Below are positions 1 to 64,000 of a stretch of 64,000 bases of DNA, one piece after another. This stretch comes from Glaucostegus cemiculus. Taxonomy: Eukaryota. Positions within the stretch are counted from its first letter, which is position 1, and each line of letters starts with the position of its first letter. The notes under the pieces were generated by a model. That model made no database searches. It had not been told where the DNA came from and worked only from the letters and a program-made list of their open reading frames with translations. The stretch is taken from NCBI GenBank assembly GCA_976551045.1, contig CDPCPM010000160.1, positions 1,550,001 to 1,614,000 on the forward strand, given 5' to 3'. The translations under genes were made by a program, and so were the position numbers.

Positions 1-686
1 AGGGTTAGATAATGCCATATGTGTATTTCGCTCCTCATCCATCCTCTTTGGTTCCTGGACTCCTTACTTTGCAGTATTAAGGACTGAAAAACCACGTTTC
101 TTTGCTCCTAATTTTACCAAAACCCAAGGTTAACGCGTCACTCCCGTCCATTGGAAGGTTGATCTCTGACTTCCCGGACAATTGCCCCTCCACTACGTCT
201 ACGTCAACTATTGCCTTCCTGCCACAGGCTGAGGGCGGGACAGTGACATAGGGTAGAAGACAGGTTCGTGGCAGCTCTGGTTGTGGGATCAGGCGCAGAG
301 GATGTGATTCCCATCGTGAATGGTCACGATCTCTCGGTCAGCTGGATGTCCCCCAGAAAAATCTGCTGATGTGTTGTTCAACCCTGAAGCAACTCTCTCC
401 TGCCGAAGGGGAAGCTCGGGACTGTAAGCAGCACATTATTGTCACCTGAGACGGGGAAGTCAAAGTCACCTGACCGCATGCAAAGCTACAGTCCGGTCCA
501 GGCTAGAGCAAAACCGAAGCCAAGCTGACGACATCAGAGCGACACTCTGCCATGGTTTCGGGACTGAACGAGGGAACTGGTCAGAGACGGACCAATCAGT
601 AATCTGGGTTAAGAGTTTCGAAGATCACATTGTATGGCAAGGTTGAGGGGGGAAATGTGGGTGGATGCGGGAAGAGTGTCTATTAG

Positions 687-692
687 TTTATT
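687..692 (-). promoter_or_regulatory. candidate polyadenylation signal AATAAA of gene A
   Basis: Plus strand reads tttatt, about 250 nt downstream of the candidate terminal exon at 941. Confidence 0.4.
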
Positions 693-937
693 TCCATGGG
701 TTGTAGGGGAGTGGGGTCAGGTGAGGGAATCAAGGCAATATGACACCACAAACTCATAATCCTCAAGGATGTCTCCGTCCTGGGGATGTGCAACTGGGGA
801 AGCATATCAGGGCGACATGCACAACAGTTGTTAGGGAAACGTGAGAGACGTATTGCACAGCGGTATCTTCCTCCATCGGTTGTCCTTCTGCCGTCACCAT
901 TCACCAGCCAGCAATCCTCTTCTCGTCACCAACGACG

Positions 938-941
938 TCAT
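938..941 (-). CDS. candidate alternative terminal exon of gene A (completes Arg, then TGA)
   Basis: Acceptor tgttgttcacacag|A TGA is in phase with the donor AAG AG|gtatgt inside the ITAM exon. Confidence 0.4.
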
Positions 942-1247
942 CTGTGTGAACAACATAGAGTTCAAGTTTATATTAACCATCTAAATTTTACCAACTTTTG
1001 TCGTCAACTGTTTTATCCAGCCACTTCATTTGTTTAATAATGCCACTGGTTCACTAACGATGATCCCGTAAAGGATCATTGACTCCCTCCATGTCCCCGC
1101 CTACCTGCAAGCCGAAAATCCTACATATTATACATCAGTTAATCATAGGCAACATGTTAGCGAGCACAACCCGGCCCCGCATCTGTTACACAATGGCGAA
1201 ACATGGAGAACTAATGGATGCGCTTCCTTTTCAAATAACATATTGGA

Positions 1248-1319
1248 TCACTTGTCAAATGATGTTCCCACATACCTCTTTAGGTCGCTGTAAACGGATC
1301 GATCTTCCAGCTTCAGTCC
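1248..1319 (-). CDS. gene A cytoplasmic exon, distal ITAM half (GLKLEDRSVYSDLKR[YVGTSFDK*])
   Basis: Acceptor tttaacag|, phase 0; paralog of 60513-60563. Confidence 0.85.
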   Translation of the reverse strand, partial: GLKLEDRSVYSDLKRYVGTSFDK

Positions 1320-1614
1320 CTGTTAAACGTGAATAAATCTCCATGATTCACAACACATTGCAACAGAATCCGTCATTGACAAAAAATAAGTTAAAAATCG
1401 TTAAAAAATACTTCGCGAGTATTTAACACTTGGACACTGAATGGAATTGAGGGACATGGGGACCAGGGCTGAAAGCGCATCTGAGACACACAGTTATGAC
1501 ATTAAATGGCGGAGGAGGCTCAAGGAGTCGAATTACTGACACTTCCTTGTGTTTCTTGGTGGGTGAAATGGAAGCATTTCCTTCAAGAAGGAATGAACAA
1601 AGAAGTTCTCTTAC

Positions 1615-1656
1615 CATGTAAGTGGAGTTTCCATCTGGTGCATTCGTACTTATATT
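1615..1656 (-). CDS. gene A cytoplasmic exon, proximal ITAM tyrosine (NISTNAPDGNSTYM)
   Basis: ctatccag| ... ATG|gtaaga, phase 0-0; paralog of 60161-60199. Confidence 0.88.
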
Positions 1657-1889
1657 CTGGATAGAGAAAAATATATATATATTTGGCAATAACACAAAAA
1701 ATTCAATGATCTCTCCCCACACATGTACTCCGAGATCAATGTTCACATTCTTTACTCAATAATGCACTGTTCGCTTGTTCTGAACTCCGCCTGATTTTAA
1801 CACAGAGTAATAGCGAAATATTGTCTCTGAGATGGTGAAAACCTATCAAGGGAATTACACCATTCGTGAGGCTCTAGTACTTCATATGA

Positions 1890-4090
1890 ACACAAGAAAT
1901 AAGGGCAGGAGTAGGCCATTTGGCCCATCGACCCTGCTCCGCCAATCAATAACGTTGTGACTTATCCGGCCGTGGACTCAGCTCCTCCCACCTACCTGTC
2001 CCCCATAACCCTGAATTCCCCCCAGCATACACAAATCTACCGAACTGCGTCTCACAGATGTTTGAAGAGACAGCCTCTACTGCTTCCCTTGGCAGATAAT
2101 TCTACAGATTCAGTACTTTCTGGGAAAAACAGTCTTCCCTCATCTCCATCCTACATATATTCCACGAATATTGAGGTTATGCGTTATCGCCAATTCCATG
2201 CACACTTTTATTATAGATAAGTCTTTACTTCGACACCTTATTGAACACCTTCTGGGAATTCAAGTACACAACATCCATCTGTCCCCTATATCCGCTACGC
2301 TCATTATATCCTCAAAGAACTCCAGGAAGTTTGTCAAACAGGACATTCACTTCCTGAAACCATGCTAATGCAAACACTCTTATTCATATGTCTCGTTGTT
2401 TCTTCATTGGAGTTAGCTTCAAGCATTTTCCTGACTACAGGTGTCAAGCCAACTGCCATATAGTTGCCAGCCGTTTGCTCACATACTTTTTAAACAATGC
2501 GCCGAGACCTGCCCAAAGTCCAGAAATTTTGGTAAATTCTCACAACCCCGTCTACTATCACTTCCGCAATTTCTTTCAGTTCCCCGGGATACATCCCATC
2601 AGGACCATAGTTCCTATCTGCCTTTCTGACCACGAGTTTACTTATCACTAACCCTTTACTGACAGTGAATGTATCGAGGCCCACCCCTCCCATAGCATCC
2701 ATAACATCATTCTTTGCCATGTTAGACGTCTCATCCAGCGTGACGACAGACCTGAAATAGCGATCCTAGGTCTCGGCTATTTCGACATTACGCAAAATTA
2801 ATTCCCCCTTCTGTCGTTTCGAGGAACCAACGTTCATTTTAGCCACCATTTACCGCTTTGTATAAATACAAAACCATTTACAATCTGTACCTGTATTTTG
2901 TGCCAGTTTTCTTTCATAATCTATCTTCGTTTCCTTATTGCTTGCTCGGTGGTTCTTTGCGACTTTTTAAAGATTACGCAATCTTCCAGTATTCCACTGC
3001 AGTTGGCGACTCTGTCTGCGTGAGCATTTAGCTAATGGCTTCCTTTATTTGCTCTGTTATCCAAGGCTGTCTCTCCGCACGCTCATTGTCGTTGCCTTTA
3101 ACTGCAATATCGACTCCCTCGACCAACTAGATGTCCCCAGTCCATGTGGAAGTTAAGTCCTCGAGGGCAAATGCCGTTGCATGCTAACATGTCAGATATT
3201 TCTTGGTTTATTACCTGTGCCACTGTCATCTTATCATTCCGTGGCCTACAGACAACTCCCACCAGTGCTTTTTTCCGGGAACCAGTCCTAACCTCCACCC
3301 AGATGAACACAATACTCTAATCATTTGAGTTCATACCGTTTCTGACGATCGGACTGACCTCATGCTTAATTCAGAGCGCTACCCTACCTTCCTAAACTTT
3401 CTGCCGATCCGGCCGTATTATATGTGTGCCTTGCATATTTAATCCCCAAACATCTCTACCCTACCACTACATTTCTGTAATGGCAATTAAATCAAACCCC
3501 TTTCTACTGGTTTGTGCCACTTCACTGACCTAGGTTCGAATACTGTGGGCATTGAGATAAAGTGACTTTTAGATTCTAACAAGCTTGGTGCCCTTTGCAT
3601 TTGAATTTTCTCTATTCCACGTTTACTTTTCTAACATTTGCTTTACTCTCTGCATTGCTTCCCTCTGTCGTTCTGCATTGATTGCCATCCACCTGACATA
3701 TAACTTCAAACCCTCTGCAACATCGCGAGCAAGGACATTAACCCCAGTCCTGGCAAGATGAAGATCATTCGGTTTATTCAGGTCCCACTTTCCAACAAAC
3801 CGGTTCTAATGCCTCAGGTAATCTAAAACCCTCCCCACTGCACAACTGATCAAGCCACATATTTATCTAAACGGTGCTGAATGGCCTACCCTGATCAGTC
3901 ACTGGCACTGATAGAAATCCTGAGGTTATTACCTTCGAGGTCCTACTTTTTAACATAACTCCTTGCTCGCTAAATTCGGGTTTTAAGAAATAATCTCGGT
4001 TTATCCCTATATTGTTGGGACCTATGTGCACCACGACGGTGATATAGTGGTTGTTTCTGTCGACCAACTCGTCTTCGTAACTATTGATCA
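1890..4090 (-). mobile_element. degenerate, internally deleted CR1-type LINE
   Basis: ORF1 esterase-like VVVHIGPNNIG (3867-4091), endonuclease-like IWVEVR..LVGVVCRP (3098-3310), RT remnants, and CR1 3' end near 1890-2150. Confidence 0.8.
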
Positions 4091-4553
4091 TAACGCACGA
4101 ATTTAGATCTGTCCGTGGAAGTAGGGGCTTGAATTTTAAGTAATATCTAAAACATGTATGACAATTTGTGGCCTACAGTGATGGCAAACATGTACTGTTG
4201 CTTGTAATAAACACTGAGCAGGCCTACAACTGATCTCAGAATGAAATCTGCCACCTTTGTCCAGCCTTTCCTACCCTTGTAACTCCAGCTCCACCCATAT
4301 TATTGCCATTCGGATGACTCGACAGATCAAGATCAAGGTCAATCACCGGCCGACAACAATTGCGGGCGTTGTCATGAACGCTCCTCCCCCGTAAACGGAG
4401 AAGTTTAAGAAGTCCGACATAGGACTCGGGAAAGGAAAGCTAATGCATGCAGTTCAGAGCTGCCAAATACAAAACTACTCTCATGGCTGCGATGCAACAT
4501 CGCCTTTCCTTAAAACAACACCTGAAGCCACGAATATAATGCCAGGTACCAAC

Positions 4554-4618
4554 CTGTTCATTCCTTGGGAAATTTTCATAGGTCTGCAATGCGTTCACGG
4601 TGTTTGTGGCCAAGGTGC
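4554..4618 (-). CDS. gene A cytoplasmic exon (STLATNTVNALQTYENFPRNEQ)
   Basis: ttatttccatag| ... CAG|gttggt, 65 nt, phase 1-0, same length as paralog 59427-59491. Confidence 0.88.
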
Positions 4619-5054
4619 CTATGGAAATAAAACACATGCAGTCACAGCAGCGAAAAGCATCAGGAGAAGTTATTCAGCACAGAGGAAATCTATCCGGCTC
4701 CATTCATGGGACCAGCTATCAAATTAGGTTCATGACCTCTCCTGGCTATGAGCAAATGAACGTTCGTCCAGTAACTGAAATCATATTATGATGAAAATAA
4801 AGAGAGATTCGCTTTGCATAAACTCGTATTCACCTTCCACACTCACATTCTAGTATTGAGTTGAAAAGTTCAACTTATTTAACCGGACAAAACGTTTAAC
4901 ATAACAGCGGAATTCGTGACCGTTCATTAAGATGCAAATATCCAGCTTCAGTACCGGGTGACACACAGTTCATCAGATCAATTCCCAGAGCCAGAGGAAA
5001 TGTTAATCTTTCCATGGGTGCAGTAACAGAGCGGATGAAAAGGAGTTCACTCAC

Positions 5055-5110
5055 TCTTTCCTCCTGAAGTGATGCTCGTGCCATATTTTGCCTGGGGCGG
5101 ACCTTTCACC
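5055..5110 (-). CDS. gene A first cytoplasmic exon (VKGPPQAKYGTSITSGGK)
   Basis: tttattcag| ... A|gtgagt; phase 2-1 bridges the TM exon and the TYEN exon in frame. Confidence 0.72.
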
Positions 5111-5329
5111 CTGAATAAACATGAAGAGGTCAAAGGTGAATTCTGCAGGAAGTTATTTCCTTGGACTGACACACCGAGTGAGAACTGTTTCTGAAATCCC
5201 ATTTACTGGCAGTCGAGTTATTCCTTGCAGCTGTTCCAGCTATCCGATTTACCCACTTTACCCACTTCTCAATTGTAACTCGAGTATGGATTAATAAACT
5301 CATGATTTGCGGACTGAGGTTAGTTGGTA

Positions 5330-5820
5330 AAAGAGAGTCATTAATACCCAGGAAAGACACATCAGTGCAGGCGCCAGATGTCCTCCACTGCACGGCTCTA
5401 TTTCTATTCCTCAGACTTCTACATATGTCCCCACAATATATATATTTATCCAGCTTCCTCAACTACCACATTGGACGCACTTTCAAAGCATCTGCAGGGA
5501 GATCGTTAAATCTTTCAACAATGCGCCTTGCAGAAACAAAAGCATTTCTTCGACAAGTACCCTGTTGCGTTTATTTTCTAATTGTGACTTTAAACCTCGA
5601 CTCTTTTGCCAAGGTCACCAACCTCCCACTCTCCACATTATCCACCTTCCACATCAGTTTTTGTGCTTCGCTCAAGTCTCCACTCACCCTATCCTTCTCC
5701 AAGGAAAACAGTCCCAGTCTCTCCCACCTATCCCTGATCCCAGGAACCACTTTCCTCTATCTGTTCTGGGCTCTCGCTGAAGTTCTCAGCTGCTTACTGT
5801 AATGTGGTGACCAGAAATAA
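5330..5820 (-). mobile_element. CR1-type LINE 3' fragment
   Basis: CR1-like 3' region (tctccaaggaaaacagtcccagtc, aatgtggtgaccagaa). Confidence 0.55.
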
Positions 5821-5979
5821 AAATTAAATCATGTATCTTACAATACGGACAAGTTTTCTTTTCTGTTTTATATATCTTCCTTCCTATAATACTCCTTGCG
5901 TATGTGGATAAAGACAGGAATTTCGTCTGCCTTCTTAACGAATATAAGAGGGAAACCACTGCATTTTCCGCCTCGGTGG

Positions 5980-6600
5980 TGTCTAACCTGACCCAACAAC
6001 ATCGAATTCTATAACTTCAGGTAACCACTCCCCTCTGTCAATCTTTAACCTTCTGCGACCGGCCCCTCCAGTCCATCTATTTCCCCTCCTCCTCCCTCTC
6101 AATCTGCCCTTCACCAACGTATTCCTCCTTCGGTTTTCCCTCCCTAACACCTTCCCTTTAATCTGTGGACCACTGCCCTCTCCTATCAGATGACATCTGG
6201 TACAGTCCTTTCCCACTTCCATCTAACACCTCCCAGTTCCTGAAACCCATTCTCATTCTACCCTCCCCTCACCTGCCAATCATCTACTCTCTTGGATAGA
6301 CCTATCACCAGCCAGCTCTTCCTCAAACATTTCCCCAACATATTTATACTGGCTACGTCCCCGCTTTCCTTCCAGGCCTCTGGAAAGGTCACGACCTGAA
6401 ACGTCAACACATCGCCAGCCTGCTCATGCCCCACCACCTCCCACATCTTTTTATACTGCCTACCTCCCCACTTTCTTTCGCGTCCTCTGGAAAGGTCTCG
6501 ACCCGAAAAGTCATCTCTCCGTTTCCGTCCACAGGTGCTGCCTCCCCGTTGAGTTCCCCCAGCTACTTTGACTGTAACTTCCTCCATTAACCTCCAACAT
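5980..6600 (+). mobile_element. Penelope-like/non-autonomous repeat end with an internal ~110-bp imperfect direct repeat
   Basis: Two copies of ctctggaaaggtc(a/t)cgacc(t/c)gaaa, followed by cacaggtgctgcctccccgttgagttcccccagc, which resembles a common elasmobranch repeat terminus. Confidence 0.5.
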
Positions 6601-6781
6601 CGGAAGTTCGCGTTCATGGTGTCAACGTCCCTTTGGAGCCACAGGCGTCATTTTATTTTATCTGTTAATACTGTTATGTGGTGGGACACGTTGTTCAGGC
6701 TGTAATTTCGATACAAATTCTGCCTGAATACTCTTCCCATAATTTAAGGTAGAAACAATATTCGGAAGAAAACACATTTAC

Positions 6782-6893
6782 CTGCCAGTTTTCCTTGCGA
6801 TGAACCAACCACTGATTCCGCTGATCAAACCCACACCAAGTAGACCAAGAACGATGCCCGCGATGGCGCCAGGGCCGAGGGTACAACTGGCAT
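6782..6893 (-). CDS. gene A transmembrane exon (DASCTLGPGAIAGIVLGLLGVGLISGISGWFIARKTG)
   Basis: cttaacag| ... AG|gtaaat, phase 1-2; CEACAM1-like PGAIAGIV motif followed by basic stop-transfer residues. Confidence 0.9.
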
Positions 6894-7548
6894 CTGTTAA
6901 GGGTGCTACCACACACAAGAAAGATCTATTTTATATCCGAAAAACAAATTCCTTACAGTAACAATGTGCATTTACATGGCGAACAACTCTTTAATATTAA
7001 TTTATCATCGTATATTTGAAATCGTATTTTGTGTATCAGAATGAAAGTGCAGGGAAGCTGGAGATACTATAGGAGACCAACACGCTGAACTGTGCTCGGA
7101 GTAAACCTAAGCCTCTCCTCTGTGATCAGTAGAAACAGCAAAGGCTCAGTAAACAGAACATCCAACAGTCTTTGTTCTGATGGCTGAGCTCACCCTCTCC
7201 TGTATCATTGCAACAAGCATAGCCCTCCCATATTGTCACTTGTCTGGTTTGACCTGTCCTTGAAAGTCCACCAACGTTTTCGTCAAACAGGAATATAACG
7301 TTCTCTGGTCTGGCCGTAAGTGGAGAGATTAAATCAATGTGGTTCTGGCGAATGGTGAAGTCTTTTTACATTCTCTCCACAACATTCATCGTTCCTGACA
7401 ACATTAAGAAGTCTCATAGCTGATCTTTCTATCTGATTATCCATTTGGAAATGCGACGGGAGGACGAGAGTGGGATGTTCGGGAAACAAAATGTCTGGGT
7501 CTTTAATCAGCGGGTGTGAATAGAACAAGCACAGAAACATTCACTCAC

Positions 7549-7806
7549 CTTGTGTGGTAACCTCAACAGTAAGCTTACTACTCCTATTGGTTACGCGGTT
7601 AATAACCAGACATGTATAATTCCTACTGTTAACCGAGCTCCCTGACACAAGGGTGAGCTCCTGCCCTGTCTGGAGAGTAATGTTCCCGTTGTACCATGCG
7701 TATTCACCACAGGGGACTGACAGAGCAAAGGAAGTTAATGACAGATTTGTTCCAAGATTTGCAACAACTGGAGACTGCGGCAGAATTCTGACCTTCTCAG
7801 GACCAT
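7549..7806 (-). CDS. gene A IgC-like B-type exon (YGPEKVRILPQ...), B-strand Cys replaced by Ser
   Basis: 258 nt, phase 1-1; paralog of 53209-53466. Confidence 0.88.
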
Positions 7807-7887
7807 CTACAAAACGAGAATACGTGTCGATTCTGTGTTCAGTAATATCAGATACAAACTAACGTTGTTGTTTGCCTGCATACTCAC

Positions 7888-8163
7888 AGTAAACATTCAA
7901 GTAGGTCTCTCCAGCGCCACTGTTGAAACTGTTGCTGACGACGCACTTGTATGTCCCTGCATCATTTCTGTTCACACTAATTATGGTTAGTTCAGAATTG
8001 TCGGCGGATGTGAATATTCTACTATTTTCCTGTATGGGTTGGTTATTTTTCAACCATGTCCGTTTCTGAACAGTGCCCCAGGCGTGACAGGTCAGTGCTA
8101 CGGCATCGACGTTTTCCACTGGAGTGGAATCGTTGTTGAAGACAGTCACGTCAGACACGGCCT
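7888..8163 (-). CDS. gene A IgC-like A-type exon (EAVSDVTV...LTC..W..YKC)
   Basis: 276 nt, tttacag| ... T|gtgagt; paralog of 52846-53121. Confidence 0.92.
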
Positions 8164-9299
8164 CTGTAAATAAAGTTGAAATGGAATTTGTGTTACACTG
8201 TTGTCTTAACCACAACCTGTTCGTAAGAGGTGGGTATCGCCAACTCAAGACCATAACCAATCCTGGAATTCTGTCCAATTTGATTCAATATCCAACCAGA
8301 TATTAGACTAAGCAGAACTCGAGTACAGTGTTTAAATATTGGCTACTGTCTGTTCAAGAGAGACAGACGTTTACTTGGTTATAGATTGCTGGTCTTGGTC
8401 AACATTCAAAAATAAACAGGCAGCTCCCTTACTATGTTTGGACTCGCCTTATTAGTCCTATCAAAATGTATCACCTTACAGATTTCGGGATTAAATTCCA
8501 TTAGCCGCTGCACATCACAGTTTACCAACTCATCAATAACAACATCTCACCCGCCTAATCTCCCACTTCTCAAAACAGCTGATGTCCAACATTTTGGATA
8601 TAGCAGAAAGGTTCAAAACATTAATCCCTGTGGTGCATCGCTGGTCACAGACACCTAATCACAAACATTGCCCATAACGTACCCCCTGCCTTCTATCAAC
8701 AAACGACATTTTTAAAGCATTGATAAAAAGTAAACCACATGCAAATTTACTCCATGTCCCGATGGCCCTATTGGAGGCAGTAATTTGTAAAGGCAAAATA
8801 ATTCAGACAGTAGGTTTCAACGGACATATTATATTATAGAGATAAATCCAACTGGGAATTTCATTTGGAATGAAATCATGAAGAACACTGGTGCAAGGTT
8901 CGAAAGTGTTGATTGCATTCACTATAGAGTGCAGTAAGAATCCCCACAGCATTAAAACCAGAGGTGGGTAACGCGTCTTCAGACTGGAGTTAATGCCATT
9001 TCCACTGTCAAACCCAACGAAAGAGTCTCTTGCTCCTGCCGATCAAGCTGTGGCTCCTGATTCACACATCCCATTCCAAATAAAGGCAAGGGTACGATCC
9101 ATGATTGTCGAGCTAAGTAACTGATGAAGCACAGTTATCACTTCGCATCGATACAAACCATCAAATGAGCTATAGCACAGAGCATAGAAATAGTCCTTTC
9201 AGCCTAAACAATCCGTGCTAGTCTCTAAACTCGCCCTAACTGTCTTCGTCCAAACGTCTCGGTGTAATGAAGGACTCCCATCGTCCTCAATGCTTTTCA

Positions 9300-9635
9300 A
9301 CCTCTAAGTAAATGCCACGACCGGTGAAACCATCCTCACAAATCAGGCTCAAGGACGGCTTTTACCCTCTCCTGCAGGACTATTCAACGGTCCCCTAGCA
9401 CAATAAGATGGACTCCTGACCTCAAAATCTACCTCGTTATGACCTTGCACGTTATTGTCTCCCTGCACTGCACTTTCTATGTAGCTGTTGCACTTTATTC
9501 TGCATTCCGTTATTGTTTTTACTTGTACTGCCTCGATGCATTGTGTAATGAATTGATTTCTACAAACAGAATGCAAGGGAGGTTCAGCAGTTTACCTCGG
9601 TACTTGAGACAATAATAATAAACCAATAAACCACG
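9300..9635 (+). mobile_element. 3' end of a non-LTR retroelement family (family uncertain)
   Basis: Ends cctcggtacttgagacaataataataaaccaataaacca; a second copy lies inverted at about 27985-28215. Confidence 0.55.
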
Positions 9636-10347
9636 ACTTGCGGCACAGTTCTCTCCGGGCATGCAACATACTGACAATCCTCAATTTCCCGTTGAGTTTC
9701 CTACTGACTCTGCTGCTGACCGTGCCCAGATTATCTCCTCTCGAGAGGAGGGGGATTCATTCTCTCTACGTCCATTCCTTTCACCATGTTAAATATTACA
9801 AGACGTCAACCTGGAACAGTAACTGTTTCTCTCTGCGCTTGGCTGCCTGTCGCGCTCCGCTTCTTGTGATCAGACAACTTATTTAAAAGACGCCCCTCGA
9901 CCTGCTATTCACACCAGACAAGCGACCCACCCTTTTGCTGTAGCTCAGAACAGTTTGTTTGATCAAATCTATGTCCTCTGGCGAAGTAAATATGACGAGG
10001 CTTAGGACGAGAGTGAGGCGTCCATTGTTGGTTGTCCTGAGAGGCCAAACGAACAACTGCACTCATCGTTTCTCGGCCTCTGTCCCTGACGTGTTCGGCT
10101 TTGTGATTTTCATTGGACAATGCACGAGCAGTAAGACATTTGAGACTGTAACTTGATCAGCCAAACAAAACAAAAACAATTCCGAGTTGCATTTTCTCAA
10201 TCAACACACTCATTCTTCAACATGCAGAATTCTGGATCGTTATACTGAATCGGTAGTGTGATCGGGTTCGGACGATTAGTTCAATCACACTGTGCGCCAT
10301 CACTGTTCAACACGGGACGAGAGAAAGGGGAGAAACGGATGACCTAC

Positions 10348-10607
10348 CAAGCACAATGATTTGCATGGTTGAGGCGTTGTACCTTCCGTCACATGGTTAT
10401 AGGCCTCACAAGTGTAATTCCCTGTGTCCCACACAGAAATACTGTCAAGGATGAGCTCTTGCCCAGTTTGTAGATAGGCATCGTTCAGATACCAGTCCAG
10501 ATCAGCAACTGGACTCGACTGTGCAAAACATGCTGACGTGATGGTGCTTCCGGCAATGTGAAGAGCGGAGTCAGGGTTAGTGGTGATATATGGACGATCC
10601 GGTCCGT
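10348..10607 (-). pseudogene. gene A IgC-like B-type exon, disrupted
   Basis: Paralog of 46814-47074 (261 nt) but 260 nt long (1-nt loss near 10384); acceptor reads ttttCG instead of ttttAG. Confidence 0.88.
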
Positions 10608-10977
10608 CGAAAACAAACTCACAAAATGGTTTGTGGTAAACTGCACGAATGGGAAATGCAACACCGAAGCAGAGAGAGAGAGGAACAGGAGCCCATCACC
10701 ACAGAGAGTGCACACCAGCATGGTTTCTATTCGTGCAAACCGAGCCCTAGTTTTATGGTCACCGTTACCGAGACTGGGATTTTCATCTTGAAGAACCCGA
10801 TTTCAACAAAGTTCCTAAGGGAGATTCGGACAAGTCTCCCATTCTCCTTACAGTAGTTCTGGCGTTGGTCTCAAGAGGGCATCACTGTGCTACTGTCCCA
10901 CATTCCCTCTCTTGCAACCCCGTGCCCAGCAGGACTGGTGTTACACTGTGGAACAATTGATCTCTAGGGACACTTAC

Positions 10978-11250
10978 AGTAAATATTGAGATAAAACAGG
11001 TCGCTTGTCATTCCGCTGATCAAGTTGTCTGCGCGGCAGGTGAACGGTCCATCTGCCCGGAACACTCGAGGAACAGTGAGTGTGCTATTATCGGCGCTCA
11101 GTTCAAACCTGCCACCTGGATTTATCGCGCCATTGTCTTCAAGCCACACATAAGAGACATCCGTGCCTGTTGCGATACATGTCAATATCACGGTGTGGTA
11201 CTCTACCACGCTGGTGTCAGTGGATTGAATAATGGCTTTGGAAACAGGCT
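10978..11250 (-). CDS. gene A IgC-like A-type exon (EPVSKAII...LTC..W..FTC)
   Basis: 273 nt, in frame, one codon shorter than paralog 44997-45272. Confidence 0.9.
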
Positions 11251-11559
11251 CTGTGGAACTCATTAGCTGAGTTAGTGCACAAGATCTGAAGACGCAAATC
11301 TAGAAGATTTTGGATTCTGTTTCAAATCTGAAAGATGAATTTGCACGTTGACTGATCTATAATGCAGAATCAGAAAGCATTAAAATATTTATGTTAGACC
11401 GAGAGCGACATATCCGTTGAGCTAGGTATTGCGATGCAGTTACTGCGCTGGAGACAGGTCACATCTTTCTTCACCCAGTGACCTGAATATTATTTTAATT
11501 CACTCCCCCGATGAGGTGCCAATAGTCCCAGAGTCACAGTGTTATGCACCTCTACGTAA

Positions 11560-12370
11560 GCATGCCCTTCCTCCCAAAGCGTCCATGCCGACCAAGTTGT
11601 ATGGCAGAGGCTTTCCCATTAGTCTTCGAAACGTCTTCAGAGCTTTGTAATTGTACCCACCTCCACCACCTCAACTGACAATTTGTTCCACAGACCAGCC
11701 AGTCTCTGAGTGAAAATGCTGTCCTTCAGTTCCTTTACAAATCTTTCCACTCTCACCTTAAACCGATGTCGTTAACTTGTAGACTCCCCTACCCTGCAGA
11801 CCACCCACCTCACCAACAACCCTCCTGGTTTTATATATGTCTATAAAGTCACACCACAAGTCTCCCGGGCTCCACGGTAAAGGTCTCAGACTATCCAGCT
11901 TCCTGACTGAAGGCCTTCCCATACCGGTGATCTCCTGAAAATCCTTTCTGTACCCCTTCCAGCTAAAGGACACCCTTCCTATAGCTGGGCGACCGCAACT
12001 AGACATAGTATTCCAGGTACGTTCTCATCAATGACTTGTAAAATTGTAGAATCACGTTCCAACTTTCAGCACTGACTGATAAAAGAAAGATCGACAAGCG
12101 CCTTTTTCACTAACCTGTCTGCCAGTTTCAGGGACTATGTAGACGTTCACCTTGGTCTCGCTGTTCTCCAACACTGTCCAGGACCTGAAATTCACTGTGC
12201 AAGTCATGCCTGTTTAAATTACCAAAATGCAACACAGTGCATTTGAGTTCAATTCCATCTGCCTTTCCTCGGCCGATTACTCCGGCTCATCAGAATCCTG
12301 TTGTAATCCAAGATAACTTCCTTCACTGTCCACATCACCAACTTCTGTGTCATCCGCAAATTTACTAATC
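11560..12370 (-). mobile_element. CR1-type LINE 3' RT fragment
   Basis: gtgtcatccgcaaatttact is the reverse complement of the KFADDT RT motif; CR1 3' region follows. Confidence 0.7.
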
Positions 12371-13069
12371 ACCCCCATAACAGCTCTTTCTATCTCTGTT
12401 AGAAAGCAGAGCCGCTGTTCACCTCACATTCGCTCTCCGCACTCGCACCTGCTGACCTCCTGCATTTGTCTCACAGATAAAGTCTGCAGGCATGCCAGAC
12501 AATCGCTGCCGAGGACGCCAATCAAAACCGGATGAACTACTCCAACAGCGAGCGATGGATGTTGGTGGCAGCGCTCGGAGAACTGCCGAATTCTCTCAGA
12601 CTGCACACAAACCATAGGACCGATTGAACCTCAGTTATCATCTTTGCCAGAAGTCAGTGTGGAGGGAAGTATACCGTGCCCACGGCACGTCAGCAAAGAC
12701 TGCACCCAGAGGCAGAAGTGGGGCTTGGCATTGCATCGCTCCACCCGAAGCACTCTACCAACTGCGCATGCGCAAATTGACAAACATCTCTGCTGTGAGC
12801 ACCTCACTTTGAACAGTCGGATGCAGTTGTCGGGAGTGAATGGCTTCAAGAACAAATTCCAGTTGTTAATTCATCAGAAGATAAATCATTCCTAGAGCTG
12901 CTGCAGTTCACTTGTTGGGCATTCGGTGCTTCAACATTTGCTCACTAAACAAAAATGTTTCGGTCAGTCCCCTTCCCGACACCTTCTTCAGAATTTCTGT
13001 CCATGCCTTTGGAAGCCCGAAGTGACCCTATTTCCATCCCCCAATTTTTAATTCAATGTCTCACCCAAA

Positions 13070-15480
13070 CATACAACAGAGAACAGTATAGCACATGAAC
13101 TGGCGGAACCAATTAAACTAATCTTTAAAAGTCCAAATAAATTGGGCCCTTCCTGCTTGCACAATGTCCATATCCCTCAATTCTCTGCACATCCATATGC
13201 CTGTCTAAGATCATCTTAAACGTCTCTGTCGTATCTGCCTCCACTGCCGCCTCTGGCAGCGCATTGCAGGCACACACTCCACCGTCCGCCACCAACTCTC
13301 TCTGCGTAAAATCGTACCCCGCATATCTCATTTGAACTTACACCCTCACCTGAAATACGTGCCCTCTAGAATTAGATATTCCAACCCTGGGGAATATGAT
13401 ACCAGCTGTCTCAATGACTATTCCTCTCATAATGTTGTAAACCTCCATCAGGTCTCCCCTCAGCCTGCGCCGCTCCAGAGGAAACAACCCAAATTTGTCC
13501 AACATCTCCTTATATAATCTAATCCAAGAAGTGTCCTGATGAACCTCTTCTGCACCCTCTCAAAAGTCTTCATATCCTTCCCGTAATGGGGCGATCAGAG
13601 TTGAATGCAATACTCCATTTGCGGCCTAAACAGAGTTTAATAAAATGCAACATAGCTCTCTGACCCTTGAACACAGCGCCTCGTCTAAGAAAGGCAATTA
13701 TGCCGTACGTCTTCTTTATGACCAGATGAACATGCGTAGACATTGTCAGGAAGCTTTGCACTTGGATTCCAAGGTCCCTCAGTTAATAGCACTACCATTC
13801 ACTGCGAATTGCCCTTTTACATTTTATCTTCCAAAGTCCAGCACCTCACCATTGGCCGAATTTCACTGAATCTACAATTTCTCCGCCCAGATCTACAATT
13901 GATCTTTATCCCACTGTATCCTTTGGCAACATTCTGCGCTATCCACAATGTCACCAATGTTATTGTATCACTGTGAATTTCCTAATCCATCTATCCAGGA
14001 TTTAATCCAAGATATATCATCTGTGAAGGACAGCAGCGGTCACGGAACTCCATACAGAATCAGTCCCATATACCACTGCCTGCTGTCTTATCTGTGCAAG
14101 TCAATTCTGAATCCAAACGGCCAAGTCAACGAGGATCCCACGCATCTCAATATTCTGGATAAGCCGATCATGTGAGACAATGACAAACGCCTCACTAAAA
14201 TCCATATAGACAACATCAACAGCCCTAGCCTCATCAATCACTTTCGTCCCATACTCAGAAAACACAAATTAGTAAGACCCGACTTGACCGGCTCAAAACC
14301 ATGCTGACTATCCCGAATTAGGCCATGGTTTTCCAAATTCTCATAGATCCTGTCCTTAAGAATCCTCTCCAACAACTGCCCTGCCGGTGACGTGAGACTC
14401 ACCGGTCTGTAATTACCAGGATTTTCCATCGTTCCCTGCTAAAAACAATCGGAAAACATTATCTACTTGCCAGTCCTCCGGGACCTTGCCTGTAGCAGGA
14501 AAGGACACGAAGATCTTGGACAAGAGTCACGCAATATCATCTCTTGACTCTCTCAATAAACTGGGGTATGAACCATCAGGTGTTGTGGACACCCACCTTA
14601 ATTTGCTTCAAGCAACCCAACATTAACTCCTCCTTAATCTCAATATTCCGTCACATATTAGCGCGCTCCACACTGATATCACTATCATCCACGTCCTCCT
14701 CCTTGCTAAATACCGAAGCAAAGTACTCACTTACCACTGTGATGCTGTTCCTCATTAATAGTGCCCCCCACACAGGCACACACACAATTCTTTTAGTCTC
14801 TGCAATGGCCACATCATCATACTTCCATGTATTGATCCATGCTCCATTTTAAGCACCTTTACCCCTTACACTCCAAGCCTTAAAATAAGCACACTTCATT
14901 CCGTCCGTATCATCTTGTCTATTGCCATGATCCTGCATGTCCTTCTTAACAGAGTTACTGGTTGTGACACTTTCCTCTCAGTCCACCACTTTCTTACCTG
15001 CTACTATGATTTCCATCGCCCCGCCAAACAAGTTTAAATACAACCACGTAGCACTTCAGAACCTCCCGGCCAGTATATTGGTTCCCCTCCAGTCAATGTG
15101 CAACGCATTCCACTTCTGCAGGTTGCCCCTGCCAAAGGTAAGTTTCCAATGACCCAAAAACCTGAAACCCTTCCCGCTGCATCTTCATCCACACACACAT
15201 CTGGTCTATCTTTCAATACCTGCCCTGAGTAGCAGGTGACAGCTCGAGTAATCCAGAGATCACTGCCTTCGAGGGTCTGCTCTTCACCTTCTTTAGCAAC
15301 TCTATACACACTCTAAGCAGGACCTCTTCCCTCTTTCTTACGACTTCAATGATGTCAATGTGCAACATGACATCAGGCTGCTCACTCTCTTGCTTGAGAA
15401 TGTACTAGAGCGCTCAAGGGACATCCTTCATCCTGGCACCTGGGAGGCGTTCCTTTTCAAGCCACAAAATCTCTTGTCCG
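13070..15480 (-). mobile_element. degenerate CR1-type LINE
   Basis: ORF 14238-14429 NPGNYRPVSLTS...LERILKDRI...GLIRDSQHGF is a typical CR1 RT segment; ORF1-like remnants near 15050-15450; 3' tail near 13070. Confidence 0.85.
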
Positions 15481-16053
15481 TCAACTATCACAATTGGACT
15501 TCACCCTCCCGCTGAGCCTCAGAGCCGGCCACAGCACCACTGACCTGGCTGCTGTGGAACGCGGAAAAGATGGACTTTCACGTCGGAGAGTTGAAAATCG
15601 ACATGGGGGAGTGTCAGCGAAATGGCGTTCAGCATTCCACATGAAGAAAGAAGTGCAGATCAGTTCAATTCAGGCAAGGGTCACTTGGCAATGAGAATGA
15701 TGATGGAAAATCACAGGTCAGCCCAGAGGAGAATTGCTAACGCACACGTGATTGATCCAAACCCATCAGCATAACATTTTCTTACCGGCAATGAAACAAA
15801 GTACAATGTAAGTATCGATGTTGTTCAACCAATTAAAGTTGTTATCTCACACAACAAACAAACACATATTGGATATCGTCACAGGAATTTGCGTTGCAAG
15901 CCAAACAGCGTATACTAATAACTCGAGGATACTTTACTCAGCACTAGGCTAGACCATACCAGATAGTGTATCAACAAAAACGATATCTCTGTTCTTTGTT
16001 CTGTTCTGTTGCTGAACTCTGACTCATCATCCAGCTCTCGATATATCAGATAC

Positions 16054-16316
16054 CTAATACGAGAAAGTCTCGCGTTGTTAAACTTGATCGTTCGGTTACA
16101 TTGTTAAATGCCTCACAAGTGTAACTGCCGGTGTCATTCATGGATAAGTCAACAAGGTCCAGGCATTGTCCACTTGTTTGAAGAGCTGACCATTGAAGTA
16201 CCACTGAAATGCAGGAGCGGGGTTGGAAACAGCTAAACACGAAAAAAATACATTTGACCCGGTACCGTGCGCGGCAAGATCTGGGCTGACGGATATGGTT
16301 AAATTTTCAGGTCCAT
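16054..16316 (-). pseudogene. gene A IgC-like B-type exon with 1-nt deletion
   Basis: 263 nt versus 264 nt in paralog 43007-43270. Reads AAT GGT -CA GCT versus AAT GGT TCA TCT near 16189; premature TGA at 16138-16140. Confidence 0.88.
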
Positions 16317-17399
16317 CTAAAACAAATGCACAGTCCGTTTACAGAATGTCACCCAGGATTCTAAACCATATTTCTGTCCCGTCACCAGGCAACTACATCC
16401 ATCTCAATACAGAGAAGCCACTGGAAAACTCAGGCTACCCATTCCCAAATGATCACACCTCAGAACAGAATAAATGGGTATGGAAGCAGCTACATTCAGC
16501 AGACGATAGCCATTTGCACAAACTGCGATGCAATCTGCTCTGCCAGACAAGGTTAGAATTGTCTGGATATCATGCTTGCTGTGAAATCAGCAAGTTCTGG
16601 AGGACAGTGGCCGGTACAACCTTTATCCTGAGGGGGAAGCTGTCGTCATGGTGAAAGTTCACCTGGCAGAGAGGGGGATGTTTCTGCTCGGAAGGAAGGT
16701 GGGGCAACGTTTGCTTTTGCTGCAATCTCCCGACTCTCCAGTGAGGATTACAAACGACTCTTGTGAGTAGAGCATAAAATGGAAAATAGTGAGTTGTGAT
16801 TTCCCTTCTTTTATTCCTGCACCATTCCTGGATTGCTCCCGACCTAACAAAGTAAATGAATTGACCACATAGCCTGCTTTGCATTTAATTAATTTGTGTT
16901 TTGCAACATTGTTTGCAAAATTTTGTCTCTCAACGTCTATAATTCATTCCAAAATCAGTAAGGCCCAACATCAACAACTATGAAACTGCAGGAGAACATT
17001 GAAACCTGTCTAGCTCATTCATAACCTCCAGGAAAACAAGTCAACTGCAGGACCCAATCTGTATCCCTCCGTGACCACAACCGCCCCTCACCTCCAATGT
17101 GGTTTACTGGAACTCTCTTCTGAATCTAGGCTGATTGCACAAGATAATGTTTTCGTCTTCATTTCTCCAGAGGAATCCGACATCACTGCTCGGGCCATCA
17201 TTTCTTGTTCATCCTTAAGTTCTCTGAATCAAATGTCAGCAAAAAGCCACCAACATTGATGAGCCTGAAGCTGTGCTGAGAACAGACATGTTAAGGAGGG
17301 CAAATTTCCTTCCCCGAGGACAATAGTGAACCCAATGTTTGTAACCACTTTCCTGCAAATGCCTGACCTCCACTATGGCCACTGTATGTTATTCCTGTC

Positions 17400-17630
17400 A
17401 CGTCTGTGTGCAGTTAGCAAGTTTTGGATTTGCCCGGGTACTCCTGTTTCCTCCCACATTCAAAAAACGTTCATGTTGATTGATGAACTGGTCAGTGCGA
17501 ATTGTGCACAGTGTGTATCTGAGTGAAGAATCTTGGGATTATACCACTCAGATACGCACTCAGAAAATTGTTGATCGGAATGTGAGGAGAATTAAAAGAT
17601 GGGATTAATGTAGGGTTTGTGTAATGAAAT
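17400..17630 (+). mobile_element. degenerate V-SINE/HE1-like SINE fragment
   Basis: cccgggtactcctgtttcctcccacattcaaaaaacgt core, similar to the 26400 copy. Confidence 0.5.
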
Positions 17631-18190
17631 AAATAAAAGAACGTTCAGGGAAATTCATCAAAATTAATTGAAAACATTGAATATAATTTCGAAACAAGTG
17701 ACTTTGCCATTAAATCAGGATCCAAGGACCTGCATCTGGCGATACTATTTTGGCGCCTTACTTTGAATAGTGAACTTGACAATTGCATTTGATTTGTTTT
17801 AATTTGGGGGTGACACGTTCCTTGGAGTATGGCTTGTCCTCTGGTTGTCTGCCATGTTGAAGGTGGGTTTGAGGGCTGAATTGGAGATTGTTTCCATACC
17901 AATTTACGCACAGATATACTGGAGCAGCCAAAGGTAACTCACAGATATTAATCAAACGGAAAAACGTTCACCTGGACGGGGATCCATGGCCGTGAGGATG
18001 GATTTGATCAATACAGATATTAACATGGCTTGAAAAGGAGAAAACAGAATTTTATCCGTCTCCTCATCGGCCGATTGGTCAAAATATTTTCAGTCGAACC
18101 TCATGCCAGTGAAACCCAATACAATCGCGGAGATATGTTACAATATTTCACACACTGTTAGATCACACAGGCCACCACAGTGGCACTTAC

Positions 18191-18466
18191 AGCGAACGTT
18201 TAGTAGAAATGGATCGCTGGTGTTCGTATTCACCAAGTTGTACGCATCGCAGTTAAATTCCTCGTCCGATCTCAGCACCCCAGAGACAGTCAAGGTGCTG
18301 TTGTTGGAACTTAGGGTTATCCTACCGCCAGCGCTAACCGTCTTGTTGTTCTTAAACCACAGATACGAAACATCCGTTCCTTTTGCTTGGCACGTCAAAC
18401 TAACTGTGTCATTGTATTCTCCGGATTTGGTATCATTGGATGTGATAACGGGCTTAGAAGCAGGTT
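18191..18466 (-). CDS. gene A IgC-like A-type exon (EPASKPVITSNDT...)
   Basis: 276 nt, intact; about 86% aa identity (hand count) to 40932-41207. Confidence 0.93.
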
Positions 18467-21400
18467 CTGATAAAACAAAGTAGATCATGAAATACTTGTC
18501 ACATATTGCGCAGGACGTATCCCCAAAAGATACACAGTATGTCACATGAAGCAACATATTGCTTATTCTGCAAATCATAGATGAAAACAGATATGTTGTA
18601 AATGCTCAATAGACCTGTCAGCGGCGGTGGGGAAGGAATTCTGGTTTAACATTCAGGTGGTCAATTAAGAACTGAACAGTGACGACCACTTGGAGAAACA
18701 TTGCACTTTCATAAACTTGGTGTGAAATAAAGCAAAGTTGCTTATTGCCGTATGCTTGAAAACAATGATAATTCACCATTAAAATAAGCGAGACGCAGGT
18801 GTGAGCAGACCAGAAAAGGGGCTCTGAAACACAATTACGTTACACCTTCAGTTAATAATATCGCAGACAAAACTAAAGTTCGCCACAGGGACGGCAGGAC
18901 TGCTCACCATCCTCGATACATTGCGCATTCTAATCATCATTATTGTAGTCATGGTACAGTATTCTGCTTTGCTCTCAGCTTTGAATATATAATCCCCAGC
19001 AGAATATGACAGTTTCTACAGTTCACAATACTCAGGAAAGTAATCGCAGACATACAAACAAACCTGAGACCCACAGAGTCCGTGTCAATCAAACCATCCA
19101 ACATGAAGCCTCCTGGCCAGATTCATAATTTGCATTGTTTTCATTGTACATGTTGGTGCAATTGGACGATTGAATAGGAACAAGTAATGTTGTGGGTAAT
19201 TCCATGGAGATCATGACTTAATACTTGGTGTTAAATGTCCTCAGCCATTTCTAACAATCAGTGAGCGAGGGAGTAAATGATCCGTCAATGATTGAGAAAA
19301 CTAAAGAAGCATAATTCTGGATCATGGCGCCATCTATCAACTTTCCAGGGTGGAATAAAACCCACATTGCTTTCACATGTTCGGTTTAAAATGTAACCAA
19401 GATGCCATGCATAGTTTGGAAAGTTTGCAATCTCAATCGGAAAACAAATAACCTGAATGACTTCACTTCCACTCCTGTCCTTGGTTTTGGAAATAATTAA
19501 TAAGTGTTGACTGCCTGTGGCTGTTACAGTCAGGCAATGTTTGGAATGTGAGATCACATTTTCCTCTTTCATTGGCAGATTACTATATCCGGCACACGCA
19601 TCATCTGTTTGGCCACAACACTCAAGGTACGTGATATATTTCATTCTCTTTCTCTCTTTACACTATCGTTCCTAATGCCCAGTGAGGGTATCTGTAAAGT
19701 TCTGGTGGTTCTCTGACCCCTTGCGGCCAGCAGCAGCACAAGAGCAATCATAATACATGAATCATTTAAACCCACATCCAGGCATTCCTGCGCACCTGGC
19801 GCGCCGATCATTTTGCAATCACAAAGCTGAGAAACTATTCGGGTGTAAGGACAAAGCAATGGAACGCAGGACATGTAACAACCTGTCTAATGGGAGGATA
19901 TTCTGGCCAGACCACGCACCAAGTTCCACTGCGTCATAACAGTCAGAGCCCCGACAGGAATCCATTCATCCAATCATCTCCGTTCCTGCTGACAAAGAAC
20001 TACTCAGTCTCGCCCCGTTTCACAGTTCACAAACCTACGGACCTGTGTCGGCCCCTGAGATTCAGCCTCATCACTGCGTGTAATATGCTCACATATTCGT
20101 CAAAAGTCCGTCTCCGTCGCAAGGTGTCGCAAGGTACCATAATGTGTAGGTCAGCGGTGGTTTCGGGGGGCGGGGAGTGGTGGGAATGTGGGGACAATAG
20201 AATTGGGTGAATGAAAATAGGTGCTTGGTGTTCAGCACAGACGAGCTAGGCCGAAGGGCCTGTTTCCGTGCTGCATGACTCCATGGCTCTAACCCCCGCC
20301 AAGCTCCTGCCTCAATCCATCCAGCTGAATTTTCTACGAATAGAACAAAATCTTTCAGTGAGCATTTGATTATTCTAACACAGCGGCCATTTCTGTGGGT
20401 CCGAAAGCAAGATTAACTTCCTTAATCTTACTTCACAGTGAAACTTCTGCAATTCCTCCCAATTCTTGTTTGCAACATCCAGTGTTGTCACGTCATTCCT
20501 GCTCCGTGAGGGCCAGAGCTGTACACTGTGTTCCTTCAGTACACTAACTGGTGAATTGCTCAGGTCTGGTGTGACTTTCCCGCTCACACATTCGATGTCA
20601 CAGCGTCATGGAGTTCTGCAGAAACAGGCCATGTTCTGGCCAAAATCTGAAAATCTCTAGTGTGCTTTCAGAACCAATTCCTCCACCTCCCCTCTGCCAT
20701 CTATGGACATGCCCTCCAGGTCCATTCGATCCCAGTTAACAGGAAACACGTAACAGAGATGAGATCTGGGTGAAACGGCCGAATCATGGCGAAAACAAAG
20801 AACTGGCTGACCGAGAAATTGCACCACACCGTTATTTCCAGCGAGAACCAACGTACGTATGACGTTGTTTATAAGTCGAATAAAGAGCTAGAGCATCAAC
20901 AGGCAGATTATCCGAACAGTGTAGTTGGGTTACACGATGCTACCGGGCTCAGACGGACACTGAGCGTCTCTGAACGGGATACCCCACGATACAATCAGGC
21001 GTCTGCACTAACGAGGAAATGTGGCCCTTGAGTGGATAGACGCTGAAGATACGGTGGTGTGTCGGTCCCAGGGGACTATGAACGGACTGATGACTGGCAG
21101 TGCCCAAGGGAGAGAACAGGGTAACATAAAACAGATGCTGCGAAACTAAATTACGAACAGAAAATGCAGGTAATACTCAGCAGATCAGGCAGCAAGGAGG
21201 GTTTACAGGTTTCTGATTATTCGTCAGAACCATAAAGTCAGATACAAGCCTCACGTCAAGAGACCAGGGGTGGAAACGACCAAAGTGTATGTCTGTGATA
21301 GGGCGGAGATCACGGTTGCCTGGGTGACACGAAGCTTTTGGTGCTTTCTTAGAGTGGAAGGTGAACGGTTGCTGATCTCTCTGGAGAAGGGTAATCGGAG

Positions 21401-21539
21401 GAAAGTATTTGAGAACAAAGGAGAGAGGGGCAAGAATAAATATTTCCCCATAGAAGACAGTGGTCCATTGGACTAACTCTCGCTGTATGTCGGTGACTAG
21501 CAGTGTTCTGCAGGGATCCGAACAGATCTTCTCTAAAAG

Positions 21540-22560
21540 ACGTACGGGTAGGTTAATTTGGGGGTTTAAAATGGGCGGAGCGGACTCGTTGGGCCGAAAG
21601 GGCCTGTTACCACGCTGTAAATAAAAAGTAAAAGAAAAGAAATAAAATTCTGCTGTTTGTGATATTTATAAATGACCTGGATGAAAATGTAGGTGGGTGG
21701 ATTAGTAAGTTTGCAGACGATACGAAGACTGGTGGTGCTGTTGTTAGCGTAGAAGACTACAAAGGATACCGAGGGATATGGATCAGATACGGGTGGAGAA
21801 ATGGAGATGGTATTTAACCTGCTTAAATGTGAAGTGTTGCGCTTTCGTAGATCAAACGTAGTTCCCTGTTTGTGGCAAGACACATAACAGTGTTGCTACG
21901 CAGATGGATCTTGTGGTCCAAGTCCATAGCTCCATGAATGTGGCTGCACAGGTTGATAATTTGGAAGAGAAAGCGAATTGCATGCCAGACTTTATTCGTC
22001 GAGTTATTGAGTTCAGGGGTTGGGAAATAATGCTGCAGGTTTGTAATACTCCAGCTGGTGCCGCATCTGCAGTGTTGCGTTCAATTCTGGTCGCCTCGTT
22101 AGAGGAAGAAAGTGGAGGCTTTGGAGAGGGTTTACCAGGGTGCTGTCTGGATTAGAGGGCATGTGCTATAGGGAGAGGTCGGACAGAACTGAATTGCTTT
22201 CTCTGCGGCGGAGGCTGAAATGAGATCTGATAGACAGTATATGTTTTCCAGGGTTGAAATATCTAGAGTGCATACATTTAAGGTGATGGGGAGTAAGGTC
22301 AAAGGACATGTGAGAGGCACATTTTCTACCCACCTCTGTGTTGAGTACCCTGAATGCTGCGCCAGCAGTGGTGGTGCAGGCAAATACGATAGAGGAGTTC
22401 AAGAGGCCCTTAGAAATACACATGAATGCACAGAAAACGGAGGGATATGGAAATTGTTGAGTTGGCCATGTGATTCAATCTGTTCGGTACAACATTGAGG
22501 GCCGATGCGCCTGTTCCTGTGCTGTACTGTTTGTATGTTCTACACTGGAACTGTAAGATA
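21540..22560 (+). mobile_element. SINE tail followed by a CR1-type LINE 3' fragment
   Basis: FINDLDEN...SKFADDTK-like RT segment near 21660-21730 and CR1 3' UTR with tail. Confidence 0.8.
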
Positions 22561-24312
22561 TAGGAGAAATTGTGGCGAGAATCTCTGAAATGAAAGGGAA
22601 TTCTGTAAGCAATTCTGTGGAGAGAGAGAGAAACTGGATTTCGCCTGAAATCGGAACTGACCTGTACTGCCACAAACAGGCAGGCTGTTTATCTGAAATT
22701 GTTGAATACGTTATTGATTCCCCGTGCGGAAGTAAAGGGTGAAGAAACCGTGACTGACTGTAACTGTACATACAACTGATGGAAAACTCCCTCGGAAGCA
22801 AGAGCCCAAAAGCTACTGACTCATGGTGAGGTGATAATTACTATACCCGGAACATTGGATATAGACCAGGTATGCTGGACAATAAAGGTGCTGGGTGCAA
22901 TAATCAATGAGTGAGAAGCTTGCTCTAAACAATGAGGGTGATACCTGTCTTTGAATCTCTTGATTATAAACCAATTATGTTGGACAATATGTACGATGTC
23001 TGTCTTTGGATCTCCGAGGCCTGACCGAAATTTGCGGCGCCGCATTCATTAAGTGTGCATGGCAATACCTGTATAAATTTCCGTCTGATCCTTTGTACGA
23101 AAGAGTCCCCGGGAAGCAATTCTCACGAGTGCTAAAGAGTCCTCTCCTCAGCGGTGTACTTCTAATACACGCGTTTTATTGAATCAACCTGGTGGCACTG
23201 TGTTACTTTGCCGCAGACAGAAGTGGGAACGAAATCGGGACGACACCCGGGGTCTGCAATGAGCAGAGGCGGCTAGTGAGGTTCCACGGAGGGATTGTAC
23301 TGTTTTGTTAGGTATTGGGTGTGATTGGCAAAGACTCTCAGGTCGGCCCGGGGGCGCTACTGCCACGGAGCTGTCAGGGAGAGCTCCCTAAAGCTCTGAG
23401 TGTCTTCTCTGATGCCTGTGTATTGGAGGAAGTCGGACAATCCCTAGTTCCAGACGAACCTACTTCTCCCTGTTCGAAGAGTAGTTCAAGTCAGCTGACC
23501 TTGAACGTGGGGTTCAGCTGCACTGGATAAACTAACGAAGTAATGAGAAGCAGACACGATGAGATATGGCAGAGATCAACTCAGGATCCCGCAATGATGC
23601 AGAGACCAGGACACGAGAGTGCTGGTGATCCGGACCTCCCGCGGAACAGCTTTGAAGACTCGTGTGCGATTGTGTGTTTCAGGGGTGAGTTGGTCACAGA
23701 CCTCAATGAGGGGCTAACTTTGAGATCGGGACCCTCAAATTGCACTGTTTCCATGGTACCGAGGCCATGAAAACCCGGAACCCATGAAAACCGAGTCTTT
23801 GTCAATTTTCAGCTCAATGAGATTGAAACACTCTCCTGGGACTAACATCGGCGATTCGCCTAAGGGACGTCATTTAGCCCACCGCTAAATTTCGCAGAAA
23901 TGTACCGGGTCTTCGGACCGAAATCACGTTGAAATGAGGGGAAGCAGGAGAGCGTAGGATCAAGTGTAACTGGCTGAGGTTCCCTGTTGTTCTCATTTTA
24001 GATATGGCGCAGTCACAGAGAACAGAGAGAGCAGCAGTAAGTGAAGAGGGATCGGCCGGGTTCTCACGGCGCGGGGTTCCGCACCCACAGGAACCCTCTC
24101 CCCGAATCCGACCGGCCGGCCGATACCTGTCCGGAAGGGACCCCAAACTGAATCGAATCCTATCCATTATATGTAATTTCTCGTTCGGAAGGAGTGCAAT
24201 CTCCAACAATTGAGTTGGGTAGAAAAGGTTAAATATATTCATTCACCACAGTAATAAAATGAAAATATAAGTCCGGAAATAAATGACTGAACAAGACCAA
24301 CGTCTCACTCAC

Positions 24313-24630
24313 CAAGGACCCGCAGAGTGATGGTCGCTGAAGCTAAAGAGCCGCTATTTGTAAACACGGTCACAAGATATTCCCCGCTGTCCGATGTGTT
24401 CACCGACTTCAGCAGGAGCGACGCGTTGGAGGTGAATACCTCAGCCCGTGATTGGTACCCACTACCATAGAGCACACTTCCACCGGTCCACTGGGCGACT
24501 GCTTTCCCATTGAAAAACCAGTTCCCACCGGTGATCTCGGCCGACGGCCGCACTGAAAAGAACGCATTTCCTCCGTCGGTCACATTGATCCGGCTCTGTT
24601 CTGCGTTGATGGGAAAAGCCTGAGACTCAC
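24313..24630 (-). CDS. gene A exon 2, Cys-free IgV-like N domain
   Basis: 318 nt, phase 1-1; motifs W..NG and R...NASLLL...DSGEY with no cysteines, as in CEACAM N domains. Confidence 0.93.
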
Positions 24631-24800
24631 CTGAGGAAGAGAAAATCGCGTGAGGGTAAAGCAAAAGAAGCGGATGGACTCCAGAATCTGCACTTAGCTC
24701 AAAAATTAGATCGTCTTTGGGAAGCTCATCTGCTTTTCCAAAACTACCCTCCGCTGTGGTGATTCCTTGTTAACTATCTCTCCGACAGAGTGACCCTCAC

Positions 24801-24852
24801 CCGCAGGTATGAAGAGACAAAGAGCGAGCGCGGTGAGCGGCAGCTCCGCCAT
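24801..24852 (-). CDS. gene A exon 1, signal peptide (MAELPLTALALCLFIPA)
   Basis: gggATGG start context; G|gtgagg donor; near-identical to 29912-29963. Confidence 0.92.
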
Positions 24853-24965
24853 CCCGAGAGAGTAGCGTCTGTGTCTGCCACACTCTGAGACTGAGCCGCG
24901 CTTCCTGGTCTCCGGGCCACATCACTGGAGTCAGTCGTCAGAAGCGGCACCGCTGATTGGACCGG
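24853..24965 (-). promoter_or_regulatory. TATA-less proximal promoter/5' UTR of gene A with CCAAT box (24956-24960) and ETS-like CAGGAAG
   Basis: Conserved with 29800-29911; similarity stops just upstream of the CCAAT box. Confidence 0.6.
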
Positions 24966-25119
24966 CTGCTGCCTGCCTGCAGCGTAGGCAGAGAAGGAAG
25001 TAAAGTAAAACTGAGAAGGACCACTCGGCCCCTCGTACATATTCCATCATGCTGTACCATCACATGTGACCTTTTGTCAGCACCACTTCCCTGCACTAAA
25101 CTCTAAAGGAGAGAAGGGG

Positions 25120-25750
25120 TATCAACTTCCTTTTCCAGGGTGGAAATGTCTGATGCCAGAGGGCACGGGTTTATAGAACATAGAATATAGAAAAGCTGCA
25201 GCACAATTCAGCCCCTTCGGCCCACAAAGCTGTGCTGAACATGTCCGTGCACTAGAAATTACTGGGCATTCCATAGACCTCTATTTTACTAAGCTCCATG
25301 TAACAGTCTCTTGAATGACCCTATCGTATTCGCCTTCACCACCGTTGCCTGCAGCCCATTCCACGCACTCACCACTCTCTGAGTAAAACATTTACCCCAC
25401 ATATCTCCTCTATATCTACTCCCAAGCACCTTAAACCTATGTCCTCTTGTGTCCACAATTTCAGCCCTGGGGAAAAGCCACTATCTACCCGATCAATACC
25501 TCTCTATGGTGAAAGGGGGGACGTTTGAAGGAGACGTAGGAGGCAAGTGAGTGGGTGGGTGTCTGGAACGCGCTACCGGCGGTGCAAGCATTTGGGCAGG
25601 CAACTGAGCATTCAGAGAATGGAGGGATATGGACCATCCGCATGCAGATGAGATTATTTTAAATTGACACCCTGCAAGCACAAACAAGGTGGGCTGAAGG
25701 GCCTGGTCCCGTGCTGTACTGTTCTATGTCCTGCATTCTACGTTCTATTT
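25120..25750. mobile_element. nested CR1 3' ends in opposite orientations
   Basis: atagaacatagaa tail with minus-strand CR1 3' UTR (about 25170-25505) interrupting a plus-strand CR1 3' end that finishes tgttctatgtcc. Confidence 0.6.
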
Positions 25751-26399
25751 TTTACCGCTTGATTCTTCACGGTCCAGACATCCTCTTCTTGATCTCTCAG
25801 AGACTGACTCACTGTAACCATCTTTGGATTGTTCTAAATATTCACCAGCATCTGGTTGGATGAACAATTTTATTCTCGTCTCCACACTCGTGCAGTCATA
25901 GATCTGAAACGACTTTTAATCTCACACACAAAAATAACTTATTTCAACTCTCTGTCGTTCTTGTTTGTTTTCAATAATAGTCAGCCCACGCGGGAATATT
26001 ACACATTCTAGTGCTCTAATTATGTGCAAAAACCCTGTGCAGGACCTTGTCAACTATGTTCTGTCGGAACAAATACATCGTATCATCTGGTTCGTCCTTA
26101 AATATTCTGCTGGTAACAATCTGGAAAAAATCAGATTTGTCAAGCATGCGTTCTGTCCCATGAATCTATTTTGACATTGACCTACTGTGGTATTATTTTC
26201 TCAGTGTCAATGAGAGACTCTTGCATCTCCCTAGACCTTGATGCCAGTCTAACCTCTCCCGATTTCTCTTTTTTGTTCTCTTCCTCCTTTCTGATATAGC
26301 AATGTTACCTTTCCTACTTTCCAATCTGTGGGGATTTTTCTGAACTCTGAGGAATTTAGGAAAAGGACAACCCATGTGTCCACTTCCTCCATTGTCATC

Positions 26400-26690
26400 G
26401 TGAGGCGGTTAGTGTAACGTTATTACAGCGCTAGCGACCCGGGTTCAATTCCAGCCGCTGAAGAGTTTGTACGTTCTCCCCGTGTCCACGTGGGTTTCCT
26501 CCGGGTGCTCCGGCTTCCTCCCCCATTCCAAAAGAAGTACATGTTAGCAGTTGAGGGCATACTATGTTGGCTCCGGAAGCGTGGCGACACTTGCGGCCTA
26601 CCCAGCACATTCTCAGCAACACGAACAGACGCATTTCATTACTTGTTTCGATGTACATGTGACTAATAAATAAATATCTTTTCTTATCTC
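26400..26690 (+). mobile_element. tRNA-derived V-SINE/HE1-like SINE
   Basis: Box B gggttcaattcc; central gttctccccgtgtccacgtgggtttcctccgggtgctccggcttcctccc; AT-rich tail. Confidence 0.8.
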
Positions 26691-27984
26691 TTTTAAAACA
26701 TCCGTTCCATGTCACCAGATCCTGAAAATAAACTTTTAAATTAACTGATGTTCATTTCTTTAGATCCTGTTTTTTTTTTCTCCACACCTGTTCCCCACCA
26801 CAGTGTGGATTGTTCTTCCTCCTTCCCTGAAGACACACGACAATATTCGTTTACCTCCTCGGCCATTTCCTTATTCTTATATATAGTTTAGAGCTTCCGT
26901 CTGCAAAACACCGGCGATTAACTCTTGCTGTTCCATTTCATGTTTATCTTTGGAGAAATTCCTTCGGTAGGACTCGTAGGTGAATGCAGATTATGTGGAT
27001 TGGGAATCTACCGAACAATAATGGGAGAGGGATTTTCCATTTTCACTGCCGTGTCTCTCTAAGCGGGACATGGGAACGCTCTAAGTAAATGAGTTCTGGT
27101 TCAATCCTCCACCTCTATTTTCACCCTCTTCCATCTCTATGACAGCTGCCCTTTCTCTGCTTTATTTCCCAACATCTGCATTCCCAAATACCCAATCTGT
27201 CAATATCGTCAGTTTGCTTCTACTACTTTCAGTTCTATGGACTGAGGTTGTTGTTTTGTACGGTTTCGCCCACTGAAATGTGGGGAATATATTGGCCTTT
27301 GAAGCCGTCCATTCAACCAGACGTCAGACCCTGATCTTCCACACTGTCTCATCTCTCGGTCCTCAATGCCCCTCCCCCCATTGAGTACCAGATTCCAGAA
27401 GGATTAACAGGGCGGGCGGGTACGGAGAGGTTATTTCCTCTGCGCTGTGGGGTGTGAAACCAGGGGAGGCTGTCTCAGAATAAAAGCTGTCCATTTAATA
27501 CAGTGATTAGGATGCTTTTATTCTCCAGAGGACTGTGAATCTTTGACATTCTGATCCAGGATGCAGCGAATATTCAGTCTCAGAGTGCAAAGTTTTTAGA
27601 TAGGGTAAGTCTTGATTATGGACTCTTAAGGATTCCGGAGATTGCAGGCGACGTGCGAGATCGGACTTGACCCGTCTGAAAGGCGGAGCCGGCTCGAAGA
27701 TTCGTGTGGTCTGCAGTTACCCACATGACCCCAGGTCCACGGATGCCAAACCACACTCCTGTAGTAACAGGCCTACGCCTGTGCTCTGCGCTGTTGCACT
27801 TTCGACCACACATTTGAAAGCAGCTGTTACAGTGTTGGTAACAGGTGTGCAGTTGTGCCTCTCCCTAGAAATGCCCACCTGCTGAATGTCTGAGCAGTGG
27901 AGCATCCTGACACAGGAATACCCTTCCCTAGATATAGGAAAGTTAATGTAGACTTTAAAGGAGGAGGCATCAAAATTGTTATTA

Positions 27985-28215
27985 ATTTATTTATTGGTAT
28001 TGGTATTGGATTATTATTGTCACATACCGAGGTACAGTGAAAAGCTTGTCTTCCAAACCAATCGTACAGGTCAACTCATTACACAGTGCAGTTACATTGA
28101 GTTAAAAGAGTGCATTGGTGTAGTACAGGTAAAAATAATAGCAGTACAGAGTAAAGAGTCACAGGTACAGAGAAAGAGCAGTGCAATAAGGTGCAAGGTC
28201 GCAACAAGTTAGATC
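27985..28215 (-). mobile_element. 3' end of a retroelement, same family as 9300-9635
   Basis: ttattggtattggtattggattattattgtcacataccgaggtacagtgaaaag matches the reverse complement of the 9300-9635 end. Confidence 0.55.
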
Positions 28216-29532
28216 GTGAAGAATATATAGCATGATTTTCCTTTGCATTTCGGGGATGCTCTAAATATATCATCCACAAAGAAAGATGGTGCAGGGAACA
28301 GACATTTGCAGCTTCCGAACCTTGGGTCAACTGTTGATAAATCGCTGACAAAGGGAGAAGCTCAGAACACCAGGGAAATGCGCAGTTCCGTGGCTTCTTT
28401 CACCTTCATTTCCAGAATCCAGAGTCGGAGAGGAATAACAAAGATTTCCTTCAGATTGTTATAGGATTCTAACGGCCATAACACGGCCACAGTCTCAACA
28501 ACTTAACCTTGAGTTTCTGATGATACATTAATGAACATTTCCTTTGTAGAAAGAAATGTGAAGTGTTAATGCTGGTGTTCAAGAGGATTTGGATGCACAT
28601 GTGTGGGGTACACGGGTGTTTAACATGAAGCTATAGTGTGCACTGAGGAGAAAGGTTATGGTGGCCTTTATGACAAACGCTTTGGAGACTCAGGGTACGA
28701 AATCCTGTTGAAACTGCGCAGGGTTTCGGCGAAAGTGGACATGATGTCCAACGTACAATCAACCAAAGGTAGGACAGACATGCCTTGAGGTTTCCCGCCG
28801 ACCGATGACCAATGAGGATGTGCCGAATCTGAGAGTCCTCAAAGAGATGTATATGAATGCTGAGGGTAATTGGAGGGCAGATGCTGAAAATGTTGATGCC
28901 ACTTTCCTATTTCCCATATTCGAAACCCTGGAATCGCGTAATGGGCCATCAATAAGATCGGGAAACACTGGAACGTGGAACAGAACGTGTGGTTCCTCCA
29001 CTCCGCTCCGCTCGGCAATAAGATAACGGCTAATCTGATCTTGGTCACACCTCAATTCCAGTCGGTCCCCATCAGTCGCAACCTCGGATGTCCAACCACA
29101 TGTCTGTGTCGGCTGTGAATATTGTACACTCAGTGACCCCACCTTCAAAGCTCGCCGAGGTAGAGAAGTCAAAAGGTTGACCATCCTCGTTGAGTACAAA
29201 CACCTCATCGTCTGCATGTTAATTGCGTGACCACTTACTCTGAAATTCTTCCCCGTGCGAGATATCCTCGCTCGTATCCTCTCTGACAGCACCAACCAAC
29301 CAAAACCCACTCCGGACTTTACAAGAATAGCACACAGCCAAGATATAGTTTGGGTGCAGTATTTTTATTCTCGGTTTTCTTTGGACGTGGAGTTCGGGTA
29401 CACGTGCGGCAAACGGGAAGCAGAGATGCGAAGGTGGTCAAACACCAAAGTCGGGGAGGAGGGTGATGCTCACGTTGTTGGTAAATTGTGAGTAGGCTTC
29501 CCCAGAAAGATGAGGGTCTGAAATGATCACCA

Positions 29533-29716
29533 TGTGTGTGAGTGCCTGTGTGTGTGTGTGTGTCTGTCTGTCCGTCTCTGTCTGTATCTGAGTGGCTGTG
29601 TCTGTGTATGTGTCTGTGTTTGTATGTTTGTGTCTGTTTATGTCTATCTGAGTTTTGCGTGTGTATGTGTGTGTGTGTGTCTGTCTGTCTGTGTTCATCT
29701 GTGTCGGTGTCTGGGT
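29533..29716. repeat. compound (TG)n/(TCTG)n microsatellite
   Basis: Directly visible TG/TCTG repeats. Confidence 0.9.
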
Positions 29717-29799
29717 GAGATTTTCTCTATTTCTGTTGCAGACAATTTGCAAGTGATTTTGATTCGCTGGAAATTCTTCGCTATCAGCTGAGCGAGGAC

Positions 29800-29911
29800 C
29801 GGACCAATCAGCGCTGCAGCTTCTGACGACTGACTCCAGTGATTTGGCCCGGAGACCAGGAAGCGCGGCTCAGTCTCCGAGTGTAACAAACACAGGCGCT
29901 GCTCTCTCGGG
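29800..29911 (+). promoter_or_regulatory. TATA-less proximal promoter/5' UTR of gene B with CCAAT box (29804-29808) and ETS-like CAGGAAG
   Basis: Inverted near-copy of 24853-24965. Confidence 0.6.
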
Positions 29912-29963
29912 ATGGAGGGGCTGCCGCTCACCGCGCTCGCTCTTTGTCTCTTCATACCTGCGG
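29912..29963 (+). CDS. gene B exon 1, signal peptide (MEGLPLTALALCLFIPA)
   Basis: gggATGG start; G|gtgagg donor. Confidence 0.93.
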
Positions 29964-32900
29964 GTGAGGGTCACTCTGTCGGAGAGATAGTTAACAAGGA
30001 ATCACAGCGGCGGAGGGTTGTGGAAAAGCGTATGAGCTTCCCAGAAACGATCTAATATTGAGCTAAGTGCAGATTCTGGAGTCTCTCCGCTTCTTTCGCT
30101 TTTCCCTCACACGAATTTTTCTTCCTCAGGTGAGTCACAGTTTACCATCCACGCAGAACACAGCCGGATCAATGTGACCGAAGGAGGAAATGCGTTCTTT
30201 TCAGTGCGGCCGACGGCCGAGTTCGCCGGTGGAAACTGGGGTTTCGATGGGAAAACAGTCGTCCAGTGGACGGATACAAAACCGTTCTATGGTAGTGGGT
30301 ACCAATCACGGGCTGAGCTGTTCACCTCCAACGGGTCGCTCCTACTGAAGATGGTGAACACCTTGGACAGCGGAGAGTACACTGTGACCATGTTTACACA
30401 TAGCGGCTCTTTAGCTTCAGCGACCGTCACTCTGCGCATCACTGGTGAGTGAGACATTGGTCGTGTTTAATCATTTCTTTGTGACTGCTGCTCTCATTTT
30501 AAGTTGGTGGTGAATGAATCTAATTTAATCATTCCTGTCCAACTCACTTGTCCTTACACTGTAAGTGTGCAACAGCTTACAGGCTGTTACATGGTCGCAG
30601 TGTAACTTGGTGAAGGAGGTATTTTTCCGGTCTGGAATTTGTAAATAAAGAGTAAGGCCGGTCTACCTTCGATTCATTTTCGGATATCTCTCGGGCAGGC
30701 ATCTGCCGTCTGGTAAACTACAGACAGAGGATGCATGTGGGGTGGGACACGGTGCCGTGTTTCTCTGCCTCAGCCTCCCTTTCACCTCACTCTTCCATCG
30801 CATGACAATGCTAGTGTTTACCACGCGATAAAAGGGAACTGCATTTTGATCCAGGAGTTAAATCAGTGTCCCCAGTTTTCCAGGGGGAGTCTGTGGAGAG
30901 AATATAAGCAGCAGGAGGGTTTCAGGTCGATGCCATTTCATCAGATAGTGAGTTGAGAAGTCAATGATATCCCATCGGACCAGGGGCTTTCCTCCTGCCT
31001 GTGATCGGCGCTCCCGGATCTTCTTGAAAGGAAAGATGTAGACCCTATTGCAACAAACGGCGGGACTTCCGGGCCTCATGACCTGCATCACCACGAGACA
31101 AGGTGGATTTGGCCTAATGACTTGTCCTTGGGTCTAGAAACTATTATTTATCACAGAGGGGTTGATGCACACTGCTACTGGAGCAGGGTCAGGAGTTCCG
31201 AAAACTTAAAATGCTCTACCGGAAGTTTTACTCCAATGGCCTGTGCCTGATGCATGTACAAATGATATGTTAGCAGAGCACAATAGTTTTTGATACAAGT
31301 TGTTTTAATTCACAAAGTGTATTTCTTTTGCTTTGAACTAACGGCGTGGAATGGAGATTTCAGTGGCTCAATTGCCTTAGAAAGTTGTTGATAACATTGG
31401 AGCGCCGGACTGTTATGTGCTTTACATTTTAACTGTCTGTCTCTTATCTTACGCCTTCCCAATACATGTTCAGAATTCAGTGCAGATGACGCTATTCTTT
31501 AACAGATCTACAGGTGGACTTCCTGATATTAAAGTGATTATTTGTATCCTTTGCACACCTCTTCAGTGTCGCTACTTTATCTACTTCACCTGACAAAACA
31601 AAGAGAGATACTGGGGTGCATTAGCAATACAGACTGTGGTTTAAAAGTTGTCCATACATTTCATTGTTGATTTGGAGCTAAAGATTAGGGATCAAGCGTA
31701 GACCTTCACCCTGCCCAGCCTTCTGAGTTATGTTTGTGGTAATAGATTTCCTTATTACGTGAGTTACTTTTAACACCAGCACATATCTCAATAGAGTCAT
31801 ATAGTCATACAGCACGGAAACAGGCCCTTCGGCCCACTGCGTACTTGCCCGCCATCAAGCACCCATTTCCACGTAATGTATTATTCTCCACATTCCCATC
31901 AACTCCCTCCAGACTCGACTGCTCGCCTACACCCTAGGGACAAATTGCAGTGGCCATTTAGCGAACCATTTTTTTGCGGATATTGGAACCATTTTGTTCC
32001 AAGGCTGCACATAACCAAGCAATGAAGATGACCGTTTATTGATTAAGGACAGGGAATTCGTTCCAGTTCTTTTGTATAAACAGGCAGAAACTTGGGCTTT
32101 CCTCTTTCCTCCATGACGCGGTCCAGACGACAGATCTCCCTGCTGACAGGTCAAAGCATTCAGAAGACTTGAAACAATGAGACACCCCACAGAATACCTT
32201 TGTTTCAGTTTTCTCACGCTTGGTTTGTAAATGTAAAGAGTAAAGCAGGTTGGGACATAACCAGAATTGTACGGACACAATTATACATTAGTTATAGTTG
32301 GTGTCTCTGCTGTCATCTCTGCACATGTTACTTTGATTGATGAGGTTGTAAATGGGTAGGAGCCGGTTTCATGGTATTTAGAAAGTTTTTATCAAGGTCG
32401 CAATAGCAGGTGTGATCCCCTCCATTCCAACAAGTTTTCGCTGGCTGTCATATTGATGCTGAAAGCCAGTCAGATTCAGTGTGTCGTAACCCGTCCAATT
32501 ACGTGGCAGCAACGGAAACGAACCTTGGCATTCCCTTTGGAAAGCAAATGTGCACCTGCTGTGTTAATATAATATTTAAGATCTGAACAACTGGTTGCGT
32601 TTAGATAGTTTCTATCATGTTCTAACTTATTCTCTGGTACCCATGGGAATTTTATGAAACAAAATTTGGAACCAGGATAATATGGGGCAGACGGCAGACG
32701 GCTTGGGCCAAAGGGAGATTTGAATGGGAGGAAGATGGGGAGGGGATGGAGATGGAGGGAGAGTGTCAGTGTGGACGGGATTACAACAACAAACAGTTGA
32801 CTGCTGCTTCCAGCAGAAATTAAAAACTAGATACATGAAAGGAAAGGAATAATCTCCTTTCGTGTGTTGGCGGTTGTAGATTAGAATCCGGAAGTGAAAC

Positions 32901-35900
32901 ATGTCCATTCATAACTCGTCGCAATTCCCAAGTTTAGACTGGTGTGGCAATGGGATGGGGAAGAGTTCCTGGGACATACCTGGCTCCGTCAGGTTTTATC
33001 TCCTTTGAAGTTGAGAAATATTGTGAAGCCACACATGAGTGAACCTTCAACTGAGTGACTGGAGATAGAACAGTGAAATCTCTGGTCACTACGTTAAACA
33101 ATAGATGTTCTCCAGAGAGAGTAGCAAGTCACCAATTACACTCCCAGCAAAGGCCCATAGGCAGCTCACACATCCATGACCCACGGTCAGACACAACACG
33201 ATCCCATTTCCAACGGCCGGGACCAGCAGTGCGAGGCCCGTTGTTTAAGGCGAGAATCTCATCTGCCCTCTGCATTTAAATAAAACTTTGCCACACTGCG
33301 CAGAACCAGACCATTCGACCCATCAATCCATGTCTGAACCTACACCAATCCACTTTAATTCTCTCCAGGTTCCCGACAATTCCTCCACGATTCTAGCACT
33401 CGGCTTAGCAGCAGGAAAATTTAGAGCAGCTAAATTCTGCTCCACTTCTGCTCCATAATTACCCGAGTGGAGGAGGAAGAATGGAGGAGCAGGTCATTGT
33501 TTAACTGGAGAGAGACAGCGGAGATCTGGGTGTCCGACTGCATGAAGCACTGGGAAGTTAGCGTAGACGTAGATAAGAATCAATGTTGTCGTCGTTGCAA
33601 AGGCGATGAATATGAATGGAGACAACTGGATAGACAATGGGTGAGATCATAGCTGCACGACTGCATGTAGTCCCTCTCTCTCTCTGTGCCTCTCTGTGCC
33701 TATCTGTCTTGCTGAATGTTGTCCTGCTGAGAGTGAGCGGGGTGCTCCCTGCTCCACTACCGAACAAGAGAAAAATGACTCCTCACTTTGCAAGAGTTAT
33801 ATTTTGCGTCATGTTCCAGTTATGGTTCTGCAACAGACAGAGCCCCGATATTGCAGAGGACAGACAAGTGGCTGGATCTGAAACCATCGAGGATACAGGA
33901 AGAAAGGTCAGCTCTGTAGAAAAAAAATAGATGGGAGATGCAAGCTCAACGGTTTAGAAATTGAACAGTGTTGCTGCCTCGAGTGACCTTTGTGTCGGTG
34001 TACACAAATCAATGAAATGTAACGTGCAGGTTCTCCGAACAATTAGGATGTAAATATTTAGCCCATACGTAACTGATACACAAATAAATCCCCTGACCTT
34101 TATTACAAAAGGGTCTGTGTATGAATGATACCATTTTCCAACTATATCGAGCCCTGATGAGAGAGCACTTTGGATATGGGGTTATCTACAAGTAGGGACA
34201 GGGTTTCAGAACAAGAGATCACGCTTTTAAGACTGAGGTGAGGAGTACTTTATAGCATTATTTCTCCGATATTTACTATTTATTTTAATGATACCGAGGA
34301 GGGGTGAATTCTCAGGTACTTTTTGTTTATCGTTAACACGAAAATAGTTGGATGGCACGTTCACATGAGGACACTGTGCCCCATCAACAATATATGAACA
34401 GATTGATTCAGTGGGCAAAACCCGGTCACAAAGAGTTTAATATGGGGAAGTGTGATGTCATGCACTTCAGTGAGTGGAATCCAAGGGCACACTATTAACT
34501 GAATGGAAAGATATTGCAAATGAGTGATGTACGAGGGATCCCAACGGAGCTTTGGCAAGAATCACAAGAACTTTGAAGGCAGCTGCAGCAAGTAGTTAAG
34601 GAGGCAACTAGTGTATTGGCACTTATTGCGGTGGGATTCAGAAATGGGAGGTTTGTTCCAGTTCTGCACGGTGTTGCTGAGGCCACTTCTGGAATGCTGT
34701 GCAGTTTTTTCCACTTACCGAAGAAGCGACACAATCGAGTTTGAGCGAGTCCAAAAGTGATTCCCAGAATAATTTATGCGATGAGAGGATTGTCCATTTA
34801 GAGAGACTCAACAGGTTTGGTCTGTATTCCTAGAATGTGGAAGAATTAGGTTCTCCTCTGAGGGCGGGGAACTTCATGACTTCTCTCCCCTAGACAGCTG
34901 CAGAAGCAGAAATATGGAGTTTATCCCAGGCCACCATTCCCAGACAATGAAAATACAAGAGAGTCGAACAGTATACCGAGAGGGCGGTAAATTTGTGTGA
35001 GGACAAGACTGGATCAACCATGATCTGAGTGATTTTTGGAGCGAGCTTCTTTAATTGGTCACATGTGGCCCCTGAATCGAGCTCGTAAACAGTTCTTGGT
35101 GTTTTCTCTTCGTTAACTAATTACTAGTGTGCAATCTCAGAGCACTATTTTGCGTCTGTTCAATAACTCATTTCGGATGTTAGTTGCTTCTTTTTGTTCA
35201 GGTGACTCGTTTAATTCCGCTTTTCATGTCATAAAACTCTCCTTTTCTCAACCTGACACAGCACACAAACTGTTACCGCGCCGTTCCATATTCCACTTGT
35301 CTTGCATTCATAAATCAAAAAGAAACAGAACCAAGATTCTCAAATACCAACTGATGTACTAATTACCTCTGTCACGCTCCTCTGCATCATAAGACACCAG
35401 TGATCGTTCCTTTCCTGTATTTTGACAGAAGCCATTTCTAAGCCCACCATCTCAGCCAATAACACTCATCCCGTAGAGCACAACGATGCAGTTGCTCTAA
35501 CGTGCGATGCCACTGGGTCACCAACCTCATTTGAATGGTTTCATCGAAATGAAACAATTCGCTCCGGGGATAGGACCGCCCTGACTCAGGGCAATAAAAC
35601 CCTCGTCATATCGGGAGTGTTGCGGACTGATGGAGAATTTGTGTGCCGAGTGTCTGATGCTTACAATGAAAAGAGAAGTGATCCATATAATCTGAATGTT
35701 GCCTGTAAGTGTAAAAACAAACTCCGCAAGCATTCGTTAATTATTACCAAACCTACGGAAAGTACTGGAAGGGAAGTTTTTCACTTTCTGTTTGTTTGAT
35801 CTGAATCAGATATCTGACACGAAATTTGTAAAAACGTACATGGCGTCATGGTTACATGTTAAACCGTGCACGTCTGAGCAATGTAGGTTTGGTAATGCCT

Positions 35901-38900
35901 GGGGAAGCTGACAGATAGGACGATGATCAAGGATTATGTTTCTTTGATTCCCTATCAATCACCTTGCCCAGGACAGAGTTTCCTTGGAAATGCTTTTCTT
36001 GGGTACATCAAACAAAGCTTTGTATCCACACCTCCAAGAAATTAGCGATTACAGCAGGTCGCTGTTGAAACAGACAATTTTAATTAGCAAAATTTGCAAT
36101 GCAAAGTTTACAAAGAATCAAATTCGAAAAATGGGATTAATGTTGAAGAAAGCTTTGTTTTCCATGAAATATTTAGGTTTAAGATTCGTTGCAAATTTAG
36201 TTTAGTTCAATTCTATGCATTGCACAGCTGGTAAATTGCATGATTTTACTGGCTTAATGGGGCGTGGGTGGCTCGTAGTTCGGTCGCACTCCGAGTTTTG
36301 CGTCATATTTGAACCAACCAATGCGTTTATTTTAGATGGACTGGAATCTCTAATCGTATCAATCAGCCCAGAGCTTGCTTTATATCCTGCGGGATCAAAT
36401 GTAACTTTTTCCTGTTCCACTGTTTCAAACCCCGCTGCTCAGTTTCAGTGGAATCGCAATAATTCAACACATCAGAAAAGCGGGAATCAGCTAATCATTG
36501 CAGACCTGTCCTTGAATCACACTGGCAATTACACTTGCAAAGCTTTCAACTCGATAACACAGAAATCCAGTGTGACAACAAGGTTCATTGTTGTTATAGG
36601 TAGGTGAAGAAGAAGGTGAGGGCTCCCTCCTTACTTATGGTGGCTGTTGTTGTGTTAGCTGCAAGATTAGCAGTAGATGTAGAGGAAATTGTGCGACATT
36701 GCGTCTGTTGGCGTTGTTGCTAAAATCTACTATTCTTGTTTTTAAATGTTGATTTCAGTTGTGAAGTTTTAGTTCATTTGCATTTTGTTCTATTTCTTCC
36801 TGTTTTCTTTGTAAAAACGTGGACGTTTGTATCAGGCAACTGATCTTCGCACTCAGACCTGAAGTTAAGAAGCAACTTACGTAGTTCTTTTTATGAACTT
36901 CATTGTGGGGAAATGGGATCTTAGCGCCAACGTTTGAGACCAAAGAAAAGCAGTGAATTCGTGGCAGGATTGTGTCCAATTCTAATCGGGGCACGGCTGG
37001 ATCAATGTGGACATTTATGGTCTCTGCACAACAGGAAGAATCTGACACCTCTGGAGAAGATGCAAGAGGTCTGACGCAGCCGCGGTCTGGTCCAGAAATT
37101 TATCATTCCAAGAATATCGGGCTGTAGTAGCTTTTTGAAGCAATACAGTCAATACAGCTGCATAAAATTATATACCGTATGATCGTTAACGAAATCGTGC
37201 CCCATGTGCATCCTGTGAAGCCTTCCCGCACTCGTGCGGATAAACTCTACCTGTCATCTTTCTGCCCATGTCCGTAACTGATCTATATTTTGCTTTATCC
37301 TTTGGCAACCTTCTTCACAGTTCACAATTCGAGAATTTGTTTAGTCTCCAAACCTACTGATCAGCCCGTCTACTTTTTCGTCGAAGTCACTTCTACAACA
37401 GGGGTTCCAATACGGACCCTGCGCAACACCACTGGTCACAGACCTCCAGCCAGAACAAACACCCTCCACCACTTCCCTCTGTCTTCTATGGCCAAGAAAA
37501 TGTTGAATCGATTCTACGAAGTCAAGGTGGACCCCGTGGGCCTTAATCTTCTGGAACGGGCTGCCTTGTCTAATGCCTCACGGAAACCCATGCAGGCAAC
37601 ATCCACTGCCCTACCCTCATCGATGGTCTTCGCCATCTCCTCAAAGAACTCAATCAACTTCGGAAGGTTATGACCAGCACAGCACAAAGCCTAGCTGACA
37701 CTGCCCAAACGACCCATGCTCTTCCAAATGCCAATAAAACACTTGCCTAAAATTCTTCTCAAAGAGCTTCCCTCCAATTGATCCGAGTCTCACTGATCTA
37801 TCATTTCCCCTACTGTCGCCTGCTGCACTTTTCAAACAAAGGGACAACTTTAGTTACTCTCCAGCCCTCTGGGACCTCGCCTGGGGTGAGAGTGGACACG
37901 AAAGTATAAGTCAGCGCCCCAGTAGTCTACACTCTCGCCTTTTTTAATAACCTGGGATGGATCCCATCAGGGCCTGGGGACATCCGTATGAATGTTCTTC
38001 AAGAGACTCAACACCACCTCGTTGGTCACATGACCATGCCCTGGAAACTTCGCATACCCCTCCCTGATCTCACTGTCCTCCACGCCCTTCTCCTGATCCC
38101 AAGTACTCATGTAGTGCCTCACACACTTCCTCTGGTTGCAGGCTCGGATTCATTCCGTTGTCCAGAAGTTCTCCTACCATCTCCTGGGCTACTTTATTCT
38201 TAATGCATGTACAAAGGGACAAAGGATATTCCAAAATCCTATTTTAAAAATGATATTTCGTGGTCATTTTTGGCCTAGTTCTTGCAAGAAAGAGTTCTTT
38301 CTTGCTTTCCTTTTATTCCTTAAGGGCAATGTCTGATTTCAGAGGCCTGTTGAATATTCCAGGCTATTTTACGACGGATGAGCGCACAATGGCCAAACAA
38401 CAGTGCTAACAGACCAAGCAAGCTACGCACACTGGCGATGCAGCTTTGGTTTGACGTGTTACGAGCCACTCCAGGCACGCAGCGTCCTCGGGATTTCAAG
38501 GTGAGAGCGGCTGACGCACAGTACGGCAGAAGTTGGCGAAAGACGAGATCCAGATAGGCAGTAGAAACTTGGCTCAGCATCCTTCATATTTAACATAGAA
38601 GAGTGTAGCACAGGAACCGTTCCGCCCGCGATGTTGTGCCGAACTAAAATACTCAGGGGGGAAAAAGCTGATTGTCAAAGGCAGTGAATTAATTCTGGGA
38701 TATCACAAAAGGAGATTATCGGGGCCGAATTCCCAGATAACGACCATCAAAGGATTTCGCCTCGATGAAACATTTCAAAATGAAAATGGATGTTTTCAAA
38801 TCAATGTCAGTGTTTAGGAACTAATATATGAAATAGTGATTGTAGCTGAAATCTGTTACCTGATAAAAATGAATGCTCTTTAAAATTTGGAAAGCACCAT

Positions 38901-41900
38901 TTCTGTTGGAGATGGTGATCCCAGTCCTCTGGAGAACACGGATCCCAAGCAAATCCGACCACTCAGCCCTGTTGATCCGAAGCCACTGCTGGATGCGACC
39001 GTGTTTCTGGGTTTCGACCAGGAGGTCGGATGCGGTCGCCGCTAATCAGCGGGTTCCAGACTTCCGCGGCCCCCAACGCGCGCGACGGAAATCACAACCG
39101 CCTGGAGCTGCGGGAAATACCTCGGGAAACCTCTGTTGCAAATCAACCCCACAGGGGATGCACCCACCCAGTCAGTGTGCCGATATTATCTAAGACACAG
39201 CCATGTTCAGAGTGTACTAGACATCCCATGTTACATGGGGCGAGCACTGAGCTCTCAGAACTGCAAAGCTCAGGAAGCTCTGTTAAGGTCTTGTGCTTCA
39301 AAATCCCCGTCTCTGGCCTCATATCCGTGTGCGCAGATCAGCAGTGACTTCCGCAGTCGCTGCAACATGCATTCGGCCACAGTGAACACTAACTGGTCGC
39401 TGGTAGATAAGGCGGAGGCGTGAGCGTGGCTGATGTTTGCCCATGACCAGTGCGTCTAGAGCCAGGGGCCGCAATAACAGGACAGAGATGAGGAAATGTT
39501 TCATCAGGTCACAGTGAGGCGCAGTACGGAGACAGGACCTTCAGCACACTGTTCCTTCACTAACCCATTTACATCCCCCTCCCCTCCCATCAGCTCCCTC
39601 CAGAATCTACCAGCGGCAGTTTACAGTTGCCAATTCATCTCTCAGCCCGCACATTTTTAGGAGGAACCCGGACACAGGCGGAACTTGCAACCCCAAAACA
39701 CAGCTAATAGCGGAGGTCAGGATTGGACCCGGGTCTCTGTAGCTGTGAGGGTACCCATATCCCTGCCGAAGATAGTGAGGCTTTGATACTCCCGACACGT
39801 GTGGCCTGGAGTCTCAGTCGCTGAATATATTCAAGAGATTTTGCTGGCATTTTTGGGGTAAATGTGAAAGACCCGACATGATCTGATGGCAAAGCAGAAT
39901 CGACGGGCCAAATAGCCTGCACGTACTTCTAATTCTTCTGTCCTAATCCTCCATAAAACATCCATCAACTCATTTGACACATTGCTCGCCATCCTGACGG
40001 GGCGAAATTCATTTAATTCCATCTCACGTCAAGTCTTCGGGATCACAACCCCTGTCTCCCGATAATTAGTCATGGACAAAAGTTAGATAGGTTTCTCACA
40101 ATCACTTTCACACCATCTCCCATATCTTCCCAATGCAAAATACGAAACGTAACCGATCACCCGAACGCTTTACTGCATTGTACTCATTTATGTTCACTTT
40201 CAATGCATTTACCTTTTCCTTTACAACTAATTAGTTTCAGTTGGCCAGAACTAATTAGACTGGGACCAGCGGGGCCAGTTTTGGGACCCACATTGTCGGC
40301 ATGGGAGATTGTCTTCCGAGAAGTGCCGATCGCATTTATCAGGTTAATACGGGGATTGCAGGGGTTCAATAGTGAGGAGAGTTTCCACACACCAGGACTG
40401 AATCTCGGGGAATGCAAGCTGACCCGTGTTTTGGGTTCAAGGATTAAAATGATTCCCGCTGCTTGAGAGTCTGAGACCGGTGGTTAGAATCTGGAATTGA
40501 ACCCTGGTTTCGGCAGTGGGGTTTGGGAACGCTTCTCCATACACACAGGAGGGAAATAATTGGGGTTTCTCGCAAGCGAAGGGCAGTAGATGCCTTTCAG
40601 CAAAGCTGGGAAAGGTTGAAGATTGTAGAAAAGTAATGTTAAGATGCAGAGAGAGGTGGTTAAGATGCAGAGAGAGGTGAGGGAAGGGAGATGAGAGAAA
40701 AGGGGAAGAGCTGCGATCTGGAGTGCAGGGAGGTGCAGCCGAAATAAAAGTTTTCCCGTGTTTCATTCTCCACCGCCGCTGACTGGTCGTTCAGTATTTC
40801 ATTCATTCTCTGGGTTCACCTCAGATTCCGCATCTCCAGTGTTACGCTTTCTATAAGACGTGTATTCTCTCAGGGATATAATTGCTGCGCATTACGTTTC
40901 AAGTAATTTACTATCTGCTGTGTTTTAACAGAACCTGTATCTAAGCCCGTTATCACATCCAATGACACCGACCCCGTAGAATACAATGACACTGTTAGTT
41001 TGACGTGCCACGCAAGAGGGACGGATGTTTCGTATCTGTGGTTTATGAACAATACGACAGTTAGCGCTGGCGGTAGGATAACCCTGAGTTCCAACAACAG
41101 CACCTTGACTATCTCTGGGGTGCTGAGATCGGACGAGGAATTCACCTGCGTTGCGTACAACTTGGTGAATAAAAACACCAGCGATCCATTTCTACTGAGC
41201 GTTCGCTGTAAGTGCAACTGTGGTGGCCCGTTTGATCTCATTAACGTTTAACATTTCATTGTCCGTTACAATGTATCATAACGCTGCGAGGTTGTACTGG
41301 ATTTCACTGGCATGAGGTTCGATTGAACAAAGTTAACCAATAATCCCATTGGTCTATGGGCAGCGGGGTATATACTACCGTTCCTCTTCAGAGTCAGTTT
41401 AAAATTTGTATCGATCAAACCAAACCTCACGACCCATTGCCCATGGATCCCAGTCCAGCTGAGCTTCTCCCATTTTCTTTAACATCTCTGGGTCTCCTTT
41501 CCCTGCCCCAGTAAGAAAGAACTTTAGTCGGTATGGAAACAATCTCTATTGCAGCCCTCAAGCCTTCCGACAACAGAAATACAACCTCTGCTCTATGGAA
41601 CCTGTCGGCAAAACACAAGTGCATTGTCAAACTGACTTAGCAACTTAGCTGACCAAATGTTGCTGTGCTTAGAAATGATATAACGTCAATTTCACCCTCG
41701 TATACTTATCAAACTGAACATATGGAGATGGAGTCCGTTATTTTTCCCTTGGGGTCCAATTGTTGCAGTGATGCGTAGCATTCCTTCATGGTACCATAAA
41801 CCATCGAATCTTCGCTATCCTAATATTTCCACCGCAATTTCTGGGATCAGCCAGAGTTTACCGTTTCGTAAATAGTGGTATTGAACTGGGGATGGTGTAG

Positions 41901-44900
41901 TTGAGGTTAAGATGGGAAATTTGGATCATGTTGTCCCAGAGAGGGTTTGAATTTCAAGGGTATGTATGTGCATTGGGGAGCGATGCTCTGCGATACTGAG
42001 AATATCACTTCAATATTTAGTTAGGTATGAAATTATGTTCAAATTATTTTAGTTTCTTCAATATGATTGTTTCTAACTTTTGATGGCCTTGCCTGCCCTC
42101 TACGTGACCCTCGGCCCTATCAACGTGGGCTTCTCAGCTGGGTAGTTCCAGGGGAAACAAGGGTTCGACAAGGAATTCTGGCATTGCCACTGACGTCTGA
42201 ATCTCTTGACGACGAGTTTAAGAAATTTCGTCCAAGTAGCCTCTGATTGGAGACTTCAGCTGAGAGACAACCTCGCTGGTTGGTCTGGATTCACACCGAA
42301 GGCCAGACCGGGCAATGCAGCGGATTTCGTTTCCTGGGGGACAGGGGGAAACGAGGTATGATTTTACCACGGTCCGGTAGTTACCTGATTACCATTGGTG
42401 AGACTATTTTTGAGTGCACCAAAAGATGTCTCATGCCCGTTTCTATCAGTGACATGAAAGAGTTCGGCGTGGAACAAGTATAGTGGTCACCTCACATCCC
42501 TTGGTATCTCGAGGGAAATTTAGGAGCTACCGCAAGAATGGGCTGAGCGGTGTCCATTGTTATGCACGACCCTGAAGAGAACATCTCTGCTTCACGCTGG
42601 CCTATCAGGGGAGGGTGAACCAAAAGAAAATGTTAGCCCTGTTTCCTTCGCAGCTGAGTCTCTCCAAACAGCCGAGCGTCCACCATGACCCAACATTCCC
42701 CTCCCCTATCAAAGTTGCGTCGTTCACTGTCCTCAGGCAGACGCCACAACAGGAATAATATCCAGATCACTCTAAACTTGTCTGCGAGAGCGGTTGGCAC
42801 CACCGTTTGTGCAGGTGACCATCATCTGCTAGAAGGAGATTGTTTCCATACCGATTTCTTCTGAGGTGTGACTCGGTGGGAGCGGGTAGAATTAGTGTGG
42901 CAGTGGCTTCTCTCTATTCACTCGGTGCAGTGGCCTAGTGACGGGATGGAGATCTGCTTTAGAGTCCTGGATGAAATTCTGCAAACGGACTGTGCATTTG
43001 TTTTAGATGGACCGGAAAATCTAACCATTTCCATCAGCCCAGACATTGCTGCGTACGGTACGGGGTCAAACGTGAATTTTTCCTGTTCGGCTCTTTCGAA
43101 CCCCGCTCCTGCATTTCAGTGGTATTTCAATGGTTCATCTCTTCAAACAAGTGGACAGCGCCTGAACCTTGTTGACCTATCCCTGAATGACACTGGCAGT
43201 TACGCTTGTGAGGCGTTTAACAATGTAACCAAAGGGTCGAGCTCAACAACACGAAACCTTGTCGTTTTAGGTATGTATTATGTCGAGGGGTGGTGGAGGT
43301 TTCCGAGTTGTGTATGTAAAAACGGAGATATTGCATTGTGGTTAAACTATCAGCATCTGGTATGGTGTAGCCTGGTTTTGAGTGTGTTATTAGTAAGGTA
43401 TTAGTATGCACTTTTGGGCTTGTAGCGCGCGTTCATAAGATAATACCAAATAGGTCGAAGTTTGGTATGTGAGATAACAACTTTAATTGGCTTATCAACA
43501 TCGATACTAACACTGTATTTTGTTTAATTTCCTGTAAAGAAACGTTATCTTGACGGGTTTGGAAAGTCGTGTGTGCGTCAGCAATTCTTCTCTGCTCTAA
43601 CCTTTGTTTATCCGTCATCATTCTCAATGCCAAATGCCCCTTGCCTGAATTTAATTGATCCTTACTTCCTTCTCCCTGTGGAACGCAAATTCCATCCCGT
43701 TGACATTGCACCCTGGTTGGTTTTGATCTGTGGGACAGGGAACGTCCCTTGTTTATTGCGTTACGGAATGGGGTTTAAATGACCTGTTGGCTATCTGCGA
43801 TCAAATGCTTTTGAGTACAAATGGAAACTCTTCCTTTTGGTAGCGGTTCAATGACAAGAGCGCTGTACTAAAGTCTGGACACGTTAGACAAACGAAAGGG
43901 AGGGGAGAGTGGGTGGGCAGATGGGTTGAAACATATTCTACACCTCAGTGTTGATCACCATAGCTCGCTACCGACACTGATAACGAGTTGAGGTTCGGAC
44001 TGAGCAGAAGTAGCAGCGCCCAGGGAGTTCAGAATAAAATTGACACCGTCTGGAGAAATAATCAGTTGAAGGGCCGGAGAGAGAGTGGGGAAGGGGGTGA
44101 CTGGGTCATTCTTCTCGGGATTGATCACTCCATTGTAACTGCATTGTGAACCTGCACTTTCTCCTGATACCTTAAAATCTCGAACTTCCACGTTGAGTCC
44201 ATTCACCACTGACATTTCCGCACCCGTCTGTTCAAAGTGAGCCGCACACCGCAGAGAGGTCTGTCAGTTCTCGCAGGCGCCGGTGGGGCGATGCAATGTC
44301 AAGCACCACCTCTGGTCCCGGGAGCGCCGGCTCTGCCGACGTACTGTAGGCGCGCTGCACTGCCAACACCACTGTCTTTTTCCTCAGGGCGATATCTGGG
44401 GTCCCTTCGGCCCCCTATTTCGTGTCCTGTCCATCCCGCCGAGTGGGAGATCAGATGGGGATTGTACGTTGGTGATTATTTTACTGAACACATGAAGCTT
44501 GGGTTATTGACACTGAGGCGGGAATCCGAATCCCATACGGTAGTTGATGGATTACAACTCAGTTAAGTAAACTGATCGGGATTTAACCCGTCGCCAATGG
44601 AGGTAACAACGAAATTACCAGATTAACAAGCCGAACAATGAAGACATTCTGCTATTCTGACCCAGTCTGGCCTACAGGTGACTGCAAACTGCTGACCCCT
44701 GTCTGCCAGCCATGTTTTGGGGGCAGGTAGGCGTGGACAACAGATGGCGGGATTGTCAGTGAGGTATTCAGACGATTGAATGAAGGTCGGAACTGCTTCT
44801 CTCCAGCGCGGTAACTGAATCTCCACGCTTGCAGCAACACAGATTATCTCGAATATTTTCAATCTTTTCCGTTCTTATTCTACAGAATACCACATCGCTG

Positions 44901-47900
44901 CTCTGATGTATCTTTCATTAAATCGAATTCTTTTCTTCCCTCCAGTCTTTCTCTTTCAATTCTTGTGCACTAACCAACACCGTGTGTTTTCAACAGAACC
45001 TGTTTCTGAACCCAATATTACCGCCAATGCCACCATCCTCATAGAGTACAATGACACCGTGAAACTAACATGCTTCGCAACAGGCACGGCGGTCTCTTAT
45101 CTGTGGCTTGAAGACAATAGAACGATAGTTCCTGGACGCAGGTTTGAACTGGGTGCCGATAACAGCACACTCACTATTTCTGAAGTGTTACGAACAGATG
45201 GACCGTTCACCTGCATCGCATACAACTCGATTAGCGAAAAGTCAAGCGAGCCGTTTGAACTCGATGTTTACTGTAAGTGTCCCAAGCGATCAGTAGTTGC
45301 ACCGTTTATTACCAGTCCTGCTGGGCACCAGGTTCTGGGAGAGGGGTGTTGCACTTGGGGGATGGTGGGACAGTGATGACCTCATTAGAGTAACACTCAG
45401 TGTACACGACAGTCAGATGACAGACGTGGCCGAATCTACCTCGGCAGCTGGGGAATTTAAATTCAAACCTGGAACTTCAAAATTTAAGACCAATGTCAGT
45501 AACGGTGACCAATAAACTACCGCATTGTGGGAAAAACTCTGGCTCACTAATGCACTTCAGGGGAAGGAAATGTTCCAGATAACACGGTCTGTTCTATATG
45601 TGACTCCAGACCCAACGATCAGGCTGACTCCTTACCGGCCGCTCAGTTCAGAGGCAATTGGGGATGTATATTACACGTTGGCACTGCCAGTGACGGCCAC
45701 CTCCTGTAAACCAATGAGATAAGAAATCTCCTGATGAGATTTCTGAACAATAAGGTCAGGCAGAGCCCCCGCCTGGTACACCAGGGACAATTTGTACCGC
45801 TATCATCGATCAAAAGTGCTTCACTTTTAATAAGTACAGAGCAGGACTTGTAATAACATTTGCATTGAGTGGCGTGGACAACGTTGTGTCCCGTCTACTT
45901 TTCCTTTTGCTCCCTGTTAATTTATGAGCTCCTTTCGACCCCATGCAATCAAATACATTAATTCTGTTTCAACACTAAGATTCTGATCCTTCTGTGGAAT
46001 GATAAGTTCACGGATGCTTTTATAGACAAGGGGTACGTGGGTAGTCATTGAAATTCTGGTCCAGTGCAGAATCAGCCAGGAACTCTGAAAATAATTCGAC
46101 TCCCATGGAGTTGGGAACGATTTCAGGGCGAGGAAGTGCCAGAGCTAGTGGGGGACTGTCACCCTCCTGACGAAGGTCCAGAGAATCAAGAAGGTAGAAA
46201 GAGCCAGAGATCCATCACTGTGGATGTGTGGGGGAAGTTACGGCCTCCCCGATCGATGGGTTGCCACAATCCCCAGTGGGTGTAACCTGAGTGGTCGAAG
46301 TTTACTTCCTAACATACACGCTGTTACACACTGGGTTTGGGACCGGTACTGAGACCCACCTTCACAGAAGGACTGGAATATAAGAAATTGGAATTTGAAA
46401 GCATTTGCACGCCCAAGTCGCACTGGGTCTTATTCCGCATTTGTTACAGTTTTTCCTAAGGTCGTCCAAGTTTTGATGTGCTGGGTGGCCTCATCCTAAT
46501 AAGGGATTTTCTGTTCAGTAAACCACCCAAAAGCCGCCAACCCCAGAAGTTACAAGGCGAGGTGTTCTGTGGAACTCTGTATTCCAGGTTAGAGAGGTGG
46601 AGACAGGTTTTGGGATGTGAGGCATCTGTTTAACTACAGGTATATTTGACTTACTGCGTGTGGTTTATACACCAGTCCGCTCACCCGTGTGTAGGGATGG
46701 TGTTAGTGTGCACTCTCTGTGATGGTGGGCTGCTCTCCCTCTCCTGCTCTGCTTTGTTTCTGCTTTCACTGTTCATGTAATTTACTGCCGTCGGTTTTGT
46801 GCGTTTGTTTTAGACGGACCGGATCGTCCAAATATCACTACTGACCCTGACTCACCTCCTTACCTGGCTGGAAGCACCGTCACTTTTACATGTTCCGCAG
46901 GGTCCAGGCCAGTCGCTAACCTGGATTGGTATCTGAACGGTGACTTTCTACAAACTGGGCAGCAACTTATCCTTGACAATATTTCAATGAGCAAGACGGG
47001 GAACTACACTTGTCAGGCATTTAACAATTTTACAGAAAAGTACAGTGCCTCAACTCCAGAAATAACAGTGCTCGGTATGTAATACATTTCTCATTTTTTC
47101 TACCGACGAGAACACAGGGTAATGGTGGACACTCGGTTGTTGGACTAAGTGGCTGAAATTGTACAGATTATCAATTCAGTGTATTAATGTTGCATGCTGA
47201 ACAACAAGGGTATTGATTAAGCAACATCAGACTGCTTCATTAATTTGATAATCATGCATTTGTCCATATTGGTCCTCAGAAGTGGACATCCGCCTTCCTA
47301 GCCGGTACATGACTCCAGACACACCAGCCTTGTGAACGCTTCACTGGCGCCAGTTTGAGTAGGAGGGGACAGTGCAATGGAGGGGCATTCGGAGACGAGC
47401 AATAAATGCCAATCATGTCCATATCCAGTGAAGAAGGTTACAAGTAACATTCCAGGAGCCTCCAGTCTGGTTTAACCAGATCTTAGACACCTGCTGTACA
47501 AGTCAAGCCACCTCAGCAGTAACCCACACTGTATATACCGACCCGAAATCTCCATTGTCCATTATCCTCCTGTCTGACCCTGCGTGTTCCTCCAGTTTTC
47601 CAGCATCTGCAGTCTCTTGTGTTTCCATATCTACAGGCGGTTGCCCCGACTGCAATGCGGAAAGTTGCTAGTTCACTCCATGTGAATTCAGAGTGAATGC
47701 ACTCAATTCTTTTGGCAAGTTGCACCAGTACTTCTTGGCCCCTCTTCCAACATCTTCCAAAGTTGAACTTGTTGCTCCTACACAATCCTCGGCTCTGTTG
47801 CCCGGGTCCTTTAAGGGTTACACAGAGACATACCTCGCTGCTTCAGCCGCCAGTCTCCTCTGTCGACAGTCCTCACGGGATGTCGCGGCTTGGCCAAGTC

Positions 47901-50900
47901 ACCAGGGCAGCACTCCGTTTTCGAGAGACGGCCTGGCTTCACCACCACAATCCCGAAGAATGTCGGAATTAAAACAAACTAACTCCCATGGTACACCTGG
48001 AGACCGCACGGCCCATTTTCCCGTGCGAGCTCTTTGTAGAGTAATCCATCTCAGTCCCATTACTTACACTTCTCCTGCAGGCTATTGTCCAGCCAGTGCC
48101 GCCCAGATTAATTTCAGAGTCCAGAGTGACTCTATTTCTTGTTGGAGTGGCTCGTCATTCCCATTTAATACTAATTCCCTGCTTTAAAAGCATCCTTTAC
48201 ATTCTCATTGTATCGTGGTTGGGGCTTCTCTGGTCTCGGAGCTGTGATTCAGCAACACCACCAGCTACGCCACTGTGACCCTCACCCCTCGCCACCACGC
48301 AATTTTTAAACCCATTCAAGTGACAGTACCTTAGTACTTTTACGTTTTGCTGAGGCTTTTTTAGAATTGTTCTGAATTTCAGACTTGGCACATTATTGAC
48401 GAAGATTAGGCACTCTGTACCTATCAAGCAAACATTTGCCAACCTAATATCAGAGAGAGATATTTTACCCAGAGAGTGGTTGGGGCATGCAATGCGCTGC
48501 CTGGGGCGCTGGTGGAGGCAGGTGCATTGGTCAAATTCAAGCGATTGCTAGATAAGCATTATGGAGGAGTTTAAAATAGAGGGATATGTCGGAGTAAGGT
48601 GTTAGATAGTATTAGGCGATGTTTAAAGGTCGGAACAACATTGTGGGACGAAGGGCCTGTGTTGTGCTGCGCTGTTCTATGTTCAGTGTTCTAATGAAAG
48701 ATTATTTCATTTCCATTTCTCTGAAACCCACCTGTGGAAATGTGTCAGATCAAATGTTCCCCAAATTTGGGGCAACAGGAATAATCAACTTTCCTAACAA
48801 AGAACGGTGCAAAGCTTGTTGGAGTGATCAGATTACAAGATTTGCCGTCATTGACTCATTTCTCTTGTTTACTGAAATCCATTTTCACCCAATACTTCCT
48901 CTATAAAGTTTTCGGTTAACTCATGTCGAGGTAACACAAAACAATGCATCCACGTATTTTAGCGGCGGGTCTCTTTTTTTAAATTATTTAAACGAATTCC
49001 TTGTTGAAGAAAATCTTCCCCTTGCTAAGATATATAAGATCACGATAGGTTTGTTATTTAACTGCTCGATTACTTGCAGAGCTTCCATGCATTTAGTTCA
49101 TTTGGCTGTCGCTGGCGACCTTAGTCCTTACTCTATAACCCACAATAGCATTCGGAAGGCGACGTTCAGCTGTTTTCTTAAACCACTGAGTCTTCTCATG
49201 CACTTGTAACGAACAAGTAACAGGCTGCATACATTAGCTGACTGTTGAACGCCACCACTGTACCAAACACATTCAGCGGGAACTATTTTACAAGGTGTTT
49301 ATTGTGGCAACAAAAGCGGGTCAGAGGCTGTGAATCCTATGGTGAGTGATTCACTTCCCAACACGCCAAGTGTCTCCACAATCTAAAAGGCACAAGTCAG
49401 TGGTGTGACGGGGCGTTGTTGCCGCCCCAGCAACACACGAGAATCTTCACACTATCCAGAACCAAGCAGCCCGCTCGATCAAAGCCCAAACCTCCCCTGG
49501 ACAGTCAATCCCTCCACCACCTGCGCCAGTGGCTGCAGTGTGCACCAACTTCAAATTGCCCTGCCGTTACCCGCCCAGACTAGCCTGACAGCGGCTAACC
49601 CAGAACGCTACCTCGTCCACCGCTAATGACAATGGCAGAGAGTACAGGGGTACACCACCACCTGCAGATTACCCAGACTTGGAAAAACATTTCAGTGACT
49701 TCTCTGTCACTGGGTGAAAGCCAAAGATTCTCACCACCGCCTTCTCGGGAGAGTGAGTGCAGAACCATAATGCCAGTACCAGTAAGTGAATAAGTAAACA
49801 TCTGGAAGAGATATAAAATGGACTCCATACCTATCATCCCTGCTTTCCAAACTGTTTAATTAGCAAGACACAGTTAACACTTTGGGATGGGAGAAGCAAG
49901 CTGTGCTGAAATTCTTTCTGATTCTTTGAATTTCTTGACTACAAAGAGCTATGAAGAGTTAGTCAGTGACTGTGCAAACGGCTGTGGCAGGCGGAGCTTT
50001 GGACTATGGGGGGGTAGGGTGCAGAGTCATCAGGAACAGGCAGGAAAGTGGAACTGACGCCAATAACAACTCGGTCATGATATTATGAGAGGTTAGATGA
50101 GTCGAACGGTCGACACCTGCTGTGTTACACGTGTTCCACCGAGCTAATAATTGAAAGAAGGTATAAATAATAACGGAATTTAAATCTCCAACAACAAATC
50201 TTTCTCACTGAAGTCTCGTTTTAGGCTTGTCGACAGGTTGTCATTTCAGTCTGACCTCTTAGAATTAAATATTAACTTGAGATGTTTCTGATATTTACCA
50301 CTTGTATTTTGAGGGCATTGTAGGTCTCCCTTAGTGCGCGTTATCTCTCCTAATGCGTAACTGGCAGATGAATATCTAATCTCTGCGACATTACCTGTGG
50401 GTTTCAACGTTTGGTTTTACCTTAACGCCTCACAAGTAAATATCCTAGTACACCCGTGCCTATACATTTAAGGGAAGGGGTATGAGATGTGGGGGGGAAT
50501 AAGGGACATTTACTTTCACCCGGAAGTACTGATTGAGGAGGTGTAGGGGGTGCACACCAATTTCACAGAACTTCACAAATATTAAGCAAAGCAATTGGAA
50601 TGCCAGGACATAGAAGGCTGTGAACTTGGCACTGGAAATTGGGATTATTACGGATAGATAACAGATTGCCGGCATGAACTTTGCAAGCCGAAAGAGTCTG
50701 TTTCCATTCTCTGTTACTCTGTATCTCTCGGACCGGACTGATGCAGTCCTGTGGATTTTGTCACAATGGACTTTAACCTGTGTGTTTTTATTTTTTTTTA
50801 AGTCTCCTTATGAGAAAAGCAGAGACGGAGTATAATGCCAAAGATGATGAACTGCCAATCCCCGGTCAGTTGTCTTTAATGAGAATTCTCACATCTGGGG

Positions 50901-53900
50901 AGGGTGAGGAGTGGAGTTGTGACAACGAATCCAAGGATGAGGAGCTTCAATGGCGGAATCTCTGGGATCGTTCACCTTGTGTTTAACATACGGAAGGATG
51001 TATATAGTGATAGAGAGGGTGGGTGAGAGGAGAGCAGAGCAGAGGAGAGCAGAGAAGAGGAGAGGAGAGCAGAGAGAGGAGAGAGAGGGGAGAGATGTGA
51101 GAAAGAAGGGAAGAGAGATATGATAGAGTGGAGAGAAGGGAAGCAAAGAGAGCGGGGAAGAGAGAGAGCAGTTGTTCACAGTGACGGACCGGACAACACG
51201 GAATACTGGCAAAAGAGCAAAGTTATAAACCTGTAATTTTAAGCAAAGACAGCTCCTAAAAACTGATTCTGTGTTCTGTTCTGTGCATCCGCAACTGTCT
51301 TTGTTGTTCTTACAAATAACTATTGATTGATTATCGTGTTACAAGAGTTTACTTTTAACCAGTACAGATTTGGCTTTCTTGATCACAGACTTTACCTTTC
51401 TCAGCGGTCAAACATTGCCTTGTCAATAAATCGCAAGCACATCATCAACAGGTGGTGTTCTGCCATTCGGCCCCTCGAGCACCCTCTGATACTCAATGAT
51501 GTTATCGCTGCTCCGTGATCCCCAAACCCTTAACTCCCATTTCGCCGAATACACCTCCGTCTATGCCGGGTTAGAACACATAATGTCTGATCCCCACAGC
51601 TCCCTAGAATTTTCTCCACATCTCCGGTTGAAGATAGAGACCCCATAATTCCGAACCTTGGTCCCCAGCTGTACAATTTCCCCAGAAGGGGAACTATCTT
51701 CTCGACAGCTGTATTACTCTGGTGTGTTTGATATCAGATCAAACTGAAATTTAAAATTACAATGCTAACACAGACCATCAGACAAATAGGAGAATATGCA
51801 GGCCACTCGGCCTCTATAAACTAACCCGGCATTCGAATCGATGCAGCTGATCATTGTTGGCCTCTGCTCCAGTTCTCAGCCACTTCGCCATAACCATCTA
51901 GTCCTCGATCGTTCAAATATTTATCAATCTCCACCTTAAATTTATCCAGTGATCCGGCATCCACCACGCTCGGAAATAGAATCCAAGAGAATCACTGCAC
52001 TCTGAGAGAAGACATTTCCCTTTACCCACGTTTTAAATAACCGGGCCTTTATAATGTAACTGTGCTGGCTTGTTCATGAGTCTCCCTCTGGTAGAAACAT
52101 CTTAGCATCGGACATAGAACAGGCGCTTCGGCCCACTCTATCTGTGCTGAACATGTGCCAAATTAAACTGATTCCATCTGCCTGCACATGATCCACACCC
52201 CTCCATTCCCTTACTGTTTATATCTCTTGGACACCAATATGGTGTCGCTTCCATCAGCAGCCCTGAACGCTCCTTCCAGTCACCCACCACTCTGTGATAA
52301 GAACTGAGCCCACAATCTCCTTTGAACTTTCCCCCTCTGCCCAAGGATGTGCCCTCTTGAATCCAGAGTGTAACCTCTCAAGCAGACTTAGGATCTTATA
52401 TGATGAAATAAGAACACCTCCATTCTTCTGAGCACCAATGAATACAAACCCAAACTCTCCAGGTTATGGTGAGGCTCAGGCTGAGGATTAGGGTTCCGGT
52501 TAGGTTTAGGGTCAGGGCCATGCATTGTGTAGGGTTCCTGTTGTCTTAATAGAAAAACCCACACCCCAGGAATGAGCCTGGTGAATCTGCTTTGGGCCTC
52601 CTCCAATGCTACTATATCGGGGGGTTTAGGTAAGGGGACGATATCTGTGTACAGTATTCCAGATGTGACCTCTCCAGAATCCTGTACAACTGTAACAGGA
52701 CCCTCCAATTCATCAATTCCAATTCCTTTGCAGTGAAGGCCAAGGTGCCGGTGACAACTATGTCTTGGTGAACAGGGGGCCTTGATGATGGGAGGATACT
52801 GCGTTAAAAGGTGTAACTCCATTTCGCCTTTACTTGTATTTACAGAACCCGTGTCTAATGTCAATGTAGCACGCAACAATTTAAGTCCCGTGGAAATCAA
52901 CGATACAGTTGTACTCATTTGTGACGCGCAGGGTACTATTCAGAGACGAACATGGTTGAAAAATAACCTACCCATCCAGGAAAATGACAGAATATATACA
53001 TCTTCAGATAAAGCAAATCTGACCATAACCCGTGTTAACAGAACTGACACCGCAACATATAACTGTACCGTAAGCAATGATTACAACAGCGGCAGTGCAG
53101 CAATCTACATGCAAGTTAACTGTAAGTTGGCAGACTGCTCAAAACATTAGCTTGCGTTTGATATTATTCATTACAGAATCCGCATACTTTCTTAATTTCT
53201 GTTTGCAGATGGACCGGAAAACGTTAGAATTCTGCCGCAGGGACCCGTTGAGGCAGATATTGGTTCACGTCTTACATTAACTTGTTCTGCCCAGTCAGTC
53301 CCCAGTGGTGAATATAAATGGTACAATCGGACAAATCATCTACAGACAGGGCAGCAGTACACCATCGAGCCAGGAAGGTCGGTTGACAGTGGGAATTATA
53401 CTTGTGAGGTTTATAACAACGTAACCATGAAACGCAGCAGCCGCACCGTCGAAGTACTCGCACGGAGTAAGTACATTTTCTCTCTGTATTTGACTGAGAT
53501 TGTCTTCATAAAGATCTCAGCAGGTGTATTTTCAGAACCTCCCGGTCTCCTTCTCTGTCTGACTTGCTAATCAGAAGGACAATGATTCGGTGTTCTTGGA
53601 AACTTTAAATGTGGAAACAATTATCAGCCAAGACAAAGGGTTTAAAGGGATTCACTTATTAGCGATGAACACGTTATTTTAAATTCCTTGGATACGGCTA
53701 CAACGGATGAGGTTACCTTCCAGCTTTGACAAAGCTTTGGTAACTCAAGAACAAGTGAAACTCTGGGTGAACTTAATGGAGAGTTGTTTTCACTGCTTCG
53801 ATGATTGTTAGCAGGACCACTGGAAACGGTTCTACACCATGACAGTTTCGGTTGACAGCACTGCTTTTGTTGACGGGCAGATTCTGGAGTTTTGAGTTGA

Positions 53901-56900
53901 TGGAATGTTTCTCAGCACCCAGAAACTCGGGCAGTACTAACTGAACATCAGGAAGCGCGGACGGTAATAAACCTGTGTGTGTAAGATTCCACAGCTGGAG
54001 ATACGGAAAACAGCAATGCTTGAGCCAATTCTGACAATTTAAGTAACAGAATGTTCTGGAATGAAGTCAGAAAATTCAGTAGGTCCAGGAGTGCCCGCGG
54101 ATAGAGAAACTGCGTCACTGTTTCAGGTTGCAGATACTGACCCGGGGCAGAGAGTTGGAGAAATCAGTAACGGCGGCCTCGAAATTGAAATGGACCGTCA
54201 CTGGAGACGGAGGGAAAATAGACTGTGGGATTCCTCGACCAGTTCTTGCCGAGGGTCTTCCACTTGAATCGTTAACTCTTTCCCTCTGCACTGATGCTCC
54301 CTGACCGGTTGAGTGGTTCCAGGATTTCCGCTTTTCATTTAAGTTTTCCCCCAGCATCTACAGTTTTCTGTTTCCCATTTTCATCGAGATCAGATCAATA
54401 AACCGGTGAGGAAACGTTACCCTTTGTCTTTAAGCAAACTGCCGGACGCGGGGTCCGCGTGTTCATGTGCTTACGGACTCTGTCTCGGCAGGGCATAGTG
54501 AGAGGACAGTTGGAAGTGCACATGAATGCAGTAATAGCGACTGTTTTCCATGAAGGCAAACCGGTTTTCTGGGAGGATGCCTTGGTGTGTGCAGAATGGA
54601 TTCACTTTGGAGCTTCAGGGAAAAAAAGAGATATTGAGTAGGAAAGCCATGAAATTATGATAATCATTCCTAATACCGTGCTTGGGGTGCAAGTATTGTC
54701 TGCTGTCCCGTGTGCCACACCAGGGAGGATGTGAATGTCTCAGAACCTGCAGAGAGATCTGTTGGTGTGCACCCGGAGGTCAGGGATTTCAATTCCATGG
54801 ATATAGGGGAGTAGCAGGGACTATTCCCCTCGGAACAAAGCAGACTGAGGGGCGACTTCTTAAGGAGTAGATGAAGCCGTCTGCTTTTGTTAAACAATAA
54901 ATGCGGTCGAGTTGTGCGGAAGAGCTATATAGTGCATGACTTGGAACTCACTGCCCACAAGTGCTGTAGAGGAGCAGACAATTATTGATTCTGAAAGGAA
55001 ATGGTGTCGGCCCTTGACTGAGATAATCTTGCAGCACACCGGATAGATCGGGACAATCTTACAGGTTGGCTCACTCTCTGGACAGCAAGCATGAACTGAT
55101 GGGCCGACTGGCACTTCCCCTCACGCACTGAGTTTATGACTTGTGCAGACGTCAGTGGGGACATGGAAATTACCCTAGAAACGGCAAACGTTGAAAATAT
55201 GAAATAAAGTGCCGGAAAACTATTATCTCAGGAAGCACCTGCGGAAAGAGAAACGCTTAACTTCAACTGTTCCCCTCTCCACTGGTGTCCTTCCTAACAA
55301 GCTGGTATTCTCCAATATTTCTGTTTTCATTTCTCCGGACTCTGTAGCTCCCAGGGTCCGCGGTTCACGGGACAACAAATTCAAATGTAAGCTTTAAAAA
55401 GTTAGGTGAAACTGATGAAAACATTCATCAGTCACGCAATCATTGACATTTCCGGTCCGTTTCTCTCTGTGCAAATTATGACAAACCTTCTCGGTGTTTT
55501 TGCGGAAGGTTCTGTAACTACGTCAGATGAAGAGCTTTCCCCGCTGTGTTTTTCATTCTTTTCATTTATTGCGGAATTCTTGGGGGTCTCAGTTTACTCG
55601 AGCGGCTTTGAAATGGTAATTGGACAATATCTAAAAAGAAAGTGCATTCCCCTCGCTGCAATTCGAATTAGAGTTTGTTGTCCAATGGGATAAAGTGCCC
55701 ATTCAAATGGTCTTGAAGGTCACTCAGCTCAAGGGACATTCTGACCATCTGGGCGAAGTCCGGATCCAACAACGACTCGATAAGGAATGCCGCAAAATGC
55801 AGTAGAACCTAATTTCTCCTGAAAGGTTATCAGGAAAATTGATGTATTTTGGGGGGAGATCCGTGCAATGGTTCTGATCCAGATGGATTTATGAAGAATT
55901 TTATTTCCAATTCAGTTCTCGATTTTTCTGCTACTCCTGGGCATGAAGCATGACAGGACGTTTCCCCTCGCGGTGGCCACGGAGTGCACGCCTCCACCGA
56001 CACTGGAGACAGCAACAATGAGAAATCACTTCAGGCCCATTATTTCATCAACAAGTGTTGTTGTCTGTAATTCTTCACTTGTGTTGCGCAAAGGTATCGC
56101 ACGGACTCGGCAGGCATATGCTTCAGAAATCTTTATTGTAGCATGATATGATGGAGAGCCAGACTCCTAAAAGCAGAGTTCCAGCACGCCCAAGAAATTA
56201 CAACCTTTATTTCTATTGCAGCAGTAGGTAACTACAAACATCCAAGAACAAAAAGCAGAAGTGAATAGCAGAAATAAATGGCGGAAGTGAGAAACCATGG
56301 TTTCAGCCTCAGTCTGGCACACATAAGGAACAAAGTATAATTAGATTGCCGCATCCTACGTGGCGGACACACAAAAAAACATCACCATACATAGAGAGTT
56401 GTTTGGCTATCGGCAGAGCAAAGGTTAATGCTCTAGCTCACCATGTGCAGAAATTCGAGCACATTCTCAACTGTCTTTAACATTTCTCCCGCAACGTATT
56501 TTACTCTCCGACCCATTTAAACCTTCCTCGACAATAAACCGTGCGATTCACACACAAGCGCGGTGGACGCTGGACAGCACACCCGTCTTCAGGAAGCAAC
56601 GCCTACCATTTCTCAATTAACAGCAAGAGAAACGGAAAGACTGATTAGCTGATATCTGTTCCCAGAATTGTTTTGGGCAAATTGCAAACTATTATTTTCT
56701 GCCATTTATTTTCTGATGTTTAAAGCTCAATAATGAGCTTGAGGTACCACAAATAATCAAACTTGCACGGATATTGACTCTGTTCACTTAGTTCCTTTCC
56801 AATGCATCACGTCTCCTTATTTCCTCAATTCCATTTTCAGTTCGCAATGTTCACACTCCCGGAGGTTTGTCAGCTGCGGCGATAGCCGGGATTGTGATTG

Positions 56901-59900
56901 GCGTTGTTGCTGGAATTGCCATTGTGGGTGCATTCGCTGCCTGGTTTATCAAGAAATATGCAAGCAGGTATATATGTTTCATTCAATCTTTACCTTCATG
57001 TTGATTATACTCCCTAAGACCTGATGTCCTGAAGTAACCAATGATTTGTTGCAGAATGATTTGCGTCTACTCTATCCTGTCAGCCGACGGTGTGCGTATT
57101 TCTCCCGAAGCTTCCATACTTGTTCGATTTACAGCTGCTCTTTAAATCTGCTCCGCTGTTTGACGGTTAGTCATTCAACCTCACTGCCGTGCATTAGCAA
57201 TCAAGCAATCAAGCACATTCCTCCATGACAGAAGGGGCATTCGGCAATTTCTTTCCCCATATATTTGTGAATGGACTGCTTCACACATACACGGCAGGGG
57301 GACAGCAGCAAACACAGGTCGCGGATCTGCACGTCAGCACTGACTGCTATTGTTCGACGCAGAGCCCTGTATTATTAATCCGACTTCTCTTGTTGAAATA
57401 CCACCATCCGAACAAGAGAAACTGAAGCTGGAGAATATCACAGCCCCTCGAGCCAATTATGCTCTACAATTTGATTGTTGATTTGATCTTGGCCTCAGTT
57501 CAACATATCCCCCATTCTCAAAAGCCCTTCACTCCGCATTGCACCAAGGATTTTTCTCTCTCGGCCGTGAGTATGTTCAATGCTTCCAAATCCAAGGAAT
57601 GACAGAAGCCAAAGATTCACCGCCATTCATTACTCCTCCACACCTTCTGATACAGGTGAAACGTTCTTCTGAAACATGCCCCCATGTTCAGGAGAAGTTC
57701 ACTGTGGGAAACAACAACTTACCCGTCCATACCTGCTCAAAAAGAGGTTTCAGGTTCAAAGACGGTGAGGGCTAACTTGAGCTGACTGAAGAAATCTGAC
57801 CAATGACCATGAACAGCAAAATCATCCCATAGTCCAAGCTGATTCACACCTATCCATCTAGAAGGCGAGAGTGCGTCACTATCTTGTGTTATCTCCACGA
57901 ATCTCAGAGACCATATGTGGAAAGATAAACGTATCGACTTAATATTCTTTCTTCAGAAGTATCGTTATCTGAACATAAATAGGCCGAATATTACAATGGG
58001 AATGTGATTGTTTCTACTTGCGGTTTGATTGACACCTCTGTGCCCAGAGCAGATAATTTGATATCTCTGTTTCAACGTCCTGTTCCCTACTGTCAAGGTA
58101 CAACAATAAATGTGATTTCTGTTGGAATTCCCGTTCACTGAATTAGTCTATTGACCAATCTTTTATTTTCAGAATTCATATTTTGATTCGTGTTTGCTTA
58201 CTTAGGATGAAAGTTGCGGAGATACATCACGGGAGAGGAAAACCAGGAGTAAACAGTGAGTAGAAAGCGTTTTCACAGCTGTCAGTATAAGACGTTGGTT
58301 GGGCCACACTTGGAATATTGTGTGCTGTTCTGTTCACCGCAGTATGGAACGTATGTGGTCGTGTGGGGAAGAGATTCGCCAGGATGTGGCCTGGAATGGA
58401 GGACTTTAGTTCCAAGGGGAGGTTATACGCTGGGATAGTTGTCCGTGGAGTACAGGTGGCTGAAGCTAACCTTTCCAGTTTCACATAATCATGAGGTATA
58501 TACTCACTGACCTTTCCGAACGTAAATGAACGTGGATCAAGAGTAAATATGTGAGAAGGAAAATACTGAAAGGAGATAAGAGAGGCACGTTTGTCAATCA
58601 AACTGTGGTGGGTGATTGGAACTGGCTGCCAGAGGAGGTGGTTGAGATAGGTATAATCACAGCGTTCACAAAGCATTTTCACAGGTGTACGTATAGGAAA
58701 GGTAAAGAGGGATAGGATCCAAATGCAGGAACTTAGGATGAAAGTGGATGCGCATTTCTGTCGGCATGGTTTCGTCGGGCCAAATGGCCTGTTTCGCGGC
58801 TGCAATACTCCATCACTTCATGTGACAGGAAATACAAAGGATGTTGCTGCGCAGATCCGTGGACCTCACAGAGATGCTCGTATAATTCTTAGAGTCAAAA
58901 ATGTGAAAGAGGCAGTCGGAATCATGCGGTGTCCTGGGATGGCTTAAACGGCCGCAGAGACGGTTATATTCCAGTGAGAAGAAGTGGCGTCAGGGGAGGT
59001 GACTGAGGGGGAATATTTCTGTATAGAGTTGCTACAGTCTGGAATGTTGCTCCATTTTTCAGTTTTGTCGCCCGTCAGTCTTCAAGGTTGCAAGACTCTG
59101 AAGCGGAATTGAGTAGCGGTTGAGTTTGCCCGGTGAGGTCCATCTTCTGCATAACTAAAATGTACAATGCTTGACCTGGCTGTGCACTGAACTGGATCGG
59201 TGCCAACTTCTCAAGGATAACAAGGATCTGCAAATCCTGCCACCGAGAAGGAGAAGAACAGGATCAGACCTTAAGTTGGTCAAATCTACAGGGCTTGTGC
59301 GAAAGGGGCGGAACTCATGAAATTGGTGTGATGCGCTTCCAATGTATCCAACAGGCGTTCCTCCGTAGGTGAAAACTACTATTGAATCTGTTTGCTCAGA
59401 TAAATAAACGTGTTGTATTCCCACAGACACCTTGGCTACCGATGTTGCAGACTCGGCACAGACGTATGAAAATATGCCAAGGAATCAGAAGGTTAGTACA
59501 AGTGCATCATGATGACATTCTAATCAACATCATTTTTATATACATAACGTAGAATGTTGATGTAGAACATAAAAATAATTCCTCCTACAGCAGTTGTGGA
59601 TTGGGGTCAGCAGACTGGGGTCCTTAGGAATATATATCTATAAAACTTGCATTCTTCCTTTTCATGTTCGAATTCACTCTCCTACCTCAGAACAATCTTT
59701 AACACACGTTTGGATAAGGAATACGCAGGAATAGGAAGCCTTAAGAGGGCTCTGGGCCAAATGCGGGCAGTCAGGACATGATCGTTGGCTCCTTGGTCAG
59801 GATGGACCAGTTGGGCCGAATGACCCGTCTCCATGCAGTAAGATTGTATCGCTCCGTGACTCTATGAATCGTTGGGAATGGTCATGATCAGGTGTAGCTC

Positions 59901-60563
59901 GCCAACTGACTTCACTATCAAACTATCGTAACACTGGACTCTCTAATAATTTGGTTAATGACACTTTGTGGGTCCACATCTGTGAGCGAATTGCGAAACA
60001 AACTCTATCTGTGTGTAGACTAGGTTTTTGGTACAAATTTGTTTAAAGCCGCAATGGATGTGAACACTGCTTCCTTTAGGTTTCATTTGGAGGAGAGATA
60101 ATGACATTCTCTGTCTTGTCGGTTGATTCATTCAGTATTTTATTATTTTCCCATCAACAGAGTAGCGCTCACCCGACCGATGAAAACTCCACTTACATGG
60201 TAAGGGAATTGTGTTTTATTCTTTTGAGGCAAATACTTCTATTTTCCCCGTTTCGAACCAAACCCAAACGTAAACCACTCTATCACGGGAACCCCCTTTA
60301 ACACATGGCAAGTTCACAGCTGATCCTATCTCCCACGTACACTTTCCGGCCCGATCCTCATGTACGCCGATTCACGCACTGTCCGAGAGCCTATCGGTCT
60401 CAGCGCGGAACACTCTCAACGTCTTCTCTATGATCTTATTGTACACGTCTGTCAATGTCTGCTTCTGCTAATATTTGTTTGCGAATCATAACGACCTGTT
60501 CATGTTCAACAGGGGCTGGTGTTGGAAGACCGATCACTTTACAGCGACCTAAGGAGGAATTAG
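29912..60563 (+). CDS. CEACAM-like gene B, 15 coding exons, 949 aa: SP-N-(A-B)x4-TM-ITAM
   Basis: All exons are GT-AG and phase-consistent; summed CDS is 2850 nt with no internal stop found. Confidence 0.9.
30130..30444 (+). CDS. gene B exon 2, Cys-free IgV-like N domain
   Basis: 315 nt, phase 1-1; NGSLLL...DSGEY, no cysteines. Confidence 0.94.
33930..35030 (+). mobile_element. degenerate CR1-type LINE fragments
   Basis: Remnants similar to the CR1 RT C-terminus (aagtgtgatgtcatgcacttc; ggccacttctggaatgctgtgcagttt). Confidence 0.55.
35429..35704 (+). CDS. gene B exon 3, IgC-like A1
   Basis: 276 nt, tttgacag| ... T|gtaagt; LTC..W..FVC. Confidence 0.92.
36336..36599 (+). CDS. gene B exon 4, IgC-like B1
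   Basis: 264 nt, tttag| ... G|gtaggt; FSC..SNP.AQFQW..GNYTC. Confidence 0.92.
37200..38340 (-). mobile_element. degenerate CR1-type LINE RT fragment
   Basis: Similar to 13900-14600 (acatccactgccctaccctcatc; atcccatcagggcctggggac). Confidence 0.7.
39600..39790 (-). mobile_element. SINE fragment (V-SINE-like)
   Basis: Reverse complement of cacagctacagagacccgggtccaatcctgacctc, which is box B-like. Confidence 0.5.
40638..40679. repeat. perfect 21-bp tandem duplication
   Basis: gttaagatgcagagagaggtg x2. Confidence 0.9.
40932..41207 (+). CDS. gene B exon 5, IgC-like A2
   Basis: 276 nt, taacag| ... T|gtaagt. Confidence 0.93.
43007..43270 (+). CDS. gene B exon 6, IgC-like B2
   Basis: 264 nt, ttttag| ... 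G|gtatgt; YGPEN...FSC..W..YAC. Confidence 0.93.
44997..45272 (+). CDS. gene B exon 7, IgC-like A3
   Basis: 276 nt, caacag| ... T|gtaagt. Confidence 0.93.
45420..45725 (+). mobile_element. elasmobranch-type SINE remnant (family uncertain)
   Basis: gcagctggggaatttaaattc...aacggtgacca...ggggaaggaaa...tgtgactccagaccc resembles a common shark SINE core; a related partial copy lies near 47290-47430. Confidence 0.5.
46814..47074 (+). CDS. gene B exon 8, IgC-like B3 (absent from the ORF track)
   Basis: 261 nt; YGPDRPNITTDPDSPPYLAGSTVTFTCSAGSRPVANLDWYLNG...GNYTCQAFNN; ttttag| ... G|gtatgt. Confidence 0.93.
51010..51170. repeat. purine-rich (GGAGA/GCAGA) low-complexity tract
   Basis: Directly visible. 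Confidence 0.8.
52110..52750 (-). mobile_element. CR1-type LINE 3' fragments
   Basis: ALEEAQSRFTRLIPG and LESLGLYSL..RR (ORF 52388-52918) are CR1 ORF2 C-terminal motifs. Confidence 0.75.
52846..53121 (+). CDS. gene B exon 9, IgC-like A4
   Basis: 276 nt, tttacag| ... T|gtaagt. Confidence 0.93.
53209..53466 (+). CDS. gene B exon 10, IgC-like B4 (YGPENVRILPQ...LTC..W..DSGNYTC)
   Basis: 258 nt, gtttgcag| ... A|gtaagt. Confidence 0.93.
56841..56967 (+). CDS. gene B exon 11, transmembrane (GLSAAAIAGIVIGVVAGIAIVGAFAAWFIKK)
   Basis: ttttcag| ... AG|gtatat, phase 1-2; closely resembles the CEACAM1 TM start GLSPGAIAGIVIGVV. Confidence 0.93.
58206..58255 (+). CDS. gene B exon 12, cytoplasmic (MKVAEIHHGRGKPGVN)
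   Basis: cttag| ... A|gtgagt; phase 2-1 as required to join exons 11 and 13. Confidence 0.72.
58262..58810 (+). mobile_element. CR1-type LINE 3' fragment
   Basis: YKTLVGPHLEYCVLFCSP motif and CR1 3' UTR. Confidence 0.8.
59427..59491 (+). CDS. gene B exon 13, cytoplasmic (NTLATDVADSAQTYENMPRNQK)
   Basis: cccacag| ... AAG|gttagt, phase 1-0. Confidence 0.88.
60161..60199 (+). CDS. gene B exon 14 (SSAHPTDENSTYM)
   Basis: caacag| ... ATG|gtaagg, phase 0-0. Confidence 0.9.
60513..60563 (+). CDS. gene B exon 15 (GLVLEDRSLYSDLRRN*)
   Basis: ttcaacag|, phase 0; TAG at 60561-60563. Confidence 0.88.
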   Translation, partial: GLVLEDRSLYSDLRRN

Positions 60564-61709
60564 CGCAGAAAGTTTGTGAAGCGATACAAAATGTTGTTTA
60601 AAAAGGAAAAAATGCATTCTTATTTCTGTCTTTGAAACATGGACTATAGAATGGACAGAAACCTGCCACAAGTTCCCTGCGACTATTATATGACAGACAT
60701 CATACAGTGTGGGCTGGAGACAGGTGCAGAGAGACAATGAACATTAGTGGAACAACTTTACTGAACCGGTCGCTGTGTAAAACTTACAACTTGACAGGAA
60801 ATATGCACTTTCAGGACACCTGAGAAAGTTACGGAGCATCCCGTCGTGTTTAACTCCATCAGTTAAAACTCCACATACGTTCCGACTGAGAACCAGAACA
60901 CCACACCTGTGATGCAGAGGGATTGGTTGGTTTATGAATCGCGAGGATAACACAACAAACCAAGGAAGTTTCCGCATCATAATGCCTCTATCATGTTTCC
61001 ATTACAACCGTTCTCCGTGTCACTCTCGGTTCTTCCAGTCTGTCTCGCTGTCATATCCCCTTCCAACCCTCTCCTGGTTGCCACTCACATTTCCCCCACA
61101 TCATTCCCGTACAAAGTGGATCCTCTCCCTTCTTGATGCAGATCATAGACTGGTCCGTCCTTGACCGCTTCCGCCGTCCACTTCCATAAACGAAACGAAG
61201 CGTCGAATTCAAATTGTTGGCGAACCAGACTCTGTGTTTCCATTGGCCAGGATCTTCTTCGAGCCGCTCATGTGTTGCCGCTACGCAGTCATTCCGGGTA
61301 TAATGACCCCATATTTTCTGTGTTTCCGAGGAAAAGATCGCACTCTCAGCGAAATCTGATGCAGCGTGAGTGATAATTTATTCAACACAACATCAACAGA
61401 TATTTTACTGCACAGTGTCCAGCCTCGCCTGTCTGGGCGCAGTGTTCTGACGTCTTTCTCGACAGCAATGAGAACTTGGTTTCATTACTCAGAACCATTG
61501 GATGCTGGAACTTCCATCCTTTCTGTGTCCACCTTCCGACAAATGAGAAGACTGGAAATTCTGCTGCCATCCTCACTTTACCCTCAATGGGAGACACAGC
61601 GAAAAATGCGAATGTGAATGTTGCGTTTCCGTAAACGAAACTGGAAAGCACAACAACGAGTTCGCATGCCACAGGAAGTCAAATATTAATAATATTTTCT
61701 TATATTAAT

Positions 61710-63590
61710 AAGAAAATATGAATATAAGCAGTAGGGACAGGAAAAGGACATATGCCCCATGACCCTTCTCCGCCATTCAATAAGATTGTGACTGATCTGG
61801 CCTTGGTCTCAGCTCCACCTGCCATTTCCCCATAACCCTTAATTCCCCTACTGTGCAAAAATCTATCTAACTATGCCTTAAATATATTTGATGAGCTCGT
61901 CCCTCTGAATCCCACAGATTCTCTACTCTCGAGGAAAGCAGCTTCTCCTCACCTCCGCCTTGAATTTACTCCCCCGAATCTTGAGGCTATGCTCTCTTGT
62001 TTATGTCTCACATATCAGTGGAAAAAACCTTCCTGACTGAGCACTCTTATCTCTCCCTTTCATAATATGTTTCTTTCAGATGCCTTCTTATTCTTCTGAA
62101 TTCCTGGGAGTATAATTCGAGGCAATTCAATATCTCCTGACAGGCTAAGCCACTCAACTCGGGATCACTCCAGTGAAACTCCTGTGCACCTCCTCCAATG
62201 CCAGCAGATCTTTTCTCAACCACGGGGACGAGAACTGCACGGAATATTCCAGGTGCCGCCTGACCATTCCCGTGCAGAGTTCCTCCCTGCTCTTAAATGC
62301 AAACCCTCTTGCAATGAAAGCCAACATTCGATTTGCTATCATCAAAATGTGTTAGAACTGCAAATCAACCTTTTGCGATTCATGCAATCACGTCCCCTTG
62401 CTCAAAGGCATTTTGCAATATTTCACCACTAATTAATAACCTTGTATTCTTCTTTTTCATCCGAAGTGGATGACATCGCATTTACCAACATTGTACAACA
62501 TCTGCCAGACCCTTGCCGACTCACTTCACCTATCGATAACTTTCATTTCCTTATTGCTTGCTTAGTGTTTTTTTGTTGCTATGTAACGTTTTCATAAACT
62601 TCCAGTTTCCCACGACTCTTGGAGACTTTGTATGCACGAGATTTCAGCTTGATGCCTTCTTTAATTACCTCAGTTTCTCAAGACTGGCTCCACCCTCCCC
62701 CCTTAACTGCCCTTGCCTTTAACGGGAATATACTTCGGTTCAGCACCATAAAATATCTCTTTGAAAGTCTTTCACTATTCCTCAATTATCCCACCATACA
62801 GCCTGCGTTTCCAGTCCTTGCTCATTCCGTAGTAGTCTCCCTTGTTCGGGGAAAATACACCGGTTTATGATTGAACTGGTGCACTCTCCAGTTCTATGTG
62901 AAATTCACTCATGCAATGATCACTCTTTCCAAGAGAGTCCCAGACAACGTCGTTAATTTCAACAGGCTGAATGCACAGGAGCAGATCAAAGACAGCATTA
63001 TTCCTCGTAGGTTCAATAACATGCTGTTCAAGGAAGCTCTTATGCATGCATTTTATGACGTCCTCCTAAATACTGCCTCGACCAAATTGATTCGCCCAAT
63101 CTATGTGGAATTTAATGTCCCCATAGACACTTGCCGTTCCATTCTGACATGAATGTGATATTTCTCAATTTATTGCTTGTGCCACTGTCATGTTATTACT
63201 CAGTAGCCTATACACCACTGGCACCAGCGATTATTATCCTTTACTATTCCTAACTCTTCGCAGATGGACTCAATATTCTGCTCCGTTGATTTCATGGCAT
63301 CTCTCACTATCGGCCTGATCTCATTCTTATTTAAAAGCGCAAACCTACTTCCCTTTCAGATAAAGTGCCCTGACTCTCATTGTCTTTTTTATAATCCAGT
63401 AAATCCTTGTGTCCTTTGCATTTGAATTTACTGTACTCCATTCTCACTTTTCTCTTTACTAACTTTTCCTCTGGTCTCTCCTTTACTTCCCGCTTTCCTT
63501 ATGCATGGATTCCCATCCCCCTGCCATATTAGTTTCAACCCGCCACAAGAGCACTCGCAAATAATCCCCCGAGGATATTGATCCCCTCCG
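61710..63590 (-). mobile_element. degenerate, internally deleted CR1-type LINE
   Basis: HLEYSVQFSSPWLRKD.LALEEVHRSFT (62154-62345), FLEQHVIEPTRNNAVFDLLL (62865-63047), and 3' tail near 61710. Confidence 0.85.
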
Positions 63591-64000
63591 GGAATAAGTT
63601 GGCTTGTGTTTTGTACTTCAATGCAAGGGGTCGAGGAAATGAAGGCAACGTGATAAATGAACACAGGTACGTATTTGTATGACAACCTGGGCACTCTGAA
63701 ACCTGGTCGATTGATGAGCAGGTGGAGAACCACAGCATTGTTGGTGACAGGTTTCCGACAAGGTGGAGAAACAGGTGTTGGAATAAAAGCGTGCTCATTA
63801 TGAAATGGCAAGGTGCAGTATTTGACAGGCGAGTCCCTCGGCGGAGCGCTGTAAATGTTCGAGTTGCACAGGACTCAACAGCAGGTTCCTTGCTCGGTTA
63901 CAATACATGCGTCACTCCATTTGTATCATTAATATTAATTGCAAATAGCTGAGGCATTGTGTGTCACCCACGTACTGATGGGCGGACATCGGGCCGAGAC

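Follow-up and report, generated by a model that had tools for sequence, protein, structure and literature searches.

In a 64,000-nucleotide stretch of the Glaucostegus cemiculus genome (the window), we describe two divergent CEACAM-type genes, A and B. On sequence grounds, they are probably old paralogous activating receptors whose 5' ends have undergone gene conversion, and their cluster is likely to include an inhibitory gene outside the window.

Gene A occupies 938-24852 on the minus strand and gene B 29912-60563 on the plus strand, with start codons at 24852 (-) and 29912 (+). The sequence-only reading had described two genes diverging from a spacer of about 5 kb, and self-BLAST confirmed this arrangement, revealing a unique, strandless spacer of 4.8 kb (24966-29798) that contains high-copy repeats and a (TG)n tract (29533-29694). 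Inverted repeat blocks pair 15572-16653 with 43747-42681 (74.9% identity), 17855-18513 with 41575-40885 (77.3%) and 24206-24965 with 30551-29799 (86.3%). The remaining exons also lie inside such blocks, with E values as low as 0.0, and the coordinates given earlier for shared intronic flanks fall within them. The exon order is mirrored in that the exon blocks are inverted, but the mirror is imperfect, the plus-strand gene having an extra A1/B1 pair. Across the 100-nt intron flanks, identity between A and B ranges from 47 to 91%, where random pairs gave 43.8 +/- 3.1% (maximum 52.3%, 200 pairs). The whole window has no N characters. CEACAM loci are also recognised by their neighbours LIPE, CNFN, PAFAH1B3 and TOMM40; searches of the window with 37 queries found no genes besides A and B and no NLR match.

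Each gene carries its own 5' block, composed of a CCAAT motif, the 5' UTR, the leader, intron 1 and the N exon. The block of gene A (24206-24965, minus strand; CCAAT at 24956-24960) is 86% identical to that of gene B (29799-30551, plus strand; CCAAT at 29804-29808), and is a candidate conversion tract. Because the CCAAT-leader block is present in two copies separated by 4.8 kb, one for each gene, a bidirectional promoter common to both is unneeded and was rejected.

Both genes had been taken as intact, which holds for gene B. It has the layout leader-N-(A-B)x4-TM-C1 to C4, GT-AG at all introns and an open frame of 949 amino acids with eight IgC domains and 39 sequons. Its plus-strand exons are the leader (29912-29963), the IgV exon N (30130-30444), A1 (35429-35704) and B1 (36336-36599), both of which lack a counterpart in gene A, then A2 (40932-41207), B2 (43007-43270), A3 (44997-45272), B3 (46814-47074), A4 (52846-53121), B4 (53209-53466) and the TM exon (56841-56967), whose helix has no charged residue. 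The cytoplasmic exons are C1 (58206-58255), C2 with a YxN motif (59427-59491), C3 with the first ITAM tyrosine (60161-60199) and C4 with the remainder of the ITAM and the stop codon (60513-60563). Gene A, as assembled, is not intact: when its full exon chain is read, the first stop falls at codon 275. Its minus-strand layout is leader-N-A2-B2-A3-B3-A4-B4-TM-C1 to C5, with damaged middle exons and an ITAM tail. The 52-nt leader (24801-24852) and N, an IgV exon (24313-24630), are followed by the IgC exons A2 (18191-18466, open), B2 (16054-16316, frameshifted, one base short near 16188), A3 (10978-11250, open, one codon fewer than in gene B), B3 (10348-10607, one base short near 10387 and with CG as acceptor), A4 (7888-8163, open) and B4 (7549-7806, open, with its first canonical Cys replaced). 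A strict hydropathy scan had suggested a gene without a TM exon, and this was ruled out by the TM exon at 6782-6905, whose acceptor at 6905 matches that of the sawfish model; 6893 is an alternative. The tail comprises C1 (5055-5110), C2 with a YxN motif (4554-4618), C3 with the first ITAM tyrosine (1615-1656), C4 with the remainder of the ITAM (1276-1319) and C5 (938-941), a putative stop-codon exon placed by donor and acceptor signals alone.

The proposed CEACAM-type identity is supported by sequence matches. CEACAMs are defined by an N-terminal IgV-like domain without an intrachain disulfide, and the N domains of A and B contain no cysteine; the predicted fold has V-type strand order (pLDDT 95.5). 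Against PDB sequences, the N exon matched mouse CEACAM1 best (E 0.00075), followed by CD2 (0.022), while the sawfish ortholog of gene B matched CEA at 9e-93 and CEACAM1 at 2e-48, the first non-CEACAM following at 4e-24. Foldseek with the predicted N fold returned PD-L1 and TIGIT at the top and the CEA N domain at rank 10, a generic IgV signal, and no Pfam family was assigned to the N domain at E 0.001. The A- and B-type IgC exons alternate and are separated by phase-1 introns, as expected for CEACAM genes. Both tails carry a YxN motif and YxxL-x7-YxxL interrupted by a phase-0 intron, so that the ITAM exists only after splicing (YM closes C3, and GL...YSDL lies in C4). This agrees with the activating-type tails noticed earlier and with the definition of ITAM CEACAMs, namely YxxL-x6-8-YxxL split by a phase-0 intron, plus a YxN motif (PMC5112662, excerpts). 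Under the strict consensus the tails are ITAM-like: the residue at -3 to the first Tyr is Asn in both, versus D/E in the consensus, and acidic residues stand at -5 in A and B and also at -4 in B. Both Tyr motifs of the tails match the ITIM pattern as well.

Relatives were compared through automatically annotated protein models, in the sawfish Pristis pectinata chiefly XP_051901533.1 (P0016), XP_051901461.1 (P0017) and XP_051901304.1 (P0018). P0017 is the tail ortholog of A (91% identity) and P0016 that of B (81%), versus 46% between the A and B tails; the N domains give 71% for A and P0017, 70% for B and P0016, and 75% for A and B. The sawfish ITAM models differ from the window in having fewer Ig pairs, and the N domains of the three sawfish models are only 69-74% identical to those of the window. 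The A-type tail clade takes in stingray and manta, and the A/B duplication is therefore old. An ITSM-tailed relative was found in sawfish, stingray and two sharks, and in sawfish the N domains of ITAM-tailed P0017 and ITSM-tailed P0018 are 90% identical, within the 80-93% described for Xenopus ceacam pairs (PMC5112662, excerpts). The idea of a wider family thus stands, though in relatives only: these have more than one ITAM-tailed member, and the ITSM tail belongs to a gene of its own. Birth-and-death evolution, also proposed earlier, is an incomplete description, as it misses the old duplication and the homogenised-looking 5' ends. One sawfish model, P0007, is chimeric and holds an antisense N-exon piece, which is no proof of a head-to-head gene order there.

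The divergence between A and B is graded from 5' to 3'. Synonymous differences amount to 10 of 91 sites (11%) in leader and N, 66.7 of 250 in A2-B3 and 99.5 of 193.7 (51%) from A4 to the tail (5' versus 3', Fisher p 9e-12). In the non-coding DNA, identity is 91% over the 100 nt that precede the leader and 88% in intron 1, and falls to 47-63% around the TM and tail exons. In the N tree, the AU test rejected the grouping of A with P0017 (p 0.001), and that of B with P0016 stayed acceptable (p 0.07); in two trees, the A+B N clade had support of 94/86 and 78/81. The synonymous gradient and the rejected N orthology of A therefore point to gene conversion of the 5' ends. These signs suggest conversion of the N exon, with AU significance for A only and a donor that may be a third gene. 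The A-B dN/dS was 1.09 in the N exon and 1.08 in exon A3, and the contrast between N and C domains was not significant (p 0.09). Residue changes between the N domains are concentrated in positions 31-54 (11 of 24, versus 15 of 80 elsewhere; p 0.014), a C-C'-C'' region chosen after the differences were seen, with strands confirmed by the predicted structure; over five N domains the enrichment had p 0.06.

A different reading would make gene A a recently dead pseudogene, lost by birth and death in the same cluster, with only B working. The early stop and four lesions (two one-base-short exons, the CG acceptor and the lost Cys, which is kept in 7 of 7 relatives among the matches listed) favour it. 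All four lie in B-type exons, and if only a B exon is omitted, the joined A exons run into a stop at their junction. Set against this, the leader, N, TM and every tail exon are free of lesions, the tail shares 91% identity with its sawfish ortholog, and frames stay open through the ITAM in 8 of 64 exon subsets, so that by this reading-frame analysis only short isoforms are predicted to reach it; the corresponding N-A4-TM and N-TM layouts are annotated in A-type models of stingray and sawfish. The S1 contigs, from two runs (X1 and X2) of another sample compared over 6700-26500 among the matches listed, bear on both sides; their low cover over the N exon of gene A carries no weight. At 10387 the missing base is present in both runs (7.27/7.27 and 9.34/9.34). 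At 16188 it is present in one X2 contig (11/17.6) and absent from part of X2 and from X1 (0 of depth 6.57 among the matches listed, beyond which X1 may carry a gap near this site). On balance, we consider the death of gene A unlikely.

The gradient might also have arisen without A-B conversion, through unequal crossover that shuffled exon blocks or through a third, inhibitory gene acting as converter. The ITSM-tailed sawfish protein shares 87-91% identity with exons A2, B2, B3 and A4 of gene B and 86% with A2 of gene A, and A2 and B2 are missing from both sawfish ITAM ortholog models. The S1 contigs diverge from gene A more strongly toward its 5' end: at 6700-8483 they differ at 5 of 1784 letters, and at 19812-20278 there are 31 differences plus 5 gaps. 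However, the A-B identity peaks precisely where the two genes border the spacer, non-coding DNA included, and we regard this origin as rather doubtful. It is compatible with old paralogs bearing converted 5' ends, and a third gene could have converted both 5' blocks in place of an A-B exchange. Finally, two haplotypes joined head to head in the assembly had been named as a fatal objection, and among the S1 contigs compared over 6700-26500 none spans the stretch. Because the tails share only 46% identity and have separate orthologs in sawfish, A and B are not joined haplotypes; the 51% synonymous difference in the 3' exons, the unequal exon number and the absence of N characters make an artefact very improbable.

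If A and B are indeed converted activating paralogs, the cluster probably includes one ITSM-tailed, CEACAM1-like inhibitory gene beyond the window. By analogy with mammalian CEACAM3, a ligand, probably a microbial adhesin, would bind the Cys-free N domain, Src-family kinases would phosphorylate the ITAM, and Syk/GRB2-type recruitment would lead to phagocyte uptake or activation. Gene B would yield a long receptor, and gene A, if active, short N-(A4)-TM-ITAM forms that omit the damaged middle exons. In the proposed model, the paired 5' blocks are alike because the inverted orientation permits promoter-leader-N blocks to pair by looping; conversion would then homogenise the 5' ends, and the C-C'-C'' face would diversify again. 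A loop-conversion model of this kind has already been published for CEACAM genes that lie in opposite orientation. A bolder proposal, which we judge quite improbable, is that the N exon in rays is a mobile pathogen-sensing module, kept alike across one inhibitory and several activating surface receptors (two divergently oriented activating genes among them) and also taken up as an integrated decoy by cytosolic NACHT-LRR proteins. Stingray and manta gene models, outside the window, fuse a signal-less N domain to an NLR.

In the available excerpts of the literature, CEACAMs of cartilaginous fish are limited to an EST match in little skate or a passing mention. The locus and the sawfish models suggest that the cartilaginous-fish lineage already had one inhibitory gene alongside several activating ones, as well as the split ITAM and conversion at the 5' end. 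If so, the paired-receptor and pathogen-decoy model would extend to cartilaginous fish, at the base of jawed vertebrates, and the locus supplies N-domain pairs open to testing.

The genes resemble the human CEACAM3/CEACAM1 pair in the Cys-free IgV N domain, the ITAM-type tail, the TM helix without a charged residue and the top PDB sequence matches, CEACAM1 and CEA. Human CEACAM3 consists of N and TM only, whereas gene B has eight IgC domains, and the sequence similarity of the N domain in the window is only weak (E 0.00075). In the excerpts of PMC5112662, Xenopus group 1 ceacam genes, whose N domains are said there to be nearest to those of fish, share the phase-0-split ITAM, the YxN motif, the opposite gene orientation and N-exon conversion followed by non-synonymous change on the CC'C''FG face. 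Their conversion involves ITIM and ITAM genes and the N exon only, whereas the opposed pair in the window is ITAM/ITAM, the putative tract takes in the promoter, the leader and intron 1, and exchange seems to have reached the C domains too. Reptile CEACAM1 and decoy genes, as excerpted from a preprint (PMC13278318), are alike in the varying number of A/B pairs, the opposite orientation and similarity that runs into the introns beside N; there the partner of the decoy is CEACAM1 itself, while here the putative partner lies outside the window. Swapping of ligand-binding front ends, as seems to occur here, has precedents in frogs, reptiles and mammals, and the mechanism is not new.

Self-comparison of the window recovered inverted homology blocks at the coordinates proposed by the sequence-only reading, and the inverted CEACAM-type gene pair is real; the strongest block (86% identity) lies at the two gene ends facing the spacer. 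That reading named the genes correctly in outline and overlooked candidate conversion and exon decay. In exon models based on splice signals, gene B (29912-60563, plus strand) comprises a leader, an N exon, four A/B IgC pairs, TM and four tail exons, with GT-AG introns throughout and a reading frame open over 949 aa. Gene A (24852-938, minus strand) has a leader, N, three A/B pairs, TM and a tail. In both genes, the ITAM is assembled by splicing over a phase-0 intron, and the tail carries a YxN motif. The extra A1/B1 pair of gene B (35429-36599) is closer to shark proteins (57-62%) than to any sawfish domain (at best 49% for A1 and 59% for B1), which suggests an old, retained pair. Direct-orientation repeats of about 70-74% at 1884-3713, in the gene A tail intron, and 61716-63541, downstream of gene B, are probably pieces of a single transposable element.

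Of 480 candidates in the N-exon search, which was restricted to longer proteins, 28 proteins matched; they come exclusively from sharks and rays of seven genera, and Pristis pectinata has the nearest N domains (69-70%), pointing to a ray of that group as the probable host. When solved structures are searched by sequence, CEACAMs rank first. N is predicted to fold as IgV; Foldseek with this fold ranked PD-L1 above CEA, and the family is therefore not fixed by fold alone. Several shark and ray members (P0001-P0006, P0012) are models with 2-6 tandem N domains. Outside the window, RefSeq models of Hemitrygon (P0025/P0031) and Mobula (P0026/P0037, four accessions listed for each isoform) have a NACHT-LRR protein fused to an N domain that is CEACAM-type and signal-less. 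Their N domains form one clade (100/99), and the fusion might be an integrated-decoy NLR or a gene-model fusion; by title, the integrated-domain NLR literature among the matches listed held nothing on an N-domain/NLR fusion.

The possibility that the two genes are haplotypes artefactually joined in the assembly is contradicted by their tails. Over TM plus tail, A and B are 46% identical, compared with 91% for A against P0017 and 81% for B against P0016, two separate ITAM-tailed sawfish orthologs. A tail tree of 13 of the 28 proteins joined B with P0016 (99/99), while a second group held A, P0017 and four rows from stingray and manta (98/97), from which we infer that the duplication is older than the sawfish-stingray split. 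The Pristis model P0007 (XP_051901303.1), named NCAM2-like, is a chimera of three pieces: an A-type gene of N-TM layout, a fragment of the N exon in inverted orientation and another gene of B type.

The 5' ends behave differently from the tails: A and B differ at 11% of synonymous sites in leader and N, at 27% across the middle exons and at 51% from A4 through the tail, with the same slope in non-coding DNA. The N domains are 75% identical between A and B, versus 70-71% between each and its own tail ortholog. Of the first N domains of 22 of the 28 proteins, one tree used 21 and the AU-test set 9; trees gave the A+B grouping moderate support, and the AU test rejected A+P0017 (p 0.001) and did not reject B+P0016 (p 0.07). 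This pattern points to homogenised 5' ends, with gene conversion as the candidate process. Among the sawfish genes, the A-type ITAM gene and the ITSM gene are 90% identical in N, and the B-type gene shares three C domains with the ITSM gene at 90-92%. Amino-acid changes in N are concentrated in strands C-C'-C'' (11/24 vs 15/80, p 0.014; p 0.06 over five N domains), a region chosen after the differences were viewed, and the N dN/dS of 1.09 was not significantly higher than that of the C domains (p 0.09). A (TG)n-rich tract (29533-29694) ends about 100 bases short of the edge of the gene B 5' homology block.

In gene A, one base is missing from each of B2 and B3, CG stands at the B3 acceptor, and the first Cys is absent from B4; because A-type to A-type joins produce a stop, only 8 of the 64 possible combinations of its six IgC exons are open to the ITAM, none with B2 or B3. 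Contigs from one sample (S1; two runs, one study), perhaps not independent of the assembly yet differing from it, match the 3' part of gene A at about 99.7%. The base missing at 10387 is present in contigs of both runs, which indicates that at least one lesion reflects either a private allele or a mistake in the assembly; position 16188 gave a mixed result. Across 10749-20820 the contigs diverge increasingly toward the 5' end, from 99.7% near TM to about 91-93% near 20 kb, which may reflect deep allelic variation or paralog contigs. We favour a short functional receptor over the main rival, recent death of the gene, since leader, N and TM are clean and the tail is conserved.

A simple pattern scan, with counts inflated by isoforms, found an ITAM tail in 11 and a twin ITSM-type tail in 5 of the 28 proteins, and, of 284 candidates from a search with the sawfish ITSM tail, 5 proteins, spread over three species, matched. 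These results fit one inhibitory and several activating genes, in relatives only. Both Tyr motifs of the A and B tails also match the ITIM pattern, and their ITAMs lack the strict D/E at -3, leaving an activating role putative. By analogy with CEACAM3/CEACAM1 biology (available parts of PMC5112662 and PMC4079198, and general background), adhesin binding would come first, followed by ITAM phosphorylation and uptake. Anatomy, orthology and the divergence gradient are the directly observed parts of this account.

The CEACAM literature base comprised parts of PMC5112662, PMC3628338, PMC4079198, PMC13262535 and PMC13278318, whose supplements may list shark or ray sequences. For chondrichthyan cluster analyses, the matches listed, from a search outside most subscription journals, held nothing beyond one EST homolog from a skate and mentions in passing; a term search found no CEACAM in the available part of PMC8455134. 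According to a supplement legend of PMC5112662, activating Xenopus Ceacams have a phase-0-split ITAM and a YxN motif, both shared with genes A and B. The available parts of PMC5112662 and PMC13278318 propose that CEACAM genes of opposite orientation undergo loop-mediated conversion with each other; in contrast to those systems, the facing pair described here is putatively activating/activating, and the candidate tract takes in the promoter and leader.

Follow-up and report, generated by a model that had tools for sequence, protein, structure and literature searches.

Homogenised 5′ segments and divergent N domains in an inverted pair of CEACAM-type genes of the ray Glaucostegus cemiculus

Two CEACAM-type genes, and only two, lie within a 64,000-nucleotide stretch of the Glaucostegus cemiculus genome (the window). 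They are arranged head-to-head in inverted orientation, gene A on the minus strand and gene B on the plus strand, and their N domains differ mostly by amino acid replacements. This raises the question of whether the replacements record pathogen-driven diversifying selection on the predicted ligand face, as an earlier note on this DNA proposed, or whether a less selective history of the two exons would produce the same picture.

Gene structure, family identity and tails

Gene B is intact. Its leader exon (29912..29963, +) is followed by an N exon encoding 104 amino acids (30130..30444, +) and by a region of eight intact IgC exons (35429..53466, +): A1 (35429-35704), B1 (36336-36599), A2 (40932-41207), B2 (43007-43270), A3 (44997-45272), B3 (46814-47074), A4 (52846-53121) and B4 (53209-53466). 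The TM and tail region (56841..60556, +) opens with a TM exon (56841-56967), and the cytoplasmic part follows in four exons (58206-58255, 59427-59491, 60161-60199 and 60513-60556). The spliced product runs from leader to TM without stop codons. The final cytoplasmic exon has lost its donor, and a stop follows two codons into the read-through.

Gene A has intact ends and an eroded IgC region. Its leader exon (24801..24852, −), with an ATG and signal peptide, is 82% identical to sawfish leaders, and its N exon (24313..24630, −; phase 1-1, AG/GT ends, open frame) encodes a cysteine-free IgV-like domain of 105 amino acids. In the IgC region (7549..19623, −), A2 (18191-18466), A3 (10978-11250) and A4 (7888-8163) are intact, while A1 survives as a 3′ remnant alone near 19623 and B1 was looked for in that region and not found. 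B2 (16054-16316) is one base short, B3 (10348-10607) has a CG acceptor and is also one base short, and B4 (7549-7806) has lost its first Cys. The IgC exons carry at least five lesions, although the frameshifts may stem from assembly error. In the TM and tail region (1276..6905, −), the TM exon (6782-6905) is followed by four cytoplasmic exons, all intact (5055-5110, 4554-4618, 1615-1656 and 1276-1319). Eight of 32 exon combinations tried are stop-free, among them N-A4-TM, which is the layout of stingray P0020, P0022 and P0047. Gene A is probably shrinking toward a short form with N, one or two IgC domains and TM, not dying.

Membership of both genes in the CEACAM (CEA) family is supported by several features. 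The N domain modeled from gene B has V-type strand order (pLDDT 95.5), and the gene A N exon matches the Pfam V-set with an E value of 1.3e-4, under the curated cut-off. Neither N domain contains a Cys residue, so both are without the B-F disulfide, and five CC′ loop residues of human CEACAM1 are absent in the ray in the HMMER alignment. A PDB sequence search with the N domain gave CEACAM1 as the top matches, whereas Foldseek ranked PD-L1 first and the CEA N domain ninth, so that the fold alone is not diagnostic. In gene B, leader and N are followed by alternating A- and B-type IgC exons, all in phase 1 as is characteristic of the family, and the top five PDB matches of the IgC profile include CEA, CEACAM1 (twice) and CEACAM6. 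A homolog search at similar lengths yielded five candidates, of which none passed.

The two tails are of the same ITAM type. Each has four cytoplasmic exons, a YxN motif in the second (59427-59491 in gene B) and a YxxL-x7-YxxL arrangement whose first motif is split by a phase-0 intron; in gene B it is encoded by the last two exons. Four cytoplasmic exons with a phase-0-split YxxL-x6-8-YxxL are the mark of activating CEACAMs. The D/E that stands three residues before the first Tyr of a canonical ITAM is absent, with Asn in its place in both genes. Eutherian activating members likewise are without it, according to PMC2832619, and the tails are therefore best called ITAM-like, not canonical. Marsupial ITAM-bearing CEACAM1-related genes, described in the same source, share the four exons, the YxN in exon 2 and the phase-0-split YxxL-x7-YxxL, but have the canonical ExxY. 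The second motif also matches an ITIM consensus, which counts against the ITAM reading; an ITIM reading of the tails, from an SxYxxL match, was dropped on the basis of Tyr spacing, exon phase and the differing TEYAxV/TDYAxL tail of P0018-type genes.

Conversion of the leader-N segment between old duplicates

The 5′ segments of the two genes are far more alike than the rest. A tract comprising 5′ flank, leader, intron 1, N exon and the start of intron 2 (24206..24965, −, in gene A; 29799..30551, +, in gene B) is 86% identical over 761 columns. The leaders differ at 2/52 bases and intron 1 at 16/166, which bears out the high similarity noticed earlier, compared to 332/1422 in five intron stretches flanking constant exons (p=1.7e-5). 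Similarly, dS between A and B is 0.12-0.14 in N, compared to 0.61-0.80 in A4 and 0.47-0.57 in B4 (p=2e-6). A2 is homogenised as well (91% vs 78% in the flank).

The constant parts tell of older ancestry. By A3, A4, TM and tail, the RefSeq CEACAM-like P0016 and P0017 of the smalltooth sawfish (automatic names) are orthologs of B and A, respectively: these parts of gene A resemble P0017 at 77-100% (TM and the four cytoplasmic exons at 88-100%, the tail at 90-100%), and those of gene B resemble P0016 at 78-93%. The N domains of P0016 and P0017, however, are only 71% identical to the ray N domains, which in turn are 69-74% identical to all three sawfish N domains. In the N tree, A groups with B (support 99/87 with 50 rows; 87/90, unstarred, with 12 rows), and the AU test rejects A with P0017 (p=0.001) and weakly rejects B with P0016 (p=0.045). 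The A4 tree separates the two, joining A to stingray genes and B to the B-type genes of sawfish. These comparisons show A and B to be old inverted duplicates whose leader, intron 1 and N exon were homogenised by conversion after the ray and sawfish lineages had separated. N-exon conversion between oppositely oriented genes is a recognised mark of paired receptors, and in the dog the converted tract is described, in PMC2832619, as covering leader and intron 1 too.

An ITSM-tailed inhibitory partner and a third N exon were both absent from the 64-kb window. In relatives, the N domains of ITAM and ITSM genes are 89% identical in sawfish and 94-98% in sawshark, but only 76-79% in stingray. The ITAM-type tails and the conversion, both missed by the earlier note, shift the reading from a receptor escaping its ligands to activating or decoy receptors tracking them.

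As a separate observation, the sequencing runs listed as sharing words with this DNA were six DNA runs of one other organism, at 0.05-0.06 of the words, with no RNA run among them. Four of these six, compared at 80% likeness, came from a related species; their reads formed 2-3 contigs at most of the intron 2 sites listed and 3-8 at those listed for intron 1 and the N exon. Summed depth was approximately 10x higher over leader and N. This pattern hints at several paralogs and is not a measure of copy number.

Divergence of the N exons since conversion

The earlier note placed both N exons correctly, and its counts are exact: 104 aligned codons contain 26 replacement codons, 9 synonymous-only codons and one codon indel. 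Of the 43 nucleotide changes, 33 are nonsynonymous and 10 synonymous. Although the divergence is thus mostly amino-acid-changing, it does not exceed chance over the exon as a whole. Forty-three random changes on exon B gave a mean of 28.4 replacement and 9.0 synonymous codons in a neutral simulation (1174 stop-free draws out of 5000). The N-exon dN/dS is 1.13-1.37, with bootstrap intervals from 0.55-2.87 to 0.68-3.49. A ratio well below 1 had been named as evidence against selection; the paralog-pair estimate of 1.1-1.4 is not of that kind, but its interval of 0.55-3.5 spans 1. Over the whole exon, dN/dS is indistinguishable from 1. Exon A3 has the same ratio (1.06-1.31), and with A2 homogenised too, neither feature is specific to N. 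Two sequences alone are no proof of selection, and the replacement excess is weak as such proof and alone no surprise to a specialist.

All of this fits a history in which conversion was followed by near-neutral drift of weakly constrained N exons, exposed C′-C″ positions being tolerant of change in any V domain, and positive selection played no part. We consider this unlikely overall, though it is the most serious alternative, and the positions of the changes bear on it in both directions. Faces were assigned from DSSP strands, from the alternating pattern of residues about the core and from an HMMER alignment with human CEACAM1; the C′-C″ register is uncertain by 1-2 residues. The densest block quoted in the earlier note is there (12 differences in 26 codons), and the modeled strands and the alignment support its placement in C-C′-C″. 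Codons 31-53 of gene B, which form these strands (30222..30290, +; counterpart in gene A, 24467..24535, −), are enriched in replacements, with 11/23 compared to 15/81 elsewhere (one-sided p=0.006). The further changes claimed for the F strand are no enrichment (F-FG-G, 3/15, p=0.78), so that clustering on the ligand face stands for C-C″, where it hangs on one five-codon block, and not for F-G. Position-free codon scans are not significant (p 0.057-0.43, windows of 5-26 codons), nor is clustering weighted by family variability (p 0.11-0.63), which again suits drift. Equivalents of human adhesin contact positions are changed at 5/15 compared to 21/89 (p=0.30), and those of human Q89, I91, L95 and V96 do not differ between A and B.

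Drift alone would not be expected to give the pN of 0.226 found on the CC′C″FG strands, which exceeds both their own pS of 0.067 (p=0.042) and the pooled neutral divergence of 0.103 in the tract (p=0.005), both p values being uncorrected with eight site sets tried. Nor does it account well for gene B, whose intact N domain departs from its sawfish ortholog (71%) faster than the constant domains do (81-87%; p=0.002). Away from the face, pN/pS remains about 0.7; with the exon-wide dN/dS indistinguishable from 1, this means that weak constraint accounts for much of the divergence. Across the family, variability is higher on the CC′FG face, with a mean entropy of 2.28 bits, than on the ABED face, with 1.06 bits (p=0.0004), and the positions at which A differs from B are also variable among 48 other N domains (p=0.003). 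The proposal of pathogen-driven diversifying selection is partly supported by CC′FG variability and weakened by the neutral-like exon ratio and by dependence on one 15-nucleotide block; a pathogen as the cause is something we infer.

That block comprises codons 48-52 of gene B (30273..30287, +; C′-C″ turn and C″), all five of which differ. It contains eight changes within 13 bases, all replacements (nucleotide scan p=0.008), or nine within 15 (p=0.002), and four of its five codons are derived on B. Without it the C-C″ enrichment falls to 6/18 (p=0.27), with pN 0.17 against pS 0.155 (p=0.16 against the neutral value). Such density, with the excess vanishing in its absence, could mean that the block arose in one event, as a short tract brought in from a paralog by domain shuffling, which is described for primates in PMC8860441, or by multi-nucleotide mutation, in which case a count of eight substitutions overstates selection. 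We regard this as improbable: no donor was found among 48 homologous N domains or in the window, and all eight changes are replacements. A surviving in-frame patch may itself be selected, which would be compatible with the decoy reading favored below.

Very unlikely, finally, is divergence from host partners through homophilic or heterophilic CEACAM binding (the dimer interface is the same face, PMC8013792) or from gene A dying under relaxed selection; the IgC lesions of gene A are set against an intact leader, N, A4, TM and tail, the last conserved in sawfish, and against more changes on B. Of the 26 replacements, 11 are derived on B, six on A and nine are unpolarised, and the N-tree end branches are 0.26 for B and 0.15 for A; the relaxed-selection confounder raised earlier is thus largely removed, and the variable sites do not fall only on the gene A branch. 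The N domains, as these counts show, have re-diverged since conversion, with an excess in C-C′-C″ and mostly on intact B.

Candidate decoy receptors in cartilaginous fish

On balance, A and B are probably CEACAM3-like activating or decoy receptors shaped by conversion and ligand-face diversification. The inverted arrangement would let the 5′ ends pair and convert, and conversion would keep A and B like an inhibitory ITSM-tailed CEACAM1-like gene, which is found in sawfish but not in this window. Selection by microbial adhesins that bind the CC′C″FG face might then drive local changes to fixation, and A and B would each recognise adhesin variants of their own and trigger uptake through the tail.

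Several known systems resemble this one. Xenopus paired Ceacam receptors, as described in Zimmermann and Kammerer 2016 (PMC5112662), likewise have opposite orientation, N-exon conversion followed by replacement changes in CC′C″FG, ITAM-like YxxL motifs with a phase-0 intron split, and a YxN motif. Their group 1 N domains are reportedly nearest to fish CEACAMs. Their converted pairs, however, join ITIM with ITAM members at 80-93% N identity, while ray A and B are both ITAM-type at 75%. In human CEACAM3/CEACAM1 and other primate genes, as described in PMC8860441, N domains also group by lineage and not orthology, the tail is ITAM-like and the adhesin face changes rapidly. Human CEACAM3, though, has a single N domain where ray gene B has eight IgC domains, and adhesin binding is shown in primate CEACAMs, whereas the ray pair is known here from sequence. 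Turtle and crocodile CEACAM decoy candidates were proposed in a preprint (PMC13278318) from four indirect criteria, namely dN/dS, endocytic-motif genes, inverted arrangement and conversion, three of which are found in the ray pair or sawfish. Those decoys have 0-2 IgC domains, compared to eight in gene B, and their dN/dS values above 1 come from ortholog comparisons across several species, whereas the ray value comes from one paralog pair.

A bolder version, which we put forward as speculative and doubtful, is that sharks and rays possess a complete receptor-decoy system of the CEACAM1/CEACAM3 type, with a four-exon YxN and ITAM tail that dates back to the earliest jawed vertebrates. In that case, conversion and micro-patch changes would have tuned A and B as decoys for different bacterial adhesins. 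Stingrays would also have placed the same N module ahead of a cytosolic NACHT-LRR protein, with putative N-domain-NLR junctions in Mobula birostris and Hemitrygon akajei, where it would serve as an integrated decoy like those of plant NLRs.

In our literature search, cartilaginous fish CEACAM genes were mentioned only, and analyses of their tails, pairing or conversion were not found. Conversion and diversification of CEACAM N domains have been published for mammals, frogs and reptiles, and the best reading of this locus is that they are seen here in a cartilaginous fish. If confirmed, the conflict between CEACAMs and adhesins, along with activating decoys, would reach back to the earliest divergence within jawed vertebrates, and the ray N domains would be named proteins with which to seek marine bacterial adhesins.

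The Gene Pair and Its Relatives

Genes A and B are the only genes recognised in the window, and self-comparison shows an inverted duplication spanning the whole gene. Gene A (− strand) begins about 5 kb from gene B (+ strand), head to head. Gene B comprises a leader, an N-terminal IgV-like (N) exon, eight alternating IgC exons (A- and B-type), a transmembrane (TM) exon and four cytoplasmic exons, and its frame is free of stops from leader to TM. Gene A retains intact leader, N, A2, A3, A4 and TM exons and all four exons of the tail. Its A1 is a remnant, no match to B1 was found in the window, B2 lacks one base, B3 lacks its acceptor as well as one base, and B4 has lost one cysteine; these lesions (7549-19623, − strand) are confined to A1 and the B-type exons. 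Joining one A-type exon to another produces a stop codon in gene A, so that only short forms stay open (8 of 32 combinations tried, including N-TM, N-A4-TM and N-A4-B4-TM). Since annotated stingray ITAM genes include N-TM and N-A4-TM layouts, gene A may be shortening instead of dying, although its lesions are read from the assembly and could be assembly errors.

Sharks and rays account for all 28 homolog matches; the best (69–70%) are from smalltooth sawfish, which points to a sawfish/guitarfish-type ray as the probable source. The cysteine-free V-type N domain, the alternation of A and B exons and PDB matches identify both genes as CEACAM family members. Intron 2 of both contains a short interspersed repeat of very high copy number (31790-31930, + strand; 20137-20291, − strand), which a related species carries on tens of thousands of its contigs. 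Several fragments in other introns are presumably CR1-like.

Four exons encode the tail in each gene: the second contains YxN, and a phase-0 intron splits a YxxL-x7-YxxL motif. The same architecture is described, in the available text of the two papers, for activating CEACAMs of marsupials (PMC2832619) and Xenopus (PMC5112662). The last ITAM exon of gene B has GA at 60557-60563 (+ strand) where gene A has a GT donor, and read-through meets a stop after two codons, leaving the motif whole. A second tail type, whose TEYAxV and TDYAxL motifs fit ITSM/ITIM, is found in sawfish P0018, stingray P0023, horn shark P0005 and sawshark P0009. Within species, N domains of the two tail types are 89% identical in sawfish, 94–98% in sawshark and just 76–79% in stingray, and the A2-A4 domains of gene B are 85–91% identical to those of the ITSM gene P0018. 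Two to six N domains in tandem occur in many shark and ray CEACAM models (P0001-P0006, P0008-P0015, P0029-P0033), and these models often combine an ITAM-type tail with the lack of any IgC domain.

In two species of the stingray lineage, Hemitrygon akajei (P0025/P0174) and Mobula birostris (P0026/P0180, with four accessions listed per isoform), models of NACHT-LRR (NLR) genes also carry at their front a CEACAM-type N domain (residues 5-108), which has no signal peptide. The two domains are sisters (100/99) and 84% identical; the close NLR relatives P0173, P0175 and P0179 have no N domain. The arrangement resembles an integrated decoy, and could also be a gene-model fusion common to both species. 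No mention of it was found in the literature search or in the available text of PMC8455134.

Duplication Age and Gene Conversion

The A3, A4, TM and tail of gene A match sawfish P0017, its ortholog, at 77–100%, and those of gene B match its ortholog P0016 at 78–93%. In the A4 tree, gene A groups with stingray genes (84/88) and gene B falls in a separate starred group. Therefore, the duplication probably predates the sawfish-stingray split.

The 5′ ends are far more alike. The leader and intron 1 are highly similar, as an earlier note had stated; together with the 5′ flank they differ by just 4–10%, and synonymous divergence in N is about 12%. By comparison, divergence is 22–30% in five stretches of intron adjoining IgC exons (p=2e-5 against intron 1), and dS in A4 and B4 is 0.5–0.8 (p=2e-6). 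A GT-rich simple repeat (29540-29700), not in gene A, lies about 200 bases 5′ of the gene B leader, just beyond the homogenised tract. N domains cluster by lineage across the tree, with A and B together (99/87; in a tree of 12 rows 87/90, without a star). AU tests, run under a simpler model that is more prone to false rejection, reject grouping the N of gene A with its ortholog (p-AU 0.001) and weakly reject this for gene B (0.045). A2 (18191-18466, − strand; 40932-41207, + strand) shows 91% identity between A and B, against 78% in its adjoining intron, and forms another homogenised tract that does not extend beyond this IgC exon. Conversion is thus not restricted to N.

Divergence of the N Exons

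The earlier note counted 26 codons with a replacement, 9 with synonymous change only and one codon indel, and these figures are exact over 104 aligned codons. It took the amino-acid-changing majority as a sign of selection, but a neutral simulation yields nearly the same, with 28.4 replacement and 9.0 synonymous codons. This agreement favors drift after conversion, a possible but clearly less probable account than the one preferred below. Pairwise dN/dS for N is 1.13 to 1.37 by transition weight (intervals 0.55 to 3.49), compared to 0.56 to 0.72 for pooled A2, A3, A4 and B4 and 1.06 to 1.31 for A3 alone. The N exon is therefore under less constraint than a typical Ig exon, and its dN/dS is not demonstrably above neutrality.

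The note also placed the changes on the predicted ligand face. Position-free clustering scans of the N codons are non-significant (p 0.057 to 0.43). Strands were defined from a structure model, and eight site sets were compared by one-sided tests with uncorrected p. C-C″ (gene B codons 31-53) is enriched (11/23 codons changed vs 15/81 elsewhere, p=0.006), but the F strand, also claimed, is not (F-FG-G 3/15, p=0.78). Combined, the two regions have 14/38 changed vs 12/66 (p=0.031), and their pN of 0.226 is above the pS of these same regions (0.067, p=0.042) and above the 0.103 obtained for intron 1 pooled with the synonymous sites of the N exon (p=0.005). The C-C″ excess rests on codons 48-52, with eight changes within 13 bases; without them 6/18 codons are changed and the excess is gone. 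Such a dense block could be a single patch event, which is considered improbable.

Human adhesin contact residues listed in the available text of PMC8013792 were transferred to the ray N by HMMER alignment. Their equivalents are not enriched (5/15 changed vs 21/89 elsewhere, p=0.30); those of F29, Y34, Q44, T56 and S93 differ between A and B, and those of S32, A49, Q89, I91, L95 and V96 are identical. Among 48 distinct other N domains of 28 proteins (58 matches less 10 identical), variability is much higher at outward CC′FG positions than at outward positions of ABED (2.28 vs 1.06 bits, p=0.0004), and sites differing between A and B fall among family-variable sites (p=0.003), both p values being optimistic because these domains are related. 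In addition, at 30332-30334 and 30351-30365 (+ strand), gene B has Met at position 74, where 47 of 48 aligned homologs have Ser, and lacks one of gene A's three N-glycosylation sequons; gene A has Ala at position 68, usually Gly.

Comparison with four sawfish N domains polarises the 26 replacements: 11 arose on B and 6 on A, and sawfish shows both states at 4 and neither at 5. The N-tree end branch is also longer for B (0.26) than for A (0.15). Decay of gene A, which the note had raised as a confounder, therefore does not account for the pattern. Host-partner or decay effects are considered very unlikely explanations. N differs from the ortholog more than the IgC domains do in gene B (30/103 sites vs 53/353 in A3-B4, p=0.002) and in gene A (30/105 vs 47/269, p=0.02), partly because conversion replaced the orthologous N.

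A Proposed Origin of the Pair

Genes A and B are old inverted duplicates with a homogenised 5′ tract and ITAM-like tails, and their re-divergence is concentrated at C′-C″, mostly on intact gene B. The earlier note's numbers were right; their statistical weight is modest, and its pathogen-driven interpretation is plausible but unproved. Among top listings, which cover few subscription papers, no paper was found on paired or converted CEACAMs of cartilaginous fish; the accessible text of PMC4079198 reports one skate EST, and that of PMC2832619 cites unpublished ITIM/ITSM genes of fishes. The process itself is already known and appears to be undescribed in rays.

By analogy with mammals, frog and reptile, as treated in the available text of PMC8860441, PMC5112662 and PMC13278318, pairing of the inverted genes in a loop may have led to conversion, and microbial adhesins on the CC′C″FG face may have led to the local changes. 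Genes A and B would then encode receptors that serve uptake, or decoys for an inhibitory CEACAM1. Taken as a whole, conversion with adhesin-driven change of the face, in receptors with an uptake or decoy role, is on balance the probable reading of this ray gene pair.

Follow-up and report, generated by a model that had tools for sequence, protein, structure and literature searches.

A nine-Ig CEACAM gene with an ITAM-like tail, probably an activating receptor, within a large paired-receptor array of the ray Glaucostegus cemiculus

The window analyzed here (64,000 nucleotides of contig CDPCPM010000160.1 of Glaucostegus cemiculus, hereafter C160) raises the question of how a long CEACAM-like ectodomain came to be joined to an ITAM-type tail in a single gene, and what such a receptor might do in a ray. 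The locus at 29912..60563 is an intact gene, in which 15 exons, all situated where a preliminary description had placed them and all separated by GT-AG introns, form an open frame of 2850 nt encoding 949 amino acids with no internal stop (Table 1). The translations of the exons contain the Cys-free N domain, the four A/B pairs of IgC domains, the transmembrane (TM) segment, and the tail recognized at that time. The introns are of phase 1 through the ectodomain and of phases 2, 1, 0, and 0 across the tail; the IgC exons alternate between A exons of 276 nt and B exons of 258-264 nt, and all eight encode two Cys each, while the N exon encodes none. The 949-aa product has 39 N-glycan sequons. Taken as a whole, the locus is probably best understood as an intact CEACAM gene for a likely activating, microbe-binding receptor in a large paired-receptor array.

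Table 1. Positions of the exons of the gene and of its head-to-head partner in the window.
Feature	Position	Strand	Evidence or remark
Exon 1, putative leader	29912..29963	+	ATG, hydrophobic stretch, GT donor
Exon 2, IgV-like N domain lacking Cys, putative ligand-binding tip	30130..30444	+	domain, PDB and model matches
Exon 3, IgC A1	35429..35704	+	
Exon 4, IgC B1	36336..36599	+	
Exon 5, IgC A2	40932..41207	+	contigs join exon 5 to exon 6
Exon 6, IgC B2	43007..43270	+	contig-supported
Exon 7, IgC A3	44997..45272	+	contig-supported
Exon 8, IgC B3	46814..47074	+	
Exon 9, IgC A4	52846..53121	+	
Exon 10, IgC B4	53209..53466	+	contig-supported
Exon 11, transmembrane helix without charged residue	56841..56967	+	matches sawfish P0016
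Exon 12, first exon of the tail, 50 nt	58206..58255	+	homology to sawfish P0016
Exon 13, second exon of the tail, containing YENM	59427..59491	+	contig-supported
Exon 14, third exon of the tail, with the first half of the first YxxL	60161..60199	+	contig-supported
Exon 15, remainder of ITAM and stop	60513..60563	+	contig-supported
Head-to-head partner paralog, partly decayed	1272..24852	-	
Partner leader	24852-24801	-	
Partner N exon	24630-24313	-	
Partner A exon	18466-18191	-	
Partner B exon, frameshifted	16314-16055	-	
Partner, additional A/B exons		-	one B frameshifted near end, last B without first Cys
Partner TM	6893-6782	-	
Partner tail exons	5110-5055, 4618-4554, 1656-1615, 1319 onward	-	YxN and ITAM-type motif
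Inverted leader+N pair flanking 5-kb shared upstream region	24206..30551	.	86% over 761 nt; copies 24206-24965 and 30551-29799

Five open, phase-compatible candidates were available for exon 12, and 58206-58255 was preferred over the rest because it matches the sawfish protein P0016 (XP_051901533.1) and recurs in paralogs. Skipping of this exon in silico causes a frameshift and the loss of all tail motifs; skipping of exon 13 likewise destroys the tail motifs, and that of exon 14 leaves a single YxxL. Contigs from both of two runs of one study, presumed to be of RNA, span introns 13 and 14 at GT..AG and also introns 5 and 6. The contigs are about 90% identical and hence come from a relative, not from this gene itself, so it is in a related organism that the 60199/60513 junction, singled out earlier as the one to check, is bridged by spliced contigs. 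Joints for introns 2, 3, 4, 7, and 9 were not found among those listed for the two runs, intron 8 lies outside both contig-compared stretches, and exon 12 had no direct match among the contigs of these runs.

The TM exon runs in frame into four tail exons, and the protein does not end in a GPI signal. The tail contains the tyrosines Y912, Y932, and Y943, the latter two of which, 11 residues apart, compose a YxxL-x7-YxxL motif whose first half is split by the phase-0 intron 60200-60512; the motif is, as had been noticed, formed only by splicing. It had been called a canonical ITAM with upstream acidic residues, and both the x7 spacing and the acids (Glu at -4 and Asp at -5 of the first ITAM tyrosine) are indeed present. 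The residue at -3 is, however, Asn, and because Asp or Glu is missing there, the motif is ITAM-like instead of canonical under the definition given in PMC2832619. Both YxxL halves also match the ITIM consensus SxYxxL stated in the same paper. A third motif overlooked in the preliminary description, YENM at Y912 in tail exon 2, fits YxN and YxxM alike. The ITAM-type motif is not a product of chance because it is kept in public homologs, in sawfish P0016, and in the spliced contigs: 11 of the 28 public shark and ray homologs, from six species, terminate in it. Of the 20 open paralog models, 19 keep both of its tyrosines. A search for tail homologs beyond elasmobranchs yielded, from 2785 candidates, only two sawfish proteins, and any homology to the marsupial tails discussed below therefore rests on layout, not on alignment.

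Membership of the gene in the CEACAM family, as had been proposed, is supported by sequence comparison. With the sawfish relative, the best PDB match is CEA at E 9e-93, whereas matches outside the CEACAMs begin at 4e-24, and CEACAM1 is the top match in both PDB sequence searches made with the N domain alone, even if the margin is then thin (profile E 5e-10 for CEACAM versus 3e-7 for CD48). The N domain matches the V-set (E 0.003), and its predicted model is of the IgV type with a pLDDT of 95.5. CEACAM N domains are IgV-like without an intradomain disulfide, with which the absence of Cys agrees. Other marks of these domains, according to section 7 of PMC2832619, are an Arg-Asp salt-bridge pair and a conserved N-glycan sequon, and the corresponding R, N-G-S, and D align with the same residues of mouse CEACAM1. 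Each Ig domain is encoded by one exon of phase 1, and the A/B alternation is kept in all eight IgC exons. Fold searches with the N-domain model returned generic IgV domains and did not separate CEACAM: PD-L1, TIGIT, and MOG were tied (Z 15-16, rmsd 1.5-1.9, about 100 residues), and the N domain of CEA was at Foldseek rank 16. Among the 28 public homologs, 23 bear CEACAM or PSG names, and the nearest matches are from sawfish at 69-70% identity, in accord with the guess that the DNA came from a cartilaginous fish, which is a ray. By the synteny criterion, the CEACAM family lies between LIPE and BCL3. LIPE was found on a different contig from C160, with no CEACAM exons in 200 kb of that contig; CLPTM1 and porin-3 gave matches, none of them on C160; and PLAC8/cornifelin had no match anywhere in the assembly. 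None of these searches revealed a syntenic link. C160 stops 23 kb past the last gene, and its left flank is a GPCR array. An NLR fusion, in which a CEACAM-type N exon would be joined to a NACHT exon as suspected in stingray and manta, was not seen in this assembly.

The gene is part of a 1.6-Mb array of head-to-head pairs on C160, where ITAM-type tails number 38, of which 20 belong to open models, alongside one CEACAM1-like gene with an ITSM/ITIM tail. A genome search for the inhibitory type gave eight candidates, two of which matched, both being this one gene; its first tail exon is 53 nt long, as in dog and snake CEACAM1, and its middle tail exons, for which tblastn came back empty, were located by a splice-site scan. 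The earlier view of a hybrid of CEACAM5 and CEACAM3 is right in that a long stalk is combined with an ITAM-type tail, but the gene is not a single unusual hybrid, since it is one of eight nine-or-ten-Ig ITAM models among the 20 open ones. Nor is the ectodomain specifically CEACAM5-like, because the same nine-Ig layout is found in the inhibitory CEACAM1-like gene of the array.

The N domain and the stalk of these genes have diverged very differently. In six nine-Ig paralogs, N domains are 66% identical versus 85-91% for each IgC domain, and in the gene studied here, A1-A2 of the stalk are 98-99% identical to those of the inhibitory gene while the N domain is only 67% identical, short of the 80% or more expected of a CEACAM3-type decoy, which means that this copy is not the matched decoy of the inhibitory gene. 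The matched copy is another paralog, C160:1642591, whose N domain is 100% identical to that of the inhibitory gene at the protein level (1 of 318 nt differs), and four other copies are 80-83% identical there. The dN/dS of the ligand face, whose positions we assigned ourselves from predicted strands and CEACAM1 positions, is 1.92 over 22 exons (permutation p 5e-5) and 2.06 over 14 ORF-bearing exons (bootstrap 1.46-3.01), the pairwise counts being non-independent; the values are 0.72-0.75 for the other N surface, 0.39-0.43 for the core, and about 0.9-1.0 for the whole N exon. The N exon exceeds its flanking introns in divergence in only three of five comparisons. In a tree confined to shark and ray N domains, those of inhibitory and activating members cluster within species, with strong support in three of five species; the sawfish grouping is weak and the Heterodontus domains are unpaired. 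The array shows the pattern of a paired-receptor cluster, with inhibitory and activating members, signs of exchange, and diversification specific to one face.

Judged from its sequence, the tail likely activates cells and the fast-changing tip likely binds microbes. A microbial adhesin, or another multivalent ligand, would bind the N domain at its C-C'-C''-F-G face and cluster the receptor, upon which Src-family kinases would phosphorylate Y932 and Y943 to dock the tandem SH2 domains of Syk (or ZAP70), while Y912 could dock Grb2 or PI3K p85; uptake, an oxidative burst, or cytokine output might result. Repeated unequal crossing-over may have joined the long ectodomain of the inhibitory gene to ITAM tails, and exchange between head-to-head partners may have reshuffled the N exons, with selection diversifying the binding face. 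If so, the specificity of this copy is likely unlike that of the present inhibitory receptor.

Human CEACAM5 is GPI-anchored and has three A/B pairs. It shares with the ray gene a long repeated A/B stalk and is the top PDB sequence match of the sawfish relative, whereas the stalk of the ray gene has four A/B pairs and is followed by a transmembrane helix and a cytoplasmic tail. Human CEACAM3 (PMC9418913) shares the N domain and a two-tyrosine ITAM-like tail but has one Ig domain and two tail tyrosines, in contrast to the nine Ig domains and third tyrosine of the ray gene; uptake by CEACAM3 has been attributed to the exclusion of a bulky phosphatase from a close contact (PMC9418913). Sawfish P0016 has the TM and four tail exons and an N domain 70% identical, but its model of 608 aa contains fewer IgC domains, and "CEACAM1-like" is only its automatic name. 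The marsupial ITAM CEACAMs of opossum and wallaby, as described in PMC2832619, likewise have four cytoplasmic exons with YxN in the second, the phase-0 split of the first YxxL, a seven-residue spacer, and clustering with a CEACAM1-like inhibitory gene, but have E at -3, where the ray gene has Asn; the ray gene also has eight IgC domains. The paired Ceacams of Xenopus and reptiles, described in PMC5112662 and PMC13278318, resemble the ray array in forming a single cluster with inhibitory and ITAM members, in the similarity of N domains within a species, and in the concentration of nonsynonymous changes on the CC'C''FG face. The upstream tyrosine of reptile tails is 17-21 residues ahead of the ITAM (20 in the ray gene), N identity in frog pairs is 80-93% as against 67% between the ray gene and the inhibitory gene, and the turtle pattern is reversed in the ray copy, with an N domain far from that of the inhibitory gene and a near-identical stalk. 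The decoy CEACAMs described there have 0-2 IgC domains (PMC13278318), unlike the ray activating members with their full nine-Ig stalk and repeated head-to-head ITAM/ITAM pairs.

A stalk of nine Ig domains with 39 sequons would hinder the close contact by which CEACAM3 uptake is explained. CEACAM20 signals via Syk, and a receptor resembling it, engaged in adhesion or sensing at epithelia (skin, gill, gut) through Syk signaling or endocytosis, could use eight IgC domains and these sequons to lift its tip through the glycocalyx; such a stalk is ill-suited to close-contact phagocytosis, and the YxN of tail exon 2 is common to CEACAM20 (PMC2832619). We nevertheless consider this role unlikely, since some 20 open copies, a diversified face, and within-species pairing look like CEACAM1-related paired receptors, and CEACAM20 is a conserved single-copy gene, reported in PMC2832619 from mammals only. 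It is more doubtful still that the tail is inhibitory or acts as a switch by recruiting SHP or SHIP phosphatases, as its two ITIM-type matches (PMC2832619) and the missing D/E at -3 might suggest, given that the 11-residue distance between the tyrosines and the phase-0 split follow the ITAM pattern and that a distinct gene of the ITSM type, with motifs about 57 residues apart, already exists in this genome, as in five of the 28 homologs.

Intactness might also reflect nothing but youth, if the gene were a recent, near-neutral duplicate in an unstable array whose repertoire looks larger than it is because of a second haplotype left uncollapsed. A copy 509 kb away differs at only 6 of 949 residues and lies inside a 44-kb block at 99.2% identity, blocks at offsets of 486-510 kb and 96-99.8% identity recur along the array, and 18 of the 38 tail-bearing loci have no open model. 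Such a haplotype may account for some of the copies; further offsets of 62-68, 135-150, 346-366, and 572-645 kb mean, however, that one duplicated haplotype cannot explain the array. Sawfish has the same tail in intact form, a related organism splices it, and the core N codons are under purifying selection, which makes neutrality quite improbable for the gene itself.

ITAM-bearing CEACAMs are on record from mammals, frogs, reptiles, and teleosts; the gene reported here probably represents this known vertebrate scheme in a new lineage, with an unusually long stalk. That it was probably uncharacterized in this lineage agrees with our search of the openly accessible literature, in which no study of a shark or ray CEACAM locus was found and cartilaginous-fish CEACAMs could be traced only to skate ESTs; the claim is to be qualified inasmuch as automatic NCBI gene models of relatives exist. 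Tentatively, we suggest that sharks and rays may have kept an ancestral jawed-vertebrate CEACAM pairing, including the tail with YxN and a split ITAM, which elsewhere is known from marsupials and CEACAM20, and that the ray may have made a germline-encoded set of long-stalked activating receptors by fusing the nine-Ig ectodomain of its single inhibitory gene to ITAM tails and exchanging N exons between head-to-head partners, with signaling that would dispense with the short contact distance of CEACAM3. Activating members with eight IgC domains contradict the published generalization that decoy CEACAMs are short, and they offer a direct test case for whether ectodomain length limits ITAM signaling. 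The locus shows a complete inhibitory/activating set, with within-species N pairing in several sharks and rays, and such pairing would date the pathogen-driven arms race of CEACAMs, or its parts, to the base of the jawed vertebrates.

Rebuilt from the window sequence, the focal gene has 15 exons with GT-AG introns in compatible phases and encodes 949 residues without internal stops, which bears out the exon organization proposed in the preliminary description. Pfam Ig families were matched by all nine Ig exons, the N exon weakly, as V-set, and the transmembrane (TM) exon contains no charged residues. The tail exons (50, 65, 39, and 51 nt) supply the tyrosines Y912 (YENM), Y932, and Y943, the last two of which form YxxL-x7-YxxL only once the phase-0 intron 60200-60512 is removed, as had been noticed. 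The motif had been called a canonical ITAM; its spacing stands, but residue -3 is Asn, and the motif is therefore ITAM-like rather than strictly canonical by the definition in PMC2832619. The earlier observation is confirmed, and its interpretation is partly supported.

The proposed CEACAM identity agrees with the top sequence matches. Sawfish protein P0016 (XP_051901533.1), which aligns to the focal TM and all four tail exons, found CEA as its best match among solved structures (E 9e-93; best non-CEACAM, 4e-24); the focal N exon alone first matched mouse CEACAM1, with Arg, N-G-S, and Asp aligned, and a profile of 31 N exons ranked CEACAM1 first. The N domain was confidently predicted to be an IgV fold, and fold searches with this model did not separate CEACAM from PD-L1 or TIGIT. 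Among 480 longer proteins scored with the N exon, 28 matched, all from sharks and rays and 23 with CEACAM- or PSG-like names; the nearest were sawfish proteins (69-70%), which points to a ray as the likely source of the window. Of these matches, 11 proteins representing six species end in the same two-tyrosine motif, and another five have an ITSM-type tail instead. Contigs from two runs of one study, presumed to be RNA and, at ~90% identity to the window, representing a relative and not the focal gene, bridge introns 13 and 14 and introns 5 and 6 at GT..AG, including the 60199-60513 junction singled out earlier; four of the 14 introns are joined exactly, and introns 1, 10, and 11-12 approximately.

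The genome search with the N exon gave 51 matches among 127 scored candidates, all at 0.48-2.0 Mb of contig C160, which carries the window; sequence was examined over 0.23-2.09 Mb and the array annotated over 0.43-2.09 Mb. Beyond ~0.8 Mb, the genes of the array are arranged in successive head-to-head pairs, whose leaders lie 4.4-7.3 kb apart in the 10 pairs measured; the window holds one such pair, whose minus-strand partner is partly decayed. The N exon of that partner is 90% identical in nucleotides to that of the inhibitory gene versus 86% to that of the focal gene. An ITAM-type last exon occurs at 38 loci, 20 of which have an open automatic model (minus-strand models being approximate), with both tyrosines in 19 and nine or ten Ig domains in eight. 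Blocks 486-510 kb apart and 96-99.8% identical recur along the array, which also holds a near copy of the focal gene with 6 of 949 residues changed. A second haplotype may account for part of the array, but tandem duplication is real too, as other block offsets show. Birth-and-death remnants are also present, as are divergent N-like exons (26-37% identity), possibly representing older conserved CEACAM lineages.

Features of the CEACAM array and related gene models
Feature	Location or accession	Description
Focal gene	window 29912-60563 (+)	Leader, Cys-free N, four A/B pairs of two-Cys IgC exons, TM, four tail exons
Partner	window 1272-24852 (-)	N exon intact; ITAM-type tail; B exons frameshifted
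Inhibitory gene	C160:2003667-2062760	CEACAM1-like, N + eight IgC, ITSM/ITIM-type tail
Matched paralog	C160:1642335-1687353	Chimeric-looking, ITAM tail, N protein identical to that of the inhibitory gene
Remnants	C160 near 1.235, 1.379, 1.725, 1.865 Mb (+)	ITAM-tailed bodies; leader or N exon not found at these four loci
Divergent N-like exons	C160:484884-606610	Three in tandem at 485-494 kb
Separate gene	C160 574-607 kb	N-A-B-A-B-A-B, divergent N-like exon
GPCR gene array	C160:231000-445000	Intronless, rhodopsin family; directly adjoins CEACAM cluster (12/41 ORFs scanned)
N-NACHT-LRR fusions	P0025 Hemitrygon akajei XP_072893694.1; P0026, P0038 Mobula birostris (several accessions); P0029 Mobula hypostoma	Automatic gene models

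The inhibitory gene is the single ITSM/ITIM-tailed gene of the array and the last on the contig. Its tail spans four exons (53, 57, and 44 nt, then the last), compared with three in descriptions of mammalian CEACAM1; a 53-nt first tail exon also occurs in dog and snake CEACAM1 (PMC2110893, PMC13278318). The matched paralog differs from it at 1 of 318 nt of the N exon and is 98.3% identical to its locus over the first 22.7 kb, while the 3' part aligns to other ITAM genes, a pattern that we infer would be expected from unequal crossing-over. This paralog is the best candidate for a matched decoy of the inhibitory gene. In four further paralogs the N domain is 80-83% identical to that of the inhibitory gene, whereas the focal gene shares only 67% in N but 98-99% in A1, B1, and A2.

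Across six nine-Ig genes, mean identity is 66% for N and 85-91% for each IgC domain. With codons of the C-C'-C''-F-G face assigned by us from predicted-fold strands and CEACAM1 positions, and with near-identical copies and the most divergent N exons excluded, face dN/dS was 1.92 for 22 exons and 2.06 (bootstrap 1.46-3.01) for 14 ORF-bearing exons. The other surface gave 0.72-0.75, the core 0.39-0.43, and the whole exon 0.9-1.0, the pairwise counts being non-independent. The N exon was less conserved than flanking introns in only three of five comparisons. Head-to-head partners resembled each other in N exons more than shuffled pairs did (85.9% versus 81.6%, p 0.0005; eight of 10 pairs, two duplicates dropped), an excess driven mainly by two pairs (97% and 93%; focal pair, 86%). 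A tree was built from 44 N domains: 28 of this genome, plus the first N domain of each of 16 proteins from the public set of 28. Within-species grouping of inhibitory with activating domains had strong support for this genome, Pristiophorus, and Hemitrygon and weak support for Pristis, and Heterodontus showed no such grouping; the tree did not resolve the position of the focal N.

The focal tail can be read against the binding preferences of the Syk tandem SH2 domains, Grb2 (YxN), and p85 (YxxM). The YxN preference is also given in PMC2832619. By analogy with CEACAM3 and ITAM biology (PMC9418913), a ligand would cluster the receptor, Src would phosphorylate its tail, and Syk would dock there, resulting in uptake or inflammatory output. 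The nine-Ig stalk, with 39 N-glycan sequons, is a poor fit to the mechanism proposed for CEACAM3, in which a phosphatase is excluded from close contacts, and the receptor may therefore signal by clustering, occur as shorter splice forms, or have an epithelial role. The phase-1 A/B pairs permit in-frame skipping. In several paralog models, loss of a B exon alone places one A exon next to another and introduces a stop, which could yield secreted forms.

Variation on the domain plan was also seen in other models. Six shark and manta proteins (P0001, P0003, P0004, P0005, P0008, and P0009) have three to six tandem N domains versus one in the focal gene, with ITAM tails in some and ITSM tails in others. 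NACHT-LRR proteins of three ray species carry a leaderless CEACAM-type N domain at their N terminus, 53-55% identical to the focal N; these fused domains fall together in a single clade within the CEACAM N domains of stingrays and mantas. Judged from the gene models, the N domain resembles a receptor or decoy module integrated into a cytosolic NLR. Such a fusion was not seen in this genome, and our literature search found no description of one; the fusion is possibly of greater novelty than the focal gene.

ITAM-bearing CEACAMs and paired receptors are known, from the portions of the sources consulted, in mammals (PMC2832619, PMC2110893), frogs (PMC5112662), reptiles, where one turtle has as many as 11 ITAM genes (PMC13278318), and teleosts (PMC3628338), while for cartilaginous fish those portions, together with that of PMC4079198, cite only skate ESTs. 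No study of shark or ray CEACAM loci was found in our literature search, and the cluster seems undescribed in this lineage. The tail layout of marsupial ITAM CEACAMs equals that of the focal gene. Reptile decoy CEACAMs, however, have 0-2 IgC domains according to a preprint (PMC13278318), a dog ITAM member three, and opossum CEACAM20/22 four, compared with eight in the focal gene, and the long stalk on activating members is a departure from the known pattern. The focal gene is a genuine CEACAM-family gene in a paired-receptor cluster of a known type, and it has an unusual long-stalk activating form.
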